Positions 1-64,000 of a DNA stretch of 64,000 bases are shown here, in pieces (within the stretch, counting starts at the first letter, position 1; each line of letters opens with the position of its first letter). The notes under the pieces are model-generated. The model had not been told where the DNA came from. It searched no databases and worked only from the letters and a program-made list of their open reading frames with translations. Location: contig CAVTNB010000003.1 in the NCBI GenBank assembly GCA_963736005.1, positions 32,001 to 96,000 of the forward strand, read 5' to 3'. Made by a program: the position numbers and the translations under genes. This DNA comes from an uncultured Pseudomonadota bacterium (GTDB taxonomy: Bacteria; Vulcanimicrobiota; Vulcanimicrobiia; Eremiobacterales; Eremiobacteraceae).

Positions 1-588
1 GGCCATCTCGCCCGACCCGCCTTCTGCTTGCGCGGCCTTTCCGGTCGCAACACAACCCAGGTTAAAGTGGAAGTTGTAGTGCGCGCTGGTGAACTGTGGC
101 TTCGACTTAAGCACTGCTAGCTTTGCGTTGTCGAAAATAATATCCACAGCTTGGGGCTTGTTGGACGGATCGAAGGTTGGGGCTAGGAAGATCTGCGTGT
201 ACGTGAATTGTGCAGCCGGCGCGAAAGTATGGAAACCCACGGTCCCCATCGACAAGGTTCCTGTGTTGGTCGTCGAGGCAAGGAGCGACCCATTATTGAG
301 CGTGAGCTTTTGGTCTTTGAGGAAGGAATCGCCGGGTGCGAGTTCTTGACTCGTGCCGTTGCGCCACACTTCGGTGACTTGCCAGCCTGACGGCGGACCA
401 CCGTTCACATAGGGCTCGACTTTGGTGACTTGCACGCGCCACACGCCGTTGAACAGCCACTGATTCATGCAACCTTCACGGCTGTTGACATCACCGACGA
501 CGGCCGATCGTGCGGCGAGTAGCGCCGCAATCATAATGACGGCCACAAGCGCCGTTCTCTTCATCAGGAAGTGTCGATCTTGACGCAC
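1..588 (-). CDS. Secreted hypothetical protein (partial, runs off the left edge)
   Basis: Read manually because it is absent from the ORF track. AAGGAG RBS, then GTG at 588 (alternative ATG at 564). MRQDRHFLMKRTALVAVIMIAALLAARSAVVG looks like a signal peptide, followed by DVNSREGCMNQWLFNGVWRVQVTKVEP...; the frame stays open to base 1. Confidence 0.75.
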   Translation of the reverse strand, partial: MRQDRHFLMKRTALVAVIMIAALLAARSAVVGDVNSREGCMNQWLFNGVWRVQVTKVEPYVNGGPPSGWQVTEVWRNGTSQELAPGDSFLKDQKLTLNNGSLLASTTNTGTLSMGTVGFHTFAPAAQFTYTQIFLAPTFDPSNKPQAVDIIFDNAKLAVLKSKPQFTSAHYNFHFNLGCVATGKAAQAEGGSGEMA

Positions 589-737
589 AAAAACATCTCC
601 TTGAAAGACTGCTTCAAACAGGTGTAAGAGCAGCGTCCGCTATCTGTACGTTTGACGCCTGCCAGGAGCCTTCTTAGCCGCCTCGCCAGAGCGATTCTTC
701 CTCGCCCTGCCCATCGACCACCCGTTTGATCGCTGCT

Positions 738-2102
738 TCAAACCTCTAGAGCAAAGATCTTGAGCGCTTCGTCACGATGGCGCTCCATGAGCGATCGTGT
801 GTCACCCTCAACGTTCAGTCGCAGGAGCGGCTCGGTATTTGAAGGGCGAACGTTAAGCCACCAGTCTGCCATCTCCACGGTCACGCCGTCGAGGTGATCG
901 ATACCCGCTCCTCGCGCCGCGTAGAACGCTTCGACTTCATATAACGCTTTCTGCGCATCGCTCACCGTTGAGTTGATCTCCCCGGACCGAAAACGCGTGT
1001 CGATAGGGGAGACGAGCTCGCTCACCGTTTGCTCCGTTCGACTCAAGAGCTCGAGACAGTGCATGAGTGCGATCATCCCGGAATCGGCGAACCAGTTCTC
1101 GCGAAAATAATAGTGCCCCGAGTGCTCGCCGCCAAAGGGAATATTCTGTTCTCGCATGATTGGCTTGATAATCGAGTGGCCGACGGGCGAACGCACCGGA
1201 ATCCCGCCGGCGCGGGTGATAACTTCCGGCACAGAGCGGCTGCAAATGAGGTTATAAAGGATCTTGGCGCCCGGAAAACGCTTGAGCGCGTTTAGCCCAA
1301 TGAGGGCCGTCATGATTCCACCATCAATGAGCCCGGCTTTCTCGTCCACGATGAACATACGGTCGGCGTCGCCATCAAACGTGACGCCAAGGTCACAGTG
1401 ATGGGCCAGCACTGCTGCTTGCAGTTGCACCTTATTGGCCGGATCCATTGGATTCGCCGGATGATTGGGGAAACTGCCGTCGAGCTCAAAATAGAGCGGT
1501 ACGATTTCGCACGGCAGCTGCTTGAAAACGACTGGTGTCGTGAGCCCCCCCATGCCATTGGCTGCATCCACGGCGATCTTCAATGGCTTGATCGCATGTC
1601 GGTCGATCATCGAGAGGCAGTGTTGGGCAAAATCATCGAGAATATCGCGCTGAGAAATTGAGCCACGAGTGTCGCTGCGCGGAATGTTTCCTGCAATGAT
1701 CCGATCGCGCATCTCTGCTAATCCGGTCTCCAGCGACACGGCGACCGCATCTTTGCGGCAAAACTTCAGACCGTTGTAGTTCGCAGGATTGTGCGACGCG
1801 GTGATCATGACCCCGCCGTCAAAGTCGAACTTGCCGGTAGCAAAATACAGCGCGTCGGTTGAGACCAGTCCGATGTCGGTGACCTGCGCACCCTGATCGA
1901 CCGCACCCTCAGCCAATGCCGCAAACAGCCCTTGACCCGATGCTCGCATGTCACGTCCGATGACGATGTGCGATAAGCCAAACTGTGCGACAAACGCGCG
2001 GCCCACTTGATAGACAAAGTCTCGCGTCAGCTCGTCGGGAATCGTACCCCGGATATCATAGCGCTTGAAAAGTCCGAAGATTGTCGTCGCAAGATCCTGC
2101 AC
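738..2102 (-). CDS. manB: Phosphomannomutase/phosphoglucomutase
   Basis: YDIRG, catalytic TASHNP, metal loop FDGDADR, sugar-binding GEHSGH and C-terminal RPSNTEPLLR motifs. Confidence 0.93.
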   Translation of the reverse strand: MQDLATTIFGLFKRYDIRGTIPDELTRDFVYQVGRAFVAQFGLSHIVIGRDMRASGQGLFAALAEGAVDQGAQVTDIGLVSTDALYFATGKFDFDGGVMITASHNPANYNGLKFCRKDAVAVSLETGLAEMRDRIIAGNIPRSDTRGSISQRDILDDFAQHCLSMIDRHAIKPLKIAVDAANGMGGLTTPVVFKQLPCEIVPLYFELDGSFPNHPANPMDPANKVQLQAAVLAHHCDLGVTFDGDADRMFIVDEKAGLIDGGIMTALIGLNALKRFPGAKILYNLICSRSVPEVITRAGGIPVRSPVGHSIIKPIMREQNIPFGGEHSGHYYFRENWFADSGMIALMHCLELLSRTEQTVSELVSPIDTRFRSGEINSTVSDAQKALYEVEAFYAARGAGIDHLDGVTVEMADWWLNVRPSNTEPLLRLNVEGDTRSLMERHRDEALKIFALEV

Positions 2103-2111
2103 GTCTACACC

Positions 2112-3222
2112 TCAAGGACTGAGCGTCAAGCGGCCTCGCCCAACTGCTCTGTCCCCCATGCCATAGTAGATGTCATAGACTCGATCGCCGACATCTGGTC
2201 GAGGATCGATCGCCGTAGGGAATACTACTTCTCCAGCCTTACCGCGCACTTCGATGGGGAGTTCTGGCACAAAAAGCGGCTGTGGCGAACGATAGAGAAC
2301 CTTGTCGATGTGCGACGCACTGTGCACAATAACTCCCGCGCAGTACCGCAAGCGCGTCGCGCCGTTTCTCTCGCGAAGCTGATCCACTCCGTGGATAAGG
2401 GCAAGCCAACCCTCACGGATGCGCACCGGGGGAGTGCCGCCGCCGACTTTCACCTGGCCCCAGCTTGCGGTCGGCAGCTCCAGGGGGTGTGCTTCAATGA
2501 CTTCGCAGATTTTTCTGAGATCTTTGCGGACTGCATCCAACGAAACGTATCCGATCGCGATATTTTCGCGTCGTTCGGGCGCGCGCTTCAACAAGACTTT
2601 GGCGCCCGCTGCCCCGTGCTTGCGCCACAACGCCCAAAGCGTCGGACGATGGTAGAGCGCGAGCGACGGAATGCCACGTGGCGAGAGCACAGGCTCGGGG
2701 AAAAAGGCTGCATCTTTGTCGGCGAAGCTCGTTCTCTGTTTGTGAACGCACATCAATCCAATGCGCTGCCAGGCATTGCCATCTTTCGATACCGCAACAG
2801 CCACCTGCGGTCCGGACGGTCCGAAGGCGACGTACGCCATCACATAACGATCGAGCACTGCGATGTAGGTTACCCGCGGGTCCTCGCAACCGTGTCCATC
2901 GGAGTCATTCCTCATCTCGTACGGCGCTTGTGGTTCGAGCGCGAAACCGGTTTGATCAAAGGTCATCTTCCCACCCTTGTGCTCATGGGCGCGAAAGCGA
3001 CCGATGCGCGAGACGTTGCCGGGCGCAACCATGCGGGGAAAGAGCTGCAACGCACCGTCTCGCAAGCGCGTGCAGGCCGGATTGAGAATGCCTTCGCGGT
3101 CGACAAGACGACGGTCTGGCTTCAGTATCGTGCCGAGACGAGTGAACTGCGCGCTGAAGCGAGCGAGGGGCTTATCGATGGCGTGGGACGTACGTCTTCT
3201 CAGCTGCGTTTCCGACGTTCAT
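2112..3222 (-). CDS. GH130/DUF377-like glycosidase or mannoside phosphorylase; 5' end uncertain (probable +1 frameshift near 3185)
   Basis: CEDPR, DKDAAFFP, KVGGGTPP, VVFP and YYGMGD motifs. The conserved EGILNPA motif lies in frame upstream of the track start (3065) with no canonical in-frame start. An ATG at 3222 is one frame off. Confidence 0.75.
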
Positions 3223-3610
3223 TCTCCGCGACTCGCGCCTTCACTAATTTCTTCACGAGACCGGCAGGCAGAGGCTTATCCAAAGGAAAGCGGATGGTGC
3301 CTTTCGATGTGTAAAAGCTCTTCAGGTCGTTTTTGAACGCTCTGATCACTGTCATGCTCATCGGAAAGAAACTGCAATGGTTCGAAAACGCGGCGAACGC
3401 CACCACAGATCCTTTGTACTTGAACGTTGGGATCCCATAGCTGATAGCCTCGGTTGCCTCCTTGGGCACAGCCGACCGGATCATCGCACGCACTTTCTTC
3501 AAGGTAGTGCGGGCGGGCTCTGGGACACCCGCCAGGTATTTGTCCACCACCTTGGGAGATACATTGCTTTTCGCCACCGATCCGCGACTGCCGGACTTCG
3601 GTTTTTTCAC
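3200..3610 (-). CDS. DUF1801 (YdhG-like) domain protein
   Basis: VDKYLA...EAISYGIPTFKY...FAAFSNHCSFFP...SKGTIRFPLDKPLP pattern; AAGGGAG RBS before GTG. Confidence 0.85.
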   Translation of the reverse strand: MKKPKSGSRGSVAKSNVSPKVVDKYLAGVPEPARTTLKKVRAMIRSAVPKEATEAISYGIPTFKYKGSVVAFAAFSNHCSFFPMSMTVIRAFKNDLKSFYTSKGTIRFPLDKPLPAGLVKKLVKARVAENERRKRS

Positions 3611-3637
3611 CGAGTTACTGGCTCCCTTCTTGATGAG

Positions 3638-3826
3638 CTAGTGATCGACAAACTTCGATATTTCGTCCATCGTTGGATCGAGCCGCAAATCTTCATGCGC
3701 GTATTTGCGGTCTTCATGTCCGCCGGGAACCGTCACTCGCACGAGAATCTCATGCGGATGCACCTCTTTGACAATGCCTTCTTCCTTCGTCCCATCAATG
3801 TAGACCTTATCGCCGATCTTTAACAT
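3638..3826 (-). CDS. Small hypothetical protein (KOW/SH3-like beta-barrel pattern)
   Basis: GAGGAG RBS, then ATG at 3826: MLKIGDKVYIDGTKEEGIVKEVHPHEILVRV..., 62 aa. Confidence 0.7.
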   Translation of the reverse strand: MLKIGDKVYIDGTKEEGIVKEVHPHEILVRVTVPGGHEDRKYAHEDLRLDPTMDEISKFVDH

Positions 3827-3845
3827 GTCTGCTCCTCTGGGCTGG

Positions 3846-4376
3846 TTACGTACGTCGACGTGCCGGTTCAAAGCGGAAGTTGACCTCAGGGGTAATCCCA
3901 CGGGCAAGCGTCTGATAGACGACGCAATATCGTTCCGTTAATTGTTGAAGCGTAGCAGCCTCTTCGGGCGTCGTGTCCGCGTCAAGGTCGAAGTGAAGTC
4001 GAATATTTTTGAAGCCGACCGGCACGGTTCGATCGAGGCCCAACGTGCCTCGGAAGTCCAGATCACCCTCGGCAGATACGGTTCCACCGCGCAACTGAAT
4101 GTTTTTAGCCGTTGCAACCGACCGCAGCGTCACGCCGGCACACGCGACCAGTGCCTGCAACAACATATCACCCGAACAAGCGAACGTTCCATCACCGCCC
4201 GTTGCCGGGTGCAGCCCGGCTTTCACAAGCGTGCGTCCAGTCTCCACGCTGCAACTAAGCCCCTCGGGGTCATCGATCCGGCCGCTTGCTCGCAGCGTCA
4301 CGAGCGCAGCACTCGGCTCGGTGCGATACCGATCCTTGATGGGCGCCTGCAGAGTGCGCAAACTTTCAGTATCCAC
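3846..4376 (-). CDS. OsmC/Ohr family protein
   Basis: HPATGG, ACSGDMLLQALVACAGVT, GDLDFRGTLG and TERYCVVYQTL motifs with the two conserved Cys. Confidence 0.9.
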   Translation of the reverse strand: MDTESLRTLQAPIKDRYRTEPSAALVTLRASGRIDDPEGLSCSVETGRTLVKAGLHPATGGDGTFACSGDMLLQALVACAGVTLRSVATAKNIQLRGGTVSAEGDLDFRGTLGLDRTVPVGFKNIRLHFDLDADTTPEEAATLQQLTERYCVVYQTLARGITPEVNFRFEPARRRT

Positions 4377-4441
4377 GCGGGCCCTCCATTCCTGGCAAGC
4401 GTTCAGTTACGACCTGACGATTATTGATCCTGGGCGCAGCT

Positions 4442-6433
4442 TTATGAGTACAACACGCGCGACATGAGCAGCGTCAGTGCCCGCCGGAGTTGAACCGCCA
4501 CGTCCGCGTTCTCGCTCTCATCGATTTTATCGAGCGCCGCTTCGATCCAACGAAGCCCCTCCGCCTCGACGCCCCCATGCCACCAGACCATCTGCAAGGC
4601 AACTGCAATCGAGCCACCGAGGGCTACCTCTTGATCTCTGACAAGTGCCCAATCCATGGCCGCGCGAAAGTTTTCAACCTCCGGCTCGAGTCTTGCAAGC
4701 CATTCGCCCAGCGGCATCGCGCCAAAAGTTCTTTCCGCCTCTTGTGCGACGCCTTGGAAGTATTCGGCGTGCCGACGGCCGAGCCGATCGCGCTCCCCGC
4801 TCGCCGCGAGTTTCGCCAGCGCGTACTGGCGAGTGCACTCAAGCATGCGGTAGCGCTCCAGATTGGCGCTCGTGTCCACCACGAGCAGCGATTTATCCGC
4901 AAGGGAAGCGATCAGATCGAACAGATCTCTGCGCTCGATACCATCGCCCGTACACACAAAAGCCGCGGCATCGAGGGTAAAGCTACCGGCAAAAACCGCC
5001 ACGCGATTGAACAGCACCCTCTCCTCAGGCGAGAGTAAATCATAGCTCCAATCAAAGAGGGCGGTCAGCGTCTTCTGCCGGGGGAGCGCGGTGCGGCTGC
5101 CCCCGGTAAGAATCTCGAAGCGCTCGTTGAGGCGCTGCGCGAGGGTGGATATGCTCATCACCTTGACGCGTGCTGCAGCGAGTTCGATCGCAAGGGGAAT
5201 ACCATCGAGCCGGCGGCAGATATCCGACACGATGAACGCATTGTCGTCACCGAGTCGAAAGGATTGGTCGACGAGCGACGCCCGGTCGGCGAAAAGGGCC
5301 ACCGCACCGAAGCTCAGTGCAGCCGCTGGGGCGAGATTCGCCACCTTATCGGGGACCGCTAGCGAAGCGACGCGAAGCACTTTTTCCCCGCTCACTCCTA
5401 GCGCCTGACGTGAGGTGGCAACGATACGAACATCCGGACAATGCCGATGAATCGCATCCGCCAGCGCGGCAACTGCCTCCAGCACGTGCTCGCAATTGTC
5501 GAGTACCAAGAGAAGCTGCTTGCCTTTGAGGAACTGCATCATCGACTCGTCGATCGCGCGTACTTGTGCCTGGCTTACACCCAACGCTTTGGCGACCACG
5601 CTCGACACCAATTCCGAACCCGTGATTGCTGCGAGATCGGCGACCCATACTCCGTCGGGAAAGCGTTCGAGAACTTCGGCACCAAGCTGTGCCGCCAATC
5701 GCGTCTTGCCGACGCCACCGGCTCCCAGGAGCGTGACCAAACGGTGCTCGGCGAGATGCACCTTCAAATCTTCAAGATCTTGTTCGCGGCCCCGGAAACT
5801 CGTAACTTGAATGGGCAGATTGTTGGGCAGCGTGTCCAGCGAATTGAGCCGCGGGAAATCACTTGACAGACCCTTTATTGTTAGCTGCCAGACGTGCTCG
5901 GGGTGAGCAAGATCCTTGAGTCGATGCGCGCCGAGGTCGATGAATCTCGTCTCGTGCGGTGCTTCGTTGTGCACGAGCTCGTAGGTTGCACCTGACAGGA
6001 GAATCTGCCCGCCGTGACCGATGGACATAAGCCGCGCAACTCGGTTGACGCTCGGACCAAAATAATCAGCATCGCGTTCCTCCGCGTATCCGGTATGCAA
6101 GCCGATTCGAACTCGCAAGCCATGGACCGCTGAAAAATCTTCCGCGCTGAGGGCGCGCTGAGCGTCGAGTGCAGCTTTGACTGCGTTTGGTGCTGTCGCG
6201 AATGCGGAACAGAATGCGTCGCCAACCGTCTTGAAAATATGGCCACCATATCGCGAGATGGCCAAGCGCATCAACTGTTCGTGGCGCGCAACGGCCACCT
6301 TCATTGCCTCGTGATGTTTTTCCCAGCGCTCGGTGCTGCCTTCGATGTCGGAGAACAAGAAGGTGACCGTGCCCGTAGGCAACGACACCGGGTGTTTGGA
6401 TTGCCGTTCCTCGGCCCGAGTGTTATGTGGCAT
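4442..6433 (-). CDS. Class III adenylate/guanylate cyclase domain fused to a STAND-type ATPase (NB-ARC-like) and wHTH
   Basis: FSDIEGST, KTVGDAF and YFGPSVNRVARL cyclase motifs; Walker A GAGGVGKT; Walker B LLLVLDNCEH; LDGIPLAIELAAAR. Confidence 0.9.
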   Translation of the reverse strand: MPHNTRAEERQSKHPVSLPTGTVTFLFSDIEGSTERWEKHHEAMKVAVARHEQLMRLAISRYGGHIFKTVGDAFCSAFATAPNAVKAALDAQRALSAEDFSAVHGLRVRIGLHTGYAEERDADYFGPSVNRVARLMSIGHGGQILLSGATYELVHNEAPHETRFIDLGAHRLKDLAHPEHVWQLTIKGLSSDFPRLNSLDTLPNNLPIQVTSFRGREQDLEDLKVHLAEHRLVTLLGAGGVGKTRLAAQLGAEVLERFPDGVWVADLAAITGSELVSSVVAKALGVSQAQVRAIDESMMQFLKGKQLLLVLDNCEHVLEAVAALADAIHRHCPDVRIVATSRQALGVSGEKVLRVASLAVPDKVANLAPAAALSFGAVALFADRASLVDQSFRLGDDNAFIVSDICRRLDGIPLAIELAAARVKVMSISTLAQRLNERFEILTGGSRTALPRQKTLTALFDWSYDLLSPEERVLFNRVAVFAGSFTLDAAAFVCTGDGIERRDLFDLIASLADKSLLVVDTSANLERYRMLECTRQYALAKLAASGERDRLGRRHAEYFQGVAQEAERTFGAMPLGEWLARLEPEVENFRAAMDWALVRDQEVALGGSIAVALQMVWWHGGVEAEGLRWIEAALDKIDESENADVAVQLRRALTLLMSRVLYS

Positions 6434-6482
6434 CAGATGATGCTGATTGTTCGGCTGTTGACCGCTGCGGCCCTAGCCGCGC

Positions 6483-6512
6483 TTGCCAAGCCGGCGGTGC
6501 TCACGATATAAT
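6483..6512 (+). promoter_or_regulatory. Putative sigma70-type promoter for the DUF4242 gene
   Basis: TTGCCA (6483-6488), 18-nt spacer, TATAAT (6507-6512), about 65 nt upstream of the ATG. Confidence 0.45.
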
Positions 6513-6576
6513 ACAGGTGCCCCAAAATGGTCGTAAAGTCGATCTTTTCGTGCGCGAAATTGATGGAGGGATTTAC

Positions 6577-6849
6577 ATGCCTCGATATATGGTGGAACGT
6601 ACTTTCAAGGACGGGTTATCGATTCCGGCCACGAACGCGGGAGCCGATTCGTGCCGAAGTGTCGTTGACAAAAATGGAGACCTCGGTGTGACATGGGTCC
6701 ATTCGTACGTCTTAAAAGACCACAAGAAGTCGTATTGCATTTATGATGGTCCGAGCGAGGATGCGATCCGCAAAGCGGCCGAACGTAATGGACTACCGGT
6801 CGATAGCGTTGCGGAAATCAGCGTGCTGGACCCGTACTTCTACCACTAG
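6577..6849 (+). CDS. DUF4242 (SCO4226-like) protein
   Basis: GGAGG RBS, ATG at 6577: MPRYMVERTF...GVTWVHSYV...KSYCIYDGPSEDAIRKAA..NGLPVD. Confidence 0.88.
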   Translation: MPRYMVERTFKDGLSIPATNAGADSCRSVVDKNGDLGVTWVHSYVLKDHKKSYCIYDGPSEDAIRKAAERNGLPVDSVAEISVLDPYFYH

Positions 6850-6877
6850 TTGGCCGCTCAAAAAGGGGAGATGCGCG

Positions 6878-7525
6878 ATGCTCAAACGTTTTGTCCTCGC
6901 CATGGTGGCTTTCAGCGTGGCCTTGGCGGTCTATGTCAAGGCAGACGAAGCGCCAAATTATAGCGGGCCAATGTCAACCAGCGAACAAGCCTTTGTTCGC
7001 TCCATCCAGTCCGATCTCAACGCCCGATTTCCCCACGCCAGTGACGCCCAGAAGGCCGGCTATGTTCGCTATACCGAGGTCGATGATACGGGTGCGATCA
7101 GCTACGCGAACTTTCATTGGACCTCAAGAGACAATCGGCATCCAAGCCAGCTTTGGTACGATAAGAATGGCAACTTACTGGGAGCGGATTTTTCGGTGCC
7201 CAACACCACGGGCGTGCGACCCAATATTCTTGGGGTCAACCCAGGACGCTGGTACGAGTTTGATGAGCACATCCATTGGGTCACGAAGGACCCTGCAACG
7301 GGCAAAATAGCGTACTATCACTATGTCATGGCGCCCGCGTTTGTCAAGGCAGGCGGCGACCTCAAGCGGCCGAGCGCCGATACCCTCGTCAAGATGGGAA
7401 AGGTAAAGACCGCTTCTGAGGTGACGACGATCTTCGACTTTCCGAAGGTCTGGGACCTCATTGTGTGGGTGAAGCCGAATCCAAGCGGCGCGTTTGCCGT
7501 GAAAAATCCGTTGGTCAAACCCTAA
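6878..7525 (+). CDS. Secreted hypothetical protein
   Basis: GGGGAG RBS, signal peptide MLKRFVLAMVAFSVALAVYVKA; C-terminal WDLIVWVKPNPSGAFAVKNPLV. Confidence 0.8.
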   Translation: MLKRFVLAMVAFSVALAVYVKADEAPNYSGPMSTSEQAFVRSIQSDLNARFPHASDAQKAGYVRYTEVDDTGAISYANFHWTSRDNRHPSQLWYDKNGNLLGADFSVPNTTGVRPNILGVNPGRWYEFDEHIHWVTKDPATGKIAYYHYVMAPAFVKAGGDLKRPSADTLVKMGKVKTASEVTTIFDFPKVWDLIVWVKPNPSGAFAVKNPLVKP

Positions 7526-7555
7526 GGTACATGGTTGATTGAGGGGGCGTCTCTC

Positions 7556-8014
7556 TTACCACAAAGGCGAATGCGGCCAGCGTTTTGCAAGCAGCGAGTC
7601 GATACCGAAGACCCGGCCCGCTGAACAGAGAGCGAGCACAAGCGCTATCACAAAGAAGGCGCCGTCGTTACTCGAGGGATTCCACCACCACAGGCCCTTG
7701 GCGAGCATGTAGTTGGTGAGTAAGAGCATGGCAACGAGAGCCGCGAGTTTGGTCGCTGTTCCGGTGATCATGGCGATGGCCACCACGACTTCCGCTATCA
7801 CAATCAACATCGCAAAAATGGAAATGTGAGGTATGATCACATGCAGGAGAAAATTCTTGTAAAACGGTTGCGCATTTTGCAACCCGACCTGAGTGAGATA
7901 CCCACTGAGCCCACGTGTAAATGCCGATCCCGCCAAAAGCTTAGGATAGACGGCTAAGGAGAAAATGGTACCGAGATAGATCCGAAGCCAGGCAAGCGTG
8001 TAATGTTTCCACAT
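7556..8014 (-). CDS. DoxX family membrane protein
   Basis: LRIYLG..F...KL N-terminus, four hydrophobic helices, AGRVFGIDSLL C-terminal motif. Start is 8014 (ATG) or 8035 (TTG). Confidence 0.82.
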   Translation of the reverse strand: MWKHYTLAWLRIYLGTIFSLAVYPKLLAGSAFTRGLSGYLTQVGLQNAQPFYKNFLLHVIIPHISIFAMLIVIAEVVVAIAMITGTATKLAALVAMLLLTNYMLAKGLWWWNPSSNDGAFFVIALVLALCSAGRVFGIDSLLAKRWPHSPLW

Positions 8015-8129
8015 CCCATGCCACGTTCGCCACAAAGAGCGCTTTAGCCAGTCATGGGCATAAGGAGGGCAGTTTCAGCGGTTCGACGCCTCTGTGCCCT
8101 GCCTTAAGGGTCCAACTTCTTCGAGAAAA

Positions 8130-8750
8130 TCAGCAGCCGTAGCCGTGGCACATCCCGCTCGCGGCTGGCATAGGCGTTGCCTGTGGTCCTGGCGTCGCCC
8201 CGACCTGGACGATCATCCCATCGCGCATGCCGTTCGAAATGTAGTGGATACCGCAAATGATGAACAGATTGCCGGTAGTGCTCGTCACTGTCAACACGCC
8301 GGTGCTCTGACCTGGTGGAATCGGACCACTTTGATACCCCGGGCCGAGAACTCCACCGTTAAGGGCGACGGCGGTGCTCTGCGGACCTGGCGTCGGATAC
8401 GCTGTGAAGACGTTGACCGTGTGCGCGACGTTATCGTCGTTGGTAAGAATCACTTGTGTGCCTGGCGCGAGACCAAGGACCTGAGCGTGTTTTTGTTGCG
8501 TGTACCCGGTCACGGCACCGAAGGTCGGGTCGGTGAAGACGCCGTTGGCGGTTCCGAAGAGGTTGACGTGTATTGTCGGCATCGTCGGTGATGGTGAGGG
8601 TTGCGGTCCTGGAAGCGTTCCACCACCTCCACCCCCTCCTCCGCCGCCGCCACCGCAACCTACTGCGATCGCAACCAAAGCCGCGGCGAACACGCCACCT
8701 AGGAGCACTCTGACAGACAATATCAACTTTTTCACGACAACCCCCCACAT
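8130..8750 (-). CDS. Lipoprotein with a cupredoxin (blue-copper-like) domain
   Basis: Lipobox IAVG-C, Gly/Pro linker, N..AHTV His ligand and FIICGIHYISNGMRD (C-x2-H-x5-M) loop. Confidence 0.75.
   Translation of the reverse strand: MWGVVVKKLILSVRVLLGGVFAAALVAIAVGCGGGGGGGGGGGGTLPGPQPSPSPTMPTIHVNLFGTANGVFTDPTFGAVTGYTQQKHAQVLGLAPGTQVILTNDDNVAHTVNVFTAYPTPGPQSTAVALNGGVLGPGYQSGPIPPGQSTGVLTVTSTTGNLFIICGIHYISNGMRDGMIVQVGATPGPQATPMPAASGMCHGYGC
8619..8654 (-). repeat. Poly-glycine low-complexity tract (about 12 Gly, mixed GGN codons)
   Basis: tcc acc acc tcc acc ccc tcc tcc gcc gcc gcc acc on the + strand. Confidence 0.85.
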
Positions 8751-8836
8751 CAGCGCGCTTTGAAAAATTGAGGACAGGGACGATCCTATCCCACCACGTC
8801 TAATTTTAGGGAAGGGCGCTTAAGAATCCATGAATT

Positions 8837-9019
8837 TCAGGATGACGAGGGTGCTGTCAGCCGCGGAGCGATGAGGCGAAAGCCCGCGAACGCAATGATG
8901 TTCAACATGGCGAAGGCCAAGGTCATGAGGAACCAGTGTGCTTGGCTTTGCGCATAGAGCAATTCAATGAGGACGAGGACGATCAATGGCCAGATCAATT
9001 TGTCGAAAAACAGATTCAT
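8837..9019 (-). CDS. Small two-helix membrane protein
   Basis: GAGGAGG RBS, 60 aa with two hydrophobic segments. Confidence 0.65.
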   Translation of the reverse strand: MNLFFDKLIWPLIVLVLIELLYAQSQAHWFLMTLAFAMLNIIAFAGFRLIAPRLTAPSSS

Positions 9020-9043
9020 GTTGTTGCCTCCTCTCGTGAGAGC

Positions 9044-9082
9044 AAAAAAAGGAAGGAGCGGTCTTCGTCGACCGCTCCGTCC
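9044..9082 (-). terminator. Rho-independent terminator after the ABM-family gene
   Basis: GGAGCGGTC/GACCGCTCC stem followed on the minus strand by TTCCTTTTTTT. Confidence 0.75.
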
Positions 9083-9102
9083 CGATGGAAAGGCTTCGCG
9101 AG

Positions 9103-9423
9103 TTAGACTGTCGCGAGCGTTGGGATCTTATGGAAGGTTGAGTGAACAACGTCGTAGGTCTTGACCTGCGGCGTTCCCTCGAGAACGCTTGCCAGAATCT
9201 TCAACACTTCGGGATAGGTCGTGCTGTTATAGGTTTCGGCATACTCTTTCTTGTCCCAAAAAGAGATGGTGCGAATCTCGGTTCCGCTCGGGTTCACGAA
9301 GGTGACTTCATCTTTGAAGCCGTTTTGCTTGCGAAGCATGGGGATGACTTGCTTTTCAAACATTTCCGTGAAGTCATTGAGGCGATTGGGTTTCAGGTTT
9401 GATTTTACGATGCGTGCGTACAA
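9103..9423 (-). CDS. Antibiotic biosynthesis monooxygenase (ABM)-like dimeric alpha/beta barrel protein
   Basis: AAGGAG RBS, TTG at 9423: MYARIVKSNLKP...IPMLRKQNGF...ISFWDKKEYAETY. Confidence 0.75.
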   Translation of the reverse strand: MYARIVKSNLKPNRLNDFTEMFEKQVIPMLRKQNGFKDEVTFVNPSGTEIRTISFWDKKEYAETYNSTTYPEVLKILASVLEGTPQVKTYDVVHSTFHKIPTLATV

Positions 9424-9714
9424 GAAGTAACTCCTTAGAGTTAGCTTGGTCAACAGTCGAAAGCGTAAGTGTTCAAAAGAAACTGCCCCGTGTGAGATAC
9501 GCCTGAAAGCGGCAGTAACAGGGGCAGTCGTATTTCAATGCCTAGAGTCGCTGTGCCAATAGTATACCATACATTGGGGTCAAGCGCCGGGATATATTCG
9601 TTGGCGCGCCTTGCGAGTTTTCTCGGCATGGTGCTTGTAATCTCGGACGCTCCCTGTAAAGGCACGCAGCCGCCCGTTAGGAACGATGCCTCTGGTTCTC
9701 GAAAGGTCGCATGG

Positions 9715-11466
9715 ATGAGGCCCCGAGCCCTGGGTGCAGCAGCTCTAACGATCGCGGCAGTTATGCTGCTGGCGGTTGAGATTTCTTCCTGGTCGCAGAG
9801 CGCCCGCTTCGGCCCTAGCATCGGTGCGGGTTCGCGTTGCACGCCCGAGATTATATCGGCCGACCCAAAGAGCGCGCCAGGCCTCCAAAGCGGCGACAAA
9901 ATCCTCTTGCCCCAGATGAACCTGCCTGCTCGCCTCGCCATCTCCTACCGGTCCTCGCCCGTACAAACTGGTCGCGCAGGGGAGACTATCGCGCTCAGAG
10001 TGGCTCGCGGCGATCGCAATTTTACGACAGCCTATCGCTTACAGCACGATGATTCACGCCTAACCTTTGGGGGGCAGCTCGGGTTCAAGCTTTTCCTCCT
10101 CGTGGTGGGCGTCTTCGTGCTGTGGCGAGGCCGCGATCGAGCATCGCTCTTGCTGGGGATCTGGTGTCTCGATATCGCCATCGCTCTGCCGGACGCCTGG
10201 TGGGGCGCGCTCTCACCGCAGGGACGGCTTGCGGGCGGCGTCGTAAGCGCCGGATTGTGGACGGCGGGGGCGCCCCTGTTGTACCTTGTGATCGAAGCCA
10301 TAACGCGAAATGTGTCGCGGCGCGTGATCGTACTCACGCGCTTTGCTGTCGTAGCCACAACGCTGCCGGCCTTCTTCGACAACACGATTAACGCGGCTGC
10401 TCAAACCGAGACCGGTTGTAAACTCCTTCCTTTGCCACTGTCGATTGTCAGCGCACTCTTCGTGACCACGCAACTGGTGATCTTAGGCTTCTTCATTCTC
10501 AGCTATTCGAGATCCGTGGGCGTGCAAAGACAGCGAGTTCGCTGGGTATTTTGGGCCTTTCTCATCAGTCGATTCGGGGTGCTCTTAAACCTCATGAATC
10601 GGCTGCCAATTGTGACGCACCCCATTCAACTCTCCGGCGTCGAATGGCTCACCGTCTTGATTTTCCCGCTTGGCTGTGCCTACGCGATCTTGCGCCATCG
10701 CATTATCGACGTCAACTTTGTGCTCAATCGGACGCTCGTGTACACGATCCTGACCACGATCGCCGTCGGCATCTTTGTCCTGCTCGAGAATTTGCTGACC
10801 AAAGTCGCTGCGGGCAGAGGGATAAGTCTGGCTGTCGAGCTGTGCGTGGCGCTTGGGCTTGGCTTTTCATTCAATGCGCTCCTCAAGAAAACAGAAAATG
10901 TGATCGAGCGGACGCTGTTCCGTCGCAAATACGAGGCGGCTCGCAGCTTGCAGCGTTTTTGTGAGGAAGCCGGCTTCATGGAGAATGCCGATGCGCTTCT
11001 GGCGCAAGCAACCAAGGAAATTCCCCGCGCGGTGGGAGCCAGTGGCGCTGCCTTCTACGAGCGCTTTGACGGGAGCTACCGGCTCATTGCCTCGAGCGGT
11101 GGCCAGCCGATGCCGGGTGAGGTCGGCGTTGACGACCCGGCATTCGTGCGGCTCCGCAAGCATCTTTCGCAGGTTGACCTGTCGGGGATCTCAAGCGCGC
11201 TAGGCGAACGCGGTGTTGCCTTCGCTTTGCCGGTACGAGGAAAACTCTTCGGTGCGCTTTTGTGCGGCGATCGCGTCGACGATGAAACCTATGCTCCCGA
11301 TGAGATCATGTTGCTGCGCAACGTTGCCCATGAGGTTGGTGCTGAGCTGCATGCCATCCGCGCACGGCAGCGTGCCGAACTCCTCGACGCCTTGATGACT
11401 GGCTCGATCGATCTTTCCACGGCTCGCGCGAGACTGGCGGATGCCGGTACGCCTGCCGTTGGATAA
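9715..11466 (+). CDS. Membrane sensor-like protein: PDZ-like extracellular segment, multiple TM helices and a C-terminal GAF domain
   Basis: GLQSGDKIL PDZ-like motif; many hydrophobic helices; FPLGCAYAILRHRIIDV..VLNRTLVY; GAF-like ALPVRGKLFGALLCG...YAPDEIMLL. Start uncertain (9538-9715). Confidence 0.75.
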   Translation: MRPRALGAAALTIAAVMLLAVEISSWSQSARFGPSIGAGSRCTPEIISADPKSAPGLQSGDKILLPQMNLPARLAISYRSSPVQTGRAGETIALRVARGDRNFTTAYRLQHDDSRLTFGGQLGFKLFLLVVGVFVLWRGRDRASLLLGIWCLDIAIALPDAWWGALSPQGRLAGGVVSAGLWTAGAPLLYLVIEAITRNVSRRVIVLTRFAVVATTLPAFFDNTINAAAQTETGCKLLPLPLSIVSALFVTTQLVILGFFILSYSRSVGVQRQRVRWVFWAFLISRFGVLLNLMNRLPIVTHPIQLSGVEWLTVLIFPLGCAYAILRHRIIDVNFVLNRTLVYTILTTIAVGIFVLLENLLTKVAAGRGISLAVELCVALGLGFSFNALLKKTENVIERTLFRRKYEAARSLQRFCEEAGFMENADALLAQATKEIPRAVGASGAAFYERFDGSYRLIASSGGQPMPGEVGVDDPAFVRLRKHLSQVDLSGISSALGERGVAFALPVRGKLFGALLCGDRVDDETYAPDEIMLLRNVAHEVGAELHAIRARQRAELLDALMTGSIDLSTARARLADAGTPAVG

Positions 11467-11473
11467 CGATAGC

Positions 11474-12292
11474 ATGAGCGATCTCAATCCGCAGGCCAAA
11501 CAAATGGCTGATGAATCGATGGTGCGCAATCTCGATGCACAGGCCCGAGCCATTTGGCCTCAAGAAGTGCCGTTCTTTCGCCGCTACGAGCTGCCGGCTG
11601 AAGCTCGCATCCTCGATGCCGGTTGCGGCACTGGAGAAATCTCATCACGTTTGGCCGAACTTTTTCCGCAGTCGCGGGTGCTGGGAGTCGACATCATCGA
11701 CGACCACTTGGATCTGGCGCGGTCGCGATATGCCGCGCTTGCTCCTCGTTTGAGCTTCGAGCATCAGAGCGTGTACGCTCTCACTGCTCGTGATGCGAGC
11801 TTTGACCTTACTGTTTGTCGCCACGTCCTTCACGCGATTCCCCACGCGGACACGGTGATTGCGGAGCTGGCGCGCGTGACGCGCCCGGGAGGCCACCTGC
11901 ACCTCATTCCAGAGGATTACGGGATGCTCCACTTTCAGCGGGGTGCGCTCGATCCACGAGACTTTTGGTATGATGCTCCGGTGAGTTTCGGCGCGGCAAC
12001 CGGAACCGATCTCTTTATCGGGCGCAACGCGTTTGGCATCCTCGCCGCGATGAAACTCGAGCACATCACGATCGACTACATCACGGTCGATACGCTACGC
12101 TCGCGAGAACTGTTCGCGACGATCCTCGCAGCCTGGCGCGACGGATATGTCGATTCAATCGGCGAGCACACTCGCTACCCGCGCGAGTCGGCGATGGCAT
12201 ACTTTAACCAAATGATTGAGAACGTGCGGGACCCAAAGGGCTACGCCGTGTGGATGGTACCCGTCGTGAGCGCGCGGATCCCACGTCAATAA
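11474..12292 (+). CDS. Class I SAM-dependent methyltransferase
   Basis: ILDAGCGTG motif I, FDLTVCRHVL, ELARVTRPGG. Confidence 0.88.
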   Translation: MSDLNPQAKQMADESMVRNLDAQARAIWPQEVPFFRRYELPAEARILDAGCGTGEISSRLAELFPQSRVLGVDIIDDHLDLARSRYAALAPRLSFEHQSVYALTARDASFDLTVCRHVLHAIPHADTVIAELARVTRPGGHLHLIPEDYGMLHFQRGALDPRDFWYDAPVSFGAATGTDLFIGRNAFGILAAMKLEHITIDYITVDTLRSRELFATILAAWRDGYVDSIGEHTRYPRESAMAYFNQMIENVRDPKGYAVWMVPVVSARIPRQ

Positions 12293-12297
12293 AGCAA

Positions 12298-12330
12298 GTG
12301 GCCGGACACGTTGCCCGGCCACCGTCCTAC
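12298..12330. repeat. GTAG-tagged palindrome (REP-like singleton) or bidirectional terminator between convergent genes
   Basis: GTGGCCGG...CCGGCCAC stem followed by CGTC-CTAC (GTAG on the minus strand). Confidence 0.5.
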
Positions 12331-12357
12331 GTGCCGCTAGTGAAAGACTCGGACCCG

Positions 12358-12906
12358 CTAGTGCTTGGGAATATTGCCGCAGGCTACGTACTTGCCGATA
12401 TTGGCTGTGGACTCATGAACGTTCACGGCAAGGGTGCCTGTCGTGAGCTGGCTGAGCGGCGCAGCCACAACGGTGACCGACTTGCCGAGCACGACGTTGG
12501 AGAGCGGGTATTTTACTGCGCCGACGTTCGGACACGGGCCCACATGTACGTGTGCCGGTTGCTTGCCTGTCGCGCTCTCACCGGTAAGCGAGATGGTGAC
12601 GGTCGTTTTGTTGCCAGCGCCAACGAGCGTAACTTTCCCAGACTCCTTCGAGCCATTTTCCTCACTCAATGTGGCAGTCACTGTGTGCGATCCCATCATC
12701 GCGGTCATTCCGGACATAGCGCCTGCTCCTGCATTTTTTGCAGCGTGCATGGCTCCGCTCGCTGCACTTGCTGCCGCGTTCATCGCTCCCCCAACAGCGG
12801 AGGCGACCGGCCCTGGTGTATTGCTCGAGCTTGAGTTTTGCGAGTTACCCGAGCACGCCGCCAGGCCAAGTGCCAAAGCTGCAATAAGAATAAGAGTGTT
12901 CTTCAT
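12358..12906 (-). CDS. Lipoprotein with a CHRD-like domain
   Basis: Lipobox LAAC, Ala/Met-rich linker, QPAHVHVGPC, LAVNVHES and YVACGNI motifs. Confidence 0.75.
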   Translation of the reverse strand: MKNTLILIAALALGLAACSGNSQNSSSSNTPGPVASAVGGAMNAAASAASGAMHAAKNAGAGAMSGMTAMMGSHTVTATLSEENGSKESGKVTLVGAGNKTTVTISLTGESATGKQPAHVHVGPCPNVGAVKYPLSNVVLGKSVTVVAAPLSQLTTGTLAVNVHESTANIGKYVACGNIPKH

Positions 12907-12927
12907 AAGTATTGTCCTTTCGTAGTG

Positions 12928-13728
12928 TTACTCTTGGGCCCGCTGCCAATGAGGTTTGCGCTTTTCCAAAAAGGCGGTAATGCCCTCGTGGGCGTCTATC
13001 GACTTCGCATTAAGAGACATGACTTCTTTGGTATACTCGTAGGCCTCGTGCTGTGTCATTTCGATTTGCTTATAGAAGGCCTGCTTGCCAACGCCAACCG
13101 TATAAGGGCTGAGAGCGGAAATTTTTTCAGCCAGTTCGCGTACGGCCAATTCCAGTTGATCTGCCGGCACGACCTTGTTCACGAGCCCCGCAGCCAACGC
13201 GTCACGCGCCGGCATGGGTTCGCCCGTGAGCAGCATTTCCATCATTTTCTTGCGACCGATTGTCCGGCTCACCGCGACCATCGGCGTCGAGCAGAACAAA
13301 CCGATCTTCACTCCGGGGGTGGCGAACCAGGCGCTGTCGGCTGTTACGGCAAGATCGCATGTTGCGACGAGCTGGCAGCCAGCTGCCGTCGCCGGACCCT
13401 GCACTGCGGCAATAACCGGTTGCGGGATAGCCTGAATCTTCTCCATCATTTTGACGCACACGTCAAAAAGTTTGCGGTAGGTTTCTAAGTCGCGATCGAC
13501 CATCTCACTTAAGTCATGACCCGCAGAAAAAACAGGACCCTTGGCTTTGAGAATGCCAACTTGGATCGCAGAGTTTTCTCCGATGCCGTGGAACGCCGCG
13601 TGAAGCTCTTCCATCGTCTCAAGTGAAAGCGCGTTGCGTTTTTCTGGGCGGTTGAGCGTCACATACGCAAAGGCACCATCGAGTTCGACAAGCACGTTCG
13701 CAGTTGGTTTGGTCATCATTGTGGCCAT
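12928..13728 (-). CDS. Enoyl-CoA hydratase/isomerase (crotonase) family
   Basis: LNRPEKRNALS, FSAGHDL, ATAAGCQLVATCDL, EGITAFLEKRKP. Confidence 0.92.
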   Translation of the reverse strand: MATMMTKPTANVLVELDGAFAYVTLNRPEKRNALSLETMEELHAAFHGIGENSAIQVGILKAKGPVFSAGHDLSEMVDRDLETYRKLFDVCVKMMEKIQAIPQPVIAAVQGPATAAGCQLVATCDLAVTADSAWFATPGVKIGLFCSTPMVAVSRTIGRKKMMEMLLTGEPMPARDALAAGLVNKVVPADQLELAVRELAEKISALSPYTVGVGKQAFYKQIEMTQHEAYEYTKEVMSLNAKSIDAHEGITAFLEKRKPHWQRAQE

Positions 13729-13745
13729 GGTAGTCCTATTCGCCG

Positions 13746-13811
13746 AGCGGACCTAAAGGTCCGCTGCTACGTGGGCGACTTTACAGTCGCCCGCTACACG
13801 ACCGCCGCTAC
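13746..13811 (-). repeat. Composite REP cluster (family A + family B' + half unit)
   Basis: Minus strand: GTAGCGGCGGTC-GT-GTAGCGGGCGACTGTAAAGTCGCCC-AC-GTAGCAGCGGACCTTTAGGTCCGCT. Confidence 0.85.
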
Positions 13812-13812
13812 G

Positions 13813-14436
13813 TTAGAGCGTTTCGCGCGCCACCGCTGCGGCCACGACAACGAGGAACGCGCCGCCAACGCGTTGCGCCCACAGCTGTGATGGAGCGTTG
13901 ACACCACGCTTTGCGATGCGGTCGGCACAGGCCACATAGAAGGAGAGGACCCCAAACTCAACCGCAAGGCCAGCGAACCCCAAAATGGCGATCTGAACTA
14001 GCACGTTACCGTGCGGATCGATGAATTGAGGCAATATCGCGGTGAAGAAAATCAATGCCTTGGGGTTCGACAACTGCACGATTGTGCCATGAATCCATCC
14101 TCGCCTCACGGCGTCTGCGGGGGGCTCCGGAATCGAATGAGCAACATCAGACGCGCGCGCGATGAGAGCGCGGATTCCAAGATACGCGAGATACGCAGCG
14201 CCACACCATTTGATCGTCATGAACGCGGGGCGAGAGGCTATGATGAGCGATGCCACCCCCAGTCCCGAAATGATGAAATAGAGCGTGTTCCCCGTGAGAA
14301 TCCCGAGCGCCGTCGCATAACCCGCGTGCTTGCGCCGGCTTAATGCCGCTCCAACAACGGAGAGTACCGCAGGGCCAGGGATGAAGCAGAGCGCGATTTC
14401 AAGCGCGATGAAAGCGCCGAGTGTGGTTAGATGCAT
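13813..14436 (-). CDS. LysE/RhtB family translocator
   Basis: PGPA motif, GAAYLAYLG, QLSNPKALIFF...LPQF. Confidence 0.9.
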   Translation of the reverse strand: MHLTTLGAFIALEIALCFIPGPAVLSVVGAALSRRKHAGYATALGILTGNTLYFIISGLGVASLIIASRPAFMTIKWCGAAYLAYLGIRALIARASDVAHSIPEPPADAVRRGWIHGTIVQLSNPKALIFFTAILPQFIDPHGNVLVQIAILGFAGLAVEFGVLSFYVACADRIAKRGVNAPSQLWAQRVGGAFLVVVAAAVARETL

Positions 14437-14492
14437 TCTTCAATTGTTGGCGTAGGAGCGGCCTGTTCATTTATGCACATGGCCAGCGCGAC

Positions 14493-14560
14493 GGGGCGAT
14501 TTGCCAATCGCCCCCTACAATTCCGTGCGTGATGGGGTGATTTGCCAATCGCTCCCCACA
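14493..14560 (-). repeat. Tandem REP family B copies (one intact, one degenerate inside the CDS)
   Basis: ggggcgatttgccaatcgccccctaca (14493-14519) and ggggtgatttgccaatcgctccccaca (14534-14560). Confidence 0.8.
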
Positions 14561-15231
14561 TGGTCTTGCACGATGAGTCCGTCACGAAGCCTGATGATTC
14601 GCTTGGCGTGACGGGCGACATCGTCATCGTGCGTCACAATGATGATTGTATGGCCTTCTTCATTGAGGCTCTCGAAGAGCCCCATAATCCCTTCGGCCGT
14701 CACGGAGTCGAGATTGCCCGTTGGTTCGTCGGCAACGACGATGGCGGGTTCGTTAATCAATGCGCGCGCGATTGCGACGCGTTGCTGTTCCCCACCCGAG
14801 AGTTCGTTCGGGCGATGTTGCGCACGATCTTTGAGGCCGACCTTCTCGAGTACCCCGAGGGCTTTAGCTTCACGATCCCTGTCGCCGAGATAAAACAAGG
14901 GAAGCGCCACGTTGCGCACGGCACTCGTACGGGCCAGCAAATTGAACCCCTGAAACACAAACCCGAGCTTTTTTAAGCGAATCGCGGCCAGCTGTTGATC
15001 CGATTGCGCTGCGACGTCGACGCCATCAAGGTGATATGTTCCAGTCGTCGGTTTGTCGAGGCAACCGATCAGGTTCATCAGCGTCGATTTGCCCGAGCCG
15101 GACGGACCCATGACCGCGACGTACTCACCAGGTTCCACCACGAACGAGACTCCACGCAGTGCGGGCACCTTGATGTCGCCAATCTCGTAGATCTTGGTCA
15201 CTTGCTCCATATCGACGACCGGTTTACTCAT
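14515..15231 (-). CDS. ABC transporter ATP-binding protein (MacB/LolD type)
   Basis: [37 protein letters not shown]. Confidence 0.95.
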
Positions 15232-16438
15232 AGCGCAGCGCGTCGATCGGATTGAGGTACGACGCTCGCACCGCCGGATAGGTGCCGAAGAGTATGCCGA
15301 CCCCTACCGAAAAGGCGATGGCGACCAGGATGATCGGTCCCCAGGCGAACGACACAAGCGCGGGGGTGAGCAGTCTGATCCACGTGTGAATCACGATCTC
15401 TGCAAGCGCGACACCGCTGAGCAAACCAATGAACCCGCCGATGACGCACAGCAAGAGTGCTTCGATAAAGAATTGGAGCACGATGTCGCCCCGCGTCGCG
15501 CCGATGGCTTTGCGAATGCCGATCTCGCGCGTTCGTTCTGTCACGGAAACCAGCATAATGTTCATGATGCCGACGCCGCCTACGACGAGCGAAATGCTGG
15601 CAACGACGCCGATGACGGCCGTGAGCACGCTGAAGACCTTTGTGATGGCATCGCTCAACTGCTTGATATCGCGTTCCTCGTATTGCGCACGCCCGCCGTG
15701 GAGTTTCTTGAGCGCAGCAATTGCTTCGTTACTGACGCCCGGCAAGCTCACGGTATCCTGGGCAACGATCGTCAAACCAAAGATATTTGTGTAGCCGAGC
15801 TCCGGAATAAGCGTGTACGGTACGATGATCGTCGAGAGCCCGGCCGCGCTGCCACCCAACAACCCAGCGTTGATCGGGGGAGCTTGCACGCCGATGATGG
15901 CGAAGTCACTGCCGTTGAGCCTCACGTGCTGCCCGAGTGCCGAACCGGCCACTTCAGGAAGCAGCTCCTTGCGCGCTCGATCAGACAGGATCGCAACCTT
16001 GCGGTGCGCGGCGAGGTCGTGTTCGTCAAAAAGGCGTCCTTCCGAGAGCGGCGTGGTATCCACCCCTTGGCCCACCCCGGCTGTTACCACCCGGACTGTC
16101 TTGTCCTGATGATTGGCGCGCGTCTCCATGCTGATCGAAAGGATGGGCAGAACGTCCTTGGCATCTGGCACCATTGTGCGCACGCGCAATGCATCGTCGT
16201 AGCGGATGACCGCAAGCTGCGGGTCGGGCTGATCTTCCTTGGGGAATATAAACGCCGACGCCAGCGAGTACGGCGAGAGGATATTCAGCACGGATTTTGT
16301 GGTCGCGTCGCCGACTGCCAGAATCGCGATCACCGACCCCACGCCGATGATGAGCCCCAGCATAGTGAGCAGCGAGCGCAGAGGGTTGTGCCAAATGACG
16401 TCGAGCGCTTGAGCAAGGAACTCTGCGAGTTTATTCAT
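15224..16438 (-). CDS. ABC transporter permease (MacB/FtsX type)
   Basis: [51 protein letters not shown]. Confidence 0.93.
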   Translation of the reverse strand: MNKLAEFLAQALDVIWHNPLRSLLTMLGLIIGVGSVIAILAVGDATTKSVLNILSPYSLASAFIFPKEDQPDPQLAVIRYDDALRVRTMVPDAKDVLPILSISMETRANHQDKTVRVVTAGVGQGVDTTPLSEGRLFDEHDLAAHRKVAILSDRARKELLPEVAGSALGQHVRLNGSDFAIIGVQAPPINAGLLGGSAAGLSTIIVPYTLIPELGYTNIFGLTIVAQDTVSLPGVSNEAIAALKKLHGGRAQYEERDIKQLSDAITKVFSVLTAVIGVVASISLVVGGVGIMNIMLVSVTERTREIGIRKAIGATRGDIVLQFFIEALLLCVIGGFIGLLSGVALAEIVIHTWIRLLTPALVSFAWGPIILVAIAFSVGVGILFGTYPAVRASYLNPIDALRYE

Positions 16439-17633
16439 GCCGCAAGCAATCAATAGGCGAGAGGGAGGCGGCGCGCGTGGCGGGATAGGTGCCGAAAAAA
16501 ATGCCGACGAGCACGGAAAAGCTTACCGAAGTAATCAGGATCGAAAACCAGTTGATTGGCACTGCCTGGCTCGAGAGTTTATTAATTACAAGAACGTTCG
16601 TGAGCAGAGCGGTGCCGACCCCGATGACGGTCCCAATGGCACCCCCGATGAGCGTGATGGCTACTGCCTCAGCTAAGAATTGCCACACGATGTCACGACG
16701 CGACGCTCCTATAGCCTTTCGTATGCCGATCTCTCGCGTCCGTTCGACAACCGAGACAAGCATGATATTCATGACGCCGATCCCGCCAACGATAAGCGCA
16801 ATGAATCCGATGGCGGATATCCCGATAGCGACGGCTTCGATCACCGTTTGAAACTGGTTGACCTGTTCGGTAAAATCTTGCGCTTCGAAGGCAGCGTGTG
16901 GTCCATGGATGTGTTTGAGAATGCCTTGGACCTCGTCAATCACCGCGGCGGTACTCGCGTCTGGCTTCGCCCATACTTGGAGATAGACGATTTGCGAGCC
17001 GGGTAAGCGATGGTACGTGGTATATGGGATGTTGATAAGATCGTCGCTTCCTCCGCCGATGCCGCCGAGTAAGCCGAGACTGATCGGTGCATACACCCCA
17101 ACGACGAGAAAGCGACGGTCGTAGATGCGCACGTATTTCCCGACTGCGGGACCATCGCCCAAGAGTTTTTGTTTCGTGGGCATGACGAGGTTGGCAACAG
17201 CTCGTGCGCCCTGGACATCATCTGCGTTGAAACGCCGGCCTTCGGCCATGGGGAGTTTGTCTGGGATGAAGTCTGTGTCGGAGGAAACTTCAAAGGTGTC
17301 GTTCGCGTGTCCTGACCGTATGGTGATGTACGAGTCGTACACCGGTGCGACTGACAGACATCGCGAGCAGCCGTCGCGGATTGCGGCAAAATCTCGCCAT
17401 TCGAGTTGAACGGTTTCCATTCTTCGAGTCCCGCCACCGGGACTGATGATGATGCCTTGGTTACCGAACTGAGCCAGGCTGAGTCGAATAGACGATGATG
17501 CGCTCTGACCGAGCGCAAAAATCGAAATCACAGCGGCCGTCCCAATGACGATGCCGATCATGGTGAGAATCGAGCGCGCGCGATTTGCCCAGAGTGTTTC
17601 GAATGCCGAGCCGAAGAATTCCCAGAATTTCAC
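16431..17633 (-). CDS. ABC transporter permease (MacB/FtsX type), second paralog
   Basis: RSILTMIGIVIG, MNIMLVSVVERTREIGIRKAIGA, LSPIDCLRHE. Confidence 0.93.
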   Translation of the reverse strand: MKFWEFFGSAFETLWANRARSILTMIGIVIGTAAVISIFALGQSASSSIRLSLAQFGNQGIIISPGGGTRRMETVQLEWRDFAAIRDGCSRCLSVAPVYDSYITIRSGHANDTFEVSSDTDFIPDKLPMAEGRRFNADDVQGARAVANLVMPTKQKLLGDGPAVGKYVRIYDRRFLVVGVYAPISLGLLGGIGGGSDDLINIPYTTYHRLPGSQIVYLQVWAKPDASTAAVIDEVQGILKHIHGPHAAFEAQDFTEQVNQFQTVIEAVAIGISAIGFIALIVGGIGVMNIMLVSVVERTREIGIRKAIGASRRDIVWQFLAEAVAITLIGGAIGTVIGVGTALLTNVLVINKLSSQAVPINWFSILITSVSFSVLVGIFFGTYPATRAASLSPIDCLRHE

Positions 17634-19043
17634 GATGAAGGCGAAGCGCTGGGTGATGGTTGGATCTTGACCGCGGCGCCATCTTTGAGATCCTTGACGT
17701 TCGTCGTCGCAACCACGTCTCCAGCCTTGAGCCCCTTGGTGATGACCACGTCAGTGTCGCTGGCCAGCCCTTTGCTAACCTCCACTTTGGCGACACTTGT
17801 TCTTTTTGACGACGAACACGTAGTGTTTGTTGCCGTCATCCAGAACGGCAGCGAGTGGCACAACGAGCGCGTTCTTGGCGATGCCGGTGATAATGTCCAC
17901 GTCACACGACATTCCCGTGCGCAGGAACCCATACTCTCGATCGAGCGCAATGGTCGTCTCGACATTCTTGGCGCTGTTGCCCGCTTGGCTTACCTGGACG
18001 ACAACGACGCCAATATTGCTCACCGTGCCCGGCAGCGTCCGACCGGGAAAATCCTCGCCCGAGATCAGGGCGTGCTGGCCGAGCTTCACGTTGATGATGT
18101 CTTGTTCGTCAACCTGAGCCTTGACGACCATCGGCCCCGCACTGGCAATCGTGAAGAGCACTTGGCCTGGGGCAACGGCGTCGCCCTCGACCAGCGGATT
18201 GGTCGAGCCCGTTTCCGTGCCAAGTTGCTGGATCACGCCATCGAAAGGCGCGCGAACTTCGGTGTCCGTAAGATAGGACGAGTGAAGCGTAAGCGCTGCG
18301 TTTCCAGAGTCGAGCTGCGCCTGCGCGCTGGCAACCGAAATGCGGTCGGCTTGAATCTGAGTGCCCAGCTGGCCTCCGGTTTCGCGAAGCTGCTGTTTAA
18401 GCAAATCGTATTGCTGCTGCGCGGCCGCTTGGTTAGCGAGGGCTTCATTATAGGTAGCCCTATCTTTATCCAACTGTTGGCGCGCCAAACCGTTGATTTG
18501 GAAGAGCGCTTGGTCTGCATTATAAGCTTCTTTGGCTGTTTGCAAGTCGAGCCGAGCGGCCGCGAGCGTTTGTTCGGCCTGAACGAGCTGCGAGGCGCCA
18601 GAAAGTCCAATGGATGCGCCGCCGAGGCCGCCAGAGATTTGTCCTTCGCTCTTCGCGTTAATGTCGGCTTGGAGACGCGCTTGCGCTGCCGAGAGCGTAG
18701 CGCGGGCTTCTGCAACCGAGGCTTGGTCTGTGGCAACCGAGGCGGCGATCTGCCGATCGTCGAGTTTCATCAGCAAGTCACCGCTGCGCACGTGCTGACT
18801 CTCCCGCGCGGCGATCGAAACGATGTTGCTGCTCACCTCCGCTGCAATGGTCACCGTTTGCGGCCGCGACAAAACGCCATTTTCTGGCAGTTTGACCGTC
18901 AACGTGGTGGGCTTCACAAGCGCGGTGTTGACTTCGACAGCGTCAGGTCCGCGACGACCCAAGACTCCAACGCCGATGAGCAGCAGCACGCCAAGGGCAA
19001 CCAAACCGATGCGCCACCTTGGGTTACTCCAGATTTTTTTCAT
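17630..19043 (-). CDS. Efflux membrane fusion protein (MacA/HlyD type), +1 frameshift near 17795
   Basis: N-terminal TM, lipoyl halves (GDLLMKLD; VRAPFDGVI), coiled coil, LVVPLAAV. The C-terminal VAKVEVSKGLASDTDVVITKGLKAGDVV continues in the +1 frame. Confidence 0.85.
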
Positions 19044-20473
19044 ACTGCCCCCGTCAGGGTTCCCGTCGCCTTCTTCAGCGCTGCTATGCCCAAGAGATAT
19101 GCCACCTGCGCATTCACTAAGTCCTTTGCCGCGGTGAGGTATGACTGCTGCGCCGCAGCGACGTCGGTCTGGCTGATGATTCCCACTTTGTACTGAGCCG
19201 CGGAAATGAAGGCAGCCTGCTTCGCAACTTCGACGTTGCTCGCGGCGAGCGTCAAGTTATCTCGGTCGACCAGTAGACGCCGAACAGCCTGGTCGACATC
19301 GATCAAAGCTTGTTGCTTCGTGCTCGCCAGCTGGGCTATCTGCGAGTCGATCTCGCGATGTGCGCTCGTGTGAGCCGCATGCAGCGTACCATAGTCGATG
19401 AGGGGCAGCGTCCAGGTCGAGATGATCGAGATCTCGTAGAAATGCGATCCACCTGGCTCGCACGCCGATGGCGGATTGCCCGCCGCGACGCAGGCGTTGA
19501 AATTATTAAGGATCAACGCGTTATTCGTAGGCGACACTTGGTTGCCCCACGCCCCCGTCATCTGGACGTTCGGTCGGTTGGGCGCGTCAACCATGTTATC
19601 ACTGATCAGCGCAGCGTTGAGCTGCGCTTCCGCGATGGCCACCTCGGGGCGGTTCGCCAAAGCAAGCTGGTCGAGCGCGTTGCGGTCAAGGTTCGGCAGC
19701 GGCGGCTCCGGCAAGGTGCTTGGAATAGCGAACTGTTGCGCCATTGGCGCGCCGATGAGCTGCGCGAGGTTTTCTCGTGCATCCTCTTGGTCCGCTTGCG
19801 CGGAGGCAAACTGCTCGAGGGCAGACGTGTAGGCGACTTGCGCCTTGAGCCGATCCAAGCCTGCCACTTTTCCGGCACGGTAATTGACATCGGCGATTTG
19901 CGTGAGCGTGCGGTTATAGTTGACATTCTCCTGTGCGATGCCGGTGAGTTGCTCGTCTTGCGCGACGGCATAAAATGATGTTTCGACGTTTTGCGTCGAC
20001 TGCTCTTGTGCGAGAACGAGTTGCTGTTTCGCCTGATCGTACGCTTGCTTGTCGCTTCTGGCTTGATCGATGTTCGTGAGGTTCAAGCCGTTAAAGTTTG
20101 CGCGCAGTGCAGCAGTATTTTGAGAAAAGGTGGGGGCAACAGGCACGCCGATTTGTGCGAACTGTCCGCTGTTGGCGCTCTTCTGCATCTGATTTTGGAG
20201 GTTTCCGCTGACTGTTGGGAGCGTCGCGGCGCGATCGCGCGCCAGCGTCGCGCCGGCGTCGGACACGGCGGCCGAAGCTTTGATCACCGCAGGATTGTGC
20301 GCCAGCCCGAAGTCGACCGCTTGCTCCAGCGTCATGGGTTGGGTTGCATCCGGGCTCGTGCCACTTGCGCGCGCGGCATCTTGCGCAAACACGAGCGCGA
20401 ACACCGCAAGCGCGCACGTCAAGGACGCAAACAGTGCAACCCTAGCGCGGCAGCCTGGAACGCCTCCCATCAT
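19040..20473 (-). CDS. TolC family outer membrane efflux protein
   Basis: Signal peptide, LEQAVDFGLAHNP, ALANRPEV, YKVGIISQTDV pattern; overlaps the MFP gene. Confidence 0.88.
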   Translation of the reverse strand: MMGGVPGCRARVALFASLTCALAVFALVFAQDAARASGTSPDATQPMTLEQAVDFGLAHNPAVIKASAAVSDAGATLARDRAATLPTVSGNLQNQMQKSANSGQFAQIGVPVAPTFSQNTAALRANFNGLNLTNIDQARSDKQAYDQAKQQLVLAQEQSTQNVETSFYAVAQDEQLTGIAQENVNYNRTLTQIADVNYRAGKVAGLDRLKAQVAYTSALEQFASAQADQEDARENLAQLIGAPMAQQFAIPSTLPEPPLPNLDRNALDQLALANRPEVAIAEAQLNAALISDNMVDAPNRPNVQMTGAWGNQVSPTNNALILNNFNACVAAGNPPSACEPGGSHFYEISIISTWTLPLIDYGTLHAAHTSAHREIDSQIAQLASTKQQALIDVDQAVRRLLVDRDNLTLAASNVEVAKQAAFISAAQYKVGIISQTDVAAAQQSYLTAAKDLVNAQVAYLLGIAALKKATGTLTGAV

Positions 20474-21201
20474 TTGGCGAAAAGCGCGCCAAGACAGGCC
20501 ACGAGGAGGGCGAGGACCACAACCGTCGCAATCGCAGCACCACGGCTCATTTTCATAACTTGCTCGAGCGCGATAACAGCAGCAATGTAGAACCAGATGT
20601 TAATGATGTTGAATCCGTAGAGAAACATCTCGACCTTGGGCGAACCGTGCACGAACATACCCAAGGAGGGGAGCGCGTACATATCGGCAGCGGTGTTGAC
20701 GCTATTCACCCCCCGCAACATAACGATGATCGCGCTGATGATGCTTCCAAGAGCCGCGATGATGTAGAGGTTGACGGCGATGACCCATGCACCTTTGAAG
20801 CGCGCTTCTCCGCCGCTCAGCGAAGCACCGATAATGTAGACGACCGCTCCGACCAGCCAGAAGAGCCAGGGCACGATGGCCGCAGCAACCAAGCCGAAGA
20901 CTGCATAGAACGACGAGGGGAGCTTCGCCATGGCTTGACGCGCGGCGGCGGCTTGATCTGCCGACATTTGCGAGAGCTGCTTCTCTTGCGCGATGTGCGT
21001 GAAGTGCATCGTCGCGGGAAGTAAGATGAAGGTACCAATGAGGGTCAGCAGGATACCGATGATCGCAGCCCAGCCCCACGTCGGGACTCGCGCTAAAGTG
21101 GCGAACGCTTCACCAGGAGCATACAGGACCTTGAGATAGGTAACCACGCCGTTTGATCGTTCGGTTGGCGCCGTCGAAAAATGGTCAGGTGTCAGACTCA
21201 T
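20470..21201 (-). CDS. Yip1 family membrane protein
   Basis: VLYAPGEAFATL..P.W N-terminal motif and about 5 TM helices; first gene of the exporter operon; AGAGGAG RBS. Confidence 0.75.
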   Translation of the reverse strand: MSLTPDHFSTAPTERSNGVVTYLKVLYAPGEAFATLARVPTWGWAAIIGILLTLIGTFILLPATMHFTHIAQEKQLSQMSADQAAAARQAMAKLPSSFYAVFGLVAAAIVPWLFWLVGAVVYIIGASLSGGEARFKGAWVIAVNLYIIAALGSIISAIIVMLRGVNSVNTAADMYALPSLGMFVHGSPKVEMFLYGFNIINIWFYIAAVIALEQVMKMSRGAAIATVVVLALLVACLGALFAK

Positions 21202-21344
21202 GAGTACTCCTCTTTACTTGCCACATGAGCAATCCCGCCTGGGGCATAGGCCTGGGCAAGCCTCGGCATTCGACCCATGTGCTCAATTACCCGCGCGAGT
21301 TCACGACAGACTGCCGGAAATGAAAAAGTGCGTGCGCGACTGCT

Positions 21345-22517
21345 TCAGTTCTCGTTGCTGGTATTCCAGGCTGGCTTAGGATGAAAGTTGGGCGTGGAAA
21401 TAAGACGCACTTGCCTGTTCGGGGACGCGACGACAAATGCACCCTCATCCTCCCGCGTAAAGGTGTAGGGCTTACCGCTTAGGGCGATCTGTCGTGCTCG
21501 TGCGTACGCTGCGGCATCCGGCACAAAGAGATGGCGTCCGATGTGTAGCACGGTGACGTTAAAAAAAGCAGCCATGATAACCGAGCACGCGAGAGCATAT
21601 TTGGCGAGCACTGGCCGGCGCGCGATGGCAATGGCTGCACCAATCGCAATGAGCGTGACAAGCGGTACGGAATAGTGGGTACCGGCACGTGCCATGGGGT
21701 AGGCCCAGTACCCATTCATCGTAATTTCGGCGACCAGGGGGAAGGCAAGCGCAATGCGCCAGCCAAGGGCGAGCGGCGCAAAGGCAAATGGCGCGAGCAC
21801 CTCAGCCAGGAACGCCAAGTCCTGCCTCCACCACTGTATCTGCAACCCATACTCGGGGCCGACCGGTCTATGGCCAAGAGCGAAAAGGATGCCGTAATAG
21901 ATTGCGCCGTTGACGGCGGCCAGCCCAATAACGGCCCAGCCAAAGCGGCGATCGTACCAAATCGCTGCGGCGATGCCGAACCATGCGAGAAACCAGATTT
22001 GGTCCTCCTTCACTCCCATCAAGAGCTGCGCGAGCACTAAGGTAGTGAGCAGCGAACGGCGCTGCACCGCAAGCGCCAGCGAAAAAGCAAGCAACGGCAC
22101 GAAGACGTTTTCGGAAAAATCCATGTAGGCGAAGCCTTGCGTCGACGGACTGACCAGATAGGCGAGCGCGAGCAGCTGTGCGGGCACGTCCGCGAGGCCG
22201 CACCCACGAGCAAAATAGTAAAGCGGCAGTGCAGCAAGACTAATGGCAAGAACTTGAATGACGAGCAGCGTTTCCGGTCGCGGAAACATGGCCGCAAGCG
22301 GAGCAAGGATCAAGAGCGCCCACGAGTCGTGGACTGCAAGATGAGGCTGCCCCTCGGGCCAGTTGAACGTCGAACCGGAATGCGCAAAGTTGAGCAGCGT
22401 CTGTAGGAAGGTGCCGACGTCCGAGCCGTAGCGTAACGCATAGAGCTTGTTGAGATCTAAGAAAATGTAGATCCCGGTGAAGGCAACGATACCAAACCAA
22501 ACGTAACGCGGCGTCAA
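21345..22517 (-). CDS. DUF2079 family membrane protein (GT-C-like putative glycosyltransferase)
   Basis: DVGTFLQ, HLAVHDS, TLLVIQ, DFSE and MGVKED motifs with many TM helices. Confidence 0.75.
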   Translation of the reverse strand: MTPRYVWFGIVAFTGIYIFLDLNKLYALRYGSDVGTFLQTLLNFAHSGSTFNWPEGQPHLAVHDSWALLILAPLAAMFPRPETLLVIQVLAISLAALPLYYFARGCGLADVPAQLLALAYLVSPSTQGFAYMDFSENVFVPLLAFSLALAVQRRSLLTTLVLAQLLMGVKEDQIWFLAWFGIAAAIWYDRRFGWAVIGLAAVNGAIYYGILFALGHRPVGPEYGLQIQWWRQDLAFLAEVLAPFAFAPLALGWRIALAFPLVAEITMNGYWAYPMARAGTHYSVPLVTLIAIGAAIAIARRPVLAKYALACSVIMAAFFNVTVLHIGRHLFVPDAAAYARARQIALSGKPYTFTREDEGAFVVASPNRQVRLISTPNFHPKPAWNTSNEN

Positions 22518-22563
22518 TATTGACCAATGTCGAAAGTTTGGGCGCTAGCGATGCCGGAACCTT

Positions 22564-22647
22564 GCGCGCGAATAAATTCGCGCGACTACATTGGGGCGAT
22601 TTTCCAATCGCCCCCTACACATGCGCGAAGAAATTCGCGCGACTAGA
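22564..22647 (-). repeat. Composite REP cluster C-B-C
   Basis: gcgcgcgaataaattcgcgcgactaca, ggggcgattttccaatcgccccctaca and gcgcgaagaaattcgcgcgactaga, all in the same orientation. Confidence 0.88.
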
Positions 22648-22649
22648 TT

Positions 22650-23867
22650 TTATTCGTGTCGCAGGGCTTCGATAGGGTTGAGCAGCGAGGCGCGCCTGGC
22701 TGGATAGAATCCAAACACGATACCGACCAGCGCTGCGAAGGTGAACGACATGATAATCGACACGGGTGAGACGATAACCGTCCAACCGCCAAGCGCAGAC
22801 GCGAGGAACGAGGAGAGCAGTCCGGCGAGAATCCCGATAATGCCGCCGATCAAGGCGAGCACGACCGCTTCCACAAGGAACTGAAGCATCACATCGCGCT
22901 CTTTTGCACCCACGGCCATGCGAATGCCAATTTCACGCGTTCGCTCGGTCACAGATACGAGCATGATGTTCATGATCCCAATGCCCCCAACGATCAGAGA
23001 GACTGCTGCAACGCTCGCCAGCAACACTGACTGCACGCGTGACGTGGCGCTCGCTGCTTGCTGGACATTGGAGATGTTGCGAATTGAGAAATCGTCAGGC
23101 TGTTTCGGCGTGAGGCCGTGCCGCAAGCGCAGCAGCGATTCCGTCGAACTGATGATAGCGGCCACTTGATCAGGCGATTGCGCAGAGATCGTTATGGAGC
23201 TCAGCCAGTTTTGGCCCGTGAGTCGAATCTGCAACGAGTTGAGGGGAATGACGACCTGATCGTCCTGATCCCTGCCAAAGCCTGTCTGACCCTTTGACGC
23301 GAGCACCCCAATGACTTGGAAGGGCACGTTGTGGATGACCACCGTCTGGCCAACTGGGTTTGTTGTGGGAAAGAGATTGGTTACCACGGTTTGACCGAGC
23401 ACAGCCACCTTCGCCATCTCCTGATTTTCGTCAGAGGTGAAGAATCGGCCGCTTCCAACTGCCCAAGCATTTGCCTGAAGCCACGATGGCGTCGTTCCAA
23501 GAATTTGCGTCGCCCAGTTATTGCCGCCCGCAACCACTTGCGCTGACGTGCCTGCTTGGGGGGCCACGGCCGCCGCGCCCGGTATCTGCGCAGCGATGGC
23601 GGCTGCATCGCTTGCTCGCAGCGATTGACGCGCGCCCGAGCCAAGGCTCACTCCACCCTGGATGATGTTGCCCGGGACGACGACGACGAGGTTGCTGCCG
23701 AGCCGTGCTAGTTGCGCCGCCACCGCAGCGCTCGCCCCGTTGCCGATCGCCATTGAGGTGATGACCGCGCCGACACCAATGATGATGCCGAGCATGGTGA
23801 GGATCGAGCGGAATGCATTAAGGACGAGCGCCTGCCATGCAACGTTGAACAGCGATCTCATGTTCAT
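22650..23867 (-). CDS. ABC transporter permease (MacB type)
   Basis: RSILTMLGIIIGVGAV, GIMNIMLVSVTERTREIGIRMAVGA, LNPIEALRHE. Confidence 0.94.
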   Translation of the reverse strand: MNMRSLFNVAWQALVLNAFRSILTMLGIIIGVGAVITSMAIGNGASAAVAAQLARLGSNLVVVVPGNIIQGGVSLGSGARQSLRASDAAAIAAQIPGAAAVAPQAGTSAQVVAGGNNWATQILGTTPSWLQANAWAVGSGRFFTSDENQEMAKVAVLGQTVVTNLFPTTNPVGQTVVIHNVPFQVIGVLASKGQTGFGRDQDDQVVIPLNSLQIRLTGQNWLSSITISAQSPDQVAAIISSTESLLRLRHGLTPKQPDDFSIRNISNVQQAASATSRVQSVLLASVAAVSLIVGGIGIMNIMLVSVTERTREIGIRMAVGAKERDVMLQFLVEAVVLALIGGIIGILAGLLSSFLASALGGWTVIVSPVSIIMSFTFAALVGIVFGFYPARRASLLNPIEALRHE

Positions 23868-24568
23868 GCAGCCACCGCCTTGTCGTTCACGATCTGACCG
23901 TCGCGGAACGTAATCTCCCGTTTTGCCCAGGCCGCGATGTCGGGCTCGTGCGTGACCAAGACAATGGAAATGCCCCGCGAGTCGTTGAGACCGCGGAAGA
24001 GTTGCATGATCTCTTTGCTGCTGGCTGAATCCAAGTTGCCGGTCGGCTCATCCGCGAGAATCAGGGACGGCTGGTTGACCAAGGCGCGCGCGATCGCAAC
24101 GCGCTGCTGCTGGCCGCCTGAGAGTTCTGTGGGTCTGTGATGCAGTCGCTCGCCCAAGCCGACGCTCACGAGCGCTTCGCGAGCCCGAGTCTCGCGCTCT
24201 TGGGGCGGGACCGAAGCGTAGAGCATTGGGAGCGCCACGTTGTCGAGCGCCGTTGTGCGAGCAAGCAGGTTAAAGCCTTGGAAGACGAAGCCGATGCGCT
24301 TGTTGCGAATCGCCGCCAATTCGTCGCGCGACATGGTTGCCACATCCTGGCCCTCCAAGAAGATGGATCCAGAGCTTGGTGAATCCAAGCAGCCGATGAG
24401 GTTCATAAAAGTTGACTTGCCCGATCCGGAGGCGCCCATGACAGCGACGAACTCACCCGGCGCGACCGCAACCGAGACGCCGTTGAGCGCATTGACTTGC
24501 ATCGAGCCCAATTGATAGATCTTGTGCAAATCGCGCGTTTCGACGACCGGGGACCGCTTGGCGTCCAT
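23864..24568 (-). CDS. ABC transporter ATP-binding protein (MacB type)
   Basis: [30 protein letters not shown]. Confidence 0.95.
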   Translation of the reverse strand: MDAKRSPVVETRDLHKIYQLGSMQVNALNGVSVAVAPGEFVAVMGASGSGKSTFMNLIGCLDSPSSGSIFLEGQDVATMSRDELAAIRNKRIGFVFQGFNLLARTTALDNVALPMLYASVPPQERETRAREALVSVGLGERLHHRPTELSGGQQQRVAIARALVNQPSLILADEPTGNLDSASSKEIMQLFRGLNDSRGISIVLVTHEPDIAAWAKREITFRDGQIVNDKAVAA

Positions 24569-26013
24569 CAACCGCGCCCCGCTCCGAGGCCGGGACCCAA
24601 CCCGGTTGGACTCGAACCGCTGGTGGAGCTACTGCGAATTTCACTCGTAATGACAAGGTCACCAGATTTCAGGCTGCCTTGCGCTACTTCAACGTTGTTG
24701 CCATCTGAGTATCCGATCACAACGGGCGTTGCGACGGGCTTGTTCTTGGCCAACACCCAGAGGGTCACGTGTGAGCCGGGCGCGCCCGCCACAGGCGGGG
24801 GCGACGACGATGCACTGGGTGCGCCGCTTGCCCCGGCCGCACGGCTTGCGCCAGCGGTGTGCGAAGCGTGTTGAGCCGAGGGCCGATACAGCAGCGCTGC
24901 CAGCGGCACCGTCAGGACGTTCGAGCGGTGCACGACATCGATCGTGACGTTCGCCGTCATGCCCGGCTTGAGACGTTCTTGCTCGTCGTGCACGATGACG
25001 ACCGCGTCGTACGTGACGACGTTTTGTACCGTCGTCGGATTCACGCGCACTTGGTTGACGATGCCCTTAAAGACAACGTTTGGGTATGCGGGCGCGGTAA
25101 TATACGCGGTTTGACCGGCGCGGAGCTGACCAACATCGGCTTCGTCGACCGAGACGTCAACTTCCATGTCCTTGAGACTCGAGGCAATCACAAACAGTGT
25201 GGGCGTTTGTAGCGAGGCGGCAACCGTTTGGCCAACGCTGACATTGCGCGACACCACGATGCCATCGATGGGACTCGTAATGACCGTACGGCTGAGATTA
25301 TAATTCGCTTGTTCGGCTTGCGCCGCTGCAACCTCCACCTGCGCCCGCGAAGCTAGAGCCTGACTCTGTGAGACTTGCTCGCCCGCGTTTGCTCCCACTA
25401 CCTGCGCCGTGCCGCCCCTCGCCTGCTGCTCTGCCGCGGCCAATGCTTGCAGATTACTGTTTTCGGCCGCCAGGTCTGTGTCCAACTGACTTTGCGAGAT
25501 GTAACCCTGAGCCATCAGCGCACGATCGCGGCTTACCGTGATGCTTGATAAGGTCTCTTGCGCTTGAGCTTTCTTGACGTTCGCGATGAGCTGCTGTTCG
25601 TTCGCCTGCATGTTCTGCGTGTTAGCGGCATTTTGGGCCACCGTACCTGATCCGGCGGCTGCTTGGGCCTTCGCAACGTCAAGGGTGGCATTGGCCTGAT
25701 CGGCCGCGGCTTGGAAGCTCGTCGGATCGAGTTTGGCGAGAACTTCACCCTTGCGCACGATGGAATTGTAGTCCACGAACAACTGCGAAATCGTGCCGGA
25801 CACTTGCGTGCCGACGTTGACCTCGTCGACTGGGTTGACGGTGCCGGTTTCTTCGATCACCGAGTTGACGTCCGCGTACTGCGCCTGAGCCGTCACATAG
25901 TGAGTGTCGTTTTTGCTCTGCGAAGCATGCACGACAAAAAGAACAATAACGAGTGCCGCGACAGCAACTCCGCCGATGAGAAGTGGTTTCCTGTTCTTGA
26001 AATTCATACTCAT
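24568..26013 (-). CDS. Efflux membrane fusion protein (MacA type)
   Basis: GTVNPVDEVNVGTQVSGTI, ITSPIDGIVVSRNVSVGQTVAASLQTPTLF, LKPGMTANV. Start 26007-26040. Confidence 0.92.
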   Translation of the reverse strand: MSMNFKNRKPLLIGGVAVAALVIVLFVVHASQSKNDTHYVTAQAQYADVNSVIEETGTVNPVDEVNVGTQVSGTISQLFVDYNSIVRKGEVLAKLDPTSFQAAADQANATLDVAKAQAAAGSGTVAQNAANTQNMQANEQQLIANVKKAQAQETLSSITVSRDRALMAQGYISQSQLDTDLAAENSNLQALAAAEQQARGGTAQVVGANAGEQVSQSQALASRAQVEVAAAQAEQANYNLSRTVITSPIDGIVVSRNVSVGQTVAASLQTPTLFVIASSLKDMEVDVSVDEADVGQLRAGQTAYITAPAYPNVVFKGIVNQVRVNPTTVQNVVTYDAVVIVHDEQERLKPGMTANVTIDVVHRSNVLTVPLAALLYRPSAQHASHTAGASRAAGASGAPSASSSPPPVAGAPGSHVTLWVLAKNKPVATPVVIGYSDGNNVEVAQGSLKSGDLVITSEIRSSSTSGSSPTGLGPGLGAGRG

Positions 26014-26205
26014 TCCAACCTTCGTCGCTCTATCGATCATTCCCTAATGGAACGTGAATTGGTGAGCACGTTTCATGAGAGAAAGGTGAAGTCGTTCCGG
26101 TTTCCGACCAACGTCGAAGGTTCACCGCGTCTATTGTACCGCTAGATTCATAGAAGTGGCTGAGACAGCGGACGTGGAATGTGTGATGCAGTGAGGAGGC
26201 CTTTG

Positions 26206-26976
26206 TTGAAACGCTTGTTTTTGCCTTTGATTGGTGCAGTTGTGTGCGCGCTCATCTTCGCAAGGGCGGCCGGAGCGGACACGTCTCCAGTTCCTGCTGC
26301 CTCACCAAACCTCGCAACGATCATGGGCAGATATACACAGGCGCTCGGCGGGCGCGACTTGCTGTCGAAAATCACCACGCAGGTTTCAGTCTTTAGCTTT
26401 ATGATTGCCGGCCACACGATGGTCGTCACCACGACAACCAAAGCTCCGACATTTTATCTCCAAGTGGTCGCGCCCGAAGGTGGGGGCGTTAAGCTGACGA
26501 CGGGCTTCAATGGAAAGCTTGCTTGGTTGCAGGATCAAAGCGGCGTCGTGCATCTTCTCGCAGGCCAACGACGATCAGAACTCATTACTGATGCAGTTGC
26601 AGCAAACAGCTCTGAGATCTTTAGCGACCGCTGGCCCACAATCGTGTCACTGAAACCTTCGGAGACAATCGATGGGAAGTTGTATTATGTCGTCAACGTC
26701 GCTCCCAAGGCTGGCATCCCACACGACATGCTCATCGACACGCACACGTTCCAACCGATGATGGATCGATCGGTTGAGCCGGATGCCACATCAATCTCGA
26801 CGGTGGATGCCTTTGGCGCCGGACCCTTAGGCGAGCTGTACCCCACAAGTCTGACGACCACGCGCTCGGATGGCTTTCCAACCATTACCTCAACGATGCG
26901 CACGGTCAAAGATAATGTGCCGGTTGCGAATTCTCTCTTCTCGCCGCCCGCAAGCCAAGGAACGGAGACCATCTAG
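26206..26976 (+). CDS. Secreted hypothetical protein (LolA-like/lipoprotein-sorting fold suspected)
   Basis: GAGGAGG RBS, TTG start and signal peptide; ..YTQALGG.., GFNGKLAW, ETIDGKLYYVV and NVPVANSLFSPP pattern. Confidence 0.7.
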   Translation: MKRLFLPLIGAVVCALIFARAAGADTSPVPAASPNLATIMGRYTQALGGRDLLSKITTQVSVFSFMIAGHTMVVTTTTKAPTFYLQVVAPEGGGVKLTTGFNGKLAWLQDQSGVVHLLAGQRRSELITDAVAANSSEIFSDRWPTIVSLKPSETIDGKLYYVVNVAPKAGIPHDMLIDTHTFQPMMDRSVEPDATSISTVDAFGAGPLGELYPTSLTTTRSDGFPTITSTMRTVKDNVPVANSLFSPPASQGTETI

Positions 26977-26981
26977 CGACC

Positions 26982-28728
<1,747 letters not shown>

Positions 28729-28732
<4 letters not shown>

Positions 28733-28815
28733 TGTTCGAATTTACTCTCGCAAGTAGTGTCGCGAATTTACTCTCGCAATGTAGTGTCGCGAATTTATTC
28801 GCGACAATAATGTAG
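28729..28815 (+). repeat. Tandem array of three REP family C units (progressively degenerate) plus a terminal GTAG
   Basis: GTAG at 28729, 28754, 28781 and 28812. The third unit is a perfect TGTCGCGAAT-TT-ATTCGCGACA palindrome. Confidence 0.85.
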
Positions 28816-28820
28816 CCCAC

Positions 28821-29837
28821 ATGCGCTTGCTCGGCATCGAGACTTCATGCGACGACACAGCCGCTGCTGTGGTGGTGGACGGCTATACCGTGCTGAGCAA
28901 TGTCTTGGCAAGTCAGGATGAATTCCATCGCGAGTATGGTGGCATCGTGCCGGAGATCGCCAGTCGCAAGCACGCGGAGACAATCAATGGGGTGATCGAG
29001 CTCGCGCTGCGCAAAGCTGGGAGTAGCTTTGACCGCCTTGACGGCATTGCGGTCACCTGCGGGCCCGGCTTGCCCGGCAGTCTGGTCGTCGGCGTGGCGG
29101 CCGCTCAAGCCATCGCATTTGCGCGCGACCTGCCTGCCTATGCGGTGAACCATCTGCATGGCCACCTGTTTGCGAACTACCTCGAGAACCCGCAACACCC
29201 CGGACAGCCGGCACCGGCGACCCCATTTCTGTGTTTGGTCGTTTCCGGCGGGCATACGGACTTGATCTTGGTCGAGTCGCCAGGCCGGCATCGAGTGGTC
29301 GGCCGTACGCTCGACGATGCCGCGGGCGAAGCATACGACAAGGTCGCACGACTCTTAGGACTGGGCTTTCCAGGAGGCCCGCTGCTCGATCGTCTCGCCC
29401 AATCCGGCGACAGGCACGCGTTCGAGTTCCCCCGTGGACTCGTCCGCGACTCATCGTTCAATTTCAGTTTTTCGGGATTAAAGACTGCTGTGCGCTACCA
29501 CCTCGACGCTCACCCGCAGGATCGCGAGGACCGGTGTGCAGACCTCGCCGCAAGCTTCCAAGCCGCAGTCGTCGATTCGCTTTGCGAAAAGACGCTTCGA
29601 GCGGCGCGCGAGTTAGAACAAACAACTATTGCCCTTGCGGGAGGCGTCGCGGCAAATTCTTCCTTACGAAGCGAACTCGTCCGCCGTGCTGCCAAAGAGG
29701 GTATCTCGGTGATTATGCCCCCGTTGCAATATTGCACGGACAATGCTGCGATGATTGCCGCAGCAGCATTCTACCGGGGAGATCTCGCCTTGGTACGCCC
29801 AGAGGAACTGCGCGTCGACCCTAACTTTGCGTGGTAG
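28821..29837 (+). CDS. tsaD: tRNA N6-adenosine threonylcarbamoyltransferase TsaD
   Basis: LGIETSCDDT, GGIVPEIASRKH, VNHLHGH, VSGGHT, DDAAGEAYDK, CTDNAAMIA. Confidence 0.96.
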   Translation: MRLLGIETSCDDTAAAVVVDGYTVLSNVLASQDEFHREYGGIVPEIASRKHAETINGVIELALRKAGSSFDRLDGIAVTCGPGLPGSLVVGVAAAQAIAFARDLPAYAVNHLHGHLFANYLENPQHPGQPAPATPFLCLVVSGGHTDLILVESPGRHRVVGRTLDDAAGEAYDKVARLLGLGFPGGPLLDRLAQSGDRHAFEFPRGLVRDSSFNFSFSGLKTAVRYHLDAHPQDREDRCADLAASFQAAVVDSLCEKTLRAARELEQTTIALAGGVAANSSLRSELVRRAAKEGISVIMPPLQYCTDNAAMIAAAAFYRGDLALVRPEELRVDPNFAW

Positions 29838-29840
29838 CCT

Positions 29841-29895
29841 GGGGCGACTTTCCAATCGCCCTCTACAGGGAGCGGACCTAAAGGTCCGCTGCTAC
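29841..29895 (-). repeat. Composite REP cluster A+B between convergent tsaD and pyk
   Basis: ggggcgactttccaatcgccctctaca followed by agcggacctaaaggtccgctgctac. Confidence 0.85.
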
Positions 29896-31325
29896 ATTCC
29901 AGTTTCTTCGCCGGGGCGGAGTATTTTCAAAAGATTAGTGCGGCCCGCGACACCGAGCGGTGTGCCGCCAACGAGAACCACTGCCTGGCCCTTGACCACG
30001 ACCTCAAGCGCCAGGAGTTCTTCCTCGACCACCGCGATTAACTCGTCAGTCGTCTTGCCAAAATCCAGGACCCGCGGCTGCACCGCCCAGTCGAGCATCA
30101 GTCGGTGCGCAATCGTTTCGTTAGGCACGAAGGCGTACACGGGAACCGATGGCCGGTCCTTGCTGACGATGCGCGCGGAAAAACCAGTGCGCGTGAATGC
30201 GGCGATGGCTTGCACGTCGATCGATTCGGTAATCGAAATGGCAGCCTGCGAGATGGCTTGCGAATCGCTGGTCACACTAGTGCGGCGCCGGTCGCGAGTG
30301 GGTGGAAAGCTGCGCTCCACTTCGAACGAGATACGAACCATTGTCGCGACGGACTCAATTGGGTATTCACCTGCGGCTGTCTCGCCCGAGAGCATGATTG
30401 CGTCGGTGCCGTCGATAATCGCGTTTGCGACATCCGAGGCCTCAGCGCGAGTGGGTCGAGGGCTGTGAATCATCGATTCGAGCATCTGCGTGGCGGTAAT
30501 CACCGGCTTGAGGTGAACGCGTGCGCGCTGGATGATCTGTTTCTGGAGGGTCGGAACGCGCTCGGGAGCCATTTCGACGCCGAGGTCTCCGCGCGCAACC
30601 ATAACGGCGTCGGCGACATCCAGGATTTCCTCGAGGGCGTCGACGGCTTCGGGTTTTTCGATCTTCGCCACGACCGGCGTATCGGCGCCTGCTGCTTGTA
30701 CTGCGTCTTTTGCATCTCTCACGTCGGCCGCGCTTCGCACAAACGAGAGGGCGATAAAATCCGCTCCCTCGCGTACGGCCAGCGCAAGATCGTCTCGATC
30801 TTTTTCCGTCAGCGATGGCGAGGATACATGCACGCCCGGGAGGTTCATACCTTTGTGCTCGCCGAGCTCGCCGCCATTGACGACCGTCGTCGCGACGACC
30901 GAACCACCCGAAGAGACGACGCGCAATTCGATCTTGCCGTCGTCAAGGAGAATACGATCGCCGGCTTTGACATCATTTGGCAGAGCCGCATAGGTCGTTG
31001 CGACCCGTTGCGCATTACCTACGACATGTGCGGTCGTTATCTCGAATGGCGCACCGCTTACAAGATGGACGGGCTCGTGCCCCTCGAGCTCACCAACCCT
31101 GAGCTTTGGTCCTTGCAGATCTGCAAGCACCGACACGATCGCGCCGCACTGACGCTCGGTCGTTCGGATGAGCCGAGTCCAGTCGCGAAACTGATCTCGG
31201 GTCGCATGTGACATGTTGATACGAAAGACGTTGACGCCGGTGTCGACGAGCTGTCTCAAAATTGCCGGCTCGCATGACGCGGGTCCGAGCGTGGCAACGA
31301 TCTTGGTGCGTCGAAACGGGTTCAC
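29892..31325 (-). CDS. pyk: Pyruvate kinase
   Basis: RRTKIVATLGPA, DLQGPKLR, AKIEK, MVARGDLGVE, ATQMLESM, LSGETA. The GTG start overlaps the purN stop. Confidence 0.96.
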   Translation of the reverse strand: MNPFRRTKIVATLGPASCEPAILRQLVDTGVNVFRINMSHATRDQFRDWTRLIRTTERQCGAIVSVLADLQGPKLRVGELEGHEPVHLVSGAPFEITTAHVVGNAQRVATTYAALPNDVKAGDRILLDDGKIELRVVSSGGSVVATTVVNGGELGEHKGMNLPGVHVSSPSLTEKDRDDLALAVREGADFIALSFVRSAADVRDAKDAVQAAGADTPVVAKIEKPEAVDALEEILDVADAVMVARGDLGVEMAPERVPTLQKQIIQRARVHLKPVITATQMLESMIHSPRPTRAEASDVANAIIDGTDAIMLSGETAAGEYPIESVATMVRISFEVERSFPPTRDRRRTSVTSDSQAISQAAISITESIDVQAIAAFTRTGFSARIVSKDRPSVPVYAFVPNETIAHRLMLDWAVQPRVLDFGKTTDELIAVVEEELLALEVVVKGQAVVLVGGTPLGVAGRTNLLKILRPGEETGM

Positions 31326-31957
31326 GCCGGGCACCGCTTTGCAATCCATCGCAAGACGCCCTCGCGCACGACCTCCTGCTCGACAACATGCAGCCGTACG
31401 AGCGCTGTGGCTTCGTCTTCCTGCGGCGACAATTGCATGGGTTTGCGCGCCAAGACCGGTCCGCGGTCGACGCGCGGTGTAATTTCGATGAGGCTCGCGC
31501 CCGTGCAGGGTACTCGGGCCTCCAGGGCATCGCGCAATGCTCGGGCGCCGCGAAATGCCGGCGTCAGCGTGCCATCGGGAAAGCGCACCGTGTCGGCCGC
31601 TGGATCTTCTGGCAAATAAGCCGGATGCAGATTGAGGACGCCCTCGAACCCGGCGGTGAGAAATTCCGGCGCAAGCACGTGCATCCAGCCGAGCAGCAAG
31701 ACCAATCGCGATCCGCTCGTTCGGATCACTGATGCGAGACGAACGGCATACGCGGCTCGATCTTCTTTCTGGCGGTCGAAGATTGCGACTGATGTGGGAA
31801 TCCCAGCGCGAGTGGCGCGCTCGAGCGCAAGAGCATCGGCATTGTTTGAGACGACCAGCCGGATGTCGAGCGGCAACAATCCGGCACGCGCCGCATCGAT
31901 AACGGCCTGCAGATTTGTGCCGCTCCCGGAGGCCAAGATTGCCGTCGCTGTTGGCAT
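31322..31957 (-). CDS. purN: Phosphoribosylglycinamide formyltransferase
   Basis: ASGSGTNLQAVID, LLGWMHVL, NLHPAYLP, VDRGPV; directly downstream of purM. Confidence 0.88.
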   Translation of the reverse strand: MPTATAILASGSGTNLQAVIDAARAGLLPLDIRLVVSNNADALALERATRAGIPTSVAIFDRQKEDRAAYAVRLASVIRTSGSRLVLLLGWMHVLAPEFLTAGFEGVLNLHPAYLPEDPAADTVRFPDGTLTPAFRGARALRDALEARVPCTGASLIEITPRVDRGPVLARKPMQLSPQEDEATALVRLHVVEQEVVREGVLRWIAKRCPA

Positions 31958-31958
31958 G

Positions 31959-33023
31959 CTAGGCGCCACCGACAATCACGCTGGGGCCGCATTGATGGCG
32001 TGGCTCGACTTCACCGACGATGGCCGCAGCTCCAACGGCTCCGTTGATTGGTTGCGCTGCTAGCGTCTCGTTTGCTGTCCTCACAGCACGTTGCGCATCC
32101 TGCGGCGACACAACCAGACAGAATCCAACCCCCATATTCAGCGTGCGGTATGCTTCATCTAAGGAAAGCCGCGCTTCGCGTGCGACCAGCGCCACGACAG
32201 GTGGCACCCGCCAGCTCGCCGCGTCGAAGCGAGCCGCCAGTTGATCGGGCAGCGCGCGCGCAACATTGTCGATCAAACCGCCCCCGGTGATATGGGCCAT
32301 GCTCTTTATCGTGACGCCGGACTGTTGAACCGCGCGTACGACTTGCAAATAGCTCGGGTGTATGGCAAGGAGTGCATCGCCAATAGTTGTTGCGCCACCC
32401 TTCGCAACTGGTTCGCTCCATCGTGCTTGCGCGAGCACTTTGCGCGCCAGCGAATAGCCGTTGGTATGGAGCCCATTGGCCGGCAAACCGACGATCGCAT
32501 CTCCAGCGCTGACGCTGGCCAGATCCAGCATGTCGCGCCGCTCGAGCGCGCCGACGATCGTCCCCGCAAGATCGAAAAGCGGTGGAGTATAGACGCCCGG
32601 CATCTCGGCCGTCTCGCCACCGAGGAGCGCCATGCCATTCTCTCGACACGCGTTTGCGATACCGCCCACGATTGCTTCCGCGGCGTCAGCGTCAAGTTTT
32701 CCCATCGCAAGGTAATCCAAAAAAAACAAGGGCTGTGCGTTCGAGCAGAGCAGATCGTTGATGCAGTGATTAACGAGATCGGCTCCGATGCCCGAATAGC
32801 GTCCAAGAGTTGCCGCAACGATGACCTTGGTACCGACGCCATCGGTGCTAGCCACCAGCACCGGCTGGCGAAACCCTTCCAGCGAAAAACTTCCGCTGAA
32901 GCCACCGATGCCTCGGAGCACCCGCGGGTCGGCGTGCTGGTCGAGAATCGACTGATAACGCGCGACCGTTTGGTTTGCAGCGTCGATGTCGACGCCCGCA
33001 GCGCGGTAAGCATCCTCCTTCAT
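31959..33023 (-). CDS. purM: AIR synthetase
   Basis: YRAAGVDI, STDGVGTK, PLFFLDY, GGETAEMP, GLHTNGYSL, AHITGGG, TLNMGVG. Confidence 0.96.
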   Translation of the reverse strand: MKEDAYRAAGVDIDAANQTVARYQSILDQHADPRVLRGIGGFSGSFSLEGFRQPVLVASTDGVGTKVIVAATLGRYSGIGADLVNHCINDLLCSNAQPLFFLDYLAMGKLDADAAEAIVGGIANACRENGMALLGGETAEMPGVYTPPLFDLAGTIVGALERRDMLDLASVSAGDAIVGLPANGLHTNGYSLARKVLAQARWSEPVAKGGATTIGDALLAIHPSYLQVVRAVQQSGVTIKSMAHITGGGLIDNVARALPDQLAARFDAASWRVPPVVALVAREARLSLDEAYRTLNMGVGFCLVVSPQDAQRAVRTANETLAAQPINGAVGAAAIVGEVEPRHQCGPSVIVGGA

Positions 33024-33155
33024 AATATATTGCGTCGTTTGTCGCTCGGGTTGGCCCTCCCTATGCACGTGCCAAGGTCGCTTTGTCGGCTTTGTATAAT
33101 TGATACCGTCACGTCGTTCATGGAGCATCGAACCTTTCGGTTCGGGAGATACCTA

Positions 33156-34707
33156 ATGAAGATTACCGTTCGCGCGGCACAGCCAAGCCGCGTAAAAGCA
33201 GATGCGCTGGCCGTTGCGCTCTTTGCCGATGGCAATCCGAGCGCCGGATTTAACGCCGCCGACAGCGCGACCGGAGGAGTGCTGGCTGACATGCGCAAGC
33301 GTGGCGAACTGCTCGGCCGCGACGGCGAGGTTCACGTTGTGCCCGCTGGCAAGCACCTTGGAGCAAAACGCGTGATTGTCGTAGGACTAGGGCCGCGCGC
33401 CACGTTTCACCCGGGTGCATTCGCGAAATACGCAGGACTTGCCGTCCGCGCGGCGGCGGCCCGCAAGCTCAGCAATCTTGCCATTACCATTCCGGAACCG
33501 ATTCCATTTAGCGCTGAGGCGGCAATTGAGAACGCAACCGAAGGCGCCATCATGGCAACATTCAACCCGGCGCCGTACCGCAGCAAACCTAATGGCAAGC
33601 CCGACGCAGTCAGCAATGTGACCCTTGTTGTCGAAACTGCGGCGGCCGCGAAAGCACTCGAGCGAGCTGTGCGCCCGGGCCTGGTTCTCGGCGAGGCCTC
33701 CAACATCGTCCGCGAGATGGTCAATCTTCCTTCCAACGACATGACTCCCACCCACTTGGCGCAGCGCGCGACTGCACTCGCCAAGAAACATGGGCTCAAG
33801 GTCAGCGTTCTGAATCGCGCCGAGATGAAACGACTCGGCATGGGATCGATGCTTTCCGTGGCGGCGGGCGCAGATCAACCGCCGAAGGTCATCGTGCTCG
33901 AGTATCGCGGAAACAAGAAATCAAAGACAGTTTTGGGTCTTGATCGGCAAGGGCATCACGTTCGATACGGGAGGCATTTCGCTCAAGCCCGCGCTCGACA
34001 TGGATGCGATGAAGGGAGACATGGCCGGTGGCGCAACCGTTATCGGCGCCATGGCGGCCATCGCGGAATTGCGTCCGAAGGTCAACGTCATCGGCATCGT
34101 AATGGCGACCGACAATATGCCGTCCAGCAAAGCAACCAAACCCGGCGACATCGTTCGCGCCATGAACGGAAAGTCGATCGAAATAACCAATACCGACGCC
34201 GAAGGGCGGCTCGTTCTGGCAGACGGCCTGTGCTACGCGCGCAAACTTGGGGCGACCCATCTCGTCGACGTCGCAACGCTCACCGGTGCTGCAGTGATCG
34301 CGCTTGGGAGCCAGTCGACCGCCGTGATGTCCAACGATCGTCAGTTTGTGGACCTCTTTCACGAGGCGACGGCACCCTACGGTGAGCGTTATTGGGAGCT
34401 GCCCCTGTTCCCGGAGTATGCGGATCTTATCAAGAGCGTCATCGCCGACATGAAGAATTCCGGCGGACGTCAAGCCGGCACGATCTACGGCGCGATGTTT
34501 CTGAAAGAGTTTGTCGGCTCAACGCCGTGGATTCATTTGGATATCGCGGGCACATCGTGGGCCGATAAGGATGCAGGCCACATCGTCAAGGGGCCAACGG
34601 CTGTCGCAGTTCGACCGCTGGTTCGCCTCGCCGAGCTGTTAGCTGAACGGGAAGTTCACGCAAAGGCAGACGAGGCCGCTCACCAGCGCCTCACCCCCCA
34701 AATGTAG
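33156..34707 (+). CDS. pepA: Leucyl aminopeptidase (M17), +1 frameshift near 33938
   Basis: N-terminal domain from ATG 33156 (GGGAG RBS). Catalytic GKGITFDTGGISLK, MKGDMAG and NTDAEGRL continue in the +1 frame. Confidence 0.92.
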
Positions 34708-34716
34708 CGTTTATTT

Positions 34717-34780
34717 GTAGGGGGCGATTGGTAAATCGCCCCGTCGCGGATGAGCGCGCGAATCAATTCGCGCGATTACA
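34717..34780. repeat. BIME-like inverted pair of REPs (B forward, C reverse) between convergent genes
   Basis: GTAGGGGGCGATTGGTAAATCGCCCC ... gcgcgcgaatcaattcgcgcgattaca. Confidence 0.82.
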
Positions 34781-35347
34781 TCACCGCGTCAGTGTCAGCG
34801 TATGCTGCAGTTGGAACTTTGCTTCCCCGTTTTCGGGAATCGTGACGTCCGTCTTGCTGTTGAGCCCGTAGAGAACGCCGGCGCTCAGGCCAAGCGCACC
34901 CCCAACGTTGGTCCCCAGCCATTTGCCGAGGATGTTGCCCGCGATCATGCCCCCCAACGCTTCAAGCGCAACGGTTCCGACATTGTTTTTCTTATTCTCT
35001 TCGACGGAGATCAGATTGGCGTAAATAATGCTCGACGCTCCATTACTCAGGGCGATCTTGTCGATCATAAAACTCAACTCTGGTTTCGTGCCCTGACCAG
35101 CCTTGCGCGCATTCACAACTCTCGCGTATAACTTGGCGCTAGCGAACGCGGAGTCGCCATTCGGATACGGCGAGCGCACCGTAAACGAAAAAGTCTGACC
35201 CTGGTATGCGTTCTTCGAACTAATCGAATTGTTTGACGTTGCATAGATATAGGCGCCGGCGGGCACGGTGATTGTTCTAGCAAGGGCCGTTACCGGGGCG
35301 AGCAGGCACACGATCAGGACCCATGGTGCGAGATGCTTGATGTGCAT
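34781..35347 (-). CDS. Secreted hypothetical protein with a glycine-zipper segment
   Basis: GAGGAG RBS, signal peptide, VPAG...ISSKNA..GQ.F beta-domain, GGMIAGNILGKWLG..VGGALG. Confidence 0.75.
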   Translation of the reverse strand: MHIKHLAPWVLIVCLLAPVTALARTITVPAGAYIYATSNNSISSKNAYQGQTFSFTVRSPYPNGDSAFASAKLYARVVNARKAGQGTKPELSFMIDKIALSNGASSIIYANLISVEENKKNNVGTVALEALGGMIAGNILGKWLGTNVGGALGLSAGVLYGLNSKTDVTIPENGEAKFQLQHTLTLTR

Positions 35348-35364
35348 GGTTCTCCTCTTACGAG

Positions 35365-35389
35365 GGGCGACTTGACAGTCGCCCGCTAC
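35365..35389 (-). repeat. REP family B'
   Basis: gggcgacttgacagtcgcccgctac. Confidence 0.8.
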
Positions 35390-35400
35390 GAATAAATTTG

Positions 35401-36861
35401 CTAGTGGGGGACGGCTTGCGGTTCGCGTACTTTCCCGGTCAGCTCTTCATGGATGCCCACAGGATAATGACCGGTGAAACAACCCATGCAAAAATCGCTC
35501 CTGGGACGACCCGTCGCTTCGACAAGAGCATCTTCGCTCAGGTAGCCGAGAGAGTCGGCATTGATCGCCTGTTGAATCTCGGGAACGGTGAAGTTGGCGG
35601 CAATCAACTGCTCGTACGTAGCGGTATCAACACCCAAGAAGCACGGGTGCCGCATGGGCGGACACGTCAAACGCACGTGCACCTCTGAAGCACCAGCGCG
35701 TCGGAGCATGGCAACCAACTGGCGTGTGGTCGTGCCGCGGACAATTGAATCATCGACGAGCACGATCCGCTTGCCCCGAAGATTGGCCACCAGCGGATTG
35801 AATTTGAGCTTGACCCCCTGCGCACGCATGCTCTGATCCGGCGCAATGAACGTCCGCCCAATGTAACGGTTCTTCATGAGGCCTTCGATATATGGCAATC
35901 CGGATTCGTCAGCATACCCGATGGCGGCTGCCGTGGCGCTGTCCGGAACGCCGATGACGACATCGGCGGCAACGGGGCACTCGCGCGCAATGGCGCGGCC
36001 CATCCGGTAGCGGGCGAGATAGAGCTCCTGACCAGCATACATCGTGTCGGGCCGAGAGAAATAGATATATTCAAAGATGCAATTGGCAGGTTTGTACTCT
36101 GTCTCAACCTTCCGCGAGCGCATACCGCGCTCGTCGACAATGATGATTTCCCCGGGCTCGACCTCGCGCACAAACTCCGCACCCACGGTGTTGAGCGCGC
36201 ATGATTCAGACGCGATCATCCAACCCTCGCCGTAACGGCCGACGCACAGTGGCCGGACGCCCCACGGATCGCGGAATCCGAACAACTGCTGTTCGGTTGC
36301 CAAGACAATGGAAAAGGCCCCGATGCACCGCCGCATGATGGCTGCGATTCGCTCTTCCATGTCGCCGTGGTCCATTGCAGCGATCAGCTTCGCGAGAACA
36401 TCCGAGTCAGAGTCTGCTGCCTCGGAGATTTCTGGCGCGAGCTGGCGGCGAAGCGCTTCAGTGTTGACGAGATTCCCGTTGTGGGCAAGCGCAAAGGCCC
36501 CGAGGGCGCTTGTCGCAAGCAAAGGCTGCGCGTTGTACACGACGGACGAGCCGGTCGTAGAATAGCGGGTATGGCCAACTGACAAGTACCCGGGCAGGCC
36601 CGCCAGAATTTCTTCGGTGAAAATCTGCGACAAGAGACCCATCTGTTTGTGGACGCGCAAGTCCCTGCCATCGGATACAGCAATGCCGGCGCTTTCCTGA
36701 CCGCGGTGCTGGAGAGCGTACAATGCGAAGTAGGTTGGGCGAGCGACATCCTCGCCCGGCGCAAAGATGCCACACACGCCGCACGCGTCGTGTACGGCGT
36801 CCTCACTGCCGCTTGGCTTTGGGATGTATGGTTGGTGCACGTCCCGCTCGAGCTCTCCCAT
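35401..36861 (-). CDS. purF: Amidophosphoribosyltransferase
   Basis: Propeptide then CGVCG, LQHRGQESAG, GHTRYST, HNGNL, VDDSIVRGTT, Fe-S Cys (CIFE, CFLG, CMGC). Confidence 0.97.
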   Translation of the reverse strand: MGELERDVHQPYIPKPSGSEDAVHDACGVCGIFAPGEDVARPTYFALYALQHRGQESAGIAVSDGRDLRVHKQMGLLSQIFTEEILAGLPGYLSVGHTRYSTTGSSVVYNAQPLLATSALGAFALAHNGNLVNTEALRRQLAPEISEAADSDSDVLAKLIAAMDHGDMEERIAAIMRRCIGAFSIVLATEQQLFGFRDPWGVRPLCVGRYGEGWMIASESCALNTVGAEFVREVEPGEIIIVDERGMRSRKVETEYKPANCIFEYIYFSRPDTMYAGQELYLARYRMGRAIARECPVAADVVIGVPDSATAAAIGYADESGLPYIEGLMKNRYIGRTFIAPDQSMRAQGVKLKFNPLVANLRGKRIVLVDDSIVRGTTTRQLVAMLRRAGASEVHVRLTCPPMRHPCFLGVDTATYEQLIAANFTVPEIQQAINADSLGYLSEDALVEATGRPRSDFCMGCFTGHYPVGIHEELTGKVREPQAVPH

Positions 36862-36892
36862 ACTTTTACCTTACTTGAAAGTCCTCAAACTG

Positions 36893-38185
36893 TCAACGAA
36901 CCGCCGCCGCCGCGTGTTCGCCGATGTCGCAACGGTAGCGAAGCGAGAGGCCGGGCGGCAAACCGGTGATGTACCGCTCGACGCTTGCGTAGGCTCGCTT
37001 GCGAGCGTCGGCCATCTCATCGCCGAGCGCGCAAACGGTGAGGACACGGCCTCCGGATGCGTTGACCGATCTTGCGATCAGTGTCGAACCACCCCAAAAA
37101 GCCACGACATCGTCCGTCGGAGGCTCAAAGGGCGGCAACCCGTCCACCGGGTCGGATCGCTGTGGATAGTTCTGTGAGCAAAGCACGACCCCCACGCAGG
37201 CGCGCGACGAGAATTTCGGGGGCTCGCAGTCCGTCAAGCTCCCATTCGCTGCCGCACGCAGCAGGTCGGAGAAATTACCCTCGAGGCGCGGGAGGACAAC
37301 CTCGGTTTCCGGGTCGCCAAACCGTGCGTTGAACTCAAGCAGCATGGGCCCGCGCTGCGTCATCATCAATCCGGCGTAGAGGCAACCGCGGTAGTCGATG
37401 CCTTCGCTTTTGAGGCCAAGGAGCGTGGGCTCCAAGACCCTTTGGCGCACGAGTTCGAGCTTGGCTGGGTCGAGTACGTCGTCAGCGGGCGAGTACGCCC
37501 CCATGCCGCCTGTATTGGGTCCACTGTCGCCATCGTTGGCGCGCTTGTAGTCGCACGCACCGGCAAGCACGTAATACTGCTGGCCGTCCAGTACCGCCAT
37601 AACGGAGACTTCGCGACCTTCCAGCAGCTCTTCGATGACGATCGTCGTGCCGCCACCGGGAAGCTTGCGTTCGCCGTACCACCGAGCCAACACAACGCGG
37701 GCATCGTCCGCATTCGCGCAGACAACGACTCCCTTTCCAGCAGCGAGACCGTCTGCTTTCAACACAACGCCCTTTGGAAAATGTGCTAGCGCTCGTTCCG
37801 CTTGCTTGAGGTCGTGTGCTTCGCGGTGCCGCGCCGTGGGTACGCCGTGACGATCCATGAACTGCTTCGCATATGCCTTGCTCGTTTCAAGACGCGCGCC
37901 GGCGCTGTTTGGGCCAAAAACCGAAATGCCAGCTCCACGGAGCGCATCTCCAACTCCCGCGGCGAGTGCCGCCTCGGGACCGATGACTGCAAGATCGATC
38001 TGCTCGCGCAGCGCGCGTTCGACCAGCTCGAGCCTCGAGGTGGCCGCAATTGGCCAATTCGTGCCGAGCAGGGCGGTGCCGGCATTCCCGGGCGCTGCGA
38101 AAATCTGGTCGATGCTCTTTGATGCGGCGAGCTTCCAGACGAGCGCATGCTCTCTCGCTCCAGAGCCAACAACGAGCGCCTTCAT
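36893..38185 (-). CDS. purD: Phosphoribosylamine--glycine ligase
   Basis: VGSGAREHAL, KADGLAAGKGV, GPNTGGMG, EFNARFGDPE. Confidence 0.97.
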   Translation of the reverse strand: MKALVVGSGAREHALVWKLAASKSIDQIFAAPGNAGTALLGTNWPIAATSRLELVERALREQIDLAVIGPEAALAAGVGDALRGAGISVFGPNSAGARLETSKAYAKQFMDRHGVPTARHREAHDLKQAERALAHFPKGVVLKADGLAAGKGVVVCANADDARVVLARWYGERKLPGGGTTIVIEELLEGREVSVMAVLDGQQYYVLAGACDYKRANDGDSGPNTGGMGAYSPADDVLDPAKLELVRQRVLEPTLLGLKSEGIDYRGCLYAGLMMTQRGPMLLEFNARFGDPETEVVLPRLEGNFSDLLRAAANGSLTDCEPPKFSSRACVGVVLCSQNYPQRSDPVDGLPPFEPPTDDVVAFWGGSTLIARSVNASGGRVLTVCALGDEMADARKRAYASVERYITGLPPGLSLRYRCDIGEHAAAAVR

Positions 38186-39732
38186 TCCCATTCGATGGTT
38201 GCGGGCGGCTTGCTCGTAATGTCGTACACCACTCGGTTGATTTCGGGAATCTCGTTGACGATGCGCGTCGAAATTTTCGCCAGCACCTCGGGGGCGAGGC
38301 GCGACCAGTCCGCGGTCATCCCGTCATCGCTTGCCACGGCGCGTATGGCGACCATGTTGCCGTAGGTCCGAAAATCACCCATGACTCCGACGCTGCGCAG
38401 CGGCGTGAGGACGGCGAAATATTGCCAAGGCTGCTCGGGTCCCCCGCGCTCGATTTCTTCGCGCGCGATGGCGTCGGCTCGTCGCAGCACGGATAGTCTC
38501 TGTTCGTCGACAGCCCCGAGAATGCGCACGGCCAGTCCAGGACCGGGAAACGGCTGTCTCTTCACGACGTGGTTGGGCAAACCAAGCTCGAGCCCCAGGC
38601 GGCGAACTTCATCCTTAAAGAGGAGCCGTAATGGTTCGATCAGCTTCAAGTTCATGATGTCCGGCAGTCCGCCCACGTTGTGATGCGTTTTTATCTTCGC
38701 CCCTCCTTTACTGAGCGGCGTCTTACTCTCGATCACATCTGGGTACAACGTGCCTTGCACTAAAAAGTCAACGCCTGGAATTTGCTTTGCCTGCTCTTCG
38801 AAGACCGCAATGAATTCGCGCCCGATGATGACCCGCTTCTCTTCTGGATCTTCAATGCCGGTGAGCTTATCGAGAAACCGTTGACTCGCATCGACGGCGA
38901 TCAAGTTGAGGTGCAACACGCCGCGGAATGCCGAAATAACTTGCTCGGCTTCTCCCTGTCGCAGGAGGCCGTGGTCCACGAAGATGCAGGTGAGCCGATC
39001 GCCGATCGCCCGTGCTACAAGCGTTGCCGCAACGGCGCTGTCGACCCCTCCGGAAAGGGCGCAGATCGCTCTTGCGGTGCCAAGCTGCGCGCGGATCTCT
39101 TCCACCGCAGCGTCGACGAAGGATGTCATCTCCCACTGCTGGTGCAAACCGGCGATCTTGCGCAGGAAATTTCGCAAGATTGTGCGCCCGTGTTCCGTGT
39201 GCTGCACTTCGGGGTGGAATTGCACGCCGTAGCGCTGCGTCTCGGGATCCCCGAACGCCGCCAGTGCACACGTCGGCGTGTGGGCAAGCTTGATGAAGCC
39301 CTTCGGCATTTCTGTGACCGTGTCGCCGTGGCTCATCCACACGAGAAACTGACTGGGCACGTCTAAGAACAGCAACGATTGGGCGGCATCCACCGTGAGC
39401 TCCGCGCGTCCATACTCCCGGATCGCTCCTGGTACGACTTGCCCCTTGCATGCGTAGGCGAGCTCCTGCATGCCGTAGCAAATGCCAAGAATGGGCTTGT
39501 CCGACTCCAAGATCTGCGGATGGATGTGCGGCGCACCCGACTCCAGGACGCTTTGGGGCCCACCCGTCAGGATGAAGGCGGACGGTTTGCTCCTCGCGAT
39601 TTCATTCCAGGGCGTGTCGTAAGAAAAGATTTCGCAGTAGACGCGCTCCTCGCGAACGCGACGGGCGATGAGTTGCGCGTATTGCGCCCCAAAATCGATG
39701 ATGGCAACCATCTCTGACGGTTGGTTTTTCAC
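38182..39732 (-). CDS. guaA: GMP synthase (glutamine-hydrolysing)
   Basis: DFGAQY, GICYGMQ, QFHPEV, LSGGVDS, IKTHHNVGG, KPPATIEWE. Confidence 0.98.
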   Translation of the reverse strand: MKNQPSEMVAIIDFGAQYAQLIARRVREERVYCEIFSYDTPWNEIARSKPSAFILTGGPQSVLESGAPHIHPQILESDKPILGICYGMQELAYACKGQVVPGAIREYGRAELTVDAAQSLLFLDVPSQFLVWMSHGDTVTEMPKGFIKLAHTPTCALAAFGDPETQRYGVQFHPEVQHTEHGRTILRNFLRKIAGLHQQWEMTSFVDAAVEEIRAQLGTARAICALSGGVDSAVAATLVARAIGDRLTCIFVDHGLLRQGEAEQVISAFRGVLHLNLIAVDASQRFLDKLTGIEDPEEKRVIIGREFIAVFEEQAKQIPGVDFLVQGTLYPDVIESKTPLSKGGAKIKTHHNVGGLPDIMNLKLIEPLRLLFKDEVRRLGLELGLPNHVVKRQPFPGPGLAVRILGAVDEQRLSVLRRADAIAREEIERGGPEQPWQYFAVLTPLRSVGVMGDFRTYGNMVAIRAVASDDGMTADWSRLAPEVLAKISTRIVNEIPEINRVVYDITSKPPATIEWE

Positions 39733-40868
39733 GTACAGACCTCCGCGAGCCGCCCACGATCGCGGGCCATGACGACCTCCTTTGCGATGCGTTCGCCAAC
39801 CGACATTTCCTTACCCCAACGATACGCCGAATACGGCGTGTACTTCGTTCCCGGCGATCCGGGAATGCGTAAGCTAACATCGTAGACGACGAACGACTTC
39901 GGCGGCCCGGGCGCGATGACGCACTGCAGCGCAAAAGGACCGATAATTCCTGGTGGGCTTTGGGAGCGCGCTGCCTTCACAAATCGCTCTCCCATGTCAA
40001 AGGCCTGTTCAAGCATCGATTCCGTGATCGTTGCCGCGATGTGGCCGGCCTCTTCCATCGATGCGGCAAAGGCCGCTCCCAGCGGCGCTTGATCGATCGC
40101 CAGCAGCGAGCGGATTCCGTCGATATTGGTTTGGCGCCGCGTGTCAGTTCCCAAGAGTTCGAGCTCCCCCAACACCGGCGACCAAAAGAAATTGAGGTTG
40201 ACCGTCGGACCCAAGACGTATTCCTCAAAGACGGCCTCGGCCAGTCCTTCTTGTGTGACGATGCCTGAAGCAAGATAGTGCGCTGCACGCTTTCGATACT
40301 GCTCGGGATTCGCGGCCAGAAAGAATGCGCGCTCATACTTTACCTTGGCATGCTGCGCCTTGATGAGGGTGAGACCGTCGATATCGTCTGGTCCTACGAG
40401 CCGCCGCGGATAGCGAATCCCTGCTGCGTCGAGCAGCTTGTACTGATTGTTCGCTTCGTCGCGCTCCTCGGCACGCAGCAAGCGACGCGATCCGAACATG
40501 GGGACCAGCATGGCCCGCTCGATCTCGTCATAGGAGTGCCGCTCTCGCGCGTACACTTCAAACGCACGATTCGGCACAAAAATCGCGTTGCGCTCGAGCA
40601 TGGCACGCTGACTCTCGTTGTTGATGACGTCCGCGAAGTGATCGACCATGATCACTTCATCGACGCATCCGGTGCCGTCCTCGCGGGTGCGATAAGCGAC
40701 TGTGTAGGTCTTCTCGCGGCGAGGCGCCGCAAACACGAGCGTGCGCAGGCCTTCGCGCTTGGCGCCCAAGCAGACGTCCAGCGCTGAATGACTCCCGATG
40801 CACGTCAGGGTGAGGCGGCGAGTATCGTACGAAGCGAGGGCGGCGCTGGGAGACGTCGCCTCGCCCAT
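39729..40868 (-). CDS. PurP-like ATP-grasp protein (DUF1246/DUF1297), divergent paralog
   Basis: IGSHSALDV..GAK.EG, VPNRAF, ERAFF, DTRRQTNIDG, EAGH, PPGIIGPFALQ, MSVGERIAKEV. Confidence 0.85.
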   Translation of the reverse strand: MGEATSPSAALASYDTRRLTLTCIGSHSALDVCLGAKREGLRTLVFAAPRREKTYTVAYRTREDGTGCVDEVIMVDHFADVINNESQRAMLERNAIFVPNRAFEVYARERHSYDEIERAMLVPMFGSRRLLRAEERDEANNQYKLLDAAGIRYPRRLVGPDDIDGLTLIKAQHAKVKYERAFFLAANPEQYRKRAAHYLASGIVTQEGLAEAVFEEYVLGPTVNLNFFWSPVLGELELLGTDTRRQTNIDGIRSLLAIDQAPLGAAFAASMEEAGHIAATITESMLEQAFDMGERFVKAARSQSPPGIIGPFALQCVIAPGPPKSFVVYDVSLRIPGSPGTKYTPYSAYRWGKEMSVGERIAKEVVMARDRGRLAEVCT

Positions 40869-41983
40869 CAGTTTGCGGGAACCCCGGGGCCAGGTACGGC
40901 GACCGACTCTCCGTTGTGCGCCGAGGATACGTCAAAGGACAATCGGCTCGCCCGGTCGAGGACGAGCTCGAGACTGTTCGAGAGCAGCGCGTTCTTGATC
41001 TCGCGTGCGATGCGCCGCCCGGTTGACATCGGTTCGTCATAGTTGAGATACGAATAGGGAGAGCCGTCAATGAAAAGGTTGGTGCCCGCAACGATGCGCG
41101 CGGAGATCTCCATAAGGAAGAATTCGGACTCCGACGTCACGATGGTCTCCAGGCAAAACGCGCCAAACAAACCGCGATCTGGACAGATCTCACGGCTCAC
41201 GCGCACGACGGCCTCGCCCATGTCGAATGCTTCCGCGAGGAGCGACTCCCGCAAGCTAATGGGTTGGTTGCCGATGACGACATAGGATGGCGAGATATCC
41301 CAGCCTTCCTGATCCGCGAGCGGAATGCGCCCCAGTGAATCTACGTTGCTTTCGTAACGGCGATCCATCGACATGATTTCGAGTTTGCCGGTCAGCGGCG
41401 AATAAAAGTAATGAATGTAGACGGGAACGCCGAGCACGTATTCTTGCATGATGTAGCGCTGCTCGACCAGGTGGGAGGCGCGCGCCGTAAAGTCCTCGGG
41501 GTTTTTGACAAAAAGATATCCCTTGCCGCCGTGCGCCCCATACAGTTTGACGATAACTGGGCGGTCGATCTCGCTCGCTTTCGTAAACTGCCGCGGCATC
41601 TTGAGGCCCGCCTTGGTGAGCCATTGGCGTTGGCGCATGCGATCGGCTTCCCAATCAAGCACCGCCTTGTTGCCGAAGTAGGGTGTCGTCATCCGCTTGT
41701 GCTCTTCCATTGAGAGATACGCCACGAAAGAGCCATGGGGGACGAGAATGACTTTGCGGCGATTGAGTTCTTGCTCGAGCTTGGGAAAATCGCCGTACCG
41801 GGGAATCACGATAACCTCGTCAACGAACGCGAAGCTTGAATACAACCGTTCGTTGAGTGGCGTCACCACGGCAAGCGTATGAAAGCCTTCGTCCTTGGCG
41901 CCCTTGAGGATTTGCAGCGCCGAGTGGCTGCCCAAGGTGGCGACAGTGAAGAGCGACGGCGGGTGCGTCGACTTGCGCTTCAT
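40868..41983 (-). CDS. purP: Formate--AICAR ligase (FAICAR synthetase), archaeal type
   Basis: ATLGSHSALQILKGAKDEGF, VPHGSFVAY, HYFYSPL, DRRYESN, LRESLL, EISARIVAGTN, MSTGRRIAREIK. ATG at 41983. Confidence 0.9.
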   Translation of the reverse strand: MKRKSTHPPSLFTVATLGSHSALQILKGAKDEGFHTLAVVTPLNERLYSSFAFVDEVIVIPRYGDFPKLEQELNRRKVILVPHGSFVAYLSMEEHKRMTTPYFGNKAVLDWEADRMRQRQWLTKAGLKMPRQFTKASEIDRPVIVKLYGAHGGKGYLFVKNPEDFTARASHLVEQRYIMQEYVLGVPVYIHYFYSPLTGKLEIMSMDRRYESNVDSLGRIPLADQEGWDISPSYVVIGNQPISLRESLLAEAFDMGEAVVRVSREICPDRGLFGAFCLETIVTSESEFFLMEISARIVAGTNLFIDGSPYSYLNYDEPMSTGRRIAREIKNALLSNSLELVLDRASRLSFDVSSAHNGESVAVPGPGVPAN

Positions 41984-42507
41984 TTTCCGCTCTTCGCCGC
42001 GGACGCCGCCGGTTCCCCGACTTGCAGGCTGACGGGGCGGCGGCGAATCTGGAAGCGCTGGGAGACTGGGTTGCACAGCAGCGCTGCACATGCCCATTCG
42101 AGCCGGTCGCGAGCGGCGGAGCCCTTTGCCTCGTAGAGTCTCCAGCCGATGGCTCGCTCTAGCCCGAGCAGCGCAGTCATCCCAAAGGTCGTCACCAAGA
42201 GGTCCTGGAGCGGCCGGTTGTTCTCGTCCCTGTCGCGCACGAGTGCTTCGAACTGCGCGGGCTCGACGTCAGGCGCGTTCTCTGCGGCGTAACTCAGGCG
42301 ATGTTTGTTGGGGTTAAAGATGACTTCGGCATGCGACAGCTCGCTCGCGACCTCATCCGCGCGGGTACCATCCAAAACCTTAAGCAAAATGTGCTCCGAG
42401 CGCTCGACGTTCGTGAGTTCGGTGTAACCCAAGTGGTGAAGAGAGGTCAGCACGGTGAAGGCCGTGTTGTCGGGGATGATAGAGTCGATGGCAACGTCTA
42501 TTCTCAT
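41980..42507 (-). CDS. purS: Tandem two-domain PurS-like protein
   Basis: Two modules of about 80 aa ending in IFNPNKH and CAALLCNPVSQRF (canonical PurS ends C..LLANPV.E.Y). The first module has D....TV...L..LGY..L..V.R. It lies in the purL/purQ cluster, which has no other purS. Confidence 0.6.
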   Translation of the reverse strand: MRIDVAIDSIIPDNTAFTVLTSLHHLGYTELTNVERSEHILLKVLDGTRADEVASELSHAEVIFNPNKHRLSYAAENAPDVEPAQFEALVRDRDENNRPLQDLLVTTFGMTALLGLERAIGWRLYEAKGSAARDRLEWACAALLCNPVSQRFQIRRRPVSLQVGEPAASAAKSGK

Positions 42508-44021
42508 ATCGCTTCCACATAATCCGCCGGTGCCGTTTTATCAGCACCGCGCGGCACTCTCATGCCATCCAAGAAGAGCGTCAGCCCGATCGTCACCACC
42601 AGGTTCGCGATAAATCCATAGAGCGCCGCAAACCCCGGAACAACCAACGAGCCGAGATGCAACGGGTAGATGGAATGGAAACCATTCGATGCCGGCATGT
42701 AGGTCGCGATCGCCATGCCAACCAGCCATCCGCACAGCAGCGCTCGGCGATGGAACCAACGCGTATACATGCCAAAGATGAGTGTGGGAAACGTCTGGAG
42801 GATCCAGCCTCCCGCAAAAAGCTGAAAGTTGATTGCGTATTCGGTGGGCAGGCCGAGCACAAAGATGAGCGCGCCCAATTTCATCACAAGCGAGACAACT
42901 TTGGCATTGGTTGACTGCTGGCGATCGGTGCAGTTCGGGTTGATATATTCGCGATAAATATTGCGGGTGAAGAGGTTTGCCGAGGCAATCGACATGATTG
43001 CCGCCGGCACGAGCGCGCCGATTGCAATGGCTGCAAATCCAAAACCGGCGAACCACGGCGGAAACATTTTCAGGAACAGCTGCGGCACCGCTTCATTGGT
43101 CGTCTCGGGATTGATGCCCGCCGCAATTGCCATGTAACCAAACGTGGCCAGCACTGCCAGTAACAGGCTGTACATGGGCAACGCAATCATGTTGCGCCTG
43201 ATGACCCTCGGTCCAGAGGCGCTTAACACGCCGGTGATGTTGTGCGGGTACATGAAAATCGCTAATGCCGAACCGAGGGCCAGCGTGATGTAGGCGCTGT
43301 ATTCCGAAGGCGGCAAGAGCAGGCCAGTTGGTTTGGGTCTGACGGCCATCGCAGCGCCCGCCGCAGCGAAGATGTGCCCATAGCCTCCAAGCTTCGCTGG
43401 AATAATGATCGCAGCGGCGATGACCGTGATGTAGATGAGGGTGTCCTTTGCGATCGCCACGAGCGCCGGTGCGCGCAAGCCACCGCGGTATGTATACACC
43501 GCGAGGATGACAAAGGCGATGACGATCGGCACATCGCGCAAGATCCCAGTGCCTCCCAAACCCATCGCCTTGATGACGACCTGGATGCCCACGAGCTGGA
43601 GCGCAATGTACGGCATGGTGGCGGCAATGCCCGTGACCGCCACCGCCAGCGACAGGCTGCGGCTGTCATAGCGCTCGCGGGCGAAGTCTGCATAGGTGAT
43701 GTAGCCCCGATTCTTTGCGATGGTCCAAAAGCGCGGCGCAAAGATAAAAACCAGCGGGAAGGCGATCGCCGTGTACGGCAAAGCGTAGAACGCAAGCGCT
43801 CCCGTGCCATAAACGAAACCGGGCACCGCGATGAACGTGTAGGCGGTGTACAGATCGCCGCCGATGAGAAACCAGGAAATGAGCGTGCCGAACTGGCGCC
43901 CTCCAAGCGCCCATTCATGCAACAGATCCAAATTGCCGCGGCGCCAGTACTGACCGAGGAATCCCAAGACCGTGACGAGCCCGAACAACACAACGAAGAC
44001 GACAACTGCCGGCCAGATCAT
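42504..44021 (-). CDS. mctP: Sodium:solute symporter, monocarboxylate uptake permease MctP type
   Basis: LHEWALGGRQFG..ISWFLIGGDLYTAYTFIAVPG, ATMPYIALQLVG, GALVPAAIMSI, ANLFTRNIY. ATG at 44021. Confidence 0.85.
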   Translation of the reverse strand: MIWPAVVVFVVLFGLVTVLGFLGQYWRRGNLDLLHEWALGGRQFGTLISWFLIGGDLYTAYTFIAVPGFVYGTGALAFYALPYTAIAFPLVFIFAPRFWTIAKNRGYITYADFARERYDSRSLSLAVAVTGIAATMPYIALQLVGIQVVIKAMGLGGTGILRDVPIVIAFVILAVYTYRGGLRAPALVAIAKDTLIYITVIAAAIIIPAKLGGYGHIFAAAGAAMAVRPKPTGLLLPPSEYSAYITLALGSALAIFMYPHNITGVLSASGPRVIRRNMIALPMYSLLLAVLATFGYMAIAAGINPETTNEAVPQLFLKMFPPWFAGFGFAAIAIGALVPAAIMSIASANLFTRNIYREYINPNCTDRQQSTNAKVVSLVMKLGALIFVLGLPTEYAINFQLFAGGWILQTFPTLIFGMYTRWFHRRALLCGWLVGMAIATYMPASNGFHSIYPLHLGSLVVPGFAALYGFIANLVVTIGLTLFLDGMRVPRGADKTAPADYVEAI

Positions 44022-44233
44022 TCGCGCCCCGCGTCGTGCGCCAGAATATACACCGCCCAAATGATCAACGCCGTGGCCGCAATCCAGACGAACTGATACC
44101 AATAAAAAAACGGTACGCCGGCTATGGATGGCTCCATCGAATTGTACGAGGGGGCCCACAGCATGACTATATAGGGAACGACGAGCAACCAATACCAGCG
44201 TCGCCTAGCGGCGCCCGATTGTCGCTGCTGCAT
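44018..44233 (-). CDS. DUF3311 small membrane partner of the symporter
   Basis: WLLVVP..MLW.P.YN..EP.IAGVPFFYWYQ..W motif; overlaps the symporter start. Confidence 0.88.
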   Translation of the reverse strand: MQQRQSGAARRRWYWLLVVPYIVMLWAPSYNSMEPSIAGVPFFYWYQFVWIAATALIIWAVYILAHDAGRE

Positions 44234-44282
44234 ATCCGGCCGGTTAGTCGCGGCGCAAAAGAATCCTGGCCAGATGCGCGGC

Positions 44283-44306
44283 GGCGATTTTCCAATCGCC
44301 CCTACA
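44283..44306 (-). repeat. REP family B overlapping the purQ stop codon
   Basis: ggcgattttccaatcgcccctaca. Confidence 0.8.
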
Positions 44307-45036
44307 TGTTCAAGGCGCGGGCCATGCTTTGAAAGATCAGGTCTGACGTTGAGGTCTTCATCGGGTCGAGCCCACGCAGCGTTGGATCGTCAAAAGCGAG
44401 ATTAAAGTTCCAGGCGACACGTTCGGGATGTGGCATGATCGCAAGGACGTTGCCCGCGGCATTGCAGATGCCAGCTGCTCCGTGCATGGCGCTGTTGGGC
44501 GCCGAACCAACGTAACGAAAAGTGATGCGTTGATCTCGTTCGAGCGCGTCGAAAAGCGCAGGCTCGCCCGTGAAACGACCCTCACCATGTGCCATCGCCA
44601 TCTTCATCCTGATGCCTTTGGGAAGGGCCGCCGTGAGCGCGCAGCGCTCTGGCACCGCGGCAAGCTCGACGTCAAGAATGCGACATTGGAAATGGCCGGA
44701 GGGGAGATTTCGAGCGATCGCGATCGGCCCGAGAAGGCCTGCTTCGGCAAGCACCTGTGCTCCGTTGCAAAGACCCAAGACTACCTTACCGCGGGTTGCT
44801 TCTTCCGCGACGACCGTGACGCTCGGCGATTTCGCTGCAATCGCCCCGGCGCGCACTCGATCTTCGAAAGCGAATCCGCCGGGCAGCACATACCCCGCAA
44901 AGTCCCGCAAATTGCCGGGCGGCTCACTCCAAAGAACGGCGCGAGCGTCGAGTCCCGCAGCCGTGCAAGCATCGACCGTCTCCTCTTCTGAATTGGTGCC
45001 GGGAAAAACCAGCACGGCGATTCGTGGGGCCTTCAC
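44302..45036 (-). CDS. purQ: FGAM synthase subunit PurQ
   Basis: FPGTN, LPGGFAFED, LGLCNGAQ, AHGEG, MPHPER. Confidence 0.95.
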   Translation of the reverse strand: MKAPRIAVLVFPGTNSEEETVDACTAAGLDARAVLWSEPPGNLRDFAGYVLPGGFAFEDRVRAGAIAAKSPSVTVVAEEATRGKVVLGLCNGAQVLAEAGLLGPIAIARNLPSGHFQCRILDVELAAVPERCALTAALPKGIRMKMAMAHGEGRFTGEPALFDALERDQRITFRYVGSAPNSAMHGAAGICNAAGNVLAIMPHPERVAWNFNLAFDDPTLRGLDPMKTSTSDLIFQSMARALNM

Positions 45037-47390
45037 GCGAACAAATCCCGGAGCGGACGCATCCAGCTTTCGGAAAGATCGGCGAGACCGACGCTACACA
45101 GACCCTCGATCGTCAGACTCGTGCCACCCGTGTGTCCGAGCCGGATCGGCGCAGCACCCGAGCCCCGAGCGAGATCCTCGAATCGATCGACCTCCTTGGG
45201 GTCTATCGTAACGACGAAGCCGCCCGATTCGCCGAAGAGCGCCGACGATGCTGGAATGTTCGGGGCCCACTGCTCCAGAGGAAGCAGCGAGGCGCCGATG
45301 CTTCCATTCCCTTCGCCTCCCAAGCACATCTCTGCGACGCACGCGAGCACGCCGCCATCTGAAATGTCGTGCGCTGCGGTGATGCTGCCAATGTGAATGC
45401 CCTTGAGAACGGTGGCGATGTCTGCATTGACTTCGTCGTAGTCGATTGCAGGCAGCGGCCCAGCGTCGCGCAGGTGCAGCACATCGGCTAAGACCGAACC
45501 GCCCAGCCCCGTGTCGCGTGCGCCGAGCAGATACAGATGCTGGTTCGGGAACATGATGTTCATCGTCACGATTTTGCCGACATTCTCGATGCGACCAATG
45601 CAGGCCACGATTGCCGATGGCACGATCGCAGTGCCTGACGCAGAATAGTTGTAAAGGCTGACGTTGCCGCTGATGAAAGGTAATCCATCCGCTGACGCTA
45701 CGGTGATCGCACGTGCCGCTTCTGCCAACCCCAAGACGCCGTCTGCAAGCTCGCGATAGGCAACCGGATCTTCCGGATTGCCGTAGTTGAGGCAATCGGT
45801 CAGGCCGATGGGCAAAGCGCCCACGGCAGCGACGTTGCGAGCCGATTCGACGACCGCGTGCGCTGCCGCCATTTTGGCGGAAATTGCTCCAAAGCGTGCG
45901 TTGCCGTCGACCGAAATTGCAATGGCCAGGGGAGAGCCGCGACGAACGACCAGCACGCCCGCATCCGCATACCCAGGGGGAAGAGCCGTCGCTCCTCGCA
46001 CGACCGAATCGTAGTGCTCGACGAGCGGCCGCCGGCTGCATACGTCTTGGTGAGACAAAACGCGAAGCAGGGTACCGGCAACATCTGAGAGCGGCGGCGG
46101 TGCAACCTGTGCGATCTCCGGCGGCGAAGGCGCAAGCGTCCAGCTAGCCCTGACCGGCTGCGTGAGAACGTCGATTGGCAAGGCACAGATTGAACGGCCG
46201 GCTGCGGTCAGAACGTACCAGGGCTCGCGGGTTACCGTTCCGATGACCGCCGCCCTCGCGTTGGCTGAAACTTCCGGAAGCGTATATCGCTCGTTGTACA
46301 GAGCGAGCAACTCCGTTGTGAACGAAGGCGGTACCGCCCACAACATGCGCTCCTGCGTCTCGGCCATTGCGACCACGAAGGGTGAAAGGCCGGCAAGCGC
46401 TACCGGAATTTTCTCGATGTCAATGCGCGCACCAAAACCGCCGGCGCTACACATCTCCGACGAACTTCCCATGATGCCGCCGGCGCCCAAGTCTTTAAAC
46501 CCCGCCTTGATCCCGCGTTTTGCAATGAGTTCAAACGCGGCATAACTTGCTCGCATGATCACATTCTTGAGAAACGGATCGGGAACTTGGACAGCACTTT
46601 TGTTCGCTTCTGCTTCTTGCGCATCCAGTATCAGCGAAGCGAAAGCGGCGCCCCCAAAGCCGGAGCCGTCGGTCGCCTTCCCAACCAGCACGAGGTCGTA
46701 GCCCTCGCCACAGGAGGGGACTCGGCTGTGAATGATCCGGTCGCGTTCGACGAAGCCAAGCGCGACAACGTTGACCAAGCAATTGTGACTAAAGGACGGG
46801 TGAAAGTACACGTCGCCTGCCAAGTTGGGAACCCCGACGGCATTCCCATAGGCCGCGATGCCATCCACCACACCGGTTGCAACGTAGGCTTGGTGTGAGC
46901 CAGCAACGGGTGGTCCAAAGCGTAATGGGTCAGCGCTTGCGACAACTTTCGCCCCCATGCAGAGCACGTCGCGCAAAACGCCTCCAATCCCGGTTGCTGC
47001 GCCTTCAAAGGGCACGACTTGCGACGGATGGTTATGACTTTCGTGTGCGACGACCACGCCGTATTCCGTGCCGTCAACAATTCCCACGCGCAAAATGCCC
47101 GCGTCTTCCCCAACCGGCACGAGCACATCAACGCCTTGGGTCGGTAATTGGGCCAACAGCGCGCGACTGCTTTTGTACGAGCAATGCTCGCTCCACTGAA
47201 TGGCAAAGGCGTGAGCCTCGGTGCGCGTTGGATTGCGCCCCAATCGCTCTCGAATCGCGCGCAATTCCTGGGGGGTGAGCGCAAGCGCCTCGCGGTCTGC
47301 GAGGCGCTTCAGTTCATCGTCGCTGCTCTCGTCAAGCGGCAGCGGTTGTGCCGCAAGCTCTATCAGGTCTGCCGTGGCAGCAAAGCCCAT
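45033..47390 (-). CDS. purL: FGAM synthase subunit PurL (small type)
   Basis: WSEHCSYKSS, ESHNHPS, GAATGIGG, DLGAGG, ETQERM, DCLNYGNP, SGNVSLYN, HDISDGG. Confidence 0.96.
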   Translation of the reverse strand: MGFAATADLIELAAQPLPLDESSDDELKRLADREALALTPQELRAIRERLGRNPTRTEAHAFAIQWSEHCSYKSSRALLAQLPTQGVDVLVPVGEDAGILRVGIVDGTEYGVVVAHESHNHPSQVVPFEGAATGIGGVLRDVLCMGAKVVASADPLRFGPPVAGSHQAYVATGVVDGIAAYGNAVGVPNLAGDVYFHPSFSHNCLVNVVALGFVERDRIIHSRVPSCGEGYDLVLVGKATDGSGFGGAAFASLILDAQEAEANKSAVQVPDPFLKNVIMRASYAAFELIAKRGIKAGFKDLGAGGIMGSSSEMCSAGGFGARIDIEKIPVALAGLSPFVVAMAETQERMLWAVPPSFTTELLALYNERYTLPEVSANARAAVIGTVTREPWYVLTAAGRSICALPIDVLTQPVRASWTLAPSPPEIAQVAPPPLSDVAGTLLRVLSHQDVCSRRPLVEHYDSVVRGATALPPGYADAGVLVVRRGSPLAIAISVDGNARFGAISAKMAAAHAVVESARNVAAVGALPIGLTDCLNYGNPEDPVAYRELADGVLGLAEAARAITVASADGLPFISGNVSLYNYSASGTAIVPSAIVACIGRIENVGKIVTMNIMFPNQHLYLLGARDTGLGGSVLADVLHLRDAGPLPAIDYDEVNADIATVLKGIHIGSITAAHDISDGGVLACVAEMCLGGEGNGSIGASLLPLEQWAPNIPASSALFGESGGFVVTIDPKEVDRFEDLARGSGAAPIRLGHTGGTSLTIEGLCSVGLADLSESWMRPLRDLFA

Positions 47391-48664
47391 CAGGTCCCCG
47401 CTTTACCACTCCCTGCGGGGGCGTTGAGCTGCGCGTCGGACTCGGTGACGTGCATGCGGTTGCGATACTGCGCAACGACGACTCGACCGTAGAGCACCGA
47501 ATCATCGGAGGCGAGAATTTTCGCAGCGGCAAGTGCAGCGTTTTCGGGCTCGAGGACGACCATGCTTGCGACCCCGCCCGGAAGAGCGAGACTGGAGACC
47601 ACTTCCATGCCGCCCCAGGTCGAACCAAGCACGGGGCAGGCGATGACCGGATTCGCCGTCGCGGCATCGACAAAGGCTGAGAGGGCGTTGCTTCTCCCGG
47701 CGATCGTTATGTAAACCGCCCGGCCGAGCATGTTGTCGATTTGCTGAACTTTTTGCAGCGCGTACAGAGGGGTCTTGTGGGCCGAGGCGACGTGACGGCG
47801 CGCTGGGACTCCCAAATTCTCGAGCGCTTTTGCAATCTTGTCTGCGTGCGCCGCATCCGAAGTCGAACCCATGATGATGCCAACGAAGCCACCGCCCCGC
47901 TTGGAGAATTGTCCGACACGCTCTGCAACTTCTTCGTACTTGGATTTTACGCTGTCGAGATCAGACGCACTCGGGACTGCGATGTTGCGATAGATTTGCT
48001 TGTCGAGCATCAGCGCTTGCTCGCCGGCGGGCCAAATTCGCCACGAGTCGTTGTCGATGACGTCCGCGAGGATAATCTCTGTGCCACCGTCTGCGGTCTT
48101 TGCGCGCCCGAATTCGACTTTGAGGTCGACGAGGAGCACGTTCTGTTGGCGCCAAGCATGTGCGAGGATGTCGAAGATCAGCCGCGCGTAGTCGGACATG
48201 ATGGCGACCTCGGCTTGGGTTGCGATCTTCTCTTCGACGATTTGCTCTGCCGTATACTGAGGATCGTGACGCGAGTCGTCTTTGAAGAAATACTCGACCA
48301 GGCGAGGCGCAAACACCGTGCCCGATTTGACGCCCGGGTTGCGCTTGAGATAGGAGCCTGCTGCGATGCCTCGCACGACGACTTCGATCGGAATCATCTC
48401 GCAGCGGCGCACGATCATCTCGTTTGCGTCTTCATCTTCACCGCCGCTGATGAAGTGCGTCGGCAACCCAGCCGCGTTGAGCAAGCGATAGACGCGGCTC
48501 GCCGTGAGCGCTGCGAGCCGGCCTTTGCCCGCAATGGTATGGCGTTTTGCCCCGTCGCCGGCCGTAATGTTGTCCTGCTGGACCACCACAAGTGCGTCCA
48601 TCTGATCGGGATGTTGGTAGAGTACCTTGGTCTTGCCGCGACCGACCTCAGCGCCTTTGTTCAC
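47390..48664 (-). CDS. purC: Bifunctional SAICAR synthetase / class II AIR carboxylase (PAICS-like PurC-PurE fusion)
   Basis: PurC: GKTK, ITAGDG, CEMIPIE, GSYLKRNPGV, FFKDD, DLKVEFG, ADVIDNDSWRIWP, DKQ. PurE: IMGSTSD, SAHK, AGRSNAL, PVIACP. Confidence 0.92.
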   Translation of the reverse strand: MNKGAEVGRGKTKVLYQHPDQMDALVVVQQDNITAGDGAKRHTIAGKGRLAALTASRVYRLLNAAGLPTHFISGGEDEDANEMIVRRCEMIPIEVVVRGIAAGSYLKRNPGVKSGTVFAPRLVEYFFKDDSRHDPQYTAEQIVEEKIATQAEVAIMSDYARLIFDILAHAWRQQNVLLVDLKVEFGRAKTADGGTEIILADVIDNDSWRIWPAGEQALMLDKQIYRNIAVPSASDLDSVKSKYEEVAERVGQFSKRGGGFVGIIMGSTSDAAHADKIAKALENLGVPARRHVASAHKTPLYALQKVQQIDNMLGRAVYITIAGRSNALSAFVDAATANPVIACPVLGSTWGGMEVVSSLALPGGVASMVVLEPENAALAAAKILASDDSVLYGRVVVAQYRNRMHVTESDAQLNAPAGSGKAGT

Positions 48665-48698
48665 GGATCCTCCCTCTTGCGTGTGTCGTTGTTCGAAT

Positions 48699-48724
48699 GT
48701 AGTCGCGCGAATTTATTCGCGCGC
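48699..48724 (+). repeat. REP family C overlapping the purB 3' end
   Basis: GTAGTCGCGCGAATTTATTCGCGCGC; the purB TAA stop lies in the palindrome loop. Confidence 0.85.
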
Positions 48725-50149
48725 CCGAAGTTCAATATCCAAAACTTTTTGCGCCGCCTTTGCCTCGGCAAGGGTTCGCAGTGATGCCGCCAGTTTTCGA
48801 GCTCGCTGCGCCGCAAGCCCCGTGTGTTTTTCAACTTTCATCGCCTGCTGGAGTTCGCCCGGCTTCACGTATGTGGCGATGTAATCGTCCTGCTCAAGCA
48901 GGCCGGCAAGCGGATTGCGCTCGTCTTTCTCGACGGCCTCCCACGCGCGCATCGAGAGTTCTCGCAGCCGTTCGTGCAGCTCTTGCCGGTTCGCGCCGCG
49001 CTTCGCGGCCATCATCAAAACGGCTTCGGTACACGCAAAAGGCCCAAACCGTGCCAGGTTTCTGGCAATACCGGCCTTATCCACTCGCAGGCCGCTGATT
49101 ACCTTGTGCACGAGCGCCGTTATTTCATCTGCCGCCAAGAATGACTCGGGAATGATGGTGCGACGATTGGCGGAGTCGTCAAGCGTCCGTTCGAGGAGAT
49201 TGTCTGCCGCATTCTGCCAGGCAATCTGTGCATTCGCGGCGGGAATACGCGCCAGCGAGTTGATGCGCTCGCACAACATTGGGTTTCGCTTGAACGGCAT
49301 GGCCGACGAGCCGACTTGCTTGCGACCGAAGGGCTCGCCGAGCTCGCCGAATGGACTCGAGGCAAGCACCCGAAGATCGAAGGCGAATTTGGAACACGAT
49401 GCTGCAAAACCGGCGATGGCGCTCAGAACCATATAGTCGAGTTTGCGCGGATAGGTCTGGCCGCTGACGGCCAGGGCCGCGAGGTCGAACGCGGCAAGCA
49501 CGTCTCGCTCGAGATCGTCGGGCGAGGACTTTGCTTCCTTTAGGAGTGCGCTGTAAGAGGCGGACGTCCCCACAGCTCCCCGGAGGCCTTTGCTCGGCAG
49601 CCATGCCGCGATACGGCTTAGCTCCTGGTAGTCGATGAGCATGTCTTGCGCCCAGAGCGCAAGACGCATCCCGAGCGTCGTCGGCTCGGCCGCTTGGAGA
49701 TGGGTGTATCCCATACATGGCAGGTCTGCATACTCGTCAATCTTATCCGCGAAGATTTTGAGCGCATCGGCGATGCCGCTGACGAGCATGGAGAGCGCGA
49801 CTTTGATGCGGGCCGTTTCCACGTTATCTTCCACATCCATGGAGGTCGCGCCCAGGTGAAGCTTGCCACCGCCTATCTTAGCCTGCGATGCAAAGACCCG
49901 AAGTTCTGCCATGAGATCGTGGCCGATTTCGGCCTCGATGGTGTGCGCAGCCTTAATATCCACCGCGTCGACGTAGCGGCGCAGGTCCGCAACCTCTTCT
50001 TCGCTGACGAGACCCGCTTTGGATTGTGCCTGCGCGAGCGCCAGCCAAAGGCGCCGCCACATGCGGCGTTTGGTTTCTTCGGAAAACAGCGCCCGCATGG
50101 CTGGGCGGCCGTAGCGCCATGAAAATGGAGATTGGTAAGACTCGGTCAC
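48713..50149 (-). CDS. purB: Adenylosuccinate lyase
   Basis: YQSPFSWRY, LHLGATS, GYTHLQ, GSSAMPFKRNP, LERTLDDSANRR. Confidence 0.96.
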   Translation of the reverse strand: MTESYQSPFSWRYGRPAMRALFSEETKRRMWRRLWLALAQAQSKAGLVSEEEVADLRRYVDAVDIKAAHTIEAEIGHDLMAELRVFASQAKIGGGKLHLGATSMDVEDNVETARIKVALSMLVSGIADALKIFADKIDEYADLPCMGYTHLQAAEPTTLGMRLALWAQDMLIDYQELSRIAAWLPSKGLRGAVGTSASYSALLKEAKSSPDDLERDVLAAFDLAALAVSGQTYPRKLDYMVLSAIAGFAASCSKFAFDLRVLASSPFGELGEPFGRKQVGSSAMPFKRNPMLCERINSLARIPAANAQIAWQNAADNLLERTLDDSANRRTIIPESFLAADEITALVHKVISGLRVDKAGIARNLARFGPFACTEAVLMMAAKRGANRQELHERLRELSMRAWEAVEKDERNPLAGLLEQDDYIATYVKPGELQQAMKVEKHTGLAAQRARKLAASLRTLAEAKAAQKVLDIELRARE

Positions 50150-50205
50150 GTAGTTCGTATTTTGGTCCGGTGTCGCGGCGCACCTTTCGGTGCTCTTGCT
50201 TGCAG

Positions 50206-50276
50206 AGCGGACCTAAAGGTCCGCTGCTACATGGGCGACTTTACCGCCGCCCGCTACGTGACCGCTGCTGCACTAC
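50206..50276 (-). repeat. Composite REP cluster (A + B' + half unit), near-copy of 13746-13811
   Basis: agcggacctaaaggtccgctgctac-atgggcgactttaccgccgcccgctac-gtgaccgctgctgc-actac. Confidence 0.85.
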
Positions 50277-51287
50277 TTCTGGGTGCAGAGGCGAATGATG
50301 ACTTCTTCGAGCGCCTGGTCCGCGATGCGCTTGCCCGTCATTGAGTCCTCGAGTGCCTTCATCGTCAGCCGCACGTTGTCGCGCGACTGCTGGGGCGAAC
50401 GTTTGCGGGCCAAATCCCAGAGCTTCATGGCGCGAAACGGGGACTGGCCGGTTGCAGCCGCCCAGCTATTCGGATTAGCGCCATTGGCGAGCTCCCACGC
50501 GATTTGGGCGTCGCCAGCGAGCCATATCAACGGGCCGGTCGCATCTTCGGGCTTCGCGACCATCTCGTGCGAGATCCGGAGGGCAGCCTGGAGGTCGCCG
50601 CGCCCCACGGCATTGCCCAAATCCCACAGTTTGGGATCCCCGGGCGGCTTCACATATTCTTCCGCCGCCGATTTCGTGATTTTCTTTGCAATCAGCGCCA
50701 AGCGATCGAGGGCGTTGCGTATTTCATACGCACTGTCAAACGCTGCGAGATAGCGCTTAGCTCCCGCGTCCACGCTGGTACCGATCGACTTCGAATACTC
50801 CTCAATGTACCGCTCTCGCTCCGGCTCGTCCAAGGTTGTGTTGATGAAGAGCGACACCCGGACCGCGGCTTGCAAATCCGATGGAATCGACCTTGTCTTT
50901 GGGGGCCTTGCCTCGCTGCGGCTTGGGCTCGCCGGAATCGTCGATGACGAGCAGAGCCTCCTCGCCGATGTTCTCGGGGATGGCGTCGCGCAAAGCTATA
51001 CGGTCATCATTGCGCAGGTCGGCGGCACCGCGGATGGTCACGATTCGGCGCGAAGCCAAAAACGGCAGTGCGCTCAATTTTTCGCTCAGCGTAGAATAAT
51101 CTTCCGTTGTTGTCGCGTCCAGCGTGTCGACATTGAGCGGGCGCAGCGACTCATCCGGCAGCACAGTCTCAACGATGCGCCGCAGCACATCGTCGGCGAG
51201 CATGTGCTCCTTCCCAGCGATAACGACAAGACCCGGCAGTCGCGTGGGCGGCGAAGCCACGAACTGAAGGTATCCTATGCGCGACAT
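50273..51287 (-). CDS. holA: DNA polymerase III subunit delta, +1 frameshift near 50860
   Basis: IAGKEHML, LPFLASRRIVTIRGA in the first frame. IRNALDRLAL, LWDLGNAV and K.G..IADQALE.VIIRLC in the second frame. Confidence 0.72.
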
Positions 51288-51301
51288 CGCCGCAACTGGA
51301 C

Positions 51302-52412
51302 TCACGATCGCACCCTGTTCGAGATCGGTTCAGATCGCAGCATCGCATCGATCGCTTTGGTGAACGGCGGCGTCAGCACGCCGCGCTCCGTGACAATCGC
51401 GGCGATGTACTCAGCAGGCGTCACGTCAAACGCGGGGTTGGCGACGACGGTACCGTGCGGAGCGGAACGCACCCCGCCGAAGCTCGTCACTTCGTGAGGA
51501 CTGCGTTCTTCGATGACGATGTCAGCTACCGGTTGCGATCGCAGGGTCGAAGGTTGAGACGGGTGCCGCCACGATGAATGGTAACCCAAAAGTCCTGGCG
51601 GCGAGCGCCAGACCAAACGTTCCGATCTTGTTTGCGGTATCTCCGTTGCGAGCGATTCGATCGGCGCCAACGATGACCGCGTCGATCTCTTTGCGTTGCA
51701 TGAAGTGAGCGGCCATGTTGTCGGCGATGAGCGTGTGAGGAATGCCGTCCTGCTGCAGCTCCCACACCGTCAAGCGAGCACCCTGAAGCAGAGGTCTCGT
51801 CTCGTCGACGAAGACCCGTTCGATCTTGCCGGCTTTCCAGGCCGAGCGGATGATGCCGAGTGCGGTGCCGTAACCACCGGTCGCAAGGTCGCCAGTGTTG
51901 CAATGCGTGAGCACTCGCAGGCGTTCTTTGGACGCGAGCACATTCGCACGATGTTCTGCGAGGAAAGCGACGCCATAGTCGCCGATGCGACGGCATGCCG
52001 CGATATCATCCTGATGAATCGCCGCAGCAGATTCGTCGAGCGCACTCGCGATCGACTCGTGTGACGCGCCCGCCTTCAATTTGGTTTGCGCTATCCCCAG
52101 CTGGCGGTTGACCGCCCAGCCAAGGTTGACCGCGGTTGGTCGAGCCGCCGCGAGCCCCGCAGCCGCCTGCTCGAGCTTGTGAAGGAAAGTGTGGCCATCA
52201 AGTTTTCGCGCGGCAAGCTCGTGAGCTTCGATTGCCATTGCATAGGCCGCTGCGATGCCGATTGCCGGGGCACCGCGCACCCGCAGCGCTTTGATGGCGG
52301 CGGCCACTTCAGGCAACGTGCGTATTTCGACAAAGATCGTTGCTCCCGGCAGCTGCGTTTGATCGAGCAGATGGAGCACGCCTGGCCGGTAGCTGATATG
52401 CGCTGGCGTCAC
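51302..52412 (-). CDS. mtnA: S-methyl-5-thioribose-1-phosphate isomerase, +1 frameshift near 51527
   Basis: [55 protein letters not shown]. The C-terminal IEER...NPAFDVTP is in the +1 frame. GTG at 52412 is in frame with ribH. Confidence 0.92.
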
Positions 52413-52423
52413 TGTCGCTTTCC

Positions 52424-52451
52424 CGCGCGCGAATAAATTCGCGCGACTACA
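52424..52451 (-). repeat. REP family C at the ribH/mtnA junction
   Basis: cgcgcgcgaataaattcgcgcgactaca. Confidence 0.85.
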
Positions 52452-52901
52452 TCGCAGGGAGGCCATGTGGAGAGCACTTTGCGCCGCTTCGTAGCCTTTG
52501 TTACCGCCATCATGCGCACCGGTGTGGTGGGCTTGCCCTCGTGCCGCTTCTACCGATCGTGCCTGCGCTTGTTCCACATTTTCAGTCGTGAGCACGCCGA
52601 AGATCACCGGCACACCGGTTTGCAGCGCAACTTGGGCGATGCCGCGCGCCGCTTCGCCCGCGACGTATTCAAAATGTGGAGTTTGTCCGCGGATGACGCA
52701 CCCCAAGCAGACGATCGCGTCGTAGCGCCCCGACTCGGCCAGCCATAACGCCGTCACAGGAAGCTCAAAAGAGCCGGGTACCTCGACGACCTCAACATCG
52801 CGCTTGGCAACGCGCGCATCATCGAACGCGCGTTGCGCGCCGCTGAGCAGCCTTTTGGTGATTTCGTCGTTGAACAGTGCGCGGACGATGGCAAAGCGCA
52901 C
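52447..52901 (-). CDS. ribH: 6,7-dimethyl-8-ribityllumazine synthase (no in-frame stop; reads into mtnA)
   Basis: VPGSFELP, LGCVIRGQTPHFEYV, PVIFGVLT, NKGYEAA. Confidence 0.92.
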
Positions 52902-52902
52902 G

Positions 52903-54144
52903 CTACGAGCCTTTTTGGGCTTGACTCTTTGCCTTCGCGGCGTCGGCGAGGTCGATGAGGTGGCCGAGTTTGTCGCGCTTGGTCTGAAGATATGGTCCGT
53001 TAAACTCGTCGCTGTCGATGATGAGCGGCACGCGACCGATCATCTTGAGGCCATAGCCCTCCAGCCCAACGATCTTGCGTGGGTTATTTGTGATGATTTT
53101 CATCTCTCGCACGCCGAGGTCGTAAAGAATCTGCGAACCGATGCCGTAGTCGCGTTTGTCCACCGGCAGCCCAAGGCGCTCGTTGGCCTCAGCCGTATCG
53201 GCGCCCTCATCTTGCAACTCGTAAGCGCGCAACTTGTTGGCAAGCCCAATGCCGCGCCCTTCCTGGTGCAGGTATAAGAAAACGCCGCGCCCCGCTTTGG
53301 CGATGATCTGCAAGGCACCATCGCGTTGCGCCGCGCAATCGCAGCGCCGGCTCCCTAAGACGTCACCGGTGAGGCACTCCGAGTGGACTCGGACGAGGAT
53401 GTCTTTGCCGTCACCGACTTCCCCCATGACCATCGCAACGTGGCAAGCGCCATCCACGAGCGATTCGTATCCATAGCCCGTGAACTGGCCGTACCGCGTT
53501 GGCAGCTTAAATGTTGCGATGCGTTGCACGAGTTTCTCGTGACGCATGCGATAGGCGATGAGATCTTTGACGGTAATGAGCTTGAGATTGTGTTCGGCGC
53601 CAAAGCGCTCCAGAGCAGCCCTGCGCATCATCGTGCCGTCGTCCGCCAGAATCTCACAGATGATCCCGGCCGGGTACAAACCAGCTAGCCGGGCGAGATC
53701 GACCGCCGCTTCGGTCTGACCTGCGCGAACGAGCACGCCGCCGTCGCGAGCGCGCAGCGGAAAGGTATGGCCAGGGCAAATGAAATCGCTGGGCTTGGCA
53801 CGCGGGTCGAGCAGCGCGTTGATTGTCGCCGCGCGGTCGTGCGCGGAGATACCGGTTGTCGTTCGGCTTTTCGCTTCGATTGAAACGGTGAACGCGGTTT
53901 CCAGCCTTGAGGTGTTTTCCACGACCATCATGGGAATATGCAATTCGTCAAGCCGCTTGCCGATGATCGGAACGCAGATCAATCCGCGGCCGTATTTGGT
54001 CATGAAGTTGATCGCTTCCGGCGTGACCATCTGAGCGGCCATGGTCAGATCGCCTTCGTTCTCGCGATCCTCATCGTCCATGACGATGACCATGGAGCCG
54101 GAACGGATGTCGGCGATGGCTTCTTCGATTGTTGCGAGCGGCAT
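52903..54144 (-). CDS. ribBA: Bifunctional DHBP synthase / GTP cyclohydrolase II
   Basis: DDEDRENEGD, TTGISAHDR, RAGQTEA, RVHSECLTGD..GS.RCDC, QEGRGIGL.NK. Confidence 0.97.
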   Translation of the reverse strand: MPLATIEEAIADIRSGSMVIVMDDEDRENEGDLTMAAQMVTPEAINFMTKYGRGLICVPIIGKRLDELHIPMMVVENTSRLETAFTVSIEAKSRTTTGISAHDRAATINALLDPRAKPSDFICPGHTFPLRARDGGVLVRAGQTEAAVDLARLAGLYPAGIICEILADDGTMMRRAALERFGAEHNLKLITVKDLIAYRMRHEKLVQRIATFKLPTRYGQFTGYGYESLVDGACHVAMVMGEVGDGKDILVRVHSECLTGDVLGSRRCDCAAQRDGALQIIAKAGRGVFLYLHQEGRGIGLANKLRAYELQDEGADTAEANERLGLPVDKRDYGIGSQILYDLGVREMKIITNNPRKIVGLEGYGLKMIGRVPLIIDSDEFNGPYLQTKRDKLGHLIDLADAAKAKSQAQKGS

Positions 54145-54145
54145 G

Positions 54146-54769
54146 CTAACCTCGGTGTGGGCGCCGGGCGCGAGAGGCGCGGGCGCGATTCTCCAGTTGG
54201 ACCGCCACGTAGCGGGCAACGGGGTCGACTTCTATATTTAAGGAAAGGCCGACGTCTTTCCGCCCCAAGGTTGTGCGTTTTAGCGTTTCCGGTATCAGGG
54301 CCACGGCGAATTGCCTGGCTTCGACCTGCGCCACCGTGAGACTGACGCCGTCAAGGCTCACGTATCCCTTCTCAACGATCATCCGCTCGAGGCCTCGCGG
54401 TACGGCGCACCACAAGCGATAGCCCTGTCCCTCCGGGTCTTTGCTTAAAATCTTCGTCGTCGTATCAACGTGCCCATAGACCATGTGGCCGCCGACTTGG
54501 TCGCCGAGCCGCAGACTTGGCTCGAGATTCACGAGGTCTCCCACCTTTAGAGTTCCGAGATTGCTCCGAGCCAACGTCTCCGGAATCACGTCGAATGCAA
54601 GCCTTGCACCACTGCGAGTGACGGTGAGGCAGACGCCGTTGATCGCAATGCTGTCGCCTTCTACAATACCGTGGAGCTCTTGCGGCTTCTCGATGGCAAG
54701 CTCGATGCCGCCTTTGCCCGGCGTCACCTTTTTGACTACAGCAAGATTGAAGATCAAACCGGTGAACAT
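54146..54769 (-). CDS. ribE: Riboflavin synthase (alpha type)
   Basis: MFTGL, GDSIAINGVCLTV, VNLE, GGHMVYGHVD, DGVSLTV. Confidence 0.95.
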   Translation of the reverse strand: MFTGLIFNLAVVKKVTPGKGGIELAIEKPQELHGIVEGDSIAINGVCLTVTRSGARLAFDVIPETLARSNLGTLKVGDLVNLEPSLRLGDQVGGHMVYGHVDTTTKILSKDPEGQGYRLWCAVPRGLERMIVEKGYVSLDGVSLTVAQVEARQFAVALIPETLKRTTLGRKDVGLSLNIEVDPVARYVAVQLENRARASRARRPHRG

Positions 54770-55858
54770 CTATCGTTTCACCCGCGCGGTTACGAGCACA
54801 TCGTCTCCTAAGCGTTTGACTGCGTTAATGTGTAATGCGAGATCGTAGGCGCCGTTACCGACTACCGGAACCGCTTCCTCAGCGTTAAGCACGATCGGGG
54901 CGATGAGCCACCAAAGCTCGTCGAGATGCCGACCAGCAAGCAGCGACCCAGCGAGTGTTGGTCCGCCTTCGCATAAGACCGAGAGAATATTTTGTGCACC
55001 AAGTTTGCTCAGCAGGTCACCGAGATCGACTCTATCGTTCTCCGAGCGGGCGCACTCCAGCACGGCAACGCCGCGTTTGATCAATCCTTCGCGGACTGCT
55101 CCAGGCATTTGGTTGGTCGTCGCAACGATTGTTCTAAACCGCGCCTGATCTTTGATTGCTCGCGCCCGCATCGGAATGCGACCTTTTGCGTCCACGATCA
55201 CTCTCGTGTAAGGAACGGCTCGCGGCTTGAAGGGACGAACTGTCAATTGCGGATCGTCGATCAAAATGGTTCCGACCCCAACCATGACGGCGTCGTGCTC
55301 GAAGCGAAGCTTGCGTACGAAGTTTGAGGCCCGCTTGCCAGAGAGTTGCCGGCGTTCGCCGGGACGCGACGCAATCGTTCCGTTGAGGCTTTGCGCCATC
55401 TTCAACGTAACAAACGGTAAGCCGGTCGTGCGGTGCCGCAGGTACATTCGATTGGCGTGCGTCGCCTCGTCCGCTTCCATGCCGACTGAAACCTCGATCC
55501 CGCTGTCGCGAAGGCTCGTGTGACCAGCTCCCGCTACCCGGGGATCTGGATCTGCAAGCGCGCTCACCACTTTCGAAATGCCCGCGGCTTTGATGGCATC
55601 CACGCACGGTGGCGTTCGACCCTGATGGACGCACGGCTCGAGCGTCACGTACAGTGTTCCGCCGCGGGCGCGCTCGCCCGCTTGCCGCAAAGCGACAACC
55701 TCCGCATGGTCGGCCCCGGCCTTTTCATGATAGCCGGCGCCGACGACGTTGCCGCTCGGGTCGACAACGACCGCTCCGACCAGCGGATTGGGGCTGGTGT
55801 TGCCCAACCCGCTTTGCGCCAATTTTAGCGCTTGGCGCATGAACCGCTCGTCACCCAC
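54770..55858 (-). CDS. ribD: Bifunctional deaminase/reductase RibD
   Basis: PNPLVGAV, HAE, TLEPC.H.GRTPPC, DDPQLTVR, EGGPTL. GAGGAGG RBS before GTG at 55858. Confidence 0.96.
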   Translation of the reverse strand: MGDERFMRQALKLAQSGLGNTSPNPLVGAVVVDPSGNVVGAGYHEKAGADHAEVVALRQAGERARGGTLYVTLEPCVHQGRTPPCVDAIKAAGISKVVSALADPDPRVAGAGHTSLRDSGIEVSVGMEADEATHANRMYLRHRTTGLPFVTLKMAQSLNGTIASRPGERRQLSGKRASNFVRKLRFEHDAVMVGVGTILIDDPQLTVRPFKPRAVPYTRVIVDAKGRIPMRARAIKDQARFRTIVATTNQMPGAVREGLIKRGVAVLECARSENDRVDLGDLLSKLGAQNILSVLCEGGPTLAGSLLAGRHLDELWWLIAPIVLNAEEAVPVVGNGAYDLALHINAVKRLGDDVLVTARVKR

Positions 55859-55911
55859 GCCGAGAACCCTCCTCACTTGACCCGATCGCCCGTCAACGTG
55901 ATGATTGCATC

Positions 55912-56556
55912 GTGCTCTCTTTTGCACTTCAACGTTGCACTCAGGTTTTCGACACCATGGTTCCCGTTCGCTGCGCCATGTGCGGGACTCACGGCGCCCA
56001 CCTCTGTGACAATTGCCGAAAGGATCTTGAAGCTCTCCCGCTGGTTCATCGCTCTGAGCGATCGGAGGCGCCGAATATCGCGGCCCTCGGCGCTTATACG
56101 GGACCGTTGCGCGCGGCAGTGCTCAGCCTGAAATTTCGCAATCGAAAAAGCGCTGCCACGCTTTTGGGATATGTGCTCGGCAAGAAGCTTCGCACGAGCG
56201 TTGATGCAGTGATTCCCGTTCCGTTGCACCCCAGTCGGCTGCTCGCCCGAGGATTCAATCAGGCGCACTTCATTGGCATCGGTGTGGCATCTGCGCTGAA
56301 CGCCCCTCTTGTTTGCGAGGCGCTCGCGCGCGTCAAGGCAACGCATGCGCAGAGCTCTCTGGGTCTCACCGAGCGCACAGTGAACGTTGGCAACGCCTTC
56401 GCACCGGCACCGGATGCCTATCGGTTGAACCAAACGTGCGTCATGCTCGTCGATGACGTTGTGACAACGGGAGCAACAATCACCGCGTGTGCTCGCGCTC
56501 TTCGAATCGCCGGCGTCAAGGATGTTTACGGCAGCGCTTTGGCGATCAAAATGTAA
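55912..56556 (+). CDS. comF: ComF family protein (zinc ribbon + PRT domain)
   Basis: CAMC..LCDNC, PVPLHPSR..RGFNQA, LVDDVVTTGATI. Confidence 0.92.
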   Translation: MLSFALQRCTQVFDTMVPVRCAMCGTHGAHLCDNCRKDLEALPLVHRSERSEAPNIAALGAYTGPLRAAVLSLKFRNRKSAATLLGYVLGKKLRTSVDAVIPVPLHPSRLLARGFNQAHFIGIGVASALNAPLVCEALARVKATHAQSSLGLTERTVNVGNAFAPAPDAYRLNQTCVMLVDDVVTTGATITACARALRIAGVKDVYGSALAIKM

Positions 56557-56562
56557 GCGTGG

Positions 56563-57573
56563 CTACGGGGGCGATTCGAAAATCGCGCTCCCTATTCGCG
56601 TGCCACCGCCGTACTCACCGCCCTGGATCACTGCGCCGTCTGCAACCGCGACATCGTTCCCCAACACAGCGTCCCTGATGCTCGCGCCCGCACCGACGCG
56701 GACTCCTTGCCATAGAATCGAAGAGACCAGCTGTGCGCCGTCTTCGAGGGTGCATCTGGCTCCGATGCACGTCGGACCTGTGATAGTCGCTTTTGGCGAA
56801 ATATTGGAGCCCGCTCCAATGAGCACATGATGTGCGATCCGCGCGCCATCGGGCGGTGCAAGCGCAATTCGCCCCTCCAACGCGTCGCGGTGGACCCTGC
56901 GATATTCACCGGGCGTGCCAATGTCACACCAGTAACCTTGCTGATGCATTCCGTAGAACGCAGCTTTGGCGGTCAACAGCTCCGGAAAAACCTGCTTGCC
57001 AAAATCGTAGAATGTTTTCTGCGGAATGCGCTCCAGCAGCCGAGGCTCGAAAATGTAGATGCCTGTATTGGCGAGTTTGCTTCGTTCGGTGCCACGGGGG
57101 GGCTTTTCTTGAAACTCCACAATGCGACCCAACGAGTCGACAATGACGGCCCCATACTGCGAGACATCTGCCACTTCGGTCAAGACAATCGTCGCCTCGG
57201 CTTTGCGGGCTCGATGAAATTCCAATGCAGCGGTTAAGTCAAGGTTCGTCACGTCATCACAGCCGATGACGACAAAGGTCTCCGAGAAACGGTCGGCCAC
57301 CGCACGAACAGCGCCCGCGCTGCCCATTAATTCCGGCTCGCGAAGATAGCTGATGCGAACGCCTAAGCCGGATCCGTCGCCGGCGTACGAGGTGACTGCC
57401 TCCGGAAAGTAGTGGACGTTGACGACGAGATCGTCGACTCCGAAATCCCGCAAGTACTCCGTAACATGGCCTAAGACGGGCCGGTCGAGCACGGGAACGA
57501 GCGGCTTGGGTAAGTCGAGCGTGAGAGGATAGAGCCGGGTGGAAAGTCCACCTGCCAAGATCATACCCTTCAT
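56563..57573 (-). CDS. NDP-sugar pyrophosphorylase (mannose-1-phosphate guanylyltransferase-like) with hexapeptide repeats
   Basis: ILAGGLSTRLYPLT..PKPL, FQEKP, NTGIYIFEP, YWCDIGTP. Confidence 0.9.
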   Translation of the reverse strand: MKGMILAGGLSTRLYPLTLDLPKPLVPVLDRPVLGHVTEYLRDFGVDDLVVNVHYFPEAVTSYAGDGSGLGVRISYLREPELMGSAGAVRAVADRFSETFVVIGCDDVTNLDLTAALEFHRARKAEATIVLTEVADVSQYGAVIVDSLGRIVEFQEKPPRGTERSKLANTGIYIFEPRLLERIPQKTFYDFGKQVFPELLTAKAAFYGMHQQGYWCDIGTPGEYRRVHRDALEGRIALAPPDGARIAHHVLIGAGSNISPKATITGPTCIGARCTLEDGAQLVSSILWQGVRVGAGASIRDAVLGNDVAVADGAVIQGGEYGGGTRIGSAIFESPP

Positions 57574-57647
57574 CTGTGGGCGCGATTTGACGATTTGCGG
57601 TCGATGTCCGCCTCAATGGGGGCTACCTTGAGCCCAGCGCGATTATC

Positions 57648-57673
57648 GTCGCGAATGAATTCACGACACTACA
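57648..57673 (-). repeat. REP family C overlapping the glycosyltransferase stop codon
   Basis: gtcgcgaatgaattcacgacactaca. Confidence 0.75.
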
Positions 57674-58373
57674 TTTGTCGGCGTTGCCGAATCGCCTGGG
57701 CAACGACCAGCAGGGCAAACCTCGGCAACACAAGTTGCCGCCTCAAACGTTTTGGCTCTCGCGCTAGGCGATACAGCCATTCCAAACCAAGTCGGCGCAT
57801 CAAAAGCGGAGCGCGTGGCAACTTGCCTGAGAGGACGTCAAAGGTTCCACCGACGCCCATGCACACCACTGGACCGAGCCTCTCAGCGTGGGCGCGAATC
57901 CAGAACTCTTGCTGCGGAAACCCAAGTGCGACGAGAACCAACTTGGCGCCCGATGCGCGGATCTGCGCGAGAACTGAAGCTTCTTCGCTGGCTTGAAAGT
58001 AGCCATCATGAATGCCTGCGATGCGCAATCCGGAGTGCCGACTCGTCAAGGCTTCGGCGGCGCGCTCCGCCACCTTCGGTGCTCCGCCTAAAAGGAAGAC
58101 TGAGATTCCTCGCTGCGTGCAGACATCGCAAAGTCGTTCGACGAGCTCCACCCCCGGCACGCGTTCGCGGGCCGGCTGGCCCAGGATGCGCGTTGCGTAC
58201 ACGATGCCGATCGTGTCCGGCACGACGAGGTCGGCCTTATTGATCACTTCGCGGTAAGCTGGATCGCGTCGTGCGAGCATCGCCATCTCGCTGCCGAAGG
58301 TCACGACGTGGGCAAAACGGTCCGAAGCGAGCAAACCCTCAATGCGTTGTTGCGCTTCGTCCATGTCGACCAA
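57669..58373 (-). CDS. WecB/TagA/CpsF family glycosyltransferase (true start probably near 58420)
   Basis: PDTIG, ERVPGVEL, HDGYF, VALGFPQQE, GVGGTFDVLSG...RAP, LEWLYRL..EPKR. The in-frame upstream sequence IFGTRVD resembles the family N-terminus but has no canonical start. Confidence 0.9.
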   Translation of the reverse strand: MVDMDEAQQRIEGLLASDRFAHVVTFGSEMAMLARRDPAYREVINKADLVVPDTIGIVYATRILGQPARERVPGVELVERLCDVCTQRGISVFLLGGAPKVAERAAEALTSRHSGLRIAGIHDGYFQASEEASVLAQIRASGAKLVLVALGFPQQEFWIRAHAERLGPVVCMGVGGTFDVLSGKLPRAPLLMRRLGLEWLYRLAREPKRLRRQLVLPRFALLVVAQAIRQRRQM

Positions 58374-58419
58374 GTCGACACGGGTACCGAAAATCGTGCA
58401 CGTGCGCTGCGTCGTCTGA

Positions 58420-59328
58420 CTAACGGGCTGAGGCTCCCACTCCCGCGGGCAACCACCGAGCGAGGACGGAGCGCAACGCTCGCTCCTGCTCCGTCGTCAG
58501 CGGGCACAGCGGCAGCCTGCACTCCCCGACAGCAAAACCAAAGGAGCGCATGGCTGCCTTCACCGGAATGGGAGACGTTACCGCAAACAGGCCACGAAAC
58601 AGAGGCATCAACGAATGATGAATTTGAGCGGCCTTGTCGTTGTCACCCTCGGCGAATGCTTTAAGCATCAGCGCGATTTCCTTCCCCGCGACATGACTGA
58701 CAACGCTCACGACGCCGCACCCTCCGACTGCCGCGGAAGGCAATGCTAGGTAGTCGTCTCCGCTATACACGCTAAAATCACTGGGCGCGCGCGCAGCGAT
58801 CTCCGCAAGTTGATTGAGGTCGCCACTTGACTCTTTGACAGCGGCAATCTTGGCGTGCGATGCAAGCGTCACGACCGTATCTGGTAAAATGTTGATGCCG
58901 GTTCGGCCTGGGATGTTGTAGATCATGACCGGCAGGTCTGTGGCATCGGCAATTGCGGTGAAGTGCGCAATGAGTCCGGCCTGGGGAGGCTTGTTGTAGT
59001 AGGGACCAACCGCCATGAGGCCATCGACCCCGCAGGCGGCGGCTTTCTTTGCGAATTCCACCGATCGCCGGGTGTCGTTGCTTCCGACGTTGGCGATGAC
59101 CCCAATCCCGCCGCGTGCCGCTTTGACCGCAGATTGAAACAGACCAAGCTTCTCGCTGTCATCAAGCGTTGGACCTTCGCCTGTCGTGCCGGCGACGACG
59201 ACTGCAGAGGTGCCGTGTTCGGAGAGCCACGTGGTCAAGCGTGCCGCTTCGGCTTCGTTGACGCTGCCGTCGTCTCGCATCGGCGTGATCATGGCAGTGA
59301 CCACGGGCCCGAATCGACCCTGTTTCAT
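58420..59328 (-). CDS. dapA: 4-hydroxy-tetrahydrodipicolinate synthase
   Basis: AMITP, GTTGE, PYYNKP, IYNIPGRT, KESSG, YSGDD, SPIPVKAA. Confidence 0.96.
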   Translation of the reverse strand: MKQGRFGPVVTAMITPMRDDGSVNEAEAARLTTWLSEHGTSAVVVAGTTGEGPTLDDSEKLGLFQSAVKAARGGIGVIANVGSNDTRRSVEFAKKAAACGVDGLMAVGPYYNKPPQAGLIAHFTAIADATDLPVMIYNIPGRTGINILPDTVVTLASHAKIAAVKESSGDLNQLAEIAARAPSDFSVYSGDDYLALPSAAVGGCGVVSVVSHVAGKEIALMLKAFAEGDNDKAAQIHHSLMPLFRGLFAVTSPIPVKAAMRSFGFAVGECRLPLCPLTTEQERALRSVLARWLPAGVGASAR

Positions 59329-59353
59329 TCCTGCCCCCTTATCAGCATGCTAT

Positions 59354-59378
59354 GTAGCAGCGGACCTTTAGGTCCGCT
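59354..59378 (+). repeat. REP family A
   Basis: GTAGCAGCGGACCTTTAGGTCCGCT. Confidence 0.88.
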
Positions 59379-59442
59379 TTGGGTCCGCGTGAGTCGCTTA
59401 CAAGGATTCGATGAAGTTGCGGAAGTTCCGTCGTCGCCCGTA

Positions 59443-60072
59443 CTACAACGCCTGGGGCACAGCCGAGCCACGAAGCTGGCCTAGATGTTTCGTGACATTC
59501 AATGCAACGCCCGAAAGGGCAGCACCGTCGAGCTCGAATTCGCTCAAAGCGGCGTTGTCCGAGTGCACCTCGTTGAAAGCGGACACAGGTTTGCCAGAAG
59601 CCCAAAGCATGGCGAGCCGGATGATAACGTCATGCGTCACCGCAAGCAGCCTCTTCCCATACTCCGGTGCAGCCGACAGAAAGGCCGCGAGTCGGGCATT
59701 GACGTCGTACAACGACTCGCCGTCCGGGAACCGGACCTCCGCCGGGGCATTTCGCCATTGTGCCAGTAGGTGCGGCCAACGCTGCGCAACATCGCCAAGC
59801 AGCTCTCCCTCCCATTGTCCATGAGATATCTCTGTCAGGTTTGCATCCACGACCACGCGAGGACCGAGCGTCTCTGCGCAGATCCGCGCCGTTTCGAGGG
59901 AGCGTTGCAACGGGCTAGACACGATCGCGTCGATCCTATTTGTTTGCAACTGAGCGGCGAGCAATCGGGCTTGCGCAACGCCGCGCTCGGAGAGCGGAGG
60001 ATCTTGGCGGCCTTGGTAGCGGCCCTCAGCGTTCCAAATGCTCTCGCCATGCCGAGCCAAAAACAGCTTCAA
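59443..60072 (-). CDS. Histidine phosphatase, probable metal-independent phosphoserine phosphatase
   Basis: RHGES.WN..GRYQG, SSPL.R, EISHGQWEG, GES, THD; C-terminal LNVTKHLG...A.; overlaps the serA stop. Confidence 0.8.
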   Translation of the reverse strand: MKLFLARHGESIWNAEGRYQGRQDPPLSERGVAQARLLAAQLQTNRIDAIVSSPLQRSLETARICAETLGPRVVVDANLTEISHGQWEGELLGDVAQRWPHLLAQWRNAPAEVRFPDGESLYDVNARLAAFLSAAPEYGKRLLAVTHDVIIRLAMLWASGKPVSAFNEVHSDNAALSEFELDGAALSGVALNVTKHLGQLRGSAVPQAL

Positions 60073-61664
60073 AGTTCGACGTGCCTCACAGACTGCACGT
60101 CCTCGATGTCTCGCAGACGCCGAAGAATCCCGGCGTCCGGTACTCGATCGACGGCCGCGAGAAGGATTGCGTCACCGCGCTCGCTGCGTGCAACTTCCAT
60201 GGTGAAGATGTTGATGCGCGCTTCACCCAGGATCGTGCCCACCTTGCCGATGATCCCCGGTACGTCGTGGTGACGGGTGAGCAACAAGTGGCCTTGGAGC
60301 ACCGCATCGAGTTCGAACAAGTCGATATCGATGAGCCGCAGCTGTTCGCCGTGAACAACCGTACCAGCGAGACCGTTGCGTCCTCCGCTGACCGCCAGCG
60401 CCTTCGCAAAGCCGCGCTCGCACGGCGCACCAAGTGTTTCTACAGAAACACCCAGGCGGCGGGCAAGCTCGAGCGCGTTGACCGCCGAAACACGGTCTTC
60501 CGTGAGGTGCGGCAACAGACCGACTAAGAACGACACGGCAAACGGAAGTCCCTCGTATCCCGCAAGTTCGCCCTCGAGCATGATGTCGAAGCGAGAAAGG
60601 CTTTTCTCGTCACAGATTTGCGGGAAGATGCTCCCAAGCCGATGCGCCAGCTCGGCGAACGGTCGAATCTCGGGAGGCACGTTCACCGGCGCATTCACGG
60701 CGCTCGAGGGAGGACGTCCCCTGAGCACCGCAACAACATCGCGACACAGATCGCGGGCAATTTTTTCCTGGGCCTCCTTCGTGGAGCCGCCTAAGTGCGG
60801 CGTCGCGACAACGCGCGGGTGATGCAAAAGCGCCCAGGTCGCTTCGGACTTCGGCGGTTCTTCGGCGACGACATCGAGCGCGGCGCCTGCGATCCGCTCC
60901 GATTGAAGCGCGGACAGAAGCGCGGCCTCGTCGATAAGACCGCCGCGCGCGCAATTGATGATGTAGGCCTCGGATCTCATGAGTCCAAGCTCTCGCGCCC
61001 CAATGAGATTTTCCGTCTGCGCCGTCAACGGCGTGTGGAGCGTGACAAAATCTGCCCGCGTGAGCAATTCATCGAGCGGCACAAGTTTGACGCCGAGGCT
61101 GTCAGCACGCGCAGCGCTGATGACCGCATCGTGAGCGAGAACGGTCATAGAAAAAGCACGTGCTCTCGTGGCGACCGTCGCTCCGATGCGACCCAGCCCG
61201 ACAATTCCCAGGGTCTTGCCGGCGAGCTCGATCCCGGTGAGGTCTGGAGAGCTCCAACGCTGGCTGTTGATTCGCTCTTGGCCAGCGCTGACGCGGCGGC
61301 ACAAGCCCAGGAGCATCGCGAGAGTGTGCTCCGCTGTTGCGATCGTGCTTGCGTCGGGAGTGTTGAGGACGAGGATGCCCGCGTTGGTCGCGGCTTGTAC
61401 GTCAATGGAATCCACGCCCACACCCGCCCGGCCAATGACTTGGAGCGAGCTGGCCATGCCGAGCATGGCGCCGGTTACCTTTGTCTTGCTGCGAACAATG
61501 AGCGCTTGTGCATCGGACAGTCGGGATTCAAATTCTTCGCGAGAAAGCTCCGCGGCCTCGCACACCTCAAGCCCGCCTTCGCGCAAGATCGCCATTCCGC
61601 TTTCGTCGAGCGATTCTGCGACGAGGACGCTCGGGCGGAAACCAACACCGCTTTGCAGCTTCAT
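60069..61664 (-). CDS. serA: D-3-phosphoglycerate dehydrogenase (type I, with ASB and ACT domains)
   Basis: IGRAGVGVD, GLGRIG, INCARGG, TPHLGGST, HHDVPGIIGKVGTILG. ATG at 61664. Confidence 0.95.
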   Translation of the reverse strand: MKLQSGVGFRPSVLVAESLDESGMAILREGGLEVCEAAELSREEFESRLSDAQALIVRSKTKVTGAMLGMASSLQVIGRAGVGVDSIDVQAATNAGILVLNTPDASTIATAEHTLAMLLGLCRRVSAGQERINSQRWSSPDLTGIELAGKTLGIVGLGRIGATVATRARAFSMTVLAHDAVISAARADSLGVKLVPLDELLTRADFVTLHTPLTAQTENLIGARELGLMRSEAYIINCARGGLIDEAALLSALQSERIAGAALDVVAEEPPKSEATWALLHHPRVVATPHLGGSTKEAQEKIARDLCRDVVAVLRGRPPSSAVNAPVNVPPEIRPFAELAHRLGSIFPQICDEKSLSRFDIMLEGELAGYEGLPFAVSFLVGLLPHLTEDRVSAVNALELARRLGVSVETLGAPCERGFAKALAVSGGRNGLAGTVVHGEQLRLIDIDLFELDAVLQGHLLLTRHHDVPGIIGKVGTILGEARINIFTMEVARSERGDAILLAAVDRVPDAGILRRLRDIEDVQSVRHVEL

Positions 61665-61753
61665 CTTGACCCTTGCTTCGGTCAGGGAACGCTGCCCCCT
61701 ACAGGACAAGGTAGCCACTTGACATCTCGGCGAAATGAGATGATAGAAGGGGC

Positions 61754-62038
61754 ATGAGTGAAGAGTACGTGCCAACCCTCTCTGAGATATGGGAAGTTCT
61801 TGTCGGGCTAAAGGAAGCGACAGAGTCGGGTTTCGCCCGCGTGGAGCGCCGGTTTGACGGCGTTGAATACCGACTCAGCGGTGTGGAACACAGGCTCGAC
61901 GGCGTGGAACGCCGGCTCGACGGCTTGGACGATCGCTTCACGCGGCTAGACGATCGATTCTCGGACTTCCAAAAAGTTACTAATCGCTTGCTGAGCGATC
62001 ATGAACGGCGCCTCGCGCGCATGGAGCGCCGCCGGTAA
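61754..62038 (+). CDS. Small coiled-coil protein with tandem heptad repeats
   Basis: AAGGGG RBS, 94 aa, VERRFDG-VEYRLSG-VEHRLDG-VERRLDG-LDDRFTR-LDDRFSD. Confidence 0.75.
   Translation: MSEEYVPTLSEIWEVLVGLKEATESGFARVERRFDGVEYRLSGVEHRLDGVERRLDGLDDRFTRLDDRFSDFQKVTNRLLSDHERRLARMERRR
61841..61966 (+). repeat. Imperfect 21-bp tandem repeat (6 units) encoding heptads
   Basis: GTGGAGCGCCGGTTTGACGGC / GTGGAACACAGGCTCGACGGC / GTGGAACGCCGGCTCGACGGC etc. Confidence 0.85.
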
Positions 62039-62046
62039 TTCCGCCG

Positions 62047-63291
62047 TCACGGCATTCTCGACCGCTCCATTTTTGCGGTTGAGCTCAAACCAAATTCGTC
62101 GTGCAATGCGTTTTCCGCCGCGGCCGCGAGTGTGCCCGGAACGAGCAGTGAAATGGTGATGTTGGAATCGGTGCTGTGAATGATTGGCACGCCGGCACCG
62201 CTCAGCGCTCGCACAGCGCGGTACATGACCCCGGGGGTCCCTCGCATGCCTGCGCCGACGACGGAAATTTTTGCACATCCTCGGCGGGTTCGAACCGCAA
62301 GCGGCAGCGTTTCGAGACGCGACTGCGCACGCTCGTAGTCCCCGTCGCGCACGATGAAGAAAAGTCCAGCAGAGTTGACGTTGACGCAGTCGATACTAAT
62401 GCGTGCGTCTGCTAGCGTACGGAAGGCCTCCTGTTCCCACCCACCCGGGAGCACTGCCGCTTCGGGAACGAGATGCATGAAACTGTACCCAGGCGACGCC
62501 GCCACGCCCGTGACTGGGTGCTCGCGCTCTGGCGATCGCACCTCCTCGACGGAGGTTCCGGCCCCACTGCGTAGACTGCGCACGGAGTAACTGATCTTCG
62601 AAACCCTGGCGAGATCTGCGGCTTTATCGTTCATGACGGTCGCGCCGTGTTCCGATAATTCGGTCGCTTCCTCGAATGTCAGGTTTTCTATCGTCTTGGC
62701 TGCCGTCACGCGTTTCGGATCCGCCGTCATCACTCCGGGAACGTCGGTGTAGATTTCCAGCGCGGCGTTGTTCAATGCTTTTGCGAGTGCAACGGCCGTG
62801 AGGTCGCTGCCACCGCGCCCGAGAGTTGTCACGGTACCATCATCCGTCACGCCTTGAAACCCGCTCACAACCGCCGTCACACCGGAATCGAGCAATGCAA
62901 GAATCGTTCGAGGATCTACCGAGAGCACGCGCGCATCCCCATGCGTCGCATCGGTGATGATGCCAGCTTGTCCGCCGGTAAGCGCCCGAGCCGGAATCCC
63001 TCTTCGTTCGAGCAGCTCGGCCAGGACGGCAGCGCTGATGATTTCGCCGCACGCGAGTAAGAGATCCACGTTTGGACCGGAGGTAAGACCCGGAATCAGC
63101 CGGAGCAGCGTATCGGTGGCGTACGCTTGCGGGCTTCTGCCGATTGCCGATGCAACCACAACGACTCGGTTGCCACCGCGCACCGCCTCGCTCACCCGGG
63201 ATGCTGCTGCTTCGCGCAACTCTTCGGTTGCAAGCGAGGAGCCGCCAAACTTCATCACGACCCAAGCGCCCGTCATCTTGGAGGACTTCAT
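62047..63291 (-). CDS. dapG: Aspartate kinase (DapG/aspartokinase I type)
   Basis: KFGGSS, SAIGR...YATDTLL, TLGRGGSD, TDVPGVMTADP, ACT domain VGAGMRGTPGV. The ATG overlaps the asd stop. Confidence 0.88.
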   Translation of the reverse strand: MKSSKMTGAWVVMKFGGSSLATEELREAAASRVSEAVRGGNRVVVVASAIGRSPQAYATDTLLRLIPGLTSGPNVDLLLACGEIISAAVLAELLERRGIPARALTGGQAGIITDATHGDARVLSVDPRTILALLDSGVTAVVSGFQGVTDDGTVTTLGRGGSDLTAVALAKALNNAALEIYTDVPGVMTADPKRVTAAKTIENLTFEEATELSEHGATVMNDKAADLARVSKISYSVRSLRSGAGTSVEEVRSPEREHPVTGVAASPGYSFMHLVPEAAVLPGGWEQEAFRTLADARISIDCVNVNSAGLFFIVRDGDYERAQSRLETLPLAVRTRRGCAKISVVGAGMRGTPGVMYRAVRALSGAGVPIIHSTDSNITISLLVPGTLAAAAENALHDEFGLSSTAKMERSRMP

Positions 63292-64000
63292 ACCGCTGCT
63301 TTCGGTTGCATCGCCAAAGCTGCTTCGGCAATCTGGATCGCGTTGGTCGCAGCTCCTTTGCGCAGATTGTCGCTCATGACCCACGCGAGGTATGCGCTGA
63401 GATGCGCTGTGTCCGAGCGGAGTCTGCCGACCACGACATCATCGGTGCCCGCCACTTCAAGCGGCGTGGCGTACGCCGAGCCTTCGAGGAACTTCACGCC
63501 AGGCGCCGAGCGAAGGATTTGGGCAATATCTTCGTGCGAAGTGCACTCTCGCGTTTGGAAGGCAACTGCCTCGCCATGACACACGGCAACGGGCACCCTC
63601 ACTGAAGTTGCGGACACCAGCACGTTCTCATCCGAAAGTATCTTCTTGAGTTCCGCGGCAATCTTGCGCTCCTCTTCGCCGTACCCGCTTGCATCAACCG
63701 GCCCGTTTTCGGGAAAGACGTTGCCAACGGCGCGATGCGGTAGAGCTTTGGCGGGACCCTGGTCGCCGCGTGCTTGGCGCTCGAACTCGTCGAGCGCGTC
63801 TTTGCCGGCTCCCGATACACTTTGATAGGTCGCGACGCTCACCCATTGCAATCCAAAGCGCTGATGAATGGGTCCGAGCATCACCGCAAGGGGAATGGTC
63901 GAGCAGTTTGGATTGGCGATGAGCTTGTGACCCGGAAGCGTGTGACGATTCACCTCGGGGACGACGAGCGGCACGCTCGGGTCAAGACGAAATGCTGCGG
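63288..64000 (-). CDS. asd: Aspartate-semialdehyde dehydrogenase (partial, 5' end outside the window)
   Basis: AFRLDPSVPLVVPEVN, IANPNCST, TYQSVSGAG, RVPV..CHGE, DNLRKGAATNAIQIAE. Confidence 0.96.
   Translation of the reverse strand, partial: AAFRLDPSVPLVVPEVNRHTLPGHKLIANPNCSTIPLAVMLGPIHQRFGLQWVSVATYQSVSGAGKDALDEFERQARGDQGPAKALPHRAVGNVFPENGPVDASGYGEEERKIAAELKKILSDENVLVSATSVRVPVAVCHGEAVAFQTRECTSHEDIAQILRSAPGVKFLEGSAYATPLEVAGTDDVVVGRLRSDTAHLSAYLAWVMSDNLRKGAATNAIQIAEAALAMQPKAAV

Follow-up and report, generated by a model that had tools for sequence, protein, structure and literature searches.

A class-wide PurP pair, a PAICS-type fusion and an unlinked bifunctional PurH in purine biosynthesis of Eremiobacteraceae

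The window analyzed here, a 64,000 nt stretch of a soil bacterium, carries the principal operon for de novo purine synthesis of its host, a member of the class that includes the Eremiobacteraceae and Vulcanimicrobiaceae (phylum Eremiobacterota/Vulcanimicrobiota). On balance, we favor a pathway in which a PAICS-type fusion operates in the operon, a pair of PurP proteins acts parallel to PurH, and purH itself is located elsewhere in the genome. With this unlinked purH included, the de novo pathway is complete. The source genome is 84% complete and shows frame breaks in housekeeping genes.

Organization of the purine gene cluster

Profile search of the window recovered every gene named by the first-pass annotation, all on the minus strand and within the span it had given (31322..50149). 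The cluster comprises purB, encoding adenylosuccinate lyase (48713..50149; TIGR00928, 362 bits, cut-off 326), a purC-purE (class II) fusion of the PAICS type (47390..48664, 424 aa; PF01259 and PF00731), a small-type purL (45033..47390; TIGR01736, 643 bits, cut-off 526) and purQ (44302..45036), which scores just under its cut-off (TIGR01737, 176.5 versus 177.8 bits). These are accompanied by genes for a small DUF3311 membrane protein (44018..44233; PF11755) and the monocarboxylate permease MctP (42504..44021; NF046076, 702 bits, cut-off 625), a purS-like gene (41980..42507), two purP paralogs, purP-A (40868..41983) and purP-B (39729..40868), guaA, encoding GMP synthase (38182..39732; NF000848, 756 bits, cut-off 400), purD (36893..38185; TIGR00877, 418 bits, cut-off 288) and purF (35401..36861; TIGR01134, 526 bits, cut-off 350). 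From purB to purF, 8 of the 11 junctions are overlaps of 1-4 nt and the remaining gaps measure 31-68 nt. An unrelated gene of 188 aa and pepA, on the opposite strand, lie between purF and the purM-purN pair. For purM (31959..33023; TIGR00878, 325 bits, cut-off 236), whose longest ORF starts at 33128, the codon that opens MKEDAY was used as the start, and the divergent purN (31322..31975) falls below its cut-off (TIGR00639, 124 versus 150 bits). None of purK, purH and purO occurs inside the cluster, and a search of the whole window against Rfam gave no match at the gathering score.

The purS-like gene encodes 175 aa, of which residues 2-72 match PF02700 (E 6e-8), and its position is conserved in 20 of 20 related loci. 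Its halves align weakly with each other (hhalign E 8e-4, probability 24), and the gene is possibly a tandem double PurS.

The DUF3311 and mctP genes are a patchy insertion; of 20 related loci, 3 have DUF3311 within the cluster. Since mctP lies in the cluster at only 3/8 loci of the own family and 0/12 of the sister families, it is not part of the cluster core. A role as dedicated formate importer was ruled out for MctP, given its occurrence in only 3/20 loci; a distant second copy is located on contig C2.

PurH and the IMP cyclohydrolase step

A full-length PurH of 521 aa, uninterrupted by stops, is encoded on another contig (G000:C1:1821481-1823028). It scores 539.6 bits against NF002049 (cut-off 402) and 463 against TIGR00355, under the cut-off of 528, and matches PDB 3ZZM over its full length (E 2e-102). 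An N-terminal IMP cyclohydrolase and a C-terminal AICAR transformylase domain are joined in a single frame. Nine catalytic or binding residues are invariant in all 35 full-length aligned rows, including K282-H283, the catalytic Lys-His pair named in the literature. The cyclohydrolase motif GRVKTLHP is likewise found in 35/35 rows, and cyclohydrolase Lys, Asp and Lys positions are invariant. For the other seven invariant positions the human numbering is the one we presume. PurH was matched in 60 of 61 genomes, and in 47/47 of the high-quality ones from the relatives search, with 51% identity across families. Neither decay of the PurH transformylase nor decay of PurN, considered as reasons for the presence of PurP, was seen in the alignments.

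Judging from these conserved sites, PurH almost certainly acts as the IMP cyclohydrolase of the host. As the protein is full-length with invariant site residues, no IMP cyclohydrolase is missing, and the first-pass proposal of one still to be found does not hold, a canonical bifunctional PurH being present both here and in every high-quality relative. Among the canonical genes whose presence elsewhere in the genome that annotation had itself named as counting against its reading, purH was found. Across the genome as a whole, absence stands for purK and purO and fails for purH. PurO (PF07826) has no match anywhere in the 84%-complete genome. The archaeal PurP plus PurO pathway is defined by the presence of PurO and the absence of PurH, the reverse of what is seen here.

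The PAICS-type fusion and PurK

No match to PurK (PF17769, TIGR01161) over cut-off was obtained in the 84%-complete genome or in any of the 32 own-family genomes (completeness 55-98%), and a possible second PurE, an extra AIRC match, proved to be LarB. The AIR-carboxylase site of human PAICS consists of the motifs MGSTSD, SAHK and VAGRSNGL, with His303 and Lys304 (PMC9376930). The window fusion carries MGSTSD, SAHK and IAGRSNAL, so that 16 of 18 carboxylase-site residues are identical to the human enzyme, and SAHK is present in 28/28 distinct own-family fusion rows. These residues make class II (PurK-independent) activity of the fusion very probable. Direct carboxylation of AIR with CO2, as the first-pass annotation had suggested, is likely because class II active-site residues coincide with an own family devoid of purK.

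The situation differs in the two sister families, where PurK_C occurs in 29/29 genomes. There, the fused PurE half lacks the catalytic His in 24/24 sister-family-type rows and has also lost the GS-x-SD phosphate loop, while PurC motifs are kept; in the largest sister family the half is about 25 residues shorter. A separate PurE in these families has class I motifs, and carboxylation would there be performed by PurK together with class I PurE, with the fused half now presumably non-catalytic. The occurrence of purK alongside a decayed PurE half reads as a displacement caught midway. It constitutes one phylogenetic event (f2+f3 clade, SH-aLRT 100) and not 61 independent tests. Sister-family PurK shares 31-39% identity with PurK from other classes, and one copy labelled Lysobacterales reaches 43%; the trees bearing on the direction of change are quick and unrooted with long branches. 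A class with intact, intermediate and decayed PAICS-type PurE halves that track purK offers a natural series for class I/II displacement, and for studying what the PurE core does apart from catalysis.

Outside this class, 4 genomes of the same phylum also carry PAICS-type fusions that have the class II motifs. Because of these, an animal origin of the fusion is unsupported and the first-pass description of the cluster as a mosaic of three domains of life is overstated.

The PurP pair

PurP-A, of the PurP II/cluster Ib type, and PurP-B, of the PurP III/cluster II type, both match PF06849 and PF06973, with neither reaching the NCBIfam PRK13278 cut-offs. Their best PDB matches are Pyrococcus furiosus PF1517 (2R84, E 2e-102) and Methanocaldococcus jannaschii PurP (2R7K, E 3e-63), respectively. 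PurP II/cluster Ib proteins are characterized by a (K/R)GG(K/R)G P-loop and Asn258. PurP-A has the P-loop HGGKG, N239 as the Asn258 equivalent, H20 and R296; the first P-loop position is His here and Q, L, A or K in relatives, and Asn at the 258 equivalent occurs in 55/55 PurP-A rows. The assignment to Ib and not Ia is taken from the best match, PF1517, rather than from a tree with named archaeal references. For PurP III/cluster II the characters are a loop longer by two residues, devoid of the glycines, and His at 258. PurP-B shows this longer glycine-free loop (QHAKVKYER), H276 at the 258 equivalent, H27 and R334, and His at this site is found in 44/44 PurP-B rows. The formyl/AICAR-contact residues of M. 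jannaschii PurP, His27 and Arg314, are kept in both window paralogs, each equivalent being conserved in 54/55 PurP-A and 43/44 PurP-B rows.

PurP was found in all 243 genomes of the class, nearly always as two matches per genome, and in none of 58 genomes elsewhere in the phylum. A 2019 survey including 1,266 bacterial OTUs recorded purP in Archaea only, and our literature search found no bacterial PurP. In a quick tree the copies of each paralog from across the class group in a single clade (SH-aLRT 99 and 100), and the sister of PurP-B is a Micrarchaeota-labelled protein, with an SH-aLRT of only 88. PurP-A is the best-conserved cluster protein between families (69-74% identity, versus 49-55% for PurL). 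In the sister families, genes for cytochrome bd, a redoxin and a Pfam-less secreted protein are inserted between purP-A and purP-B; no purine link was found for them.

Structure prediction weakly supported a complex of PurP-A with PurP-B, at a score of 0.38 against 0.01 for the best control, with runs sharing at least 93% of contacts and a partner pLDDT of 84. The mark that this complex passes is reached by 116/157 solved and 2/215 mismatched pairs, of which scores at or below 0.60 comprise just 18 solved pairs and both mismatches. The pass may reflect mere likeness, because the two proteins are paralogs with solved family members.

As to the folate and formate context, FolD is present in 59 of 61 genomes and Fhs in two (G033 and G038). 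PurT was found in none of the 61, and all 29 TIGR01142 matches in the sister families are below cut-off and located at purK loci. PurU, present in 14/61 genomes, was ruled out as a class-wide formate source, and together with mctP at 3/20 loci this leaves no such source found class-wide. If the PurP pair does act on formate, it would be the sole formate-fixing enzyme found in the class, given this distribution of PurT and Fhs. PurN has an insertion of about 10 residues after the N-x-H-P motif and keeps the Asn/His/Asp triad positions in 21/21 class rows; in the own family its HxV motif is without the His.

Proposed pathway and alternatives

In the favored pathway, AIR would be made by PurF, PurD, the folate-dependent PurN, PurSQL and PurM, carboxylated with CO2 by the PAICS-type fusion without PurK and converted to SAICAR, from which PurB would yield AICAR. 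Formylation of AICAR would take place in two ways, by PurH with 10-formyl-THF and by PurP-A/PurP-B with formate and ATP, followed by ring closure to IMP in the N-terminal domain of PurH. We lean towards the PurP pair being a formate/ATP-dependent AICAR formyltransferase. This route, already proposed in the first-pass annotation, is plausible because both genes keep His27 and Arg314. The two proteins probably work as a hetero-oligomer, parallel to PurH. FAICAR synthetase activity (AICAR plus formate plus ATP) has been demonstrated for PurP I only, and the role of PurP II and III has been in question since the Pyrococcus proteins, in isolation, were reported inactive on AICAR.

That inactivity is one argument for another purine-linked job, which the pair may have because PurH and FolD make a second formyltransferase look redundant, and yet the pair is never lost. 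The pair could formylate GAR from formate and ATP in the manner of PurT, or it could bind, sense or salvage AICAR/ZMP, PurP-B being a partner without catalytic activity. The lack of PurT, a divergent PurN without the HxV His in the own family, and Korarchaeum, in which the pair persists but no de novo pathway exists, all fit this alternative. However, the near-universal retention of the formyl/AICAR-contact His and Arg and the intact PurN triad speak against it, and we consider it unlikely. A cyclohydrolase function of PurP-B, or of the pair, with PurP-A and PurP-B replacing both PurH activities, has a precedent in the idea of Brown et al. for archaea without purO and purH2, and the His in place of Asn258 at the carboxamide contact and the different ATP loop of PurP-B would suit it. 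Yet its premise is gone here, the PurH cyclohydrolase motifs being intact, the phyletic pattern is imperfect according to Brown et al., and 10 archaeal OTUs combine PurP II and III with purH, making this the least probable explanation, and a very doubtful one. The pair beside PurH argues against its existing solely to replace a missing cyclohydrolase.

A formate-assimilation loop can also be envisaged, in which PurP makes FAICAR and a reversed PurH transformylase returns 10-formyl-THF and AICAR, replacing formate-THF ligase. The equilibrium of the transformylase favors AICAR and 10-formyl-THF. The rarity of Fhs, the lack of PurT and the class-wide retention of both PurP and the transformylase domain agree with such a loop; nevertheless, by textbook knowledge the cyclohydrolase should pull FAICAR to IMP, many control bacteria without Fhs are also without PurP, and both Fhs-bearing genomes retain both PurPs. 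We hold this loop to be quite improbable. The same low credence applies to its fuller form, an obligate PurP II-III hetero-oligomer that with reversed PurH bypasses formate-THF ligase, using AICAR/FAICAR as carrier. If true, such a bypass would join one archaeal and one bacterial enzyme in feeding formate to the folate pool, and the obligate hetero-oligomer would explain the inactivity of the single Pyrococcus proteins. For work on the role of the pair, a mesophilic class that keeps the pair in every genome beside a working-looking PurH is a source of heat-independent enzymes.

Comparison with known systems

The fusion resembles animal PAICS (human 2H31/6YB8, insect 4JA0) in domain order, length (424 versus 425 aa) and carboxylase-site residues, and matches 4JA0 and 2H31 over its full length (E about 1e-88). 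It differs in its bacterial host and in having sister-family counterparts with a degenerate PurE half and purK-purE(I) at a separate locus. The best stand-alone PurE match is the class II enzyme 3RG8/3RGG, which we take to be from Treponema denticola (E 3.5e-29), class I matches being weaker (E about 1e-11 to 1e-13); unlike that enzyme, the PurE of the window is fused to PurC.

The PurP pair is closest to the archaeal PurP II and III pair, whose two members occur in one and the same set of 61 archaeal OTUs. As in P. furiosus (PF1517, 2R84, and PF0421), the genes belong to the same two subfamilies, are adjacent within a pur cluster and show the same split between P-loop and long loop and between Asn and His at 258, but here the pair resides in a bacterial host and is fixed across an entire class. 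Methanosarcinales, with purN, full-length purH, PurP II and PurP III, similarly have folate enzymes beside the pair, whereas in this bacterial system the main operon includes the pair but not purH. M. jannaschii PurP (MJ0136, 2R7K; PurP I) belongs to the same family, with His27 and Arg314 equivalents in both window paralogs, but is a single gene paired with PurO, which was not found here.

Gene content of the purine cluster

The purine genes that the first-pass annotation had listed for the window were borne out by the ORF list and family scans. Their minus-strand order is purB, the PAICS-type purC-purE fusion (47390..48664, 424 aa), purL, purQ, DUF3311, mctP, a purS-like gene, purP-A (40868..41983), purP-B (39729..40868), guaA, purD and purF, followed, past an unrelated 188-aa gene and opposite-strand pepA, by purM-purN. 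Because 8 of the 11 purB-to-purF junctions are overlaps of 1-4 nt, this block probably forms one operon. Close homologues bear names that assign the host to Eremiobacterota/Vulcanimicrobiota; of the records labelled by lineage, the closest are Eremiobacteraceae, with other labels on some records. The 188-aa gene (34781-35347) has no Pfam or NCBIfam match and recurs in 1 of 20 related loci. At twice the usual length and with a weak internal repeat signal, the PurS-like protein (41980-42507) is a possible tandem dimer. The thrS-like gene, pepA and holA (26982-28732, 33144-34707 and 50273-51305) each lie in two overlapping frames, probably reflecting assembly indels and not real breaks. Upstream (51522-55927), translation reveals a riboflavin block with ribD-, ribE- and ribBA-like genes; within it, ribH-like and mtnA-like sequences share a one-frame ORF (51522-52901) that may be a frame artefact.

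An unlinked purH completes the pathway

Given the lack of purK, purH and purO in the cluster, an unidentified IMP cyclohydrolase had been proposed. A genome-wide profile search (84% complete assembly, 6 contigs) likewise recovered no PurO match and no PurK match over cut-off, but PurH is encoded on contig C1 (1821481-1823028) by a single open frame with both domains. The protein passes NF002049 (539.6 bits vs cut-off 402) and falls below TIGR00355 (463 vs 528), a cut-off reached by only 1 of 61 relatives; PDB 3ZZM aligns with it end to end. Of 61 genomes, 60 have a PurH match, including 47/47 of high quality. Nine site positions are invariant in all 35 full-length aligned copies (20 best loci, 14 further fetched and the own gene), leaving outside the alignment seven genomes with a match in two pieces (G012, G017, G024, G026, G029, G030 and G037). 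For seven of these positions we take the roles to be those of human ATIC. The other two form the Lys-His pair described as catalytic in the available text of PMC9525906. As purA and folD are also present, the de novo pathway is complete in this genome; the proposed cyclohydrolase is not needed, and the unlinked purH refutes the inference that one is missing. The sole further AIRC-family match is LarB, whose gene (L003:677-2151, on C1) adjoins a larE-like gene, named from sequence, away from the purine cluster.

A class-wide PurP pair

PurP clusters were assigned by the criteria of Brown et al., as given in the available part of PMC3261824. PurP-A belongs to cluster I (glycine P-loop, Asn258) and, because PF1517 is its best match, can be placed in Ib (PurP II); PurP-B, with a longer loop and His258, belongs to cluster II (PurP III). 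Equivalents of His27 and Arg314 are present in both. In an even sample of a larger group, restricted to genomes of 80% completeness or more, PF06973 matches occur in 243/243 of the class, five of which have one match only, and in 0/58 from elsewhere in the phylum. A quick tree of 89 rows (class members plus the 70 full-length sequences of 150 representatives) places each paralog in a single class clade, consistent with the class ancestor having acquired the pair once. Between families, no cluster gene is better conserved than PurP-A (69-74%), which also exceeds PurH (51%) and is thus under strong selection despite apparent redundancy.

In the portion of PMC6486802 available, purP is confined to Archaea among 1,403 genomes, and 10 archaeal OTUs combine PurP II, PurP III and purH, so that the gene combination itself is already known. 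Existing public annotations already name the pair's proteins, and in one atlas cluster bacteria predominate, Peregrinibacteriota being the most frequent group. Among titles and opening abstracts of openly accessible papers, none reports bacterial PurP or purine synthesis in the phylum. The main remaining findings are the class-wide bacterial PurP II/III pair, with its putative function, and the PurE displacement series.

In sister family f2, a conserved ~370-aa protein with a signal-peptide-like start directly follows purP-A (L094:12167-13363, L103:11547-12698 and seven more sister-family loci), with no Pfam match in the 4 of 9 loci scanned. Cytochrome bd oxidase genes lie between purP-A and purP-B in some f2 genomes (L096, L097), and a redoxin gene lies after purP-B, before guaA.

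Displacement of the fused PurE

Insect and human PAICS align with the entire fusion (E about 1e-88), a much stronger match than that of any PurC or PurE standing alone as a single domain. The human AIR-carboxylase site comprises 18 listed residues, with His303 as general base (PMC9376930, available text), and 16 of them are identical in the window fusion. An animal origin is possible, as the nearest atlas clusters are mostly eukaryotic, but other classes of the phylum also carry the fusion: four rows (L171, L173, L174 and L175, from G063, G065, G119 and G072), at about 44% identity, have intact class II motifs. Many genomes in those classes either carry purE-purK of class I or show no match to purE.

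PurK_C is found in 0/32 own-family genomes vs 29/29 in the two sister families, where purK adjoins a separate PurE with the class I motifs SAHR and AGGAAHLPG (9/9 loci examined) and the fusion keeps the same operon position (12/12 loci). Among 56 distinct fusion rows (77 with duplicates), SAHK occurs in 28/28 own-family rows; in 24/24 sister-type rows the fused PurE half lacks the His while PurC motifs are retained. Twenty-two of the latter are also ~25 residues shorter, and L099 and L131, of the small family type, are still full-length. Rows L067 and L082 come from genomes flagged unpublished; no conclusion hangs on such genomes alone. As the 24 decayed rows form one clade in a quick PurC-half tree (SH-aLRT 100), the decay counts as a single event. 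PurK may have been gained on the stem of this clade or lost in the own family. The PAICS core is a PurE octamer (PMC10484210, available text), and the dead domain could be retained as an oligomer scaffold. From these sequences, fusion and purK together trace a clear displacement of class II by class I PurE.

Formylation of AICAR

On balance we favor two AICAR formylation routes in the cell, in which PurH would use 10-formyl-THF, PurP-A/B would use formate and ATP, and PurH would then close the ring. Two observations count against the formate/ATP step: PF1517 is reported to lack activity, as is PF0421 (PMC3261824, available part), and no class-wide formate source was found. Among 61 genomes, FolD occurs in 59, PurU in 14, Fhs in 2 and PurT, over its cut-off, in 0; the PurH, PurP, PurU and FolD tallies include genomes flagged unpublished (G008, G011, G013, G217, G240, G248, G250 and G265). 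PurU, patchy in the class, is encoded on C1 (L205:3418-4275) of this genome, which has no purT or fhs. PurN retains its Asn/His/Asp positions in 21/21 rows; the class protein (31322-31975) has a ~10-residue insertion after the N-x-H-P motif, and in own-family PurN the His of the HxV motif is replaced.

Another purine-linked job for the pair is unlikely. A formate-assimilation loop running PurH in reverse seems more doubtful still, and a cyclohydrolase role for the pair is the least probable of these. Structure prediction weakly hints at a PurP-A/PurP-B complex (0.38 vs 0.01 for the best control; contact agreement at least 93%, partner pLDDT 84). Of the benchmark pairs, 116/157 solved and 2/215 mismatched ones passed the mark, with only 18 solved pairs and both mismatches at the low level of this pair; likeness alone can also carry paralogs of solved proteins past it. 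The proposed duality resembles E. coli, in which PurN and PurT both serve GAR (PMC3261824, available part).

Follow-up and report, generated by a model that had tools for sequence, protein, structure and literature searches.

The PurP pair and its purine operon

The window, that is, the whole 64,000-nt stretch of DNA that was analysed, carries a large purine operon on the reverse strand (Table 1). Inside it, directly upstream of guaA, lie two genes of the PurP family of ATP-grasp proteins, the upstream copy PurP-I (P0001) and the downstream copy PurP-II (P0002). Both products contain the two family domains in order and far above the cut-offs: PF06849 (DUF1246, cut-off 25) scored 139.4 bits in PurP-I and 119.9 bits in PurP-II, and PF06973 (DUF1297, cut-off 23.8) scored 218.9 and 185.7 bits, respectively. 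The best PDB match of PurP-I is PF1517 of Pyrococcus furiosus (2r84, E 2.8e-102, aligned end to end) and that of PurP-II is MJ0136 of Methanocaldococcus jannaschii (2r7k, E 3e-63). The longest PurP-I ORF extends to 42097. The genes are tightly packed: the stop of the purS-like gene and the start of PurP-I overlap as ATGA, the stop of PurP-I and the start of PurP-II overlap as TGATG, and the stop of PurP-II overlaps a GTG in the guaA frame, with an ATG 21 nt downstream as the alternative guaA start. The overlapping ATP-grasp genes and their coupling to guaA, both described in a previous sequence-only reading of this DNA, were thus found as stated.

Table 1. Genes of the purine operon in the window, with the domain or family evidence for each.
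Feature	Position	Strand	Evidence
purB	48713..50149	-	PF00206 + PF10397
purC-purE fusion	47390..48664	-	PF01259 (residues 8-248), PF00731 (residues 261-399); TIGR00081, TIGR01162
purL (small type)	45033..47390	-	PF00586, PF02769, PF18072
purQ	44302..45036	-	PF13507
MctP-type monocarboxylate permease (SSF family)	42504..44192	-	NF046076, 701.7 bits (cut-off 625), aligned from residue 62
purS-like gene, 175 aa (double length)	41980..42507	-	weak PF02700/PurS matches, residues 2-72 and 126-158
PurP-I, cluster I (cluster Ib / "PurP II" type)	40868..41983	-	PF06849 + PF06973; 371 aa from ATG at 41983
PurP-II, cluster II ("PurP III" type)	39729..40868	-	PF06849 + PF06973; 379 aa
guaA (GATase and synthetase fused), immediately downstream of PurP-II	38182..39732	-	NF000848, 756.5 bits (cut-off 400)
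purD	36893..38191	-	GARS_N/A/C
purF	35401..36861	-	GATase_6/7 + Pribosyltran
purM	31959..33128	-	AIRS + AIRS_C
purN-like formyltransferase	31322..31975	-	PF00551, 98 bits; TIGR00639, 123.7 bits, below the equivalog cut-off of 150.1

The permease gene sits between purQ and the purS-like gene, its true start probably lying about 60 codons inside the ORF, and in 13 of the 21 family genomes that hold the permease it is found on the same contig as PurP-II at a distance of 5 kb or less. In relatives, ORFs of 184-187 aa occupy the position of the purS-like gene. The GC content is even across the region (0.59-0.61). The host is a soil bacterium of the Eremiobacterota/Vulcanimicrobiota, and its bacterial nature is borne out by neighbouring genes of bacterial type and by the close relatives of PurP-II (70-88% identity), which carry the NCBI names Candidatus Eremiobacteraeota, Eremiobacteraceae and Tumulicola; the matching Atlas protein clusters are labelled "Bacteria", with Vulcanimicrobiota as the commonest phylum.

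Signature residues of the two clusters

The PurP family has been divided into clusters with distinct active-site signatures (contact residues are numbered here as in MJ0136). The formyl-contacting His27 and Arg314 are reported to be 100% conserved across the family and are kept in both clusters, while Asn258 is replaced by His in cluster II; the P-loop of cluster I reads (K/R)GG(K/R)G at 161-165, and in cluster II this loop gains two residues, is poor in Gly and carries positive charge (Brown et al., 2011, PMC3261824). Both proteins of the window have the equivalents of His27 (GSHS) and Arg314 (in SAR of PurP-I and SLR of PurP-II), and all the motifs listed in the sequence-only reading were located, namely PHGSF, YESN and SARIVAGTN in PurP-I and PNRAF, RQTN and SLRIPGSPG in PurP-II. 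HMMs built from cluster I and cluster II sort every ORF cleanly.

PurP-I displays the signatures PHGSF, GAHGGKG, GN (Asn258, in VIGNQP) and EISARIVAGTN; the Asn at the 258 position, Asn239, is invariant in the alignment examined. PHGSF, the Gly-rich loop, Asn258 and SARIVAGTN are shared with PF1517 (PurP II / cluster Ib; PDB 2r84-2r87), its closest solved relative, which likewise has a cluster II gene as partner in the same genome (Brown et al., 2011, PMC3261824). Unlike PF1517, PurP-I has about 30 extra C-terminal residues and His rather than Lys/Arg at the first P-loop position, so that the loop (HGGKG) agrees with cluster I in its glycines and length and begins with a non-basic residue. This residue is Q, G, A or L in eight other PurP-I proteins of Eremiobacterota and is also non-basic in several copies from Woesearchaeota/Nanoarchaeota.

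PurP-II shares with archaeal cluster II proteins (PurP III; PF0421, AF0256) the His at position 258 (EAGHIAAT; His in 120/120 relatives of the lineage), the longer Gly-poor loop, His27 and Arg314 and the one-to-one occurrence with cluster I, and with AF0256 of Archaeoglobus fulgidus also the linkage to guaA (Brown et al., 2011, PMC3261824). The Ser266 equivalent is kept as well. The loop HAKVKYERAF, which replaces the Gly-rich P-loop, has a two-residue insertion relative to ARGGRG of MJ0136, and its Glu-Arg is invariant across the cluster II alignments. PurP-II differs from its archaeal counterparts in its bacterial host, in the long stem of its clade (0.95) and in having Ala (PNRAF) at the 5'-phosphate contact Ser94, where archaeal cluster II proteins have Ser or Thr (Brown et al., 2011, PMC3261824). 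As Ser (PNRSF) occupies this position in 119 of the 120 lineage relatives, the Ala is a private change of this genome's cluster and not a lineage trait. The other deviations of PurP-II, which had been treated as peculiarities of this copy, turned out to be family-wide signatures of cluster II / PurP III.

Constraint on PurP-II is strong. Of 17 active-site-type positions that were checked in the 120 cluster II proteins of the lineage, at least 12 show no variation (Arg100, which takes the Gly93 position, Glu179, Arg180, Glu215, Glu216, Arg244, Gln246, His276, Glu283, Ser284, Gln315, Asp330 and Arg334 in 120/120), and His27, Asn99, the Ser at the Ser94 position and Lys170 are each found in 119/120. 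In an alignment of 26 cluster II sequences from archaea and bacteria, 25 columns, many of them charged, are invariant. Neither protein reached any of the six NCBIfam equivalog cut-offs (482-603 bits) for formate-phosphoribosylaminoimidazolecarboxamide ligase (EC 6.3.4.23), PurP-I scoring 384.3 and PurP-II 247 bits, and the Pfam search gave no match to PF07826 (PurO) or PF02142 (MGS-like) in either. Altogether, domains and signatures indicate that PurP-I and PurP-II are almost certainly bacterial orthologues of the ancient archaeal cluster Ib and cluster II couple, a known type of pair, of unproven function in archaea too, that is found here in another bacterial group.

Distribution and co-retention

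Two PF06973 genes are present in 52/52 genomes of the class (families f1-f3, this genome included), one of each type where they were typed; outside the class, the phylum sample yielded one gene in 1 of 19 genomes of family f6, and the remaining 50 gave no hit. Of the 31 genomes of the family, 28 were found to hold PurP-II, including all 18 of high quality. In 51 of the 80 named loci the cluster II gene has a cluster I ORF as its neighbour. Retention of both genes does not depend on adjacency: cydAB lies between them in one genome (G119) and 50 kb in another (G093), in which PurP-II lies away from purine genes, beside those for a polysaccharide deacetylase and an M20 peptidase. In archaea, the set of 61 genomes with PurP II is also the set with PurP III (Cruz et al., 2019, PMC6486802).

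The probability is negligible that faulty assembly or binning of archaeal contaminant DNA produced the pair, or that its genes are decaying leftovers. Mis-binning does occur in PurP records, as exemplified by a "Desulfobacteria" MAG with an ANME-like pair (L037). Against this, the genes of the window overlap a bacterial purS-like gene and guaA in one operon of uniform GC, both frames are open, the key residues do not vary among 120 relatives, and genomes assembled into one contig of 3.0-3.5 Mb (G011, G045) carry the same pair.

Co-retention also bears on the notion that the two proteins are independent isozymes, both producing FAICAR under different conditions. Both keep the formyl contacts His27 and Arg314 and most phosphate contacts, as isozymes would; nevertheless, single losses would then be expected, and the pair shows instead the one-to-one co-occurrence described above in the 61 archaeal and 52 bacterial genomes. 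The differences in substrate contacts are moreover fixed across the family, and PF1517 and PF0421 of P. furiosus are each reported to lack AICAR formyltransferase activity alone (Zhang 2008, cited in Brown et al., 2011, PMC3261824), so that this explanation is improbable.

Within the class, PurP-I was more conserved than PurP-II in 36/36 pairs (mean identity 79.8% vs 67.9%). This faster evolution, the non-purine surroundings of PurP-II in G093 and the loss of the Gly-rich ATP loop in all cluster II proteins would fit a PurP-II that serves PurP-I in a non-catalytic or a regulating role, be it as pseudoenzyme, as scaffold or as sensor, or that uses a substrate other than AICAR/FAICAR, with PurP-I as the only purine enzyme of the pair; distinct or no catalysis was indeed suggested for PurP III by Zhang et al. 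(2008), according to Cruz et al. (2019, PMC6486802). However, the invariant charged columns shared by archaea and bacteria and the (near-)invariant core residues of the 120 lineage proteins look like an active site, and PurP-II is tied to purine genes and lies beside guaA, as does the cluster II gene of A. fulgidus beside guaA1 (Brown et al., 2011, PMC3261824). We consider such a role of PurP-II rather unlikely.

Phylogeny and origin of the pair

PurP-I and PurP-II are 31% identical and lie on opposite sides of the cluster I/II split, the deepest of the family (support 100), which rules out a recent local duplication; the designation as archaeal-type paralogs in the earlier reading therefore holds, the two having split anciently. 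The PurP-I copies of the class are monophyletic (97) inside a clade (99) with Woesearchaeota, Nanoarchaeota, Peregrinibacteria and the locus L059, and the PurP-II copies are monophyletic (100) inside a clade (95) with the same groups. The free tree places the Altiarchaeota/ANME group (support 93), and not the group that holds PurP-I, as sister of PurP-II; a placement of PurP-II like that of PurP-I was not rejected by the AU test (p 0.485). The class shares the I->II gene order and the non-basic first P-loop residue with the DPANN/CPR clade that holds PurP-I. The pair of the "Desulfobacteria" MAG locus L037 differs very little from ANME-type archaeal pairs (branches of about 0.06).

Pairs of CPR/Patescibacteria (Peregrinibacteria L039, L069 and L077, Patescibacteria L052 and Gracilibacteria L085) resemble that of the window in having the same paralogues in I->II order, often together with PurH, and their copy I falls in the same clade (99) as PurP-I. 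Unlike these, the pair of Eremiobacterota belongs to free-living hosts with genomes of 2-4 Mb and is fixed class-wide with PurH in every sampled genome, and its copies form a clade of their own in both trees, not nested in the CPR clade. Based on these sequence comparisons, a horizontal origin is very probable. The claim that both genes were acquired together stands as a consistent interpretation: monophyly of both copies, the shared gene order and the AU test fit a single co-transfer, though they do not prove it, and in the free tree PurP-II has a different sister and sits on a long stem. The ancestor of the class may have taken up the pair from an archaeal (DPANN-like) or a shared archaeal/CPR gene pool, a direction that we infer, most likely as one I->II unit, both members of which would then have been kept by every sampled descendant.

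The folate route and the ring-closure step

This genome encodes a full-length PurH (IMP cyclohydrolase and AICARFT domains; NF002049, 539.5 bits, cut-off 402) on contig C1, outside the purine supercluster, as do 52/52 sampled genomes of the class. Its MGS domain is the only one in the genome, and PurO was not found there. With FolD and a purN-like gene also present, the folate route looks complete and the PurP pair formally redundant; the pair is thus an addition and not a replacement, and there is no missing ring-closure enzyme to explain here. On the other hand, no PurT was detected over the cut-off in this genome or in 61 genomes of the class, and no formate-THF ligase was found in this genome (84% complete), which would leave PurP as the only entry found for free formate into purines.

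These data weaken the motive for the earlier proposal that the second copy closes the ring. In such a sequence of enzymes, PurP-I would produce FAICAR from formate and ATP and PurP-II would close the ring to IMP, possibly by activating the formyl oxygen at the expense of ATP; the two would be a self-contained folate-independent AICAR-to-IMP module parallel to the bifunctional PurH. In favour of this, PurP-II retains His27, Arg314, Ser266 and the ATP-grasp core and differs exactly where the carboxamide is contacted, Asn258 having become His, and in the residues that precede Ser94. To our knowledge, no ATP-grasp enzyme catalyses such a cyclisation, which counts against this possibility, as does the PurH with an IMP cyclohydrolase (MGS) domain in every class genome sampled, which leaves no gap to fill. 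The idea was raised for archaea, those with two purP genes partly matching those without purO/purH2, by authors who called the phyletic pattern "imperfect" (Brown et al., 2011, PMC3261824), and it agrees with the presence of PurO in 24/25 purP I genomes, which have a single cluster Ia PurP, and with the constant association of cluster Ib with cluster II (Cruz et al., 2019, Table 1, PMC6486802). Conversely, a stand-alone FAICAR synthetase predicts an active PF1517, which was reported inactive alone (Brown et al., 2011, PMC3261824). Division of the two steps between the copies is, on balance, unlikely. The broader version regards cluster II PurP as an unrecognised ATP-grasp cyclase that forms IMP; the Ib and II couple would then cover the whole way from AICAR to IMP without folate and be passed on as a unit between archaea and bacteria. 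It is less likely again; if true, it would identify the enzyme for step 10 that has long been missing in Crenarchaeota, Thaumarchaeota and Pyrococcus.

A putative heteromeric FAICAR synthetase

The reading that we tentatively prefer, at slightly less than an even chance, is that PurP-I and PurP-II constitute a putative hetero-oligomeric formate- and ATP-dependent AICAR formyltransferase (FAICAR synthetase). The two proteins would act jointly, probably assembled into a hetero-oligomer, for instance a hexamer of one trimer on another, and formylate AICAR via formyl phosphate; the result would be a folate-independent supply of purine carbon 2 in parallel to the AICARFT domain of PurH, whose IMP cyclohydrolase domain would then close the ring. 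PurH, whose two activities cover steps 9 and 10 of the pathway, has an unrelated fold and uses folate instead of formate and ATP.

For archaea, such a hetero-oligomer has been proposed before (Cruz et al., 2019, PMC6486802). PF1517 binds ATP and AICAR and its trimer-trimer interface is weak (Zhang 2008, cited in Cruz et al., 2019, PMC6486802). The protein belongs to a hyperthermophilic archaeon whose genome has no PurH, PurO or PurH2 (Brown et al., 2011, PMC3261824), while PurP-I coexists with PurH. MJ0136 (PurP I / cluster Ia; PDB 2r7k-2r7n) shares with the pair the fold family and the formyl and phosphate contacts, and differs in being, in the published accounts available, the only PurP with demonstrated FAICAR synthetase activity, in working alone and in occurring singly with PurO. 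The same accounts gave no activity for proteins of cluster Ib or cluster II, whether singly or in mixture, and no structure for cluster II.

Co-folding of PurP-I with PurP-II gave a median ipSAE of 0.35 (runs 0.27, 0.35 and 0.46) against 0.00 for the best of three controls, with partner pLDDT of at least 82 and runs agreeing in at least 3% of contacts, a verdict of "weak support". The mark was reached by 116/157 solved complexes and 2/215 mismatches, 18/157 and both mismatches doing so at 0.60 or below, a score band in which most passes are wrong, save for pairings that were already likely before the run. As PurP homohexamers have been solved, the pass may reflect likeness only, and the score does not tell a hetero- from a homo-oligomer; the hetero-oligomer suggested in the sequence-only reading is in this respect weakly supported. 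One search of longer proteins, a blank in which is weak evidence, gave no fused I-II protein; its sole match (P0303) consists of a cluster II N-terminal part followed by unrelated sequence.

Co-retention, overlapping codons, residue constraint, the reported inactivity of PF1517 and PF0421 when alone, the negative searches for PurT and formate-THF ligase and the monocarboxylate permease in the operon argue for a heteromeric FAICAR synthetase. The complete-looking folate route, the scores below the equivalog cut-offs and the Ala at Ser94 in PurP-II count against it; furthermore, the separation of the genes in some genomes fits strict co-translation poorly, and the faster evolution of PurP-II is not obviously expected of an equal catalytic partner.

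Since the class keeps the pair beside a normal bacterial PurH, the archaeal pair could be studied in a bacterium.

Identity of the Two PurP Paralogs

The upstream and downstream PurP products, PurP-I (P0001) and PurP-II (P0002), are both well above the cut-offs for DUF1246 and DUF1297, and both match the three solved PurP structures. In Brown et al. (2011; PMC3261824) archaeal PurP-like proteins are divided into clusters Ia (MJ0136, active alone), Ib (PF1517) and II (PF0421), and the same three groups are named PurP I, II and III in Cruz et al. (2019; PMC6486802). His27 and Arg314 are described as always kept across the clusters, the position of Asn258 as always His in cluster II, and the P-loop, (K/R)GG(K/R)G, as extended by two residues and poor in glycine in cluster II (Brown et al., 2011; PMC3261824).

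At 50% identity the family comprises about 470 clusters. The discriminating positions were read from a HMMER alignment to MJ0136 and from a tabulation covering 64 full-length members that represent the family. The upstream protein carries the marks of cluster I (PHGSF, GAHGGKG, GN, and EISARIVAGTN) and the downstream protein those of cluster II (PNRAF, HAKVKYERAF, GH, and DVSLRIPGSPG), meaning that the motifs which the sequence-only reading had taken for oddities of the second copy are family-wide cluster II features. A recent local duplication, an origin at odds with that reading, was checked and is ruled out by the 31% identity between P0001 and P0002 and by the deepest split of the family, which separates them.

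The Purine Supercluster and Its Surroundings

The pair lies in a purine supercluster on the minus strand, ordered from purB to the purN-like gene, in which overlaps of stop and start codons run through purS, PurP-I, PurP-II, and guaA. The coordinates, motifs, overlapping stop/start codons and coupling to guaA previously read from the sequence alone were all confirmed.

Genes of the purine supercluster and neighboring features (window positions)
Feature	Coordinates	Strand	Remarks
459-aa ORF	51522-52901	-	lumazine synthase domain (residues 1-149) and IF-2B family domain (residues 208-458)
ribBA	52903-54219
purB	48713-50149	-
purC-purE fusion	47390-48664	-	424 aa
purL	45033-47390	-
purQ	44302-45036	-
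MctP-type monocarboxylate permease	42504-44192	-	NF046076, 701.7 bits vs cut-off 625
purS-like	41980-42507	-	double length, 175 aa; two weak PurS-like stretches, residues 2-72 and 126-158
PurP-I	40868-41983	-	DUF1246 + DUF1297
PurP-II	39729-40868	-	DUF1246 + DUF1297
guaA	38182-39732	-
purD	36893-38191	-
purF	35401-36861	-
188-aa ORF	34781-35347	-	directly downstream of purF
M17 leucyl aminopeptidase, catalytic domain	33700-34707	+	broken across two frames
purM	31959-33128	-	after aminopeptidase gene on opposite strand
purN-like	31322-31975	-

The MctP-type permease gene sits between purQ and purS, immediately upstream of the formate-dependent-type PurP genes, and among the 21 genomes of the window's family that have the permease, 13 carry it at most 5 kb from PurP-II on one contig (two of the 13, G132 and G138, are unpublished); it may import formate. 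The purS-like gene has about twice the usual length, and ORFs of 184-187 aa occupy the same place in relatives. PurC (SAICAR synthetase) and PurE (AIR carboxylase) form a single protein whose domains are ordered as in the bifunctional enzyme of eukaryotes; a PurC-PurE fusion of 494 aa was also found in G055, another sampled genome. PurK was not found in the window's own genome, G000 (2.84 Mb in 6 contigs, 84% complete), where the top score was 30 bits (cut-off 318).

The aminopeptidase domain is split over two frames, with profile positions 1-78 in ORF 32241-34385 and 81-310 in ORF 33940-34707, which points to a frameshift, or to an error of sequencing, around position 33935. The 459-aa ORF adjoining ribBA represents an uncommon fusion, unless two genes have been read here as a single one. 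The 188-aa ORF had no match in Pfam or NCBIfam, nor did a scan of the window with Rfam return any.

Distribution in the Phylum

Vulcanimicrobiota, the current name of Eremiobacterota, is a bacterial phylum in the NCBI taxonomy. Among 121 genomes sampled from this phylum, each of the 52 belonging to families f1, f2, and f3 (hereafter, the class; Vulcanimicrobium alpinum is a cultured member), G000 included, has two genes with PF06973; the three matches observed in one class genome are due to a gene cut by contig ends. One gene was found in one of the 19 genomes of family f6, and none in the other 50 genomes of the sample. The protein Atlas labels its clusters “Bacteria, commonest Vulcanimicrobiota,” and the 120 listed close relatives of P0002 (70-88% identity) belong, where NCBI-named, to Candidatus Eremiobacteraeota, Eremiobacteraceae or Tumulicola. 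Of the 31 genomes in the window's family, a tally that includes the unpublished G121, G132, and G138, 28 yielded P0002, as did 18/18 of those of high quality; the three without a match are 62-89% complete.

PurP-I and PurP-II are adjacent in f1 and in some f2 and f3 genomes. In G119 (locus L090, 8422-14052) they are separated by a 377-aa ORF that belongs to no known family together with cydA and cydB, and in G043, G061, and G093 they are 27-50 kb apart, those of G093 (L096/L097, ~50 kb) being outside a purine context. In G093, too, an ORF without a known family comes after PurP-I, here of 380 aa. Separated or adjacent, both PurP genes are kept in every sampled class genome.

The sole f6 gene (L092) belongs to cluster I, is Micrarchaeota-like and unrelated to the class copies, and no cluster II partner was found in its genome, G082 (from another class of the phylum, 72% complete, 460 contigs); it may represent contamination or a separate transfer.

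No bacterial PurP was reported from 1,403 complete genomes surveyed, and the protein was described as an archaeal signature restricted to Archaea (Cruz et al., 2019; PMC6486802). A literature search for bacterial PurP found no paper describing one; the genes of this lineage are already auto-annotated in databases.

Origin of the Pair

Related loci were collected by scanning a 7-sequence cluster II alignment over one genome per species and taking the best 80 named loci, which include Micrarchaeota, Woesearchaeota, Nanoarchaeota, Altiarchaeota, Methanosarcinales/Methanophagales, and Thermoplasmatota. Bacterial labels are carried by eight of these 80, three of Peregrinibacteria/Peribacteria and one each of Patescibacteria, Gracilibacteria, an unclassified “bacterium,” Spirochaetota (on a 1.9 Mb contig), and Desulfobacteria; no Eremiobacterota appear among them as the ranking was made against a Micrarchaeota-type first sequence. 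A same-strand cluster I ORF flanks 51 of the 80 cluster II loci, many of the rest being short contigs. The genes are ordered II to I in Micrarchaeota, Altiarchaeota and the ANME-type group, and I to II in Woesearchaeota, Nanoarchaeota, the CPR loci, two further loci (L059 and L066) and the window.

In the cluster II tree (59 rows, quick IQ-TREE with SH-aLRT only, not independently rooted) the 10 Eremiobacterota rows form one clade (starred support, 100) with a long stem of 0.95, nested in a clade of 41 rows (starred, 95), and their sister is the Altiarchaeota/ANME group (support 93, unstarred). The 9 Eremiobacterota rows of the cluster I tree (56 rows, not independently rooted) also form one clade (starred, 97), placed inside a 24-row clade (starred, 99) with Woesearchaeota, Nanoarchaeota, Peregrinibacteria, and loci L052 and L059. 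The placements of the two copies differ; holding the cluster II copies with 23 DPANN/CPR rows was not rejected by the AU test (lnL difference 1.78, p-AU 0.485). The first P-loop residue is non-basic in the Eremiobacterota cluster I copies and in several Woesearchaeota and Nanoarchaeota copies, and Lys or Arg in 35 of the 43 other loci with a readable loop.

These sequence comparisons are read as a probable single transfer of the I-to-II unit from that DPANN/CPR gene pool into the ancestor of the class, independent of the CPR clades; the direction of the transfer and its donor are inferred. On this view the class marks a second arrival of the couple in Bacteria, distinct from that in the CPR lineages.

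The Desulfobacteria-labeled MAG (L037) contains a PurP pair near-identical to ANME/Methanophagales-type archaeal copies (branches of ~0.06). As Desulfobacteria of this kind live attached to ANME archaea, this pair may be a binning error.

PurH and the One-Carbon Context

On another contig, G000 encodes a full-length PurH with MGS-like and AICARFT domains (NF002049, 539.5 bits vs a cut-off of 402), and PF01808 is present in 52/52 class genomes; of the remaining 69 genomes sampled from the phylum, 22 have it. Replacement of PurH by the pair is therefore ruled out, and the PurP pair is an addition to PurH and no substitute. This bears on the earlier proposal of ring closure to IMP by the second copy: with PurH present, no absent IMP cyclohydrolase is left to motivate it in this case, and an arrangement of two sequential enzymes with copy II as the IMP-forming cyclase is considered unlikely. 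PurO, a candidate ring-closing partner, was not found in G000 (84% complete). In many families outside the class neither PurH nor PurP was seen (e.g., f6 0/19, f12 0/5, and f13 0/6, one f6 genome, G082, having the single PurP gene).

FolD is present in G000, and the purN-like gene scores under the equivalog cut-off (123.7 vs 150.1 bits). PurU is also present (401.6 vs 223 bits); over the class it exceeds the cut-off in just 11 of 61 genomes (PurT and PurU tallies that include the unpublished G132 and G138), so it is no class-wide companion of the pair and was rejected as its general formate supplier. No PurT was detected over the cut-off in G000 or in any of the 61 class genomes, and the matches of 140-192 bits below it in 26 of the 61 are suspected to be PurK. 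Formate-THF ligase was not found in G000, at 84% completeness. Based on these results, PurP would be the sole user of free formate in purine synthesis among the enzymes looked for.

Possible Function of the Pair

According to Brown et al. (2011), PF1517 and PF0421 each lack AICAR formyltransferase activity (PMC3261824), and the only member with shown activity is MJ0136, of cluster Ia. Binding of both ATP and AICAR by PF1517 is on record, as is a weak interface between its trimers, and it was speculated that a heterohexamer of PurP II and PurP III carries out step 9 (Cruz et al., 2019; PMC6486802). Along these lines, it can be tentatively proposed, at slightly less than even confidence, that copies I and II would constitute a heteromeric formate- and ATP-dependent FAICAR synthetase, the product of which would then be cyclised by PurH. 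To this the present analysis adds the strict co-retention of both genes in a bacterial class, even where they are apart, their predicted translational coupling in the window, the residue pattern of copy II and the weak co-folding signal described below. That the copies are independent isozymes is considered highly improbable. No I-II fusion was found among longer proteins in one search, whose single hit was not a fusion.

The invariant-residue pattern of copy II appears active-site-like. A 26-sequence cluster II alignment of archaea and bacteria has 25 invariant columns, and in 120 cluster II proteins of the lineage Arg100, Glu179, Arg180, Glu215, Glu216, Arg244, Gln246, His276, Glu283, Ser284, Gln315, Asp330, and Arg334 are invariant. 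His27, Asn99, Lys170, and Ser at the Ser94 position are kept in 119/120; at the latter, phosphate-contacting position, P0002 is the sole exception with Ala (residue 101). Mean identity within the class is 79.8% for copy I vs 67.9% for copy II (36 pairs, 9 genomes), copy I being higher in 36/36; the values outside the class (54.3% for I vs 60.4% for II, 325 pairs) were set aside since those loci were picked by likeness to a cluster II query. A regulatory role for copy II, or action on another substrate, is regarded as quite unlikely.

Co-folding of the pair gave a weak signal, with a median ipSAE of 0.35 (runs 0.27, 0.35, and 0.46) against 0.00 for the best of three controls, a partner pLDDT of at least 82 and agreement between runs in 3% or more of contacts. 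The mark applied is reached by 116/157 solved complexes and 2/215 mismatches, and at values of 0.60 or less by just 18/157 solved complexes together with both mismatches. As PurP homohexamers have been solved, the predicted I-II association may reflect likeness only.

Significance

The PurP pair of this lineage is real and well supported, and the gain in knowledge is incremental rather than categorical. What the Ib/II (PurP II/III) couple does, under discussion since 2008-2011, bears among other things on how purine synthesis is completed in Crenarchaeota and Thaumarchaeota. The analysis adds a class of bacteria, free-living and mesophilic, whose sampled genomes all have both genes, operon-linked and strongly constrained beside an intact PurH. 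Since this host offers natural controls (PurH being present) and proteins easier to handle than those of hyperthermophiles, the pair is a useful system in which a heteromeric formate ligase can be tested against a two-step module or another function.

Follow-up and report, generated by a model that had tools for sequence, protein, structure and literature searches.

The gene at 47390..48664, on the reverse strand of the 64,000-nucleotide stretch of DNA analysed here (the window), encodes a single polypeptide of 424 aa in which an N-terminal SAICAR synthetase (PurC) domain is followed by a C-terminal, class II AIR carboxylase (PurE) domain, the PAICS-type architecture. Its product is very probably bifunctional, catalysing both step 6 and step 7 of de novo purine synthesis independently of PurK. 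The reading frame, which is found in the ORF list and matches PAICS structures over its full length, runs from a GTG start to a TGA stop; all features given below lie on the same strand. A Shine-Dalgarno-like GAGGGAGG can be read at 48669..48676, 5-12 nt upstream of the GTG, and the predicted N-terminus agrees with the homologue consensus MNKGxEVARGKTK. Residues 8-248 (47921..48643) match Pfam SAICAR_synt (PF01259, E 4.2e-61), residues 261-399 (47468..47884) match Pfam AIRC (PF00731, E 2.8e-32), and a C-terminal helix extends beyond the PurE domain up to about residue 414. A preliminary description made from the DNA letters had named this order of domains in one ORF together with ten motifs, and the translation confirms the former and contains all of the latter (ITAG, CEMIPIE, GSYLKRNPGVK, FFKDD(SRH)DPQ, LADVIDNDSWRIWPAG, VAERV, MGSTSD, SAHK, AGRSN and PVIACP). 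The spacing between FFKDD and DPQ is three residues, not two as written there. Scores against the NCBIfam equivalog models TIGR00081 (purC, 135.2 bits) and TIGR01162 (purE, 120.4 bits) lie under the respective cut-offs of 189.9 and 149.6, which is expected for a divergent subfamily and is still no formal pass; the two models do not capture the subfamilies of the fusion protein at trusted level.

Among solved structures, the best full-length matches of the fusion protein are animal PAICS. The alignments are collinear from end to end (Bombyx mori 4ja0, E 8.5e-89; human 2h31, E 1.2e-88) at an overall identity of ~40%, and the domain order, linker and length (425 versus 424 aa here) of the animal enzymes (human 2H31/6YB8, B. 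mori 4JA0) are alike. Their PurE domain is also class II, so that no PurK is needed. The active-site models of human PAICS, as listed in PMC9376930, use 42 residues, of which 38 are identical in the fusion protein; the four changes (human N43 to D37, M190 to L181, V328 to I321 and G334 to A327) are all conservative or common to insect and bacterial forms. Mapped by alignment onto that residue list, the ATP-, Mg- and Asp/CAIR-site residues are kept in the PurC domain, with the ATP-site loop GKTK at residues 10-13 (48626..48637; human G16-K19). In the PurE domain, the same list places the AIR phosphate/ribose-binding loop GSTSD at residues 266-270 (47855..47869; human G273-D277), the block SAHK, in which Ser294 and His296 are catalytic and Lys297 is the class II lysine, at residues 294-297 (47774..47785; human S301-K304), and the class II '70s loop' AGRSN at residues 322-326 (47687..47701; human A329-N333).

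An AlphaFold2 model of the protein (pLDDT 92.2, pTM 0.90) superposes on a chain of octameric human PAICS (6yb8_A) with TM 0.89/0.90 over 420 columns and an rmsd of 2.4 Å. As modelled, the fold and the relative placement of the domains match solved PAICS, with the TM score not being independent evidence for inter-domain geometry because AlphaFold2 may echo PAICS training structures. The nearest ESM Atlas clusters are eukaryotic PAICS (score 0.97), a lead only, as that result comes without an alignment and without taxonomy for the bacterial fusion P0123. There are also differences: animal PAICS carries a 6-residue PurC insertion that the fusion protein lacks, the fusion protein has its own 3-4-residue insertion (GGEDEDANEM region), its PurE domain is only 34.6% identical to that of vertebrate PAICS (P0129), and it is encoded in a bacterial operon. 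The likeness to vertebrate PAICS that had been proposed holds for the PurC-then-class II PurE architecture at PAICS length and for the best full-length solved matches, but the motifs fail to separate vertebrate PAICS from bacterial proteins. DVIDNDSWR.WP is present in free-standing prokaryotic PurCs too, and among the 120 nearest free-standing PurEs SAHK occurs in 112/120 and AGRSN in 113/120.

Class II PurEs bear the signatures SAHK and AGRSN, and class I PurEs bear SAHR and AGGAAHLPG. The PurE domain of the fusion shows the former pair (residues 294-297 and 322-326) and not the latter, and in the PurE tree it stands on the class II side of a 100/100 branch that divides 58 class II rows from 6 class I rows. 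The best free-standing solved match of the domain is the class II PurE of Treponema denticola (3rg8, E 3.5e-29), and free-standing PurE chains from other organisms match the fusion protein at only E 4e-20 to 1e-6. No PurK was found in the 2.84 Mb genome, in which TIGR01161 gave a best score of 30 bits against a cut-off of 318. As this genome is 84% complete, the absence leans on relatives of the same family (95-98% complete), where PurK is found in 0/9 genomes at E<=1e-20, or 0/8 without the one unpublished genome (G128). The 84% complete genome also yielded neither a second PurC, SAICAR_synt being found in the fusion gene only, nor a further PurE, the only other AIRC-domain gene being a LarB (273 bits, cut-off 175) that adjoins LarE. 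The class II motifs and the failure to find PurK support the class II assignment made in the preliminary description and agree with a PurK-free route; the description also suggested a possible relevance to life in high-CO2 or acidic habitats. Identity as a class I PurE (N5-CAIR mutase) was rejected on the motifs SAHK and AGRSN and on the partner PurK not being found.

The fusion gene (purCE) belongs to a purB-purCE-purL-purQ operon inside a larger purine cluster. purB, for adenylosuccinate lyase (48713..50149; Pfam Lyase_1 and ADSL_C), lies 48 nt upstream of purCE. On the other side, the purCE stop and the start of purL, for FGAM synthase II (45033..47390; AIRS, AIRS_C and FGAR-AT_linker), share one base in TGATG (47388..47392), which suggests translational coupling, and purQ, for the glutaminase subunit (44302..45036; GATase_5), has a 4-nt overlap with the purL end. 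The rest of the cluster (31322..42097; Pfam and NCBIfam) comprises purN, purM (about 32061-33011), purF, purD, guaA and two PurP-like genes. For the remainder of the pathway, purF, purD, purN, purM, purL, purQ and purB are in the window and purH is elsewhere in the genome. GC content is even over the window (0.55-0.61), in which holA looks split by a frameshift and a single frame spans both ribH and mtnA. A search of the whole window against Rfam at gathering thresholds gave 0 matches, so that the pur cluster showed no known riboswitch; a scan of 44000-51500 gave 1 promoter-like and 6 terminator-like sites, with no excess over shuffles. Of seven sequencing runs listed, six contain 5-36% of the sampled words, and no RNA run containing them was listed.

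We propose that the C-terminal domain would form CAIR by adding CO2 directly to AIR. Homology suggests that His296 would act as the general base, that Ser294 would hydrogen-bond the imidazole, and that the phosphate would be gripped by Ser267, Ser269, Lys297 and Arg324. The N-terminal domain would next convert CAIR, aspartate and ATP to SAICAR, for which the likely participants, again by homology, are the GKTK loop, two Mg ligands (Glu94 and Asp134) and four Asp-binding residues (Thr34, Lys182, Lys222 and Arg226). Through the fusion, both sites would be held in a single particle, which like PAICS is probably an octamer built around a PurE core. The ATP-driven second step could then draw the reversible, ATP-free carboxylation onward. 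For human PAICS, PMC8988938 reports that CAIR is channelled between the two sites, and a similar transfer may occur in the fusion protein. The protein would serve as the sole PurC and sole PurE of the cell, with its gene predicted to be co-transcribed and translationally coupled with purB, purL and purQ.

Co-variation of the fusion with PurK was surveyed in a 151-genome sample of the phylum. In the window's own family (f1), the full-length fusion is present in 9/9 genomes with its motifs intact, including GSTSD, and without PurK; the same uninterrupted frame is found in all nine at 72-81% identity over residues 1-423. The databases hold 83 full-length proteins at 71% identity or more to the fusion protein, and such family-type proteins keep SAHK in 83/83 and AGRSN in 81/83 cases. 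Family f2 has the fusion in 71/71 genomes with all four PurE motifs lost, GSTSD included, and a deletion of ~25 aa. PurK is present in 68/71 f2 genomes, and in every genome with compared coordinates (e.g. G130, G093 and G081) a separate PurE is encoded no more than about 60 nt away from it. Mean identity in f1 is nearly equal for the two domains (PurC 78%, PurE 74.5%), and in f2 it is 77% for PurC and 53% for PurE. In family f3, SAQK replaces SAHK, and PurK and PurE are carried. One genome (G008) has a nearly intact fusion (SVHK) together with PurK, showing that the two routes are not strictly exclusive.

These relatives bear on two other explanations. The first is that an assembly or indel artefact joined separate purC and purE genes into one ORF, as the frameshifted look of neighbouring window genes (holA; ribH/mtnA) could suggest. 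The probability of this is negligible, given that the fused frame recurs in 9/9 f1 and 71/71 f2 genomes, at 581 loci of a species-genome collection and in database proteins from several independent sources, and that the junction aligns gap-free to solved PAICS. The second is that here, as apparently in f2, the PurE domain serves as a non-catalytic scaffold, with CAIR supplied by spontaneous N5-CAIR formation or by an unrecognised carboxylase. Sister families with a decayed PurE-like domain indicate that loss of the motifs need not mean loss of the domain, and the incompleteness of the genome (84%) is a further point in favour. We nevertheless regard a scaffold as most improbable: human PAICS has the identical residues in all four motif blocks and at 16/18 AIRc-model positions in the list of PMC9376930, conservation of the domain is 74.5% within f1 versus 53% for its decayed f2 counterpart, and neither another PurE nor PurK was found in the genome itself, nor PurK in any of the nine relatives.

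The PurC-PurE fusion architecture occurs widely among bacteria, in Eremiobacterota, CPR and other groups, and databases already auto-annotate it. We refer to the fusion lineage of the window as type A and to P0123-like bacterial fusions, some of which are labelled Armatimonadota at NCBI, as type B. Type B fusions and those of CPR/Patescibacteria (Woykebacteria, Uhrbacteria, Sungbacteria, Minisyncoccia) have the same architecture and class II motifs as the window protein and are 43-45% identical to it. CPR fusions bear a 25-35-residue PurC insertion, and P0123 is encoded in a purH-purCE-purM...purL-guaB-guaA operon. Free-standing bacterial class II PurEs (T. denticola 3rg8/3rgg/5c5d, and proteins labelled Chloroflexota, Anaerolineae, Marinimicrobia and Aminicenantes) likewise have SAHK and AGRSN, but consist of one domain only (about 155-170 aa), with a separate gene for PurC. 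The nearest are 47-55% identical to the window PurE domain, while the T. denticola protein is 38-39% identical with a TM of 0.94 (by target). Short PurCs from Geobacillus kaustophilus (2ywv) and M. jannaschii (2yzl/2z02) match at E 4e-38 and 1e-31, sharing the fold (TM 0.92 by target against the window model) and catalytic residues, but they are free-standing proteins of about 240 aa without a PurE domain. Class I PurE with PurK (E. coli b0523/b0522) carries out the same step, AIR to CAIR, using the same PurE fold. Unlike the window protein, class I PurE has SAHR and AGGAAHLPG and takes as substrate the N5-CAIR made by ATP-dependent PurK, and E. coli PurE matches the window protein at only E 5e-11, across the 100/100 branch. 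Fungal and plant Ade2 is a PurK-PurE fusion, and in contrast to it the window protein has no ATP-grasp PurK part.

Passages in reviews (PMC10912719, PMC10484210, PMC3261824) assign the PAICS fusion and direct, ATP-free carboxylation of AIR to animals or eukaryotes, and PurK with class I PurE to bacteria. A search of full-text literature found no paper on a bacterial PurC-class II PurE fusion or on Eremiobacterota purine synthesis. The locus appears to provide a clear example of the 'animal' version of this pathway step at work in a free-living bacterial lineage. It also offers a built-in comparison, in that close relatives seem to have reverted to purE/purK and left the fused PurE domain to decay. 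Three questions thereby become open to direct study with bacterial proteins: whether the fusion channels CAIR, whether the PurE core is mainly an assembly scaffold, and what CO2 level the PurK-free route requires. The locus is also relevant to drug-target arguments in which PurK and class I PurE are taken to be common to all bacteria.

Phylogenetic comparison with PAICS and prokaryotic homologues, which the preliminary description had suggested, settles the class of the PurE domain as described above, but the two domains differ in how they place type A. In the careful PurE tree, type A comes out as the sister group of the remaining PAICS-type fusions taken together (89/77; 91 in a 93-row tree), whereas the PurC trees leave it outside a clade of free-standing long PurCs, CPR fusions, type B and eukaryotes (99 in a FastTree of 139 rows; 98 SH-aLRT in a quick tree of a 78-row subset). 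Type A may have arisen apart from the PAICS-type fusions, when a class II purE in this bacterial lineage fused with a neighbouring purC, in which case the likeness to PAICS would be architectural convergence on homologous domains, with the function the same. We rate this just short of an even chance. Beside the PurC position, it would fit the PurE domain being 54.5% identical to the free-standing bacterial class II PurE P0311 versus 34.6% to vertebrate P0129, and the cost of only 1.0 lnL (p-AU 0.44) when the PurE data are forced to join the PAICS clade with free-standing PurEs and exclude type A. Fusions of both domains clearly arose more than once: P0124 groups with the free-standing PurE P0377 (96/94), and reverse-order PurE-PurC fusions with a class-I-like SAHR exist, as does P0269. 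The PurE tree argues the other way, as do the equal domain order and linker length in the alignment of all groups and the result of constraining the PurC data to unite eukaryotes and P0132 with types A and B, which costs 5.1 lnL and is not rejected (p-AU 0.41). As judged from these alignments, the trees neither establish nor reject a single shared fusion event.

With respect to eukaryotes, the full-length tree groups type B with eukaryotic PAICS (95/95) and excludes type A, and type B is paraphyletic around eukaryotes, being monophyletic in only 4% of 200 bootstrap trees. In the class I-rooted PurE tree, the C-E fusions all fall within the free-standing bacterial class II PurEs, and the eukaryotes (100/99) nest within the bacterial fusions, not the reverse. 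This nesting disfavours a eukaryote-to-bacterium transfer, by which the gene would have been acquired in a PAICS cDNA-like form. Such a transfer could account for eukaryotic PAICS being the best full-length matches in solved structures and the ESM Atlas, and has a precedent in the one that a passage of Brown et al. 2011 (PMC3261824) proposes to an archaeon for the Archaeoglobus class II PurE. It is nonetheless very unlikely here, as the paraphyly of type B also speaks against it, the window protein is merely ~40% identical to animal PAICS, and the gene is conserved throughout a class and sits within a translationally coupled bacterial pur operon in a window of uniform GC content.

A possible history, which we offer tentatively and at well under an even chance, is that the fusion is an old bacterial invention from which the window lineage branched early, that eukaryotic PAICS came from a type B-like fused gene by horizontal transfer, and that the sister families re-acquired purE and purK while keeping a motif-less PurE domain, probably as a PurC assembly scaffold. 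If this is true, the window's class holds a natural series from enzyme to pseudo-enzyme domain. The proposed relevance of the window gene to the origin of the eukaryotic fusion is only partly supported. Type B fusions appear nearer to eukaryotic PAICS than the window protein, whose PurE domain is closer to a free-standing PurE, and they would be the more relevant to that origin.

The gene at 47390..48664 on the minus strand, here called purCE, is a single ORF of 424 aa with a GTG start and the upstream ribosome-binding site GAGGGAGG. It encodes a SAICAR_synt (PurC) domain at residues 8-248 (Pfam, E 4.2e-61) followed by an AIRC (PurE) domain at residues 261-399 (Pfam, E 2.8e-32), and its N-terminus is consistent with the homologue consensus (alignment A2). 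The ORF listing and both Pfam domains confirm the single PurC-PurE reading frame proposed in the preliminary description, and all of the motifs named there were found in the translation. We regard purCE as a real and well-supported PurC-class II PurE fusion, and very probably one that functions independently of PurK. The top two sequence matches among solved structures are bifunctional PAICS enzymes, those of Bombyx mori (4ja0, E 8.5e-89, purCE residues 9-410 on 18-417) and human (2h31, E 1.2e-88, residues 2-397 on 8-404). Free-standing PurCs rank next (Geobacillus 2ywv, 4.4e-38). Among free-standing PurEs, the Treponema denticola class II enzyme scores best (3rg8, 3.5e-29), and E. coli class I PurE matches at 5e-11 to 8e-11. 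When the residues of two human active-site models, as given in PMC9376930, were mapped through the solved-structure alignment, 38 of the 42 were identical in purCE. Conserved residues include GKTK, Glu94, Asp134, Lys182, Glu184, the DSWR block, Lys222 and Arg226 in the PurC part, and MGSTSD, Ser294-Ala-His296-Lys297 and AGRSN in the PurE part. The best Foldseek match of an AlphaFold2 model (37-row alignment, pLDDT 92.2, pTM 0.90) is a chain of human octameric PAICS, 6yb8_A (TM 0.89/0.90, rmsd 2.4 Å, 420 columns), and the domain arrangement of the model may have been inherited from PAICS structures in the AlphaFold2 training data. NCBIfam equivalog scores lie below their cut-offs (purC 135 vs 190 bits, purE 120 vs 150 bits), which fits a divergent subfamily.

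The genomic setting is that of a purine operon. On the minus strand, purCE is flanked by purB (48713-50149) and, on the other side, by purL (45033-47390), after which comes purQ (44302-45036), all assigned by Pfam. The purCE TGA stop and the purL ATG overlap by 1 base, and purL and purQ by 4 nt. Downstream of purQ, the minus strand also carries genes for an SSF-family transporter and two PurP-like proteins, as well as guaA, purD, purF, purM and purN, and purH is encoded outside the window in the same genome. With these genes present, the organism has a de novo pathway, one that requires an AIR-to-CAIR step. In its genome (2.84 Mb, 6 contigs, 84% complete), purCE is the only SAICAR_synt protein, and PurK (TIGR01161) was not found: no match scores above 30 bits, where the cut-off is 318. 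The sole other AIRC-domain protein, of 221 aa, is LarB (273 bits, cut-off 175); it sits beside LarE in a larB-larE pair (nickel-pincer cofactor) at G000:C1:1086589-1089975 (locus L002).

Fusion state and PurK were compared across a phylum sample of 151 genomes, with a PurK threshold of E<=1e-20. In the window's own family (f1), the fusion is present in 9/9 genomes (match over residues 1-423, 72-81% identity) and PurK in 0/9 (95-98% complete), and a search with the window protein as query found no separate PurE; leaving out the unpublished genome G128, the counts are 8/8 and 0/8. The preliminary description noted that class II PurE works without PurK, and the failure to find PurK in the window's genome and its f1 relatives agrees with this. 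In f2, a sister family of the same class, the fusion is found in 71/71 genomes with the match mostly limited to residues 1-341. PurK occurs in 68 of these 71, and a separate PurE (frame of ~170-200 aa, 32-41% identity) lies no more than ~60 nt from PurK in the genomes whose coordinates were compared. The single genome of the other sister family, f3, has a fusion at 56% identity over residues 1-415 together with both PurK and a separate PurE. Motif state was read in 16 genomes, including three of f1, where the GS..D, SAHK, AGRSN and P.I.CP...SSL blocks are all intact. The f3 genome (G055) has SAQK and CGRND, and in six f2 genomes all four PurE blocks and ~25 residues are gone (f2 genomes being among G011-G150). 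Examples from the sister families are loci L178-L183 and L174, with database proteins P0087-P0122. Likewise, full-length family-type database proteins carry GS..D and SAHK in 83/83 cases and AGRSN in 81/83; SAHK is kept in one of six proteins at 55-57% identity, and none of 25 at 48-52% has any of the four motifs. Mean pairwise identity is about equal for the two domains in f1 (PurC 78%, PurE 74.5%; 22 sequences), and is 77% for PurC and 53% for the relic PurE domain in f2 (33 sequences). Intact class II domains occur without PurK, and decayed ones together with purE and purK; of the indirect evidence, this pattern argues most strongly that the fused domain is the working AIR carboxylase in f1. 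An exception to strict exclusivity is genome G008, with a nearly intact fusion (SVHK) plus PurK. The f2 relic has the look of a pseudo-enzyme and may possibly be kept as an assembly scaffold.

For purCE, the architecture, conserved catalytic residues, fold, operon and co-variation across relatives are shown here, and PurK, a second PurE and a second PurC were not found in its genome. By analogy with the enzymes treated in PMC9376930, PMC3261824, PMC10484210 and PMC8988938, the PurE domain would carboxylate AIR with CO2 without ATP, His296 serving as the base. The PurC domain would then receive the CAIR and ligate it to aspartate at the cost of ATP, which would render the reaction pair favourable. 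By the same analogy, the enzyme probably assembles into an octamer around a PurE core.

In the protein database, 86 clusters match purCE at 71-100% identity, 83 of them full length. NCBI labels these Eremiobacteraeota, Vulcanimicrobiota or Eremiobacteraceae, and JGI 'phosphoribosylaminoimidazole carboxylase / ...succinocarboxamide synthase', so the PurC-PurE architecture has already been annotated automatically. In the species-genome collection there are 581 confirmed fusion loci, of which the best 80 are almost all Eremiobacterota-type by title. The architecture is abundant and auto-named in public databases. In the literature, a full-text search found no paper on bacterial PurC-class II PurE fusions or on the Eremiobacterota purine pathway; reviews state that PurE and PurC take the place of PAICS in bacteria (PMC10912719), and fused PurCE is 'common in eukaryotes' according to Brown et al. 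(PMC3261824). We found no description of the series seen within this class, in which f1 has an intact fusion and no PurK, f3 a domain lacking the His, and f2 a gutted domain that persists along with purE and purK.

Class II PurE is also common as a free-standing bacterial protein. Among the 120 nearest proteins shorter than 233 aa, 112 have SAHK and 113 have AGRSN, at 47-55% identity (non-fragment hits), and such labels as they carry are Chloroflexota, Anaerolineae, Marinimicrobia and Aminicenantes. Other fusions occur in CPR bacteria (Woykebacteria/Microgenomates P0125, Minisyncoccia P0162, Uhrbacteria P0181, Sungbacteria P0218) and among further bacterial PAICS-type proteins, here termed type B, the fusions of the window's lineage being type A. 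The type B protein P0123 is encoded in a compact purH-purCE-purM...purL-guaB-guaA operon on a metagenome contig (L089, 5948-16653). Genome G110 encodes an apparently identical protein and G004, G006, G015, G021 and G008 similar ones; the genome collection places all six in the window's phylum but in other families, and two database relatives of type B bear the NCBI label Armatimonadetes/Armatimonadota. The matches additionally include reverse-order PurE-PurC fusions with a class-I-like SAHR, as well as PurC-PurF, PurD-PurC and OMP-decarboxylase-PurC fusions. Also among them are PurC proteins whose ~140-aa tail gives no AIRC match; these group with the PurC of type B and of animals. The handles of these fusions and tailed proteins are P0147, P0151, P0165, P0168, P0240, P0185, P0200; P0138; P0158; P0174; P0142/P0145/P0155/P0156/P0161. 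In the ESM Atlas, a cluster of 266 Nucleocytoviricota proteins of ~642 aa, annotated SAICAR_synt + Formyl_trans_N + AIRC, is a viral multi-enzyme purine fusion.

A careful PurE-domain tree (64 rows, 162 columns, rooted on 6 class I rows) included 22 of the 120 free-standing class II proteins and three SAHR variants, the decayed f2 and f3 domains being excluded. Class II and class I split at 100/100. The other PAICS-type fusions form one clade (100/95), and type A (100/100) is its sister group, joined to it on a branch with 89/77. Inside the clade of the others come CPR-Microgenomates, then a type B bacterial grade, then eukaryotes (100/99), to which a long-branched CPR-Parcubacteria group is joined; protein P0124 falls with a free-standing PurE instead (96/94). 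In a quick PurC-domain tree of 78 rows, including 28 long free-standing PurCs hand-picked from the search matches, a clade of 60 rows (98) unites long free-standing PurCs with CPR and reverse-order fusions and with type B plus eukaryotes (87), and type A (100) falls outside it. FastTree on 139 PurC rows agrees in placing type A outside. The groups used in AU tests were defined with the trees already in view. Constraining type A, type B, animals, mRNA-like sequences and P0132 to one group on the PurC data, with CPR rows left out, costs 5.1 lnL (p 0.41, unrejected); joining the PAICS clade to 11 free-standing PurEs with type A excluded costs 1.0 lnL on the PurE data (p 0.44, unrejected). That type A shares its fusion event with the other PAICS-type fusions is, in our estimate, about as likely as not, tilting slightly towards one event.

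A careful full-length tree of fusions only (39 rows, 430 columns) groups type B with eukaryotes (95/95; eukaryote clade 100/97), type A and CPR-Microgenomates lying outside; of 200 bootstrap trees, only 4% recover type B as monophyletic. Eukaryotes are represented by animals, one EukProt transcript and short mRNA-like metagenome contigs, one of which groups with a springtail; non-animal eukaryotes are barely sampled. In our reading, the PAICS architecture arose in bacteria, or is at least ancient there; the type B fusions are the closest relatives of eukaryotic PAICS in the sample, and type A is a more distant holder of the architecture. The earlier suggestion that purCE bears on the origin of the eukaryotic fusion is partly supported: the layout is shared, and PAICS enzymes are its best solved matches. 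Against it, type B is nearer to eukaryotic PAICS, and the window PurE domain is 54.5% identical to free-standing P0311 but only 34.6% to vertebrate PAICS P0129. The PurC domain shares 44.3% identity with P0129, 41.7% with the free-standing P0150 and 39.1% with P0172.

Several further features were observed around purCE. A perfect 9-bp inverted repeat, CGCGCGAAT..ATTCGCGCG with a 2-nt spacer (48704-48723, minus strand), lies across the stop codon of purB, 40-60 nt ahead of the purCE start, without a T-run after it; it could form a hairpin or serve as an operator-like palindrome. purQ and the PurP-like genes are separated by the sodium:solute symporter family gene (42504-44192, minus), whose product could transport nucleobases or precursors. 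The adjacent PurP-like genes (39729-40868 and 40868-42097, both minus; DUF1246 + DUF1297) are similar to archaeal formate-dependent FAICAR synthetase, with NCBIfam scores of 247 and 384 bits, below the cut-offs of 556-580. Two copies occur in 9/9 f1, 71/71 f2 and 1/1 f3 genomes and, within the phylum sample, in only 1/69 genomes from other families; of 14 control genomes, only three archaea have the family. The window's genome also has PurH, and PurO was not found. Beyond purB, holA (DNA polymerase III delta; 50273-51305, minus) apparently consists of two overlapping ORFs in different frames, an N-terminal part at 50802-51305 and a C-terminal part at 50273-50875, which reflects either a frameshift or an assembly indel error. 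In the ORF at 51522-52901 (minus), lumazine synthase RibH (residues 1-149) is followed in the same frame by an IF-2B/MtnA-like domain (residues 208-458), whose C-terminus seems to carry on in another frame at 51302-51670 (minus); the ORF could be a genuine fusion or the result of more indel errors.
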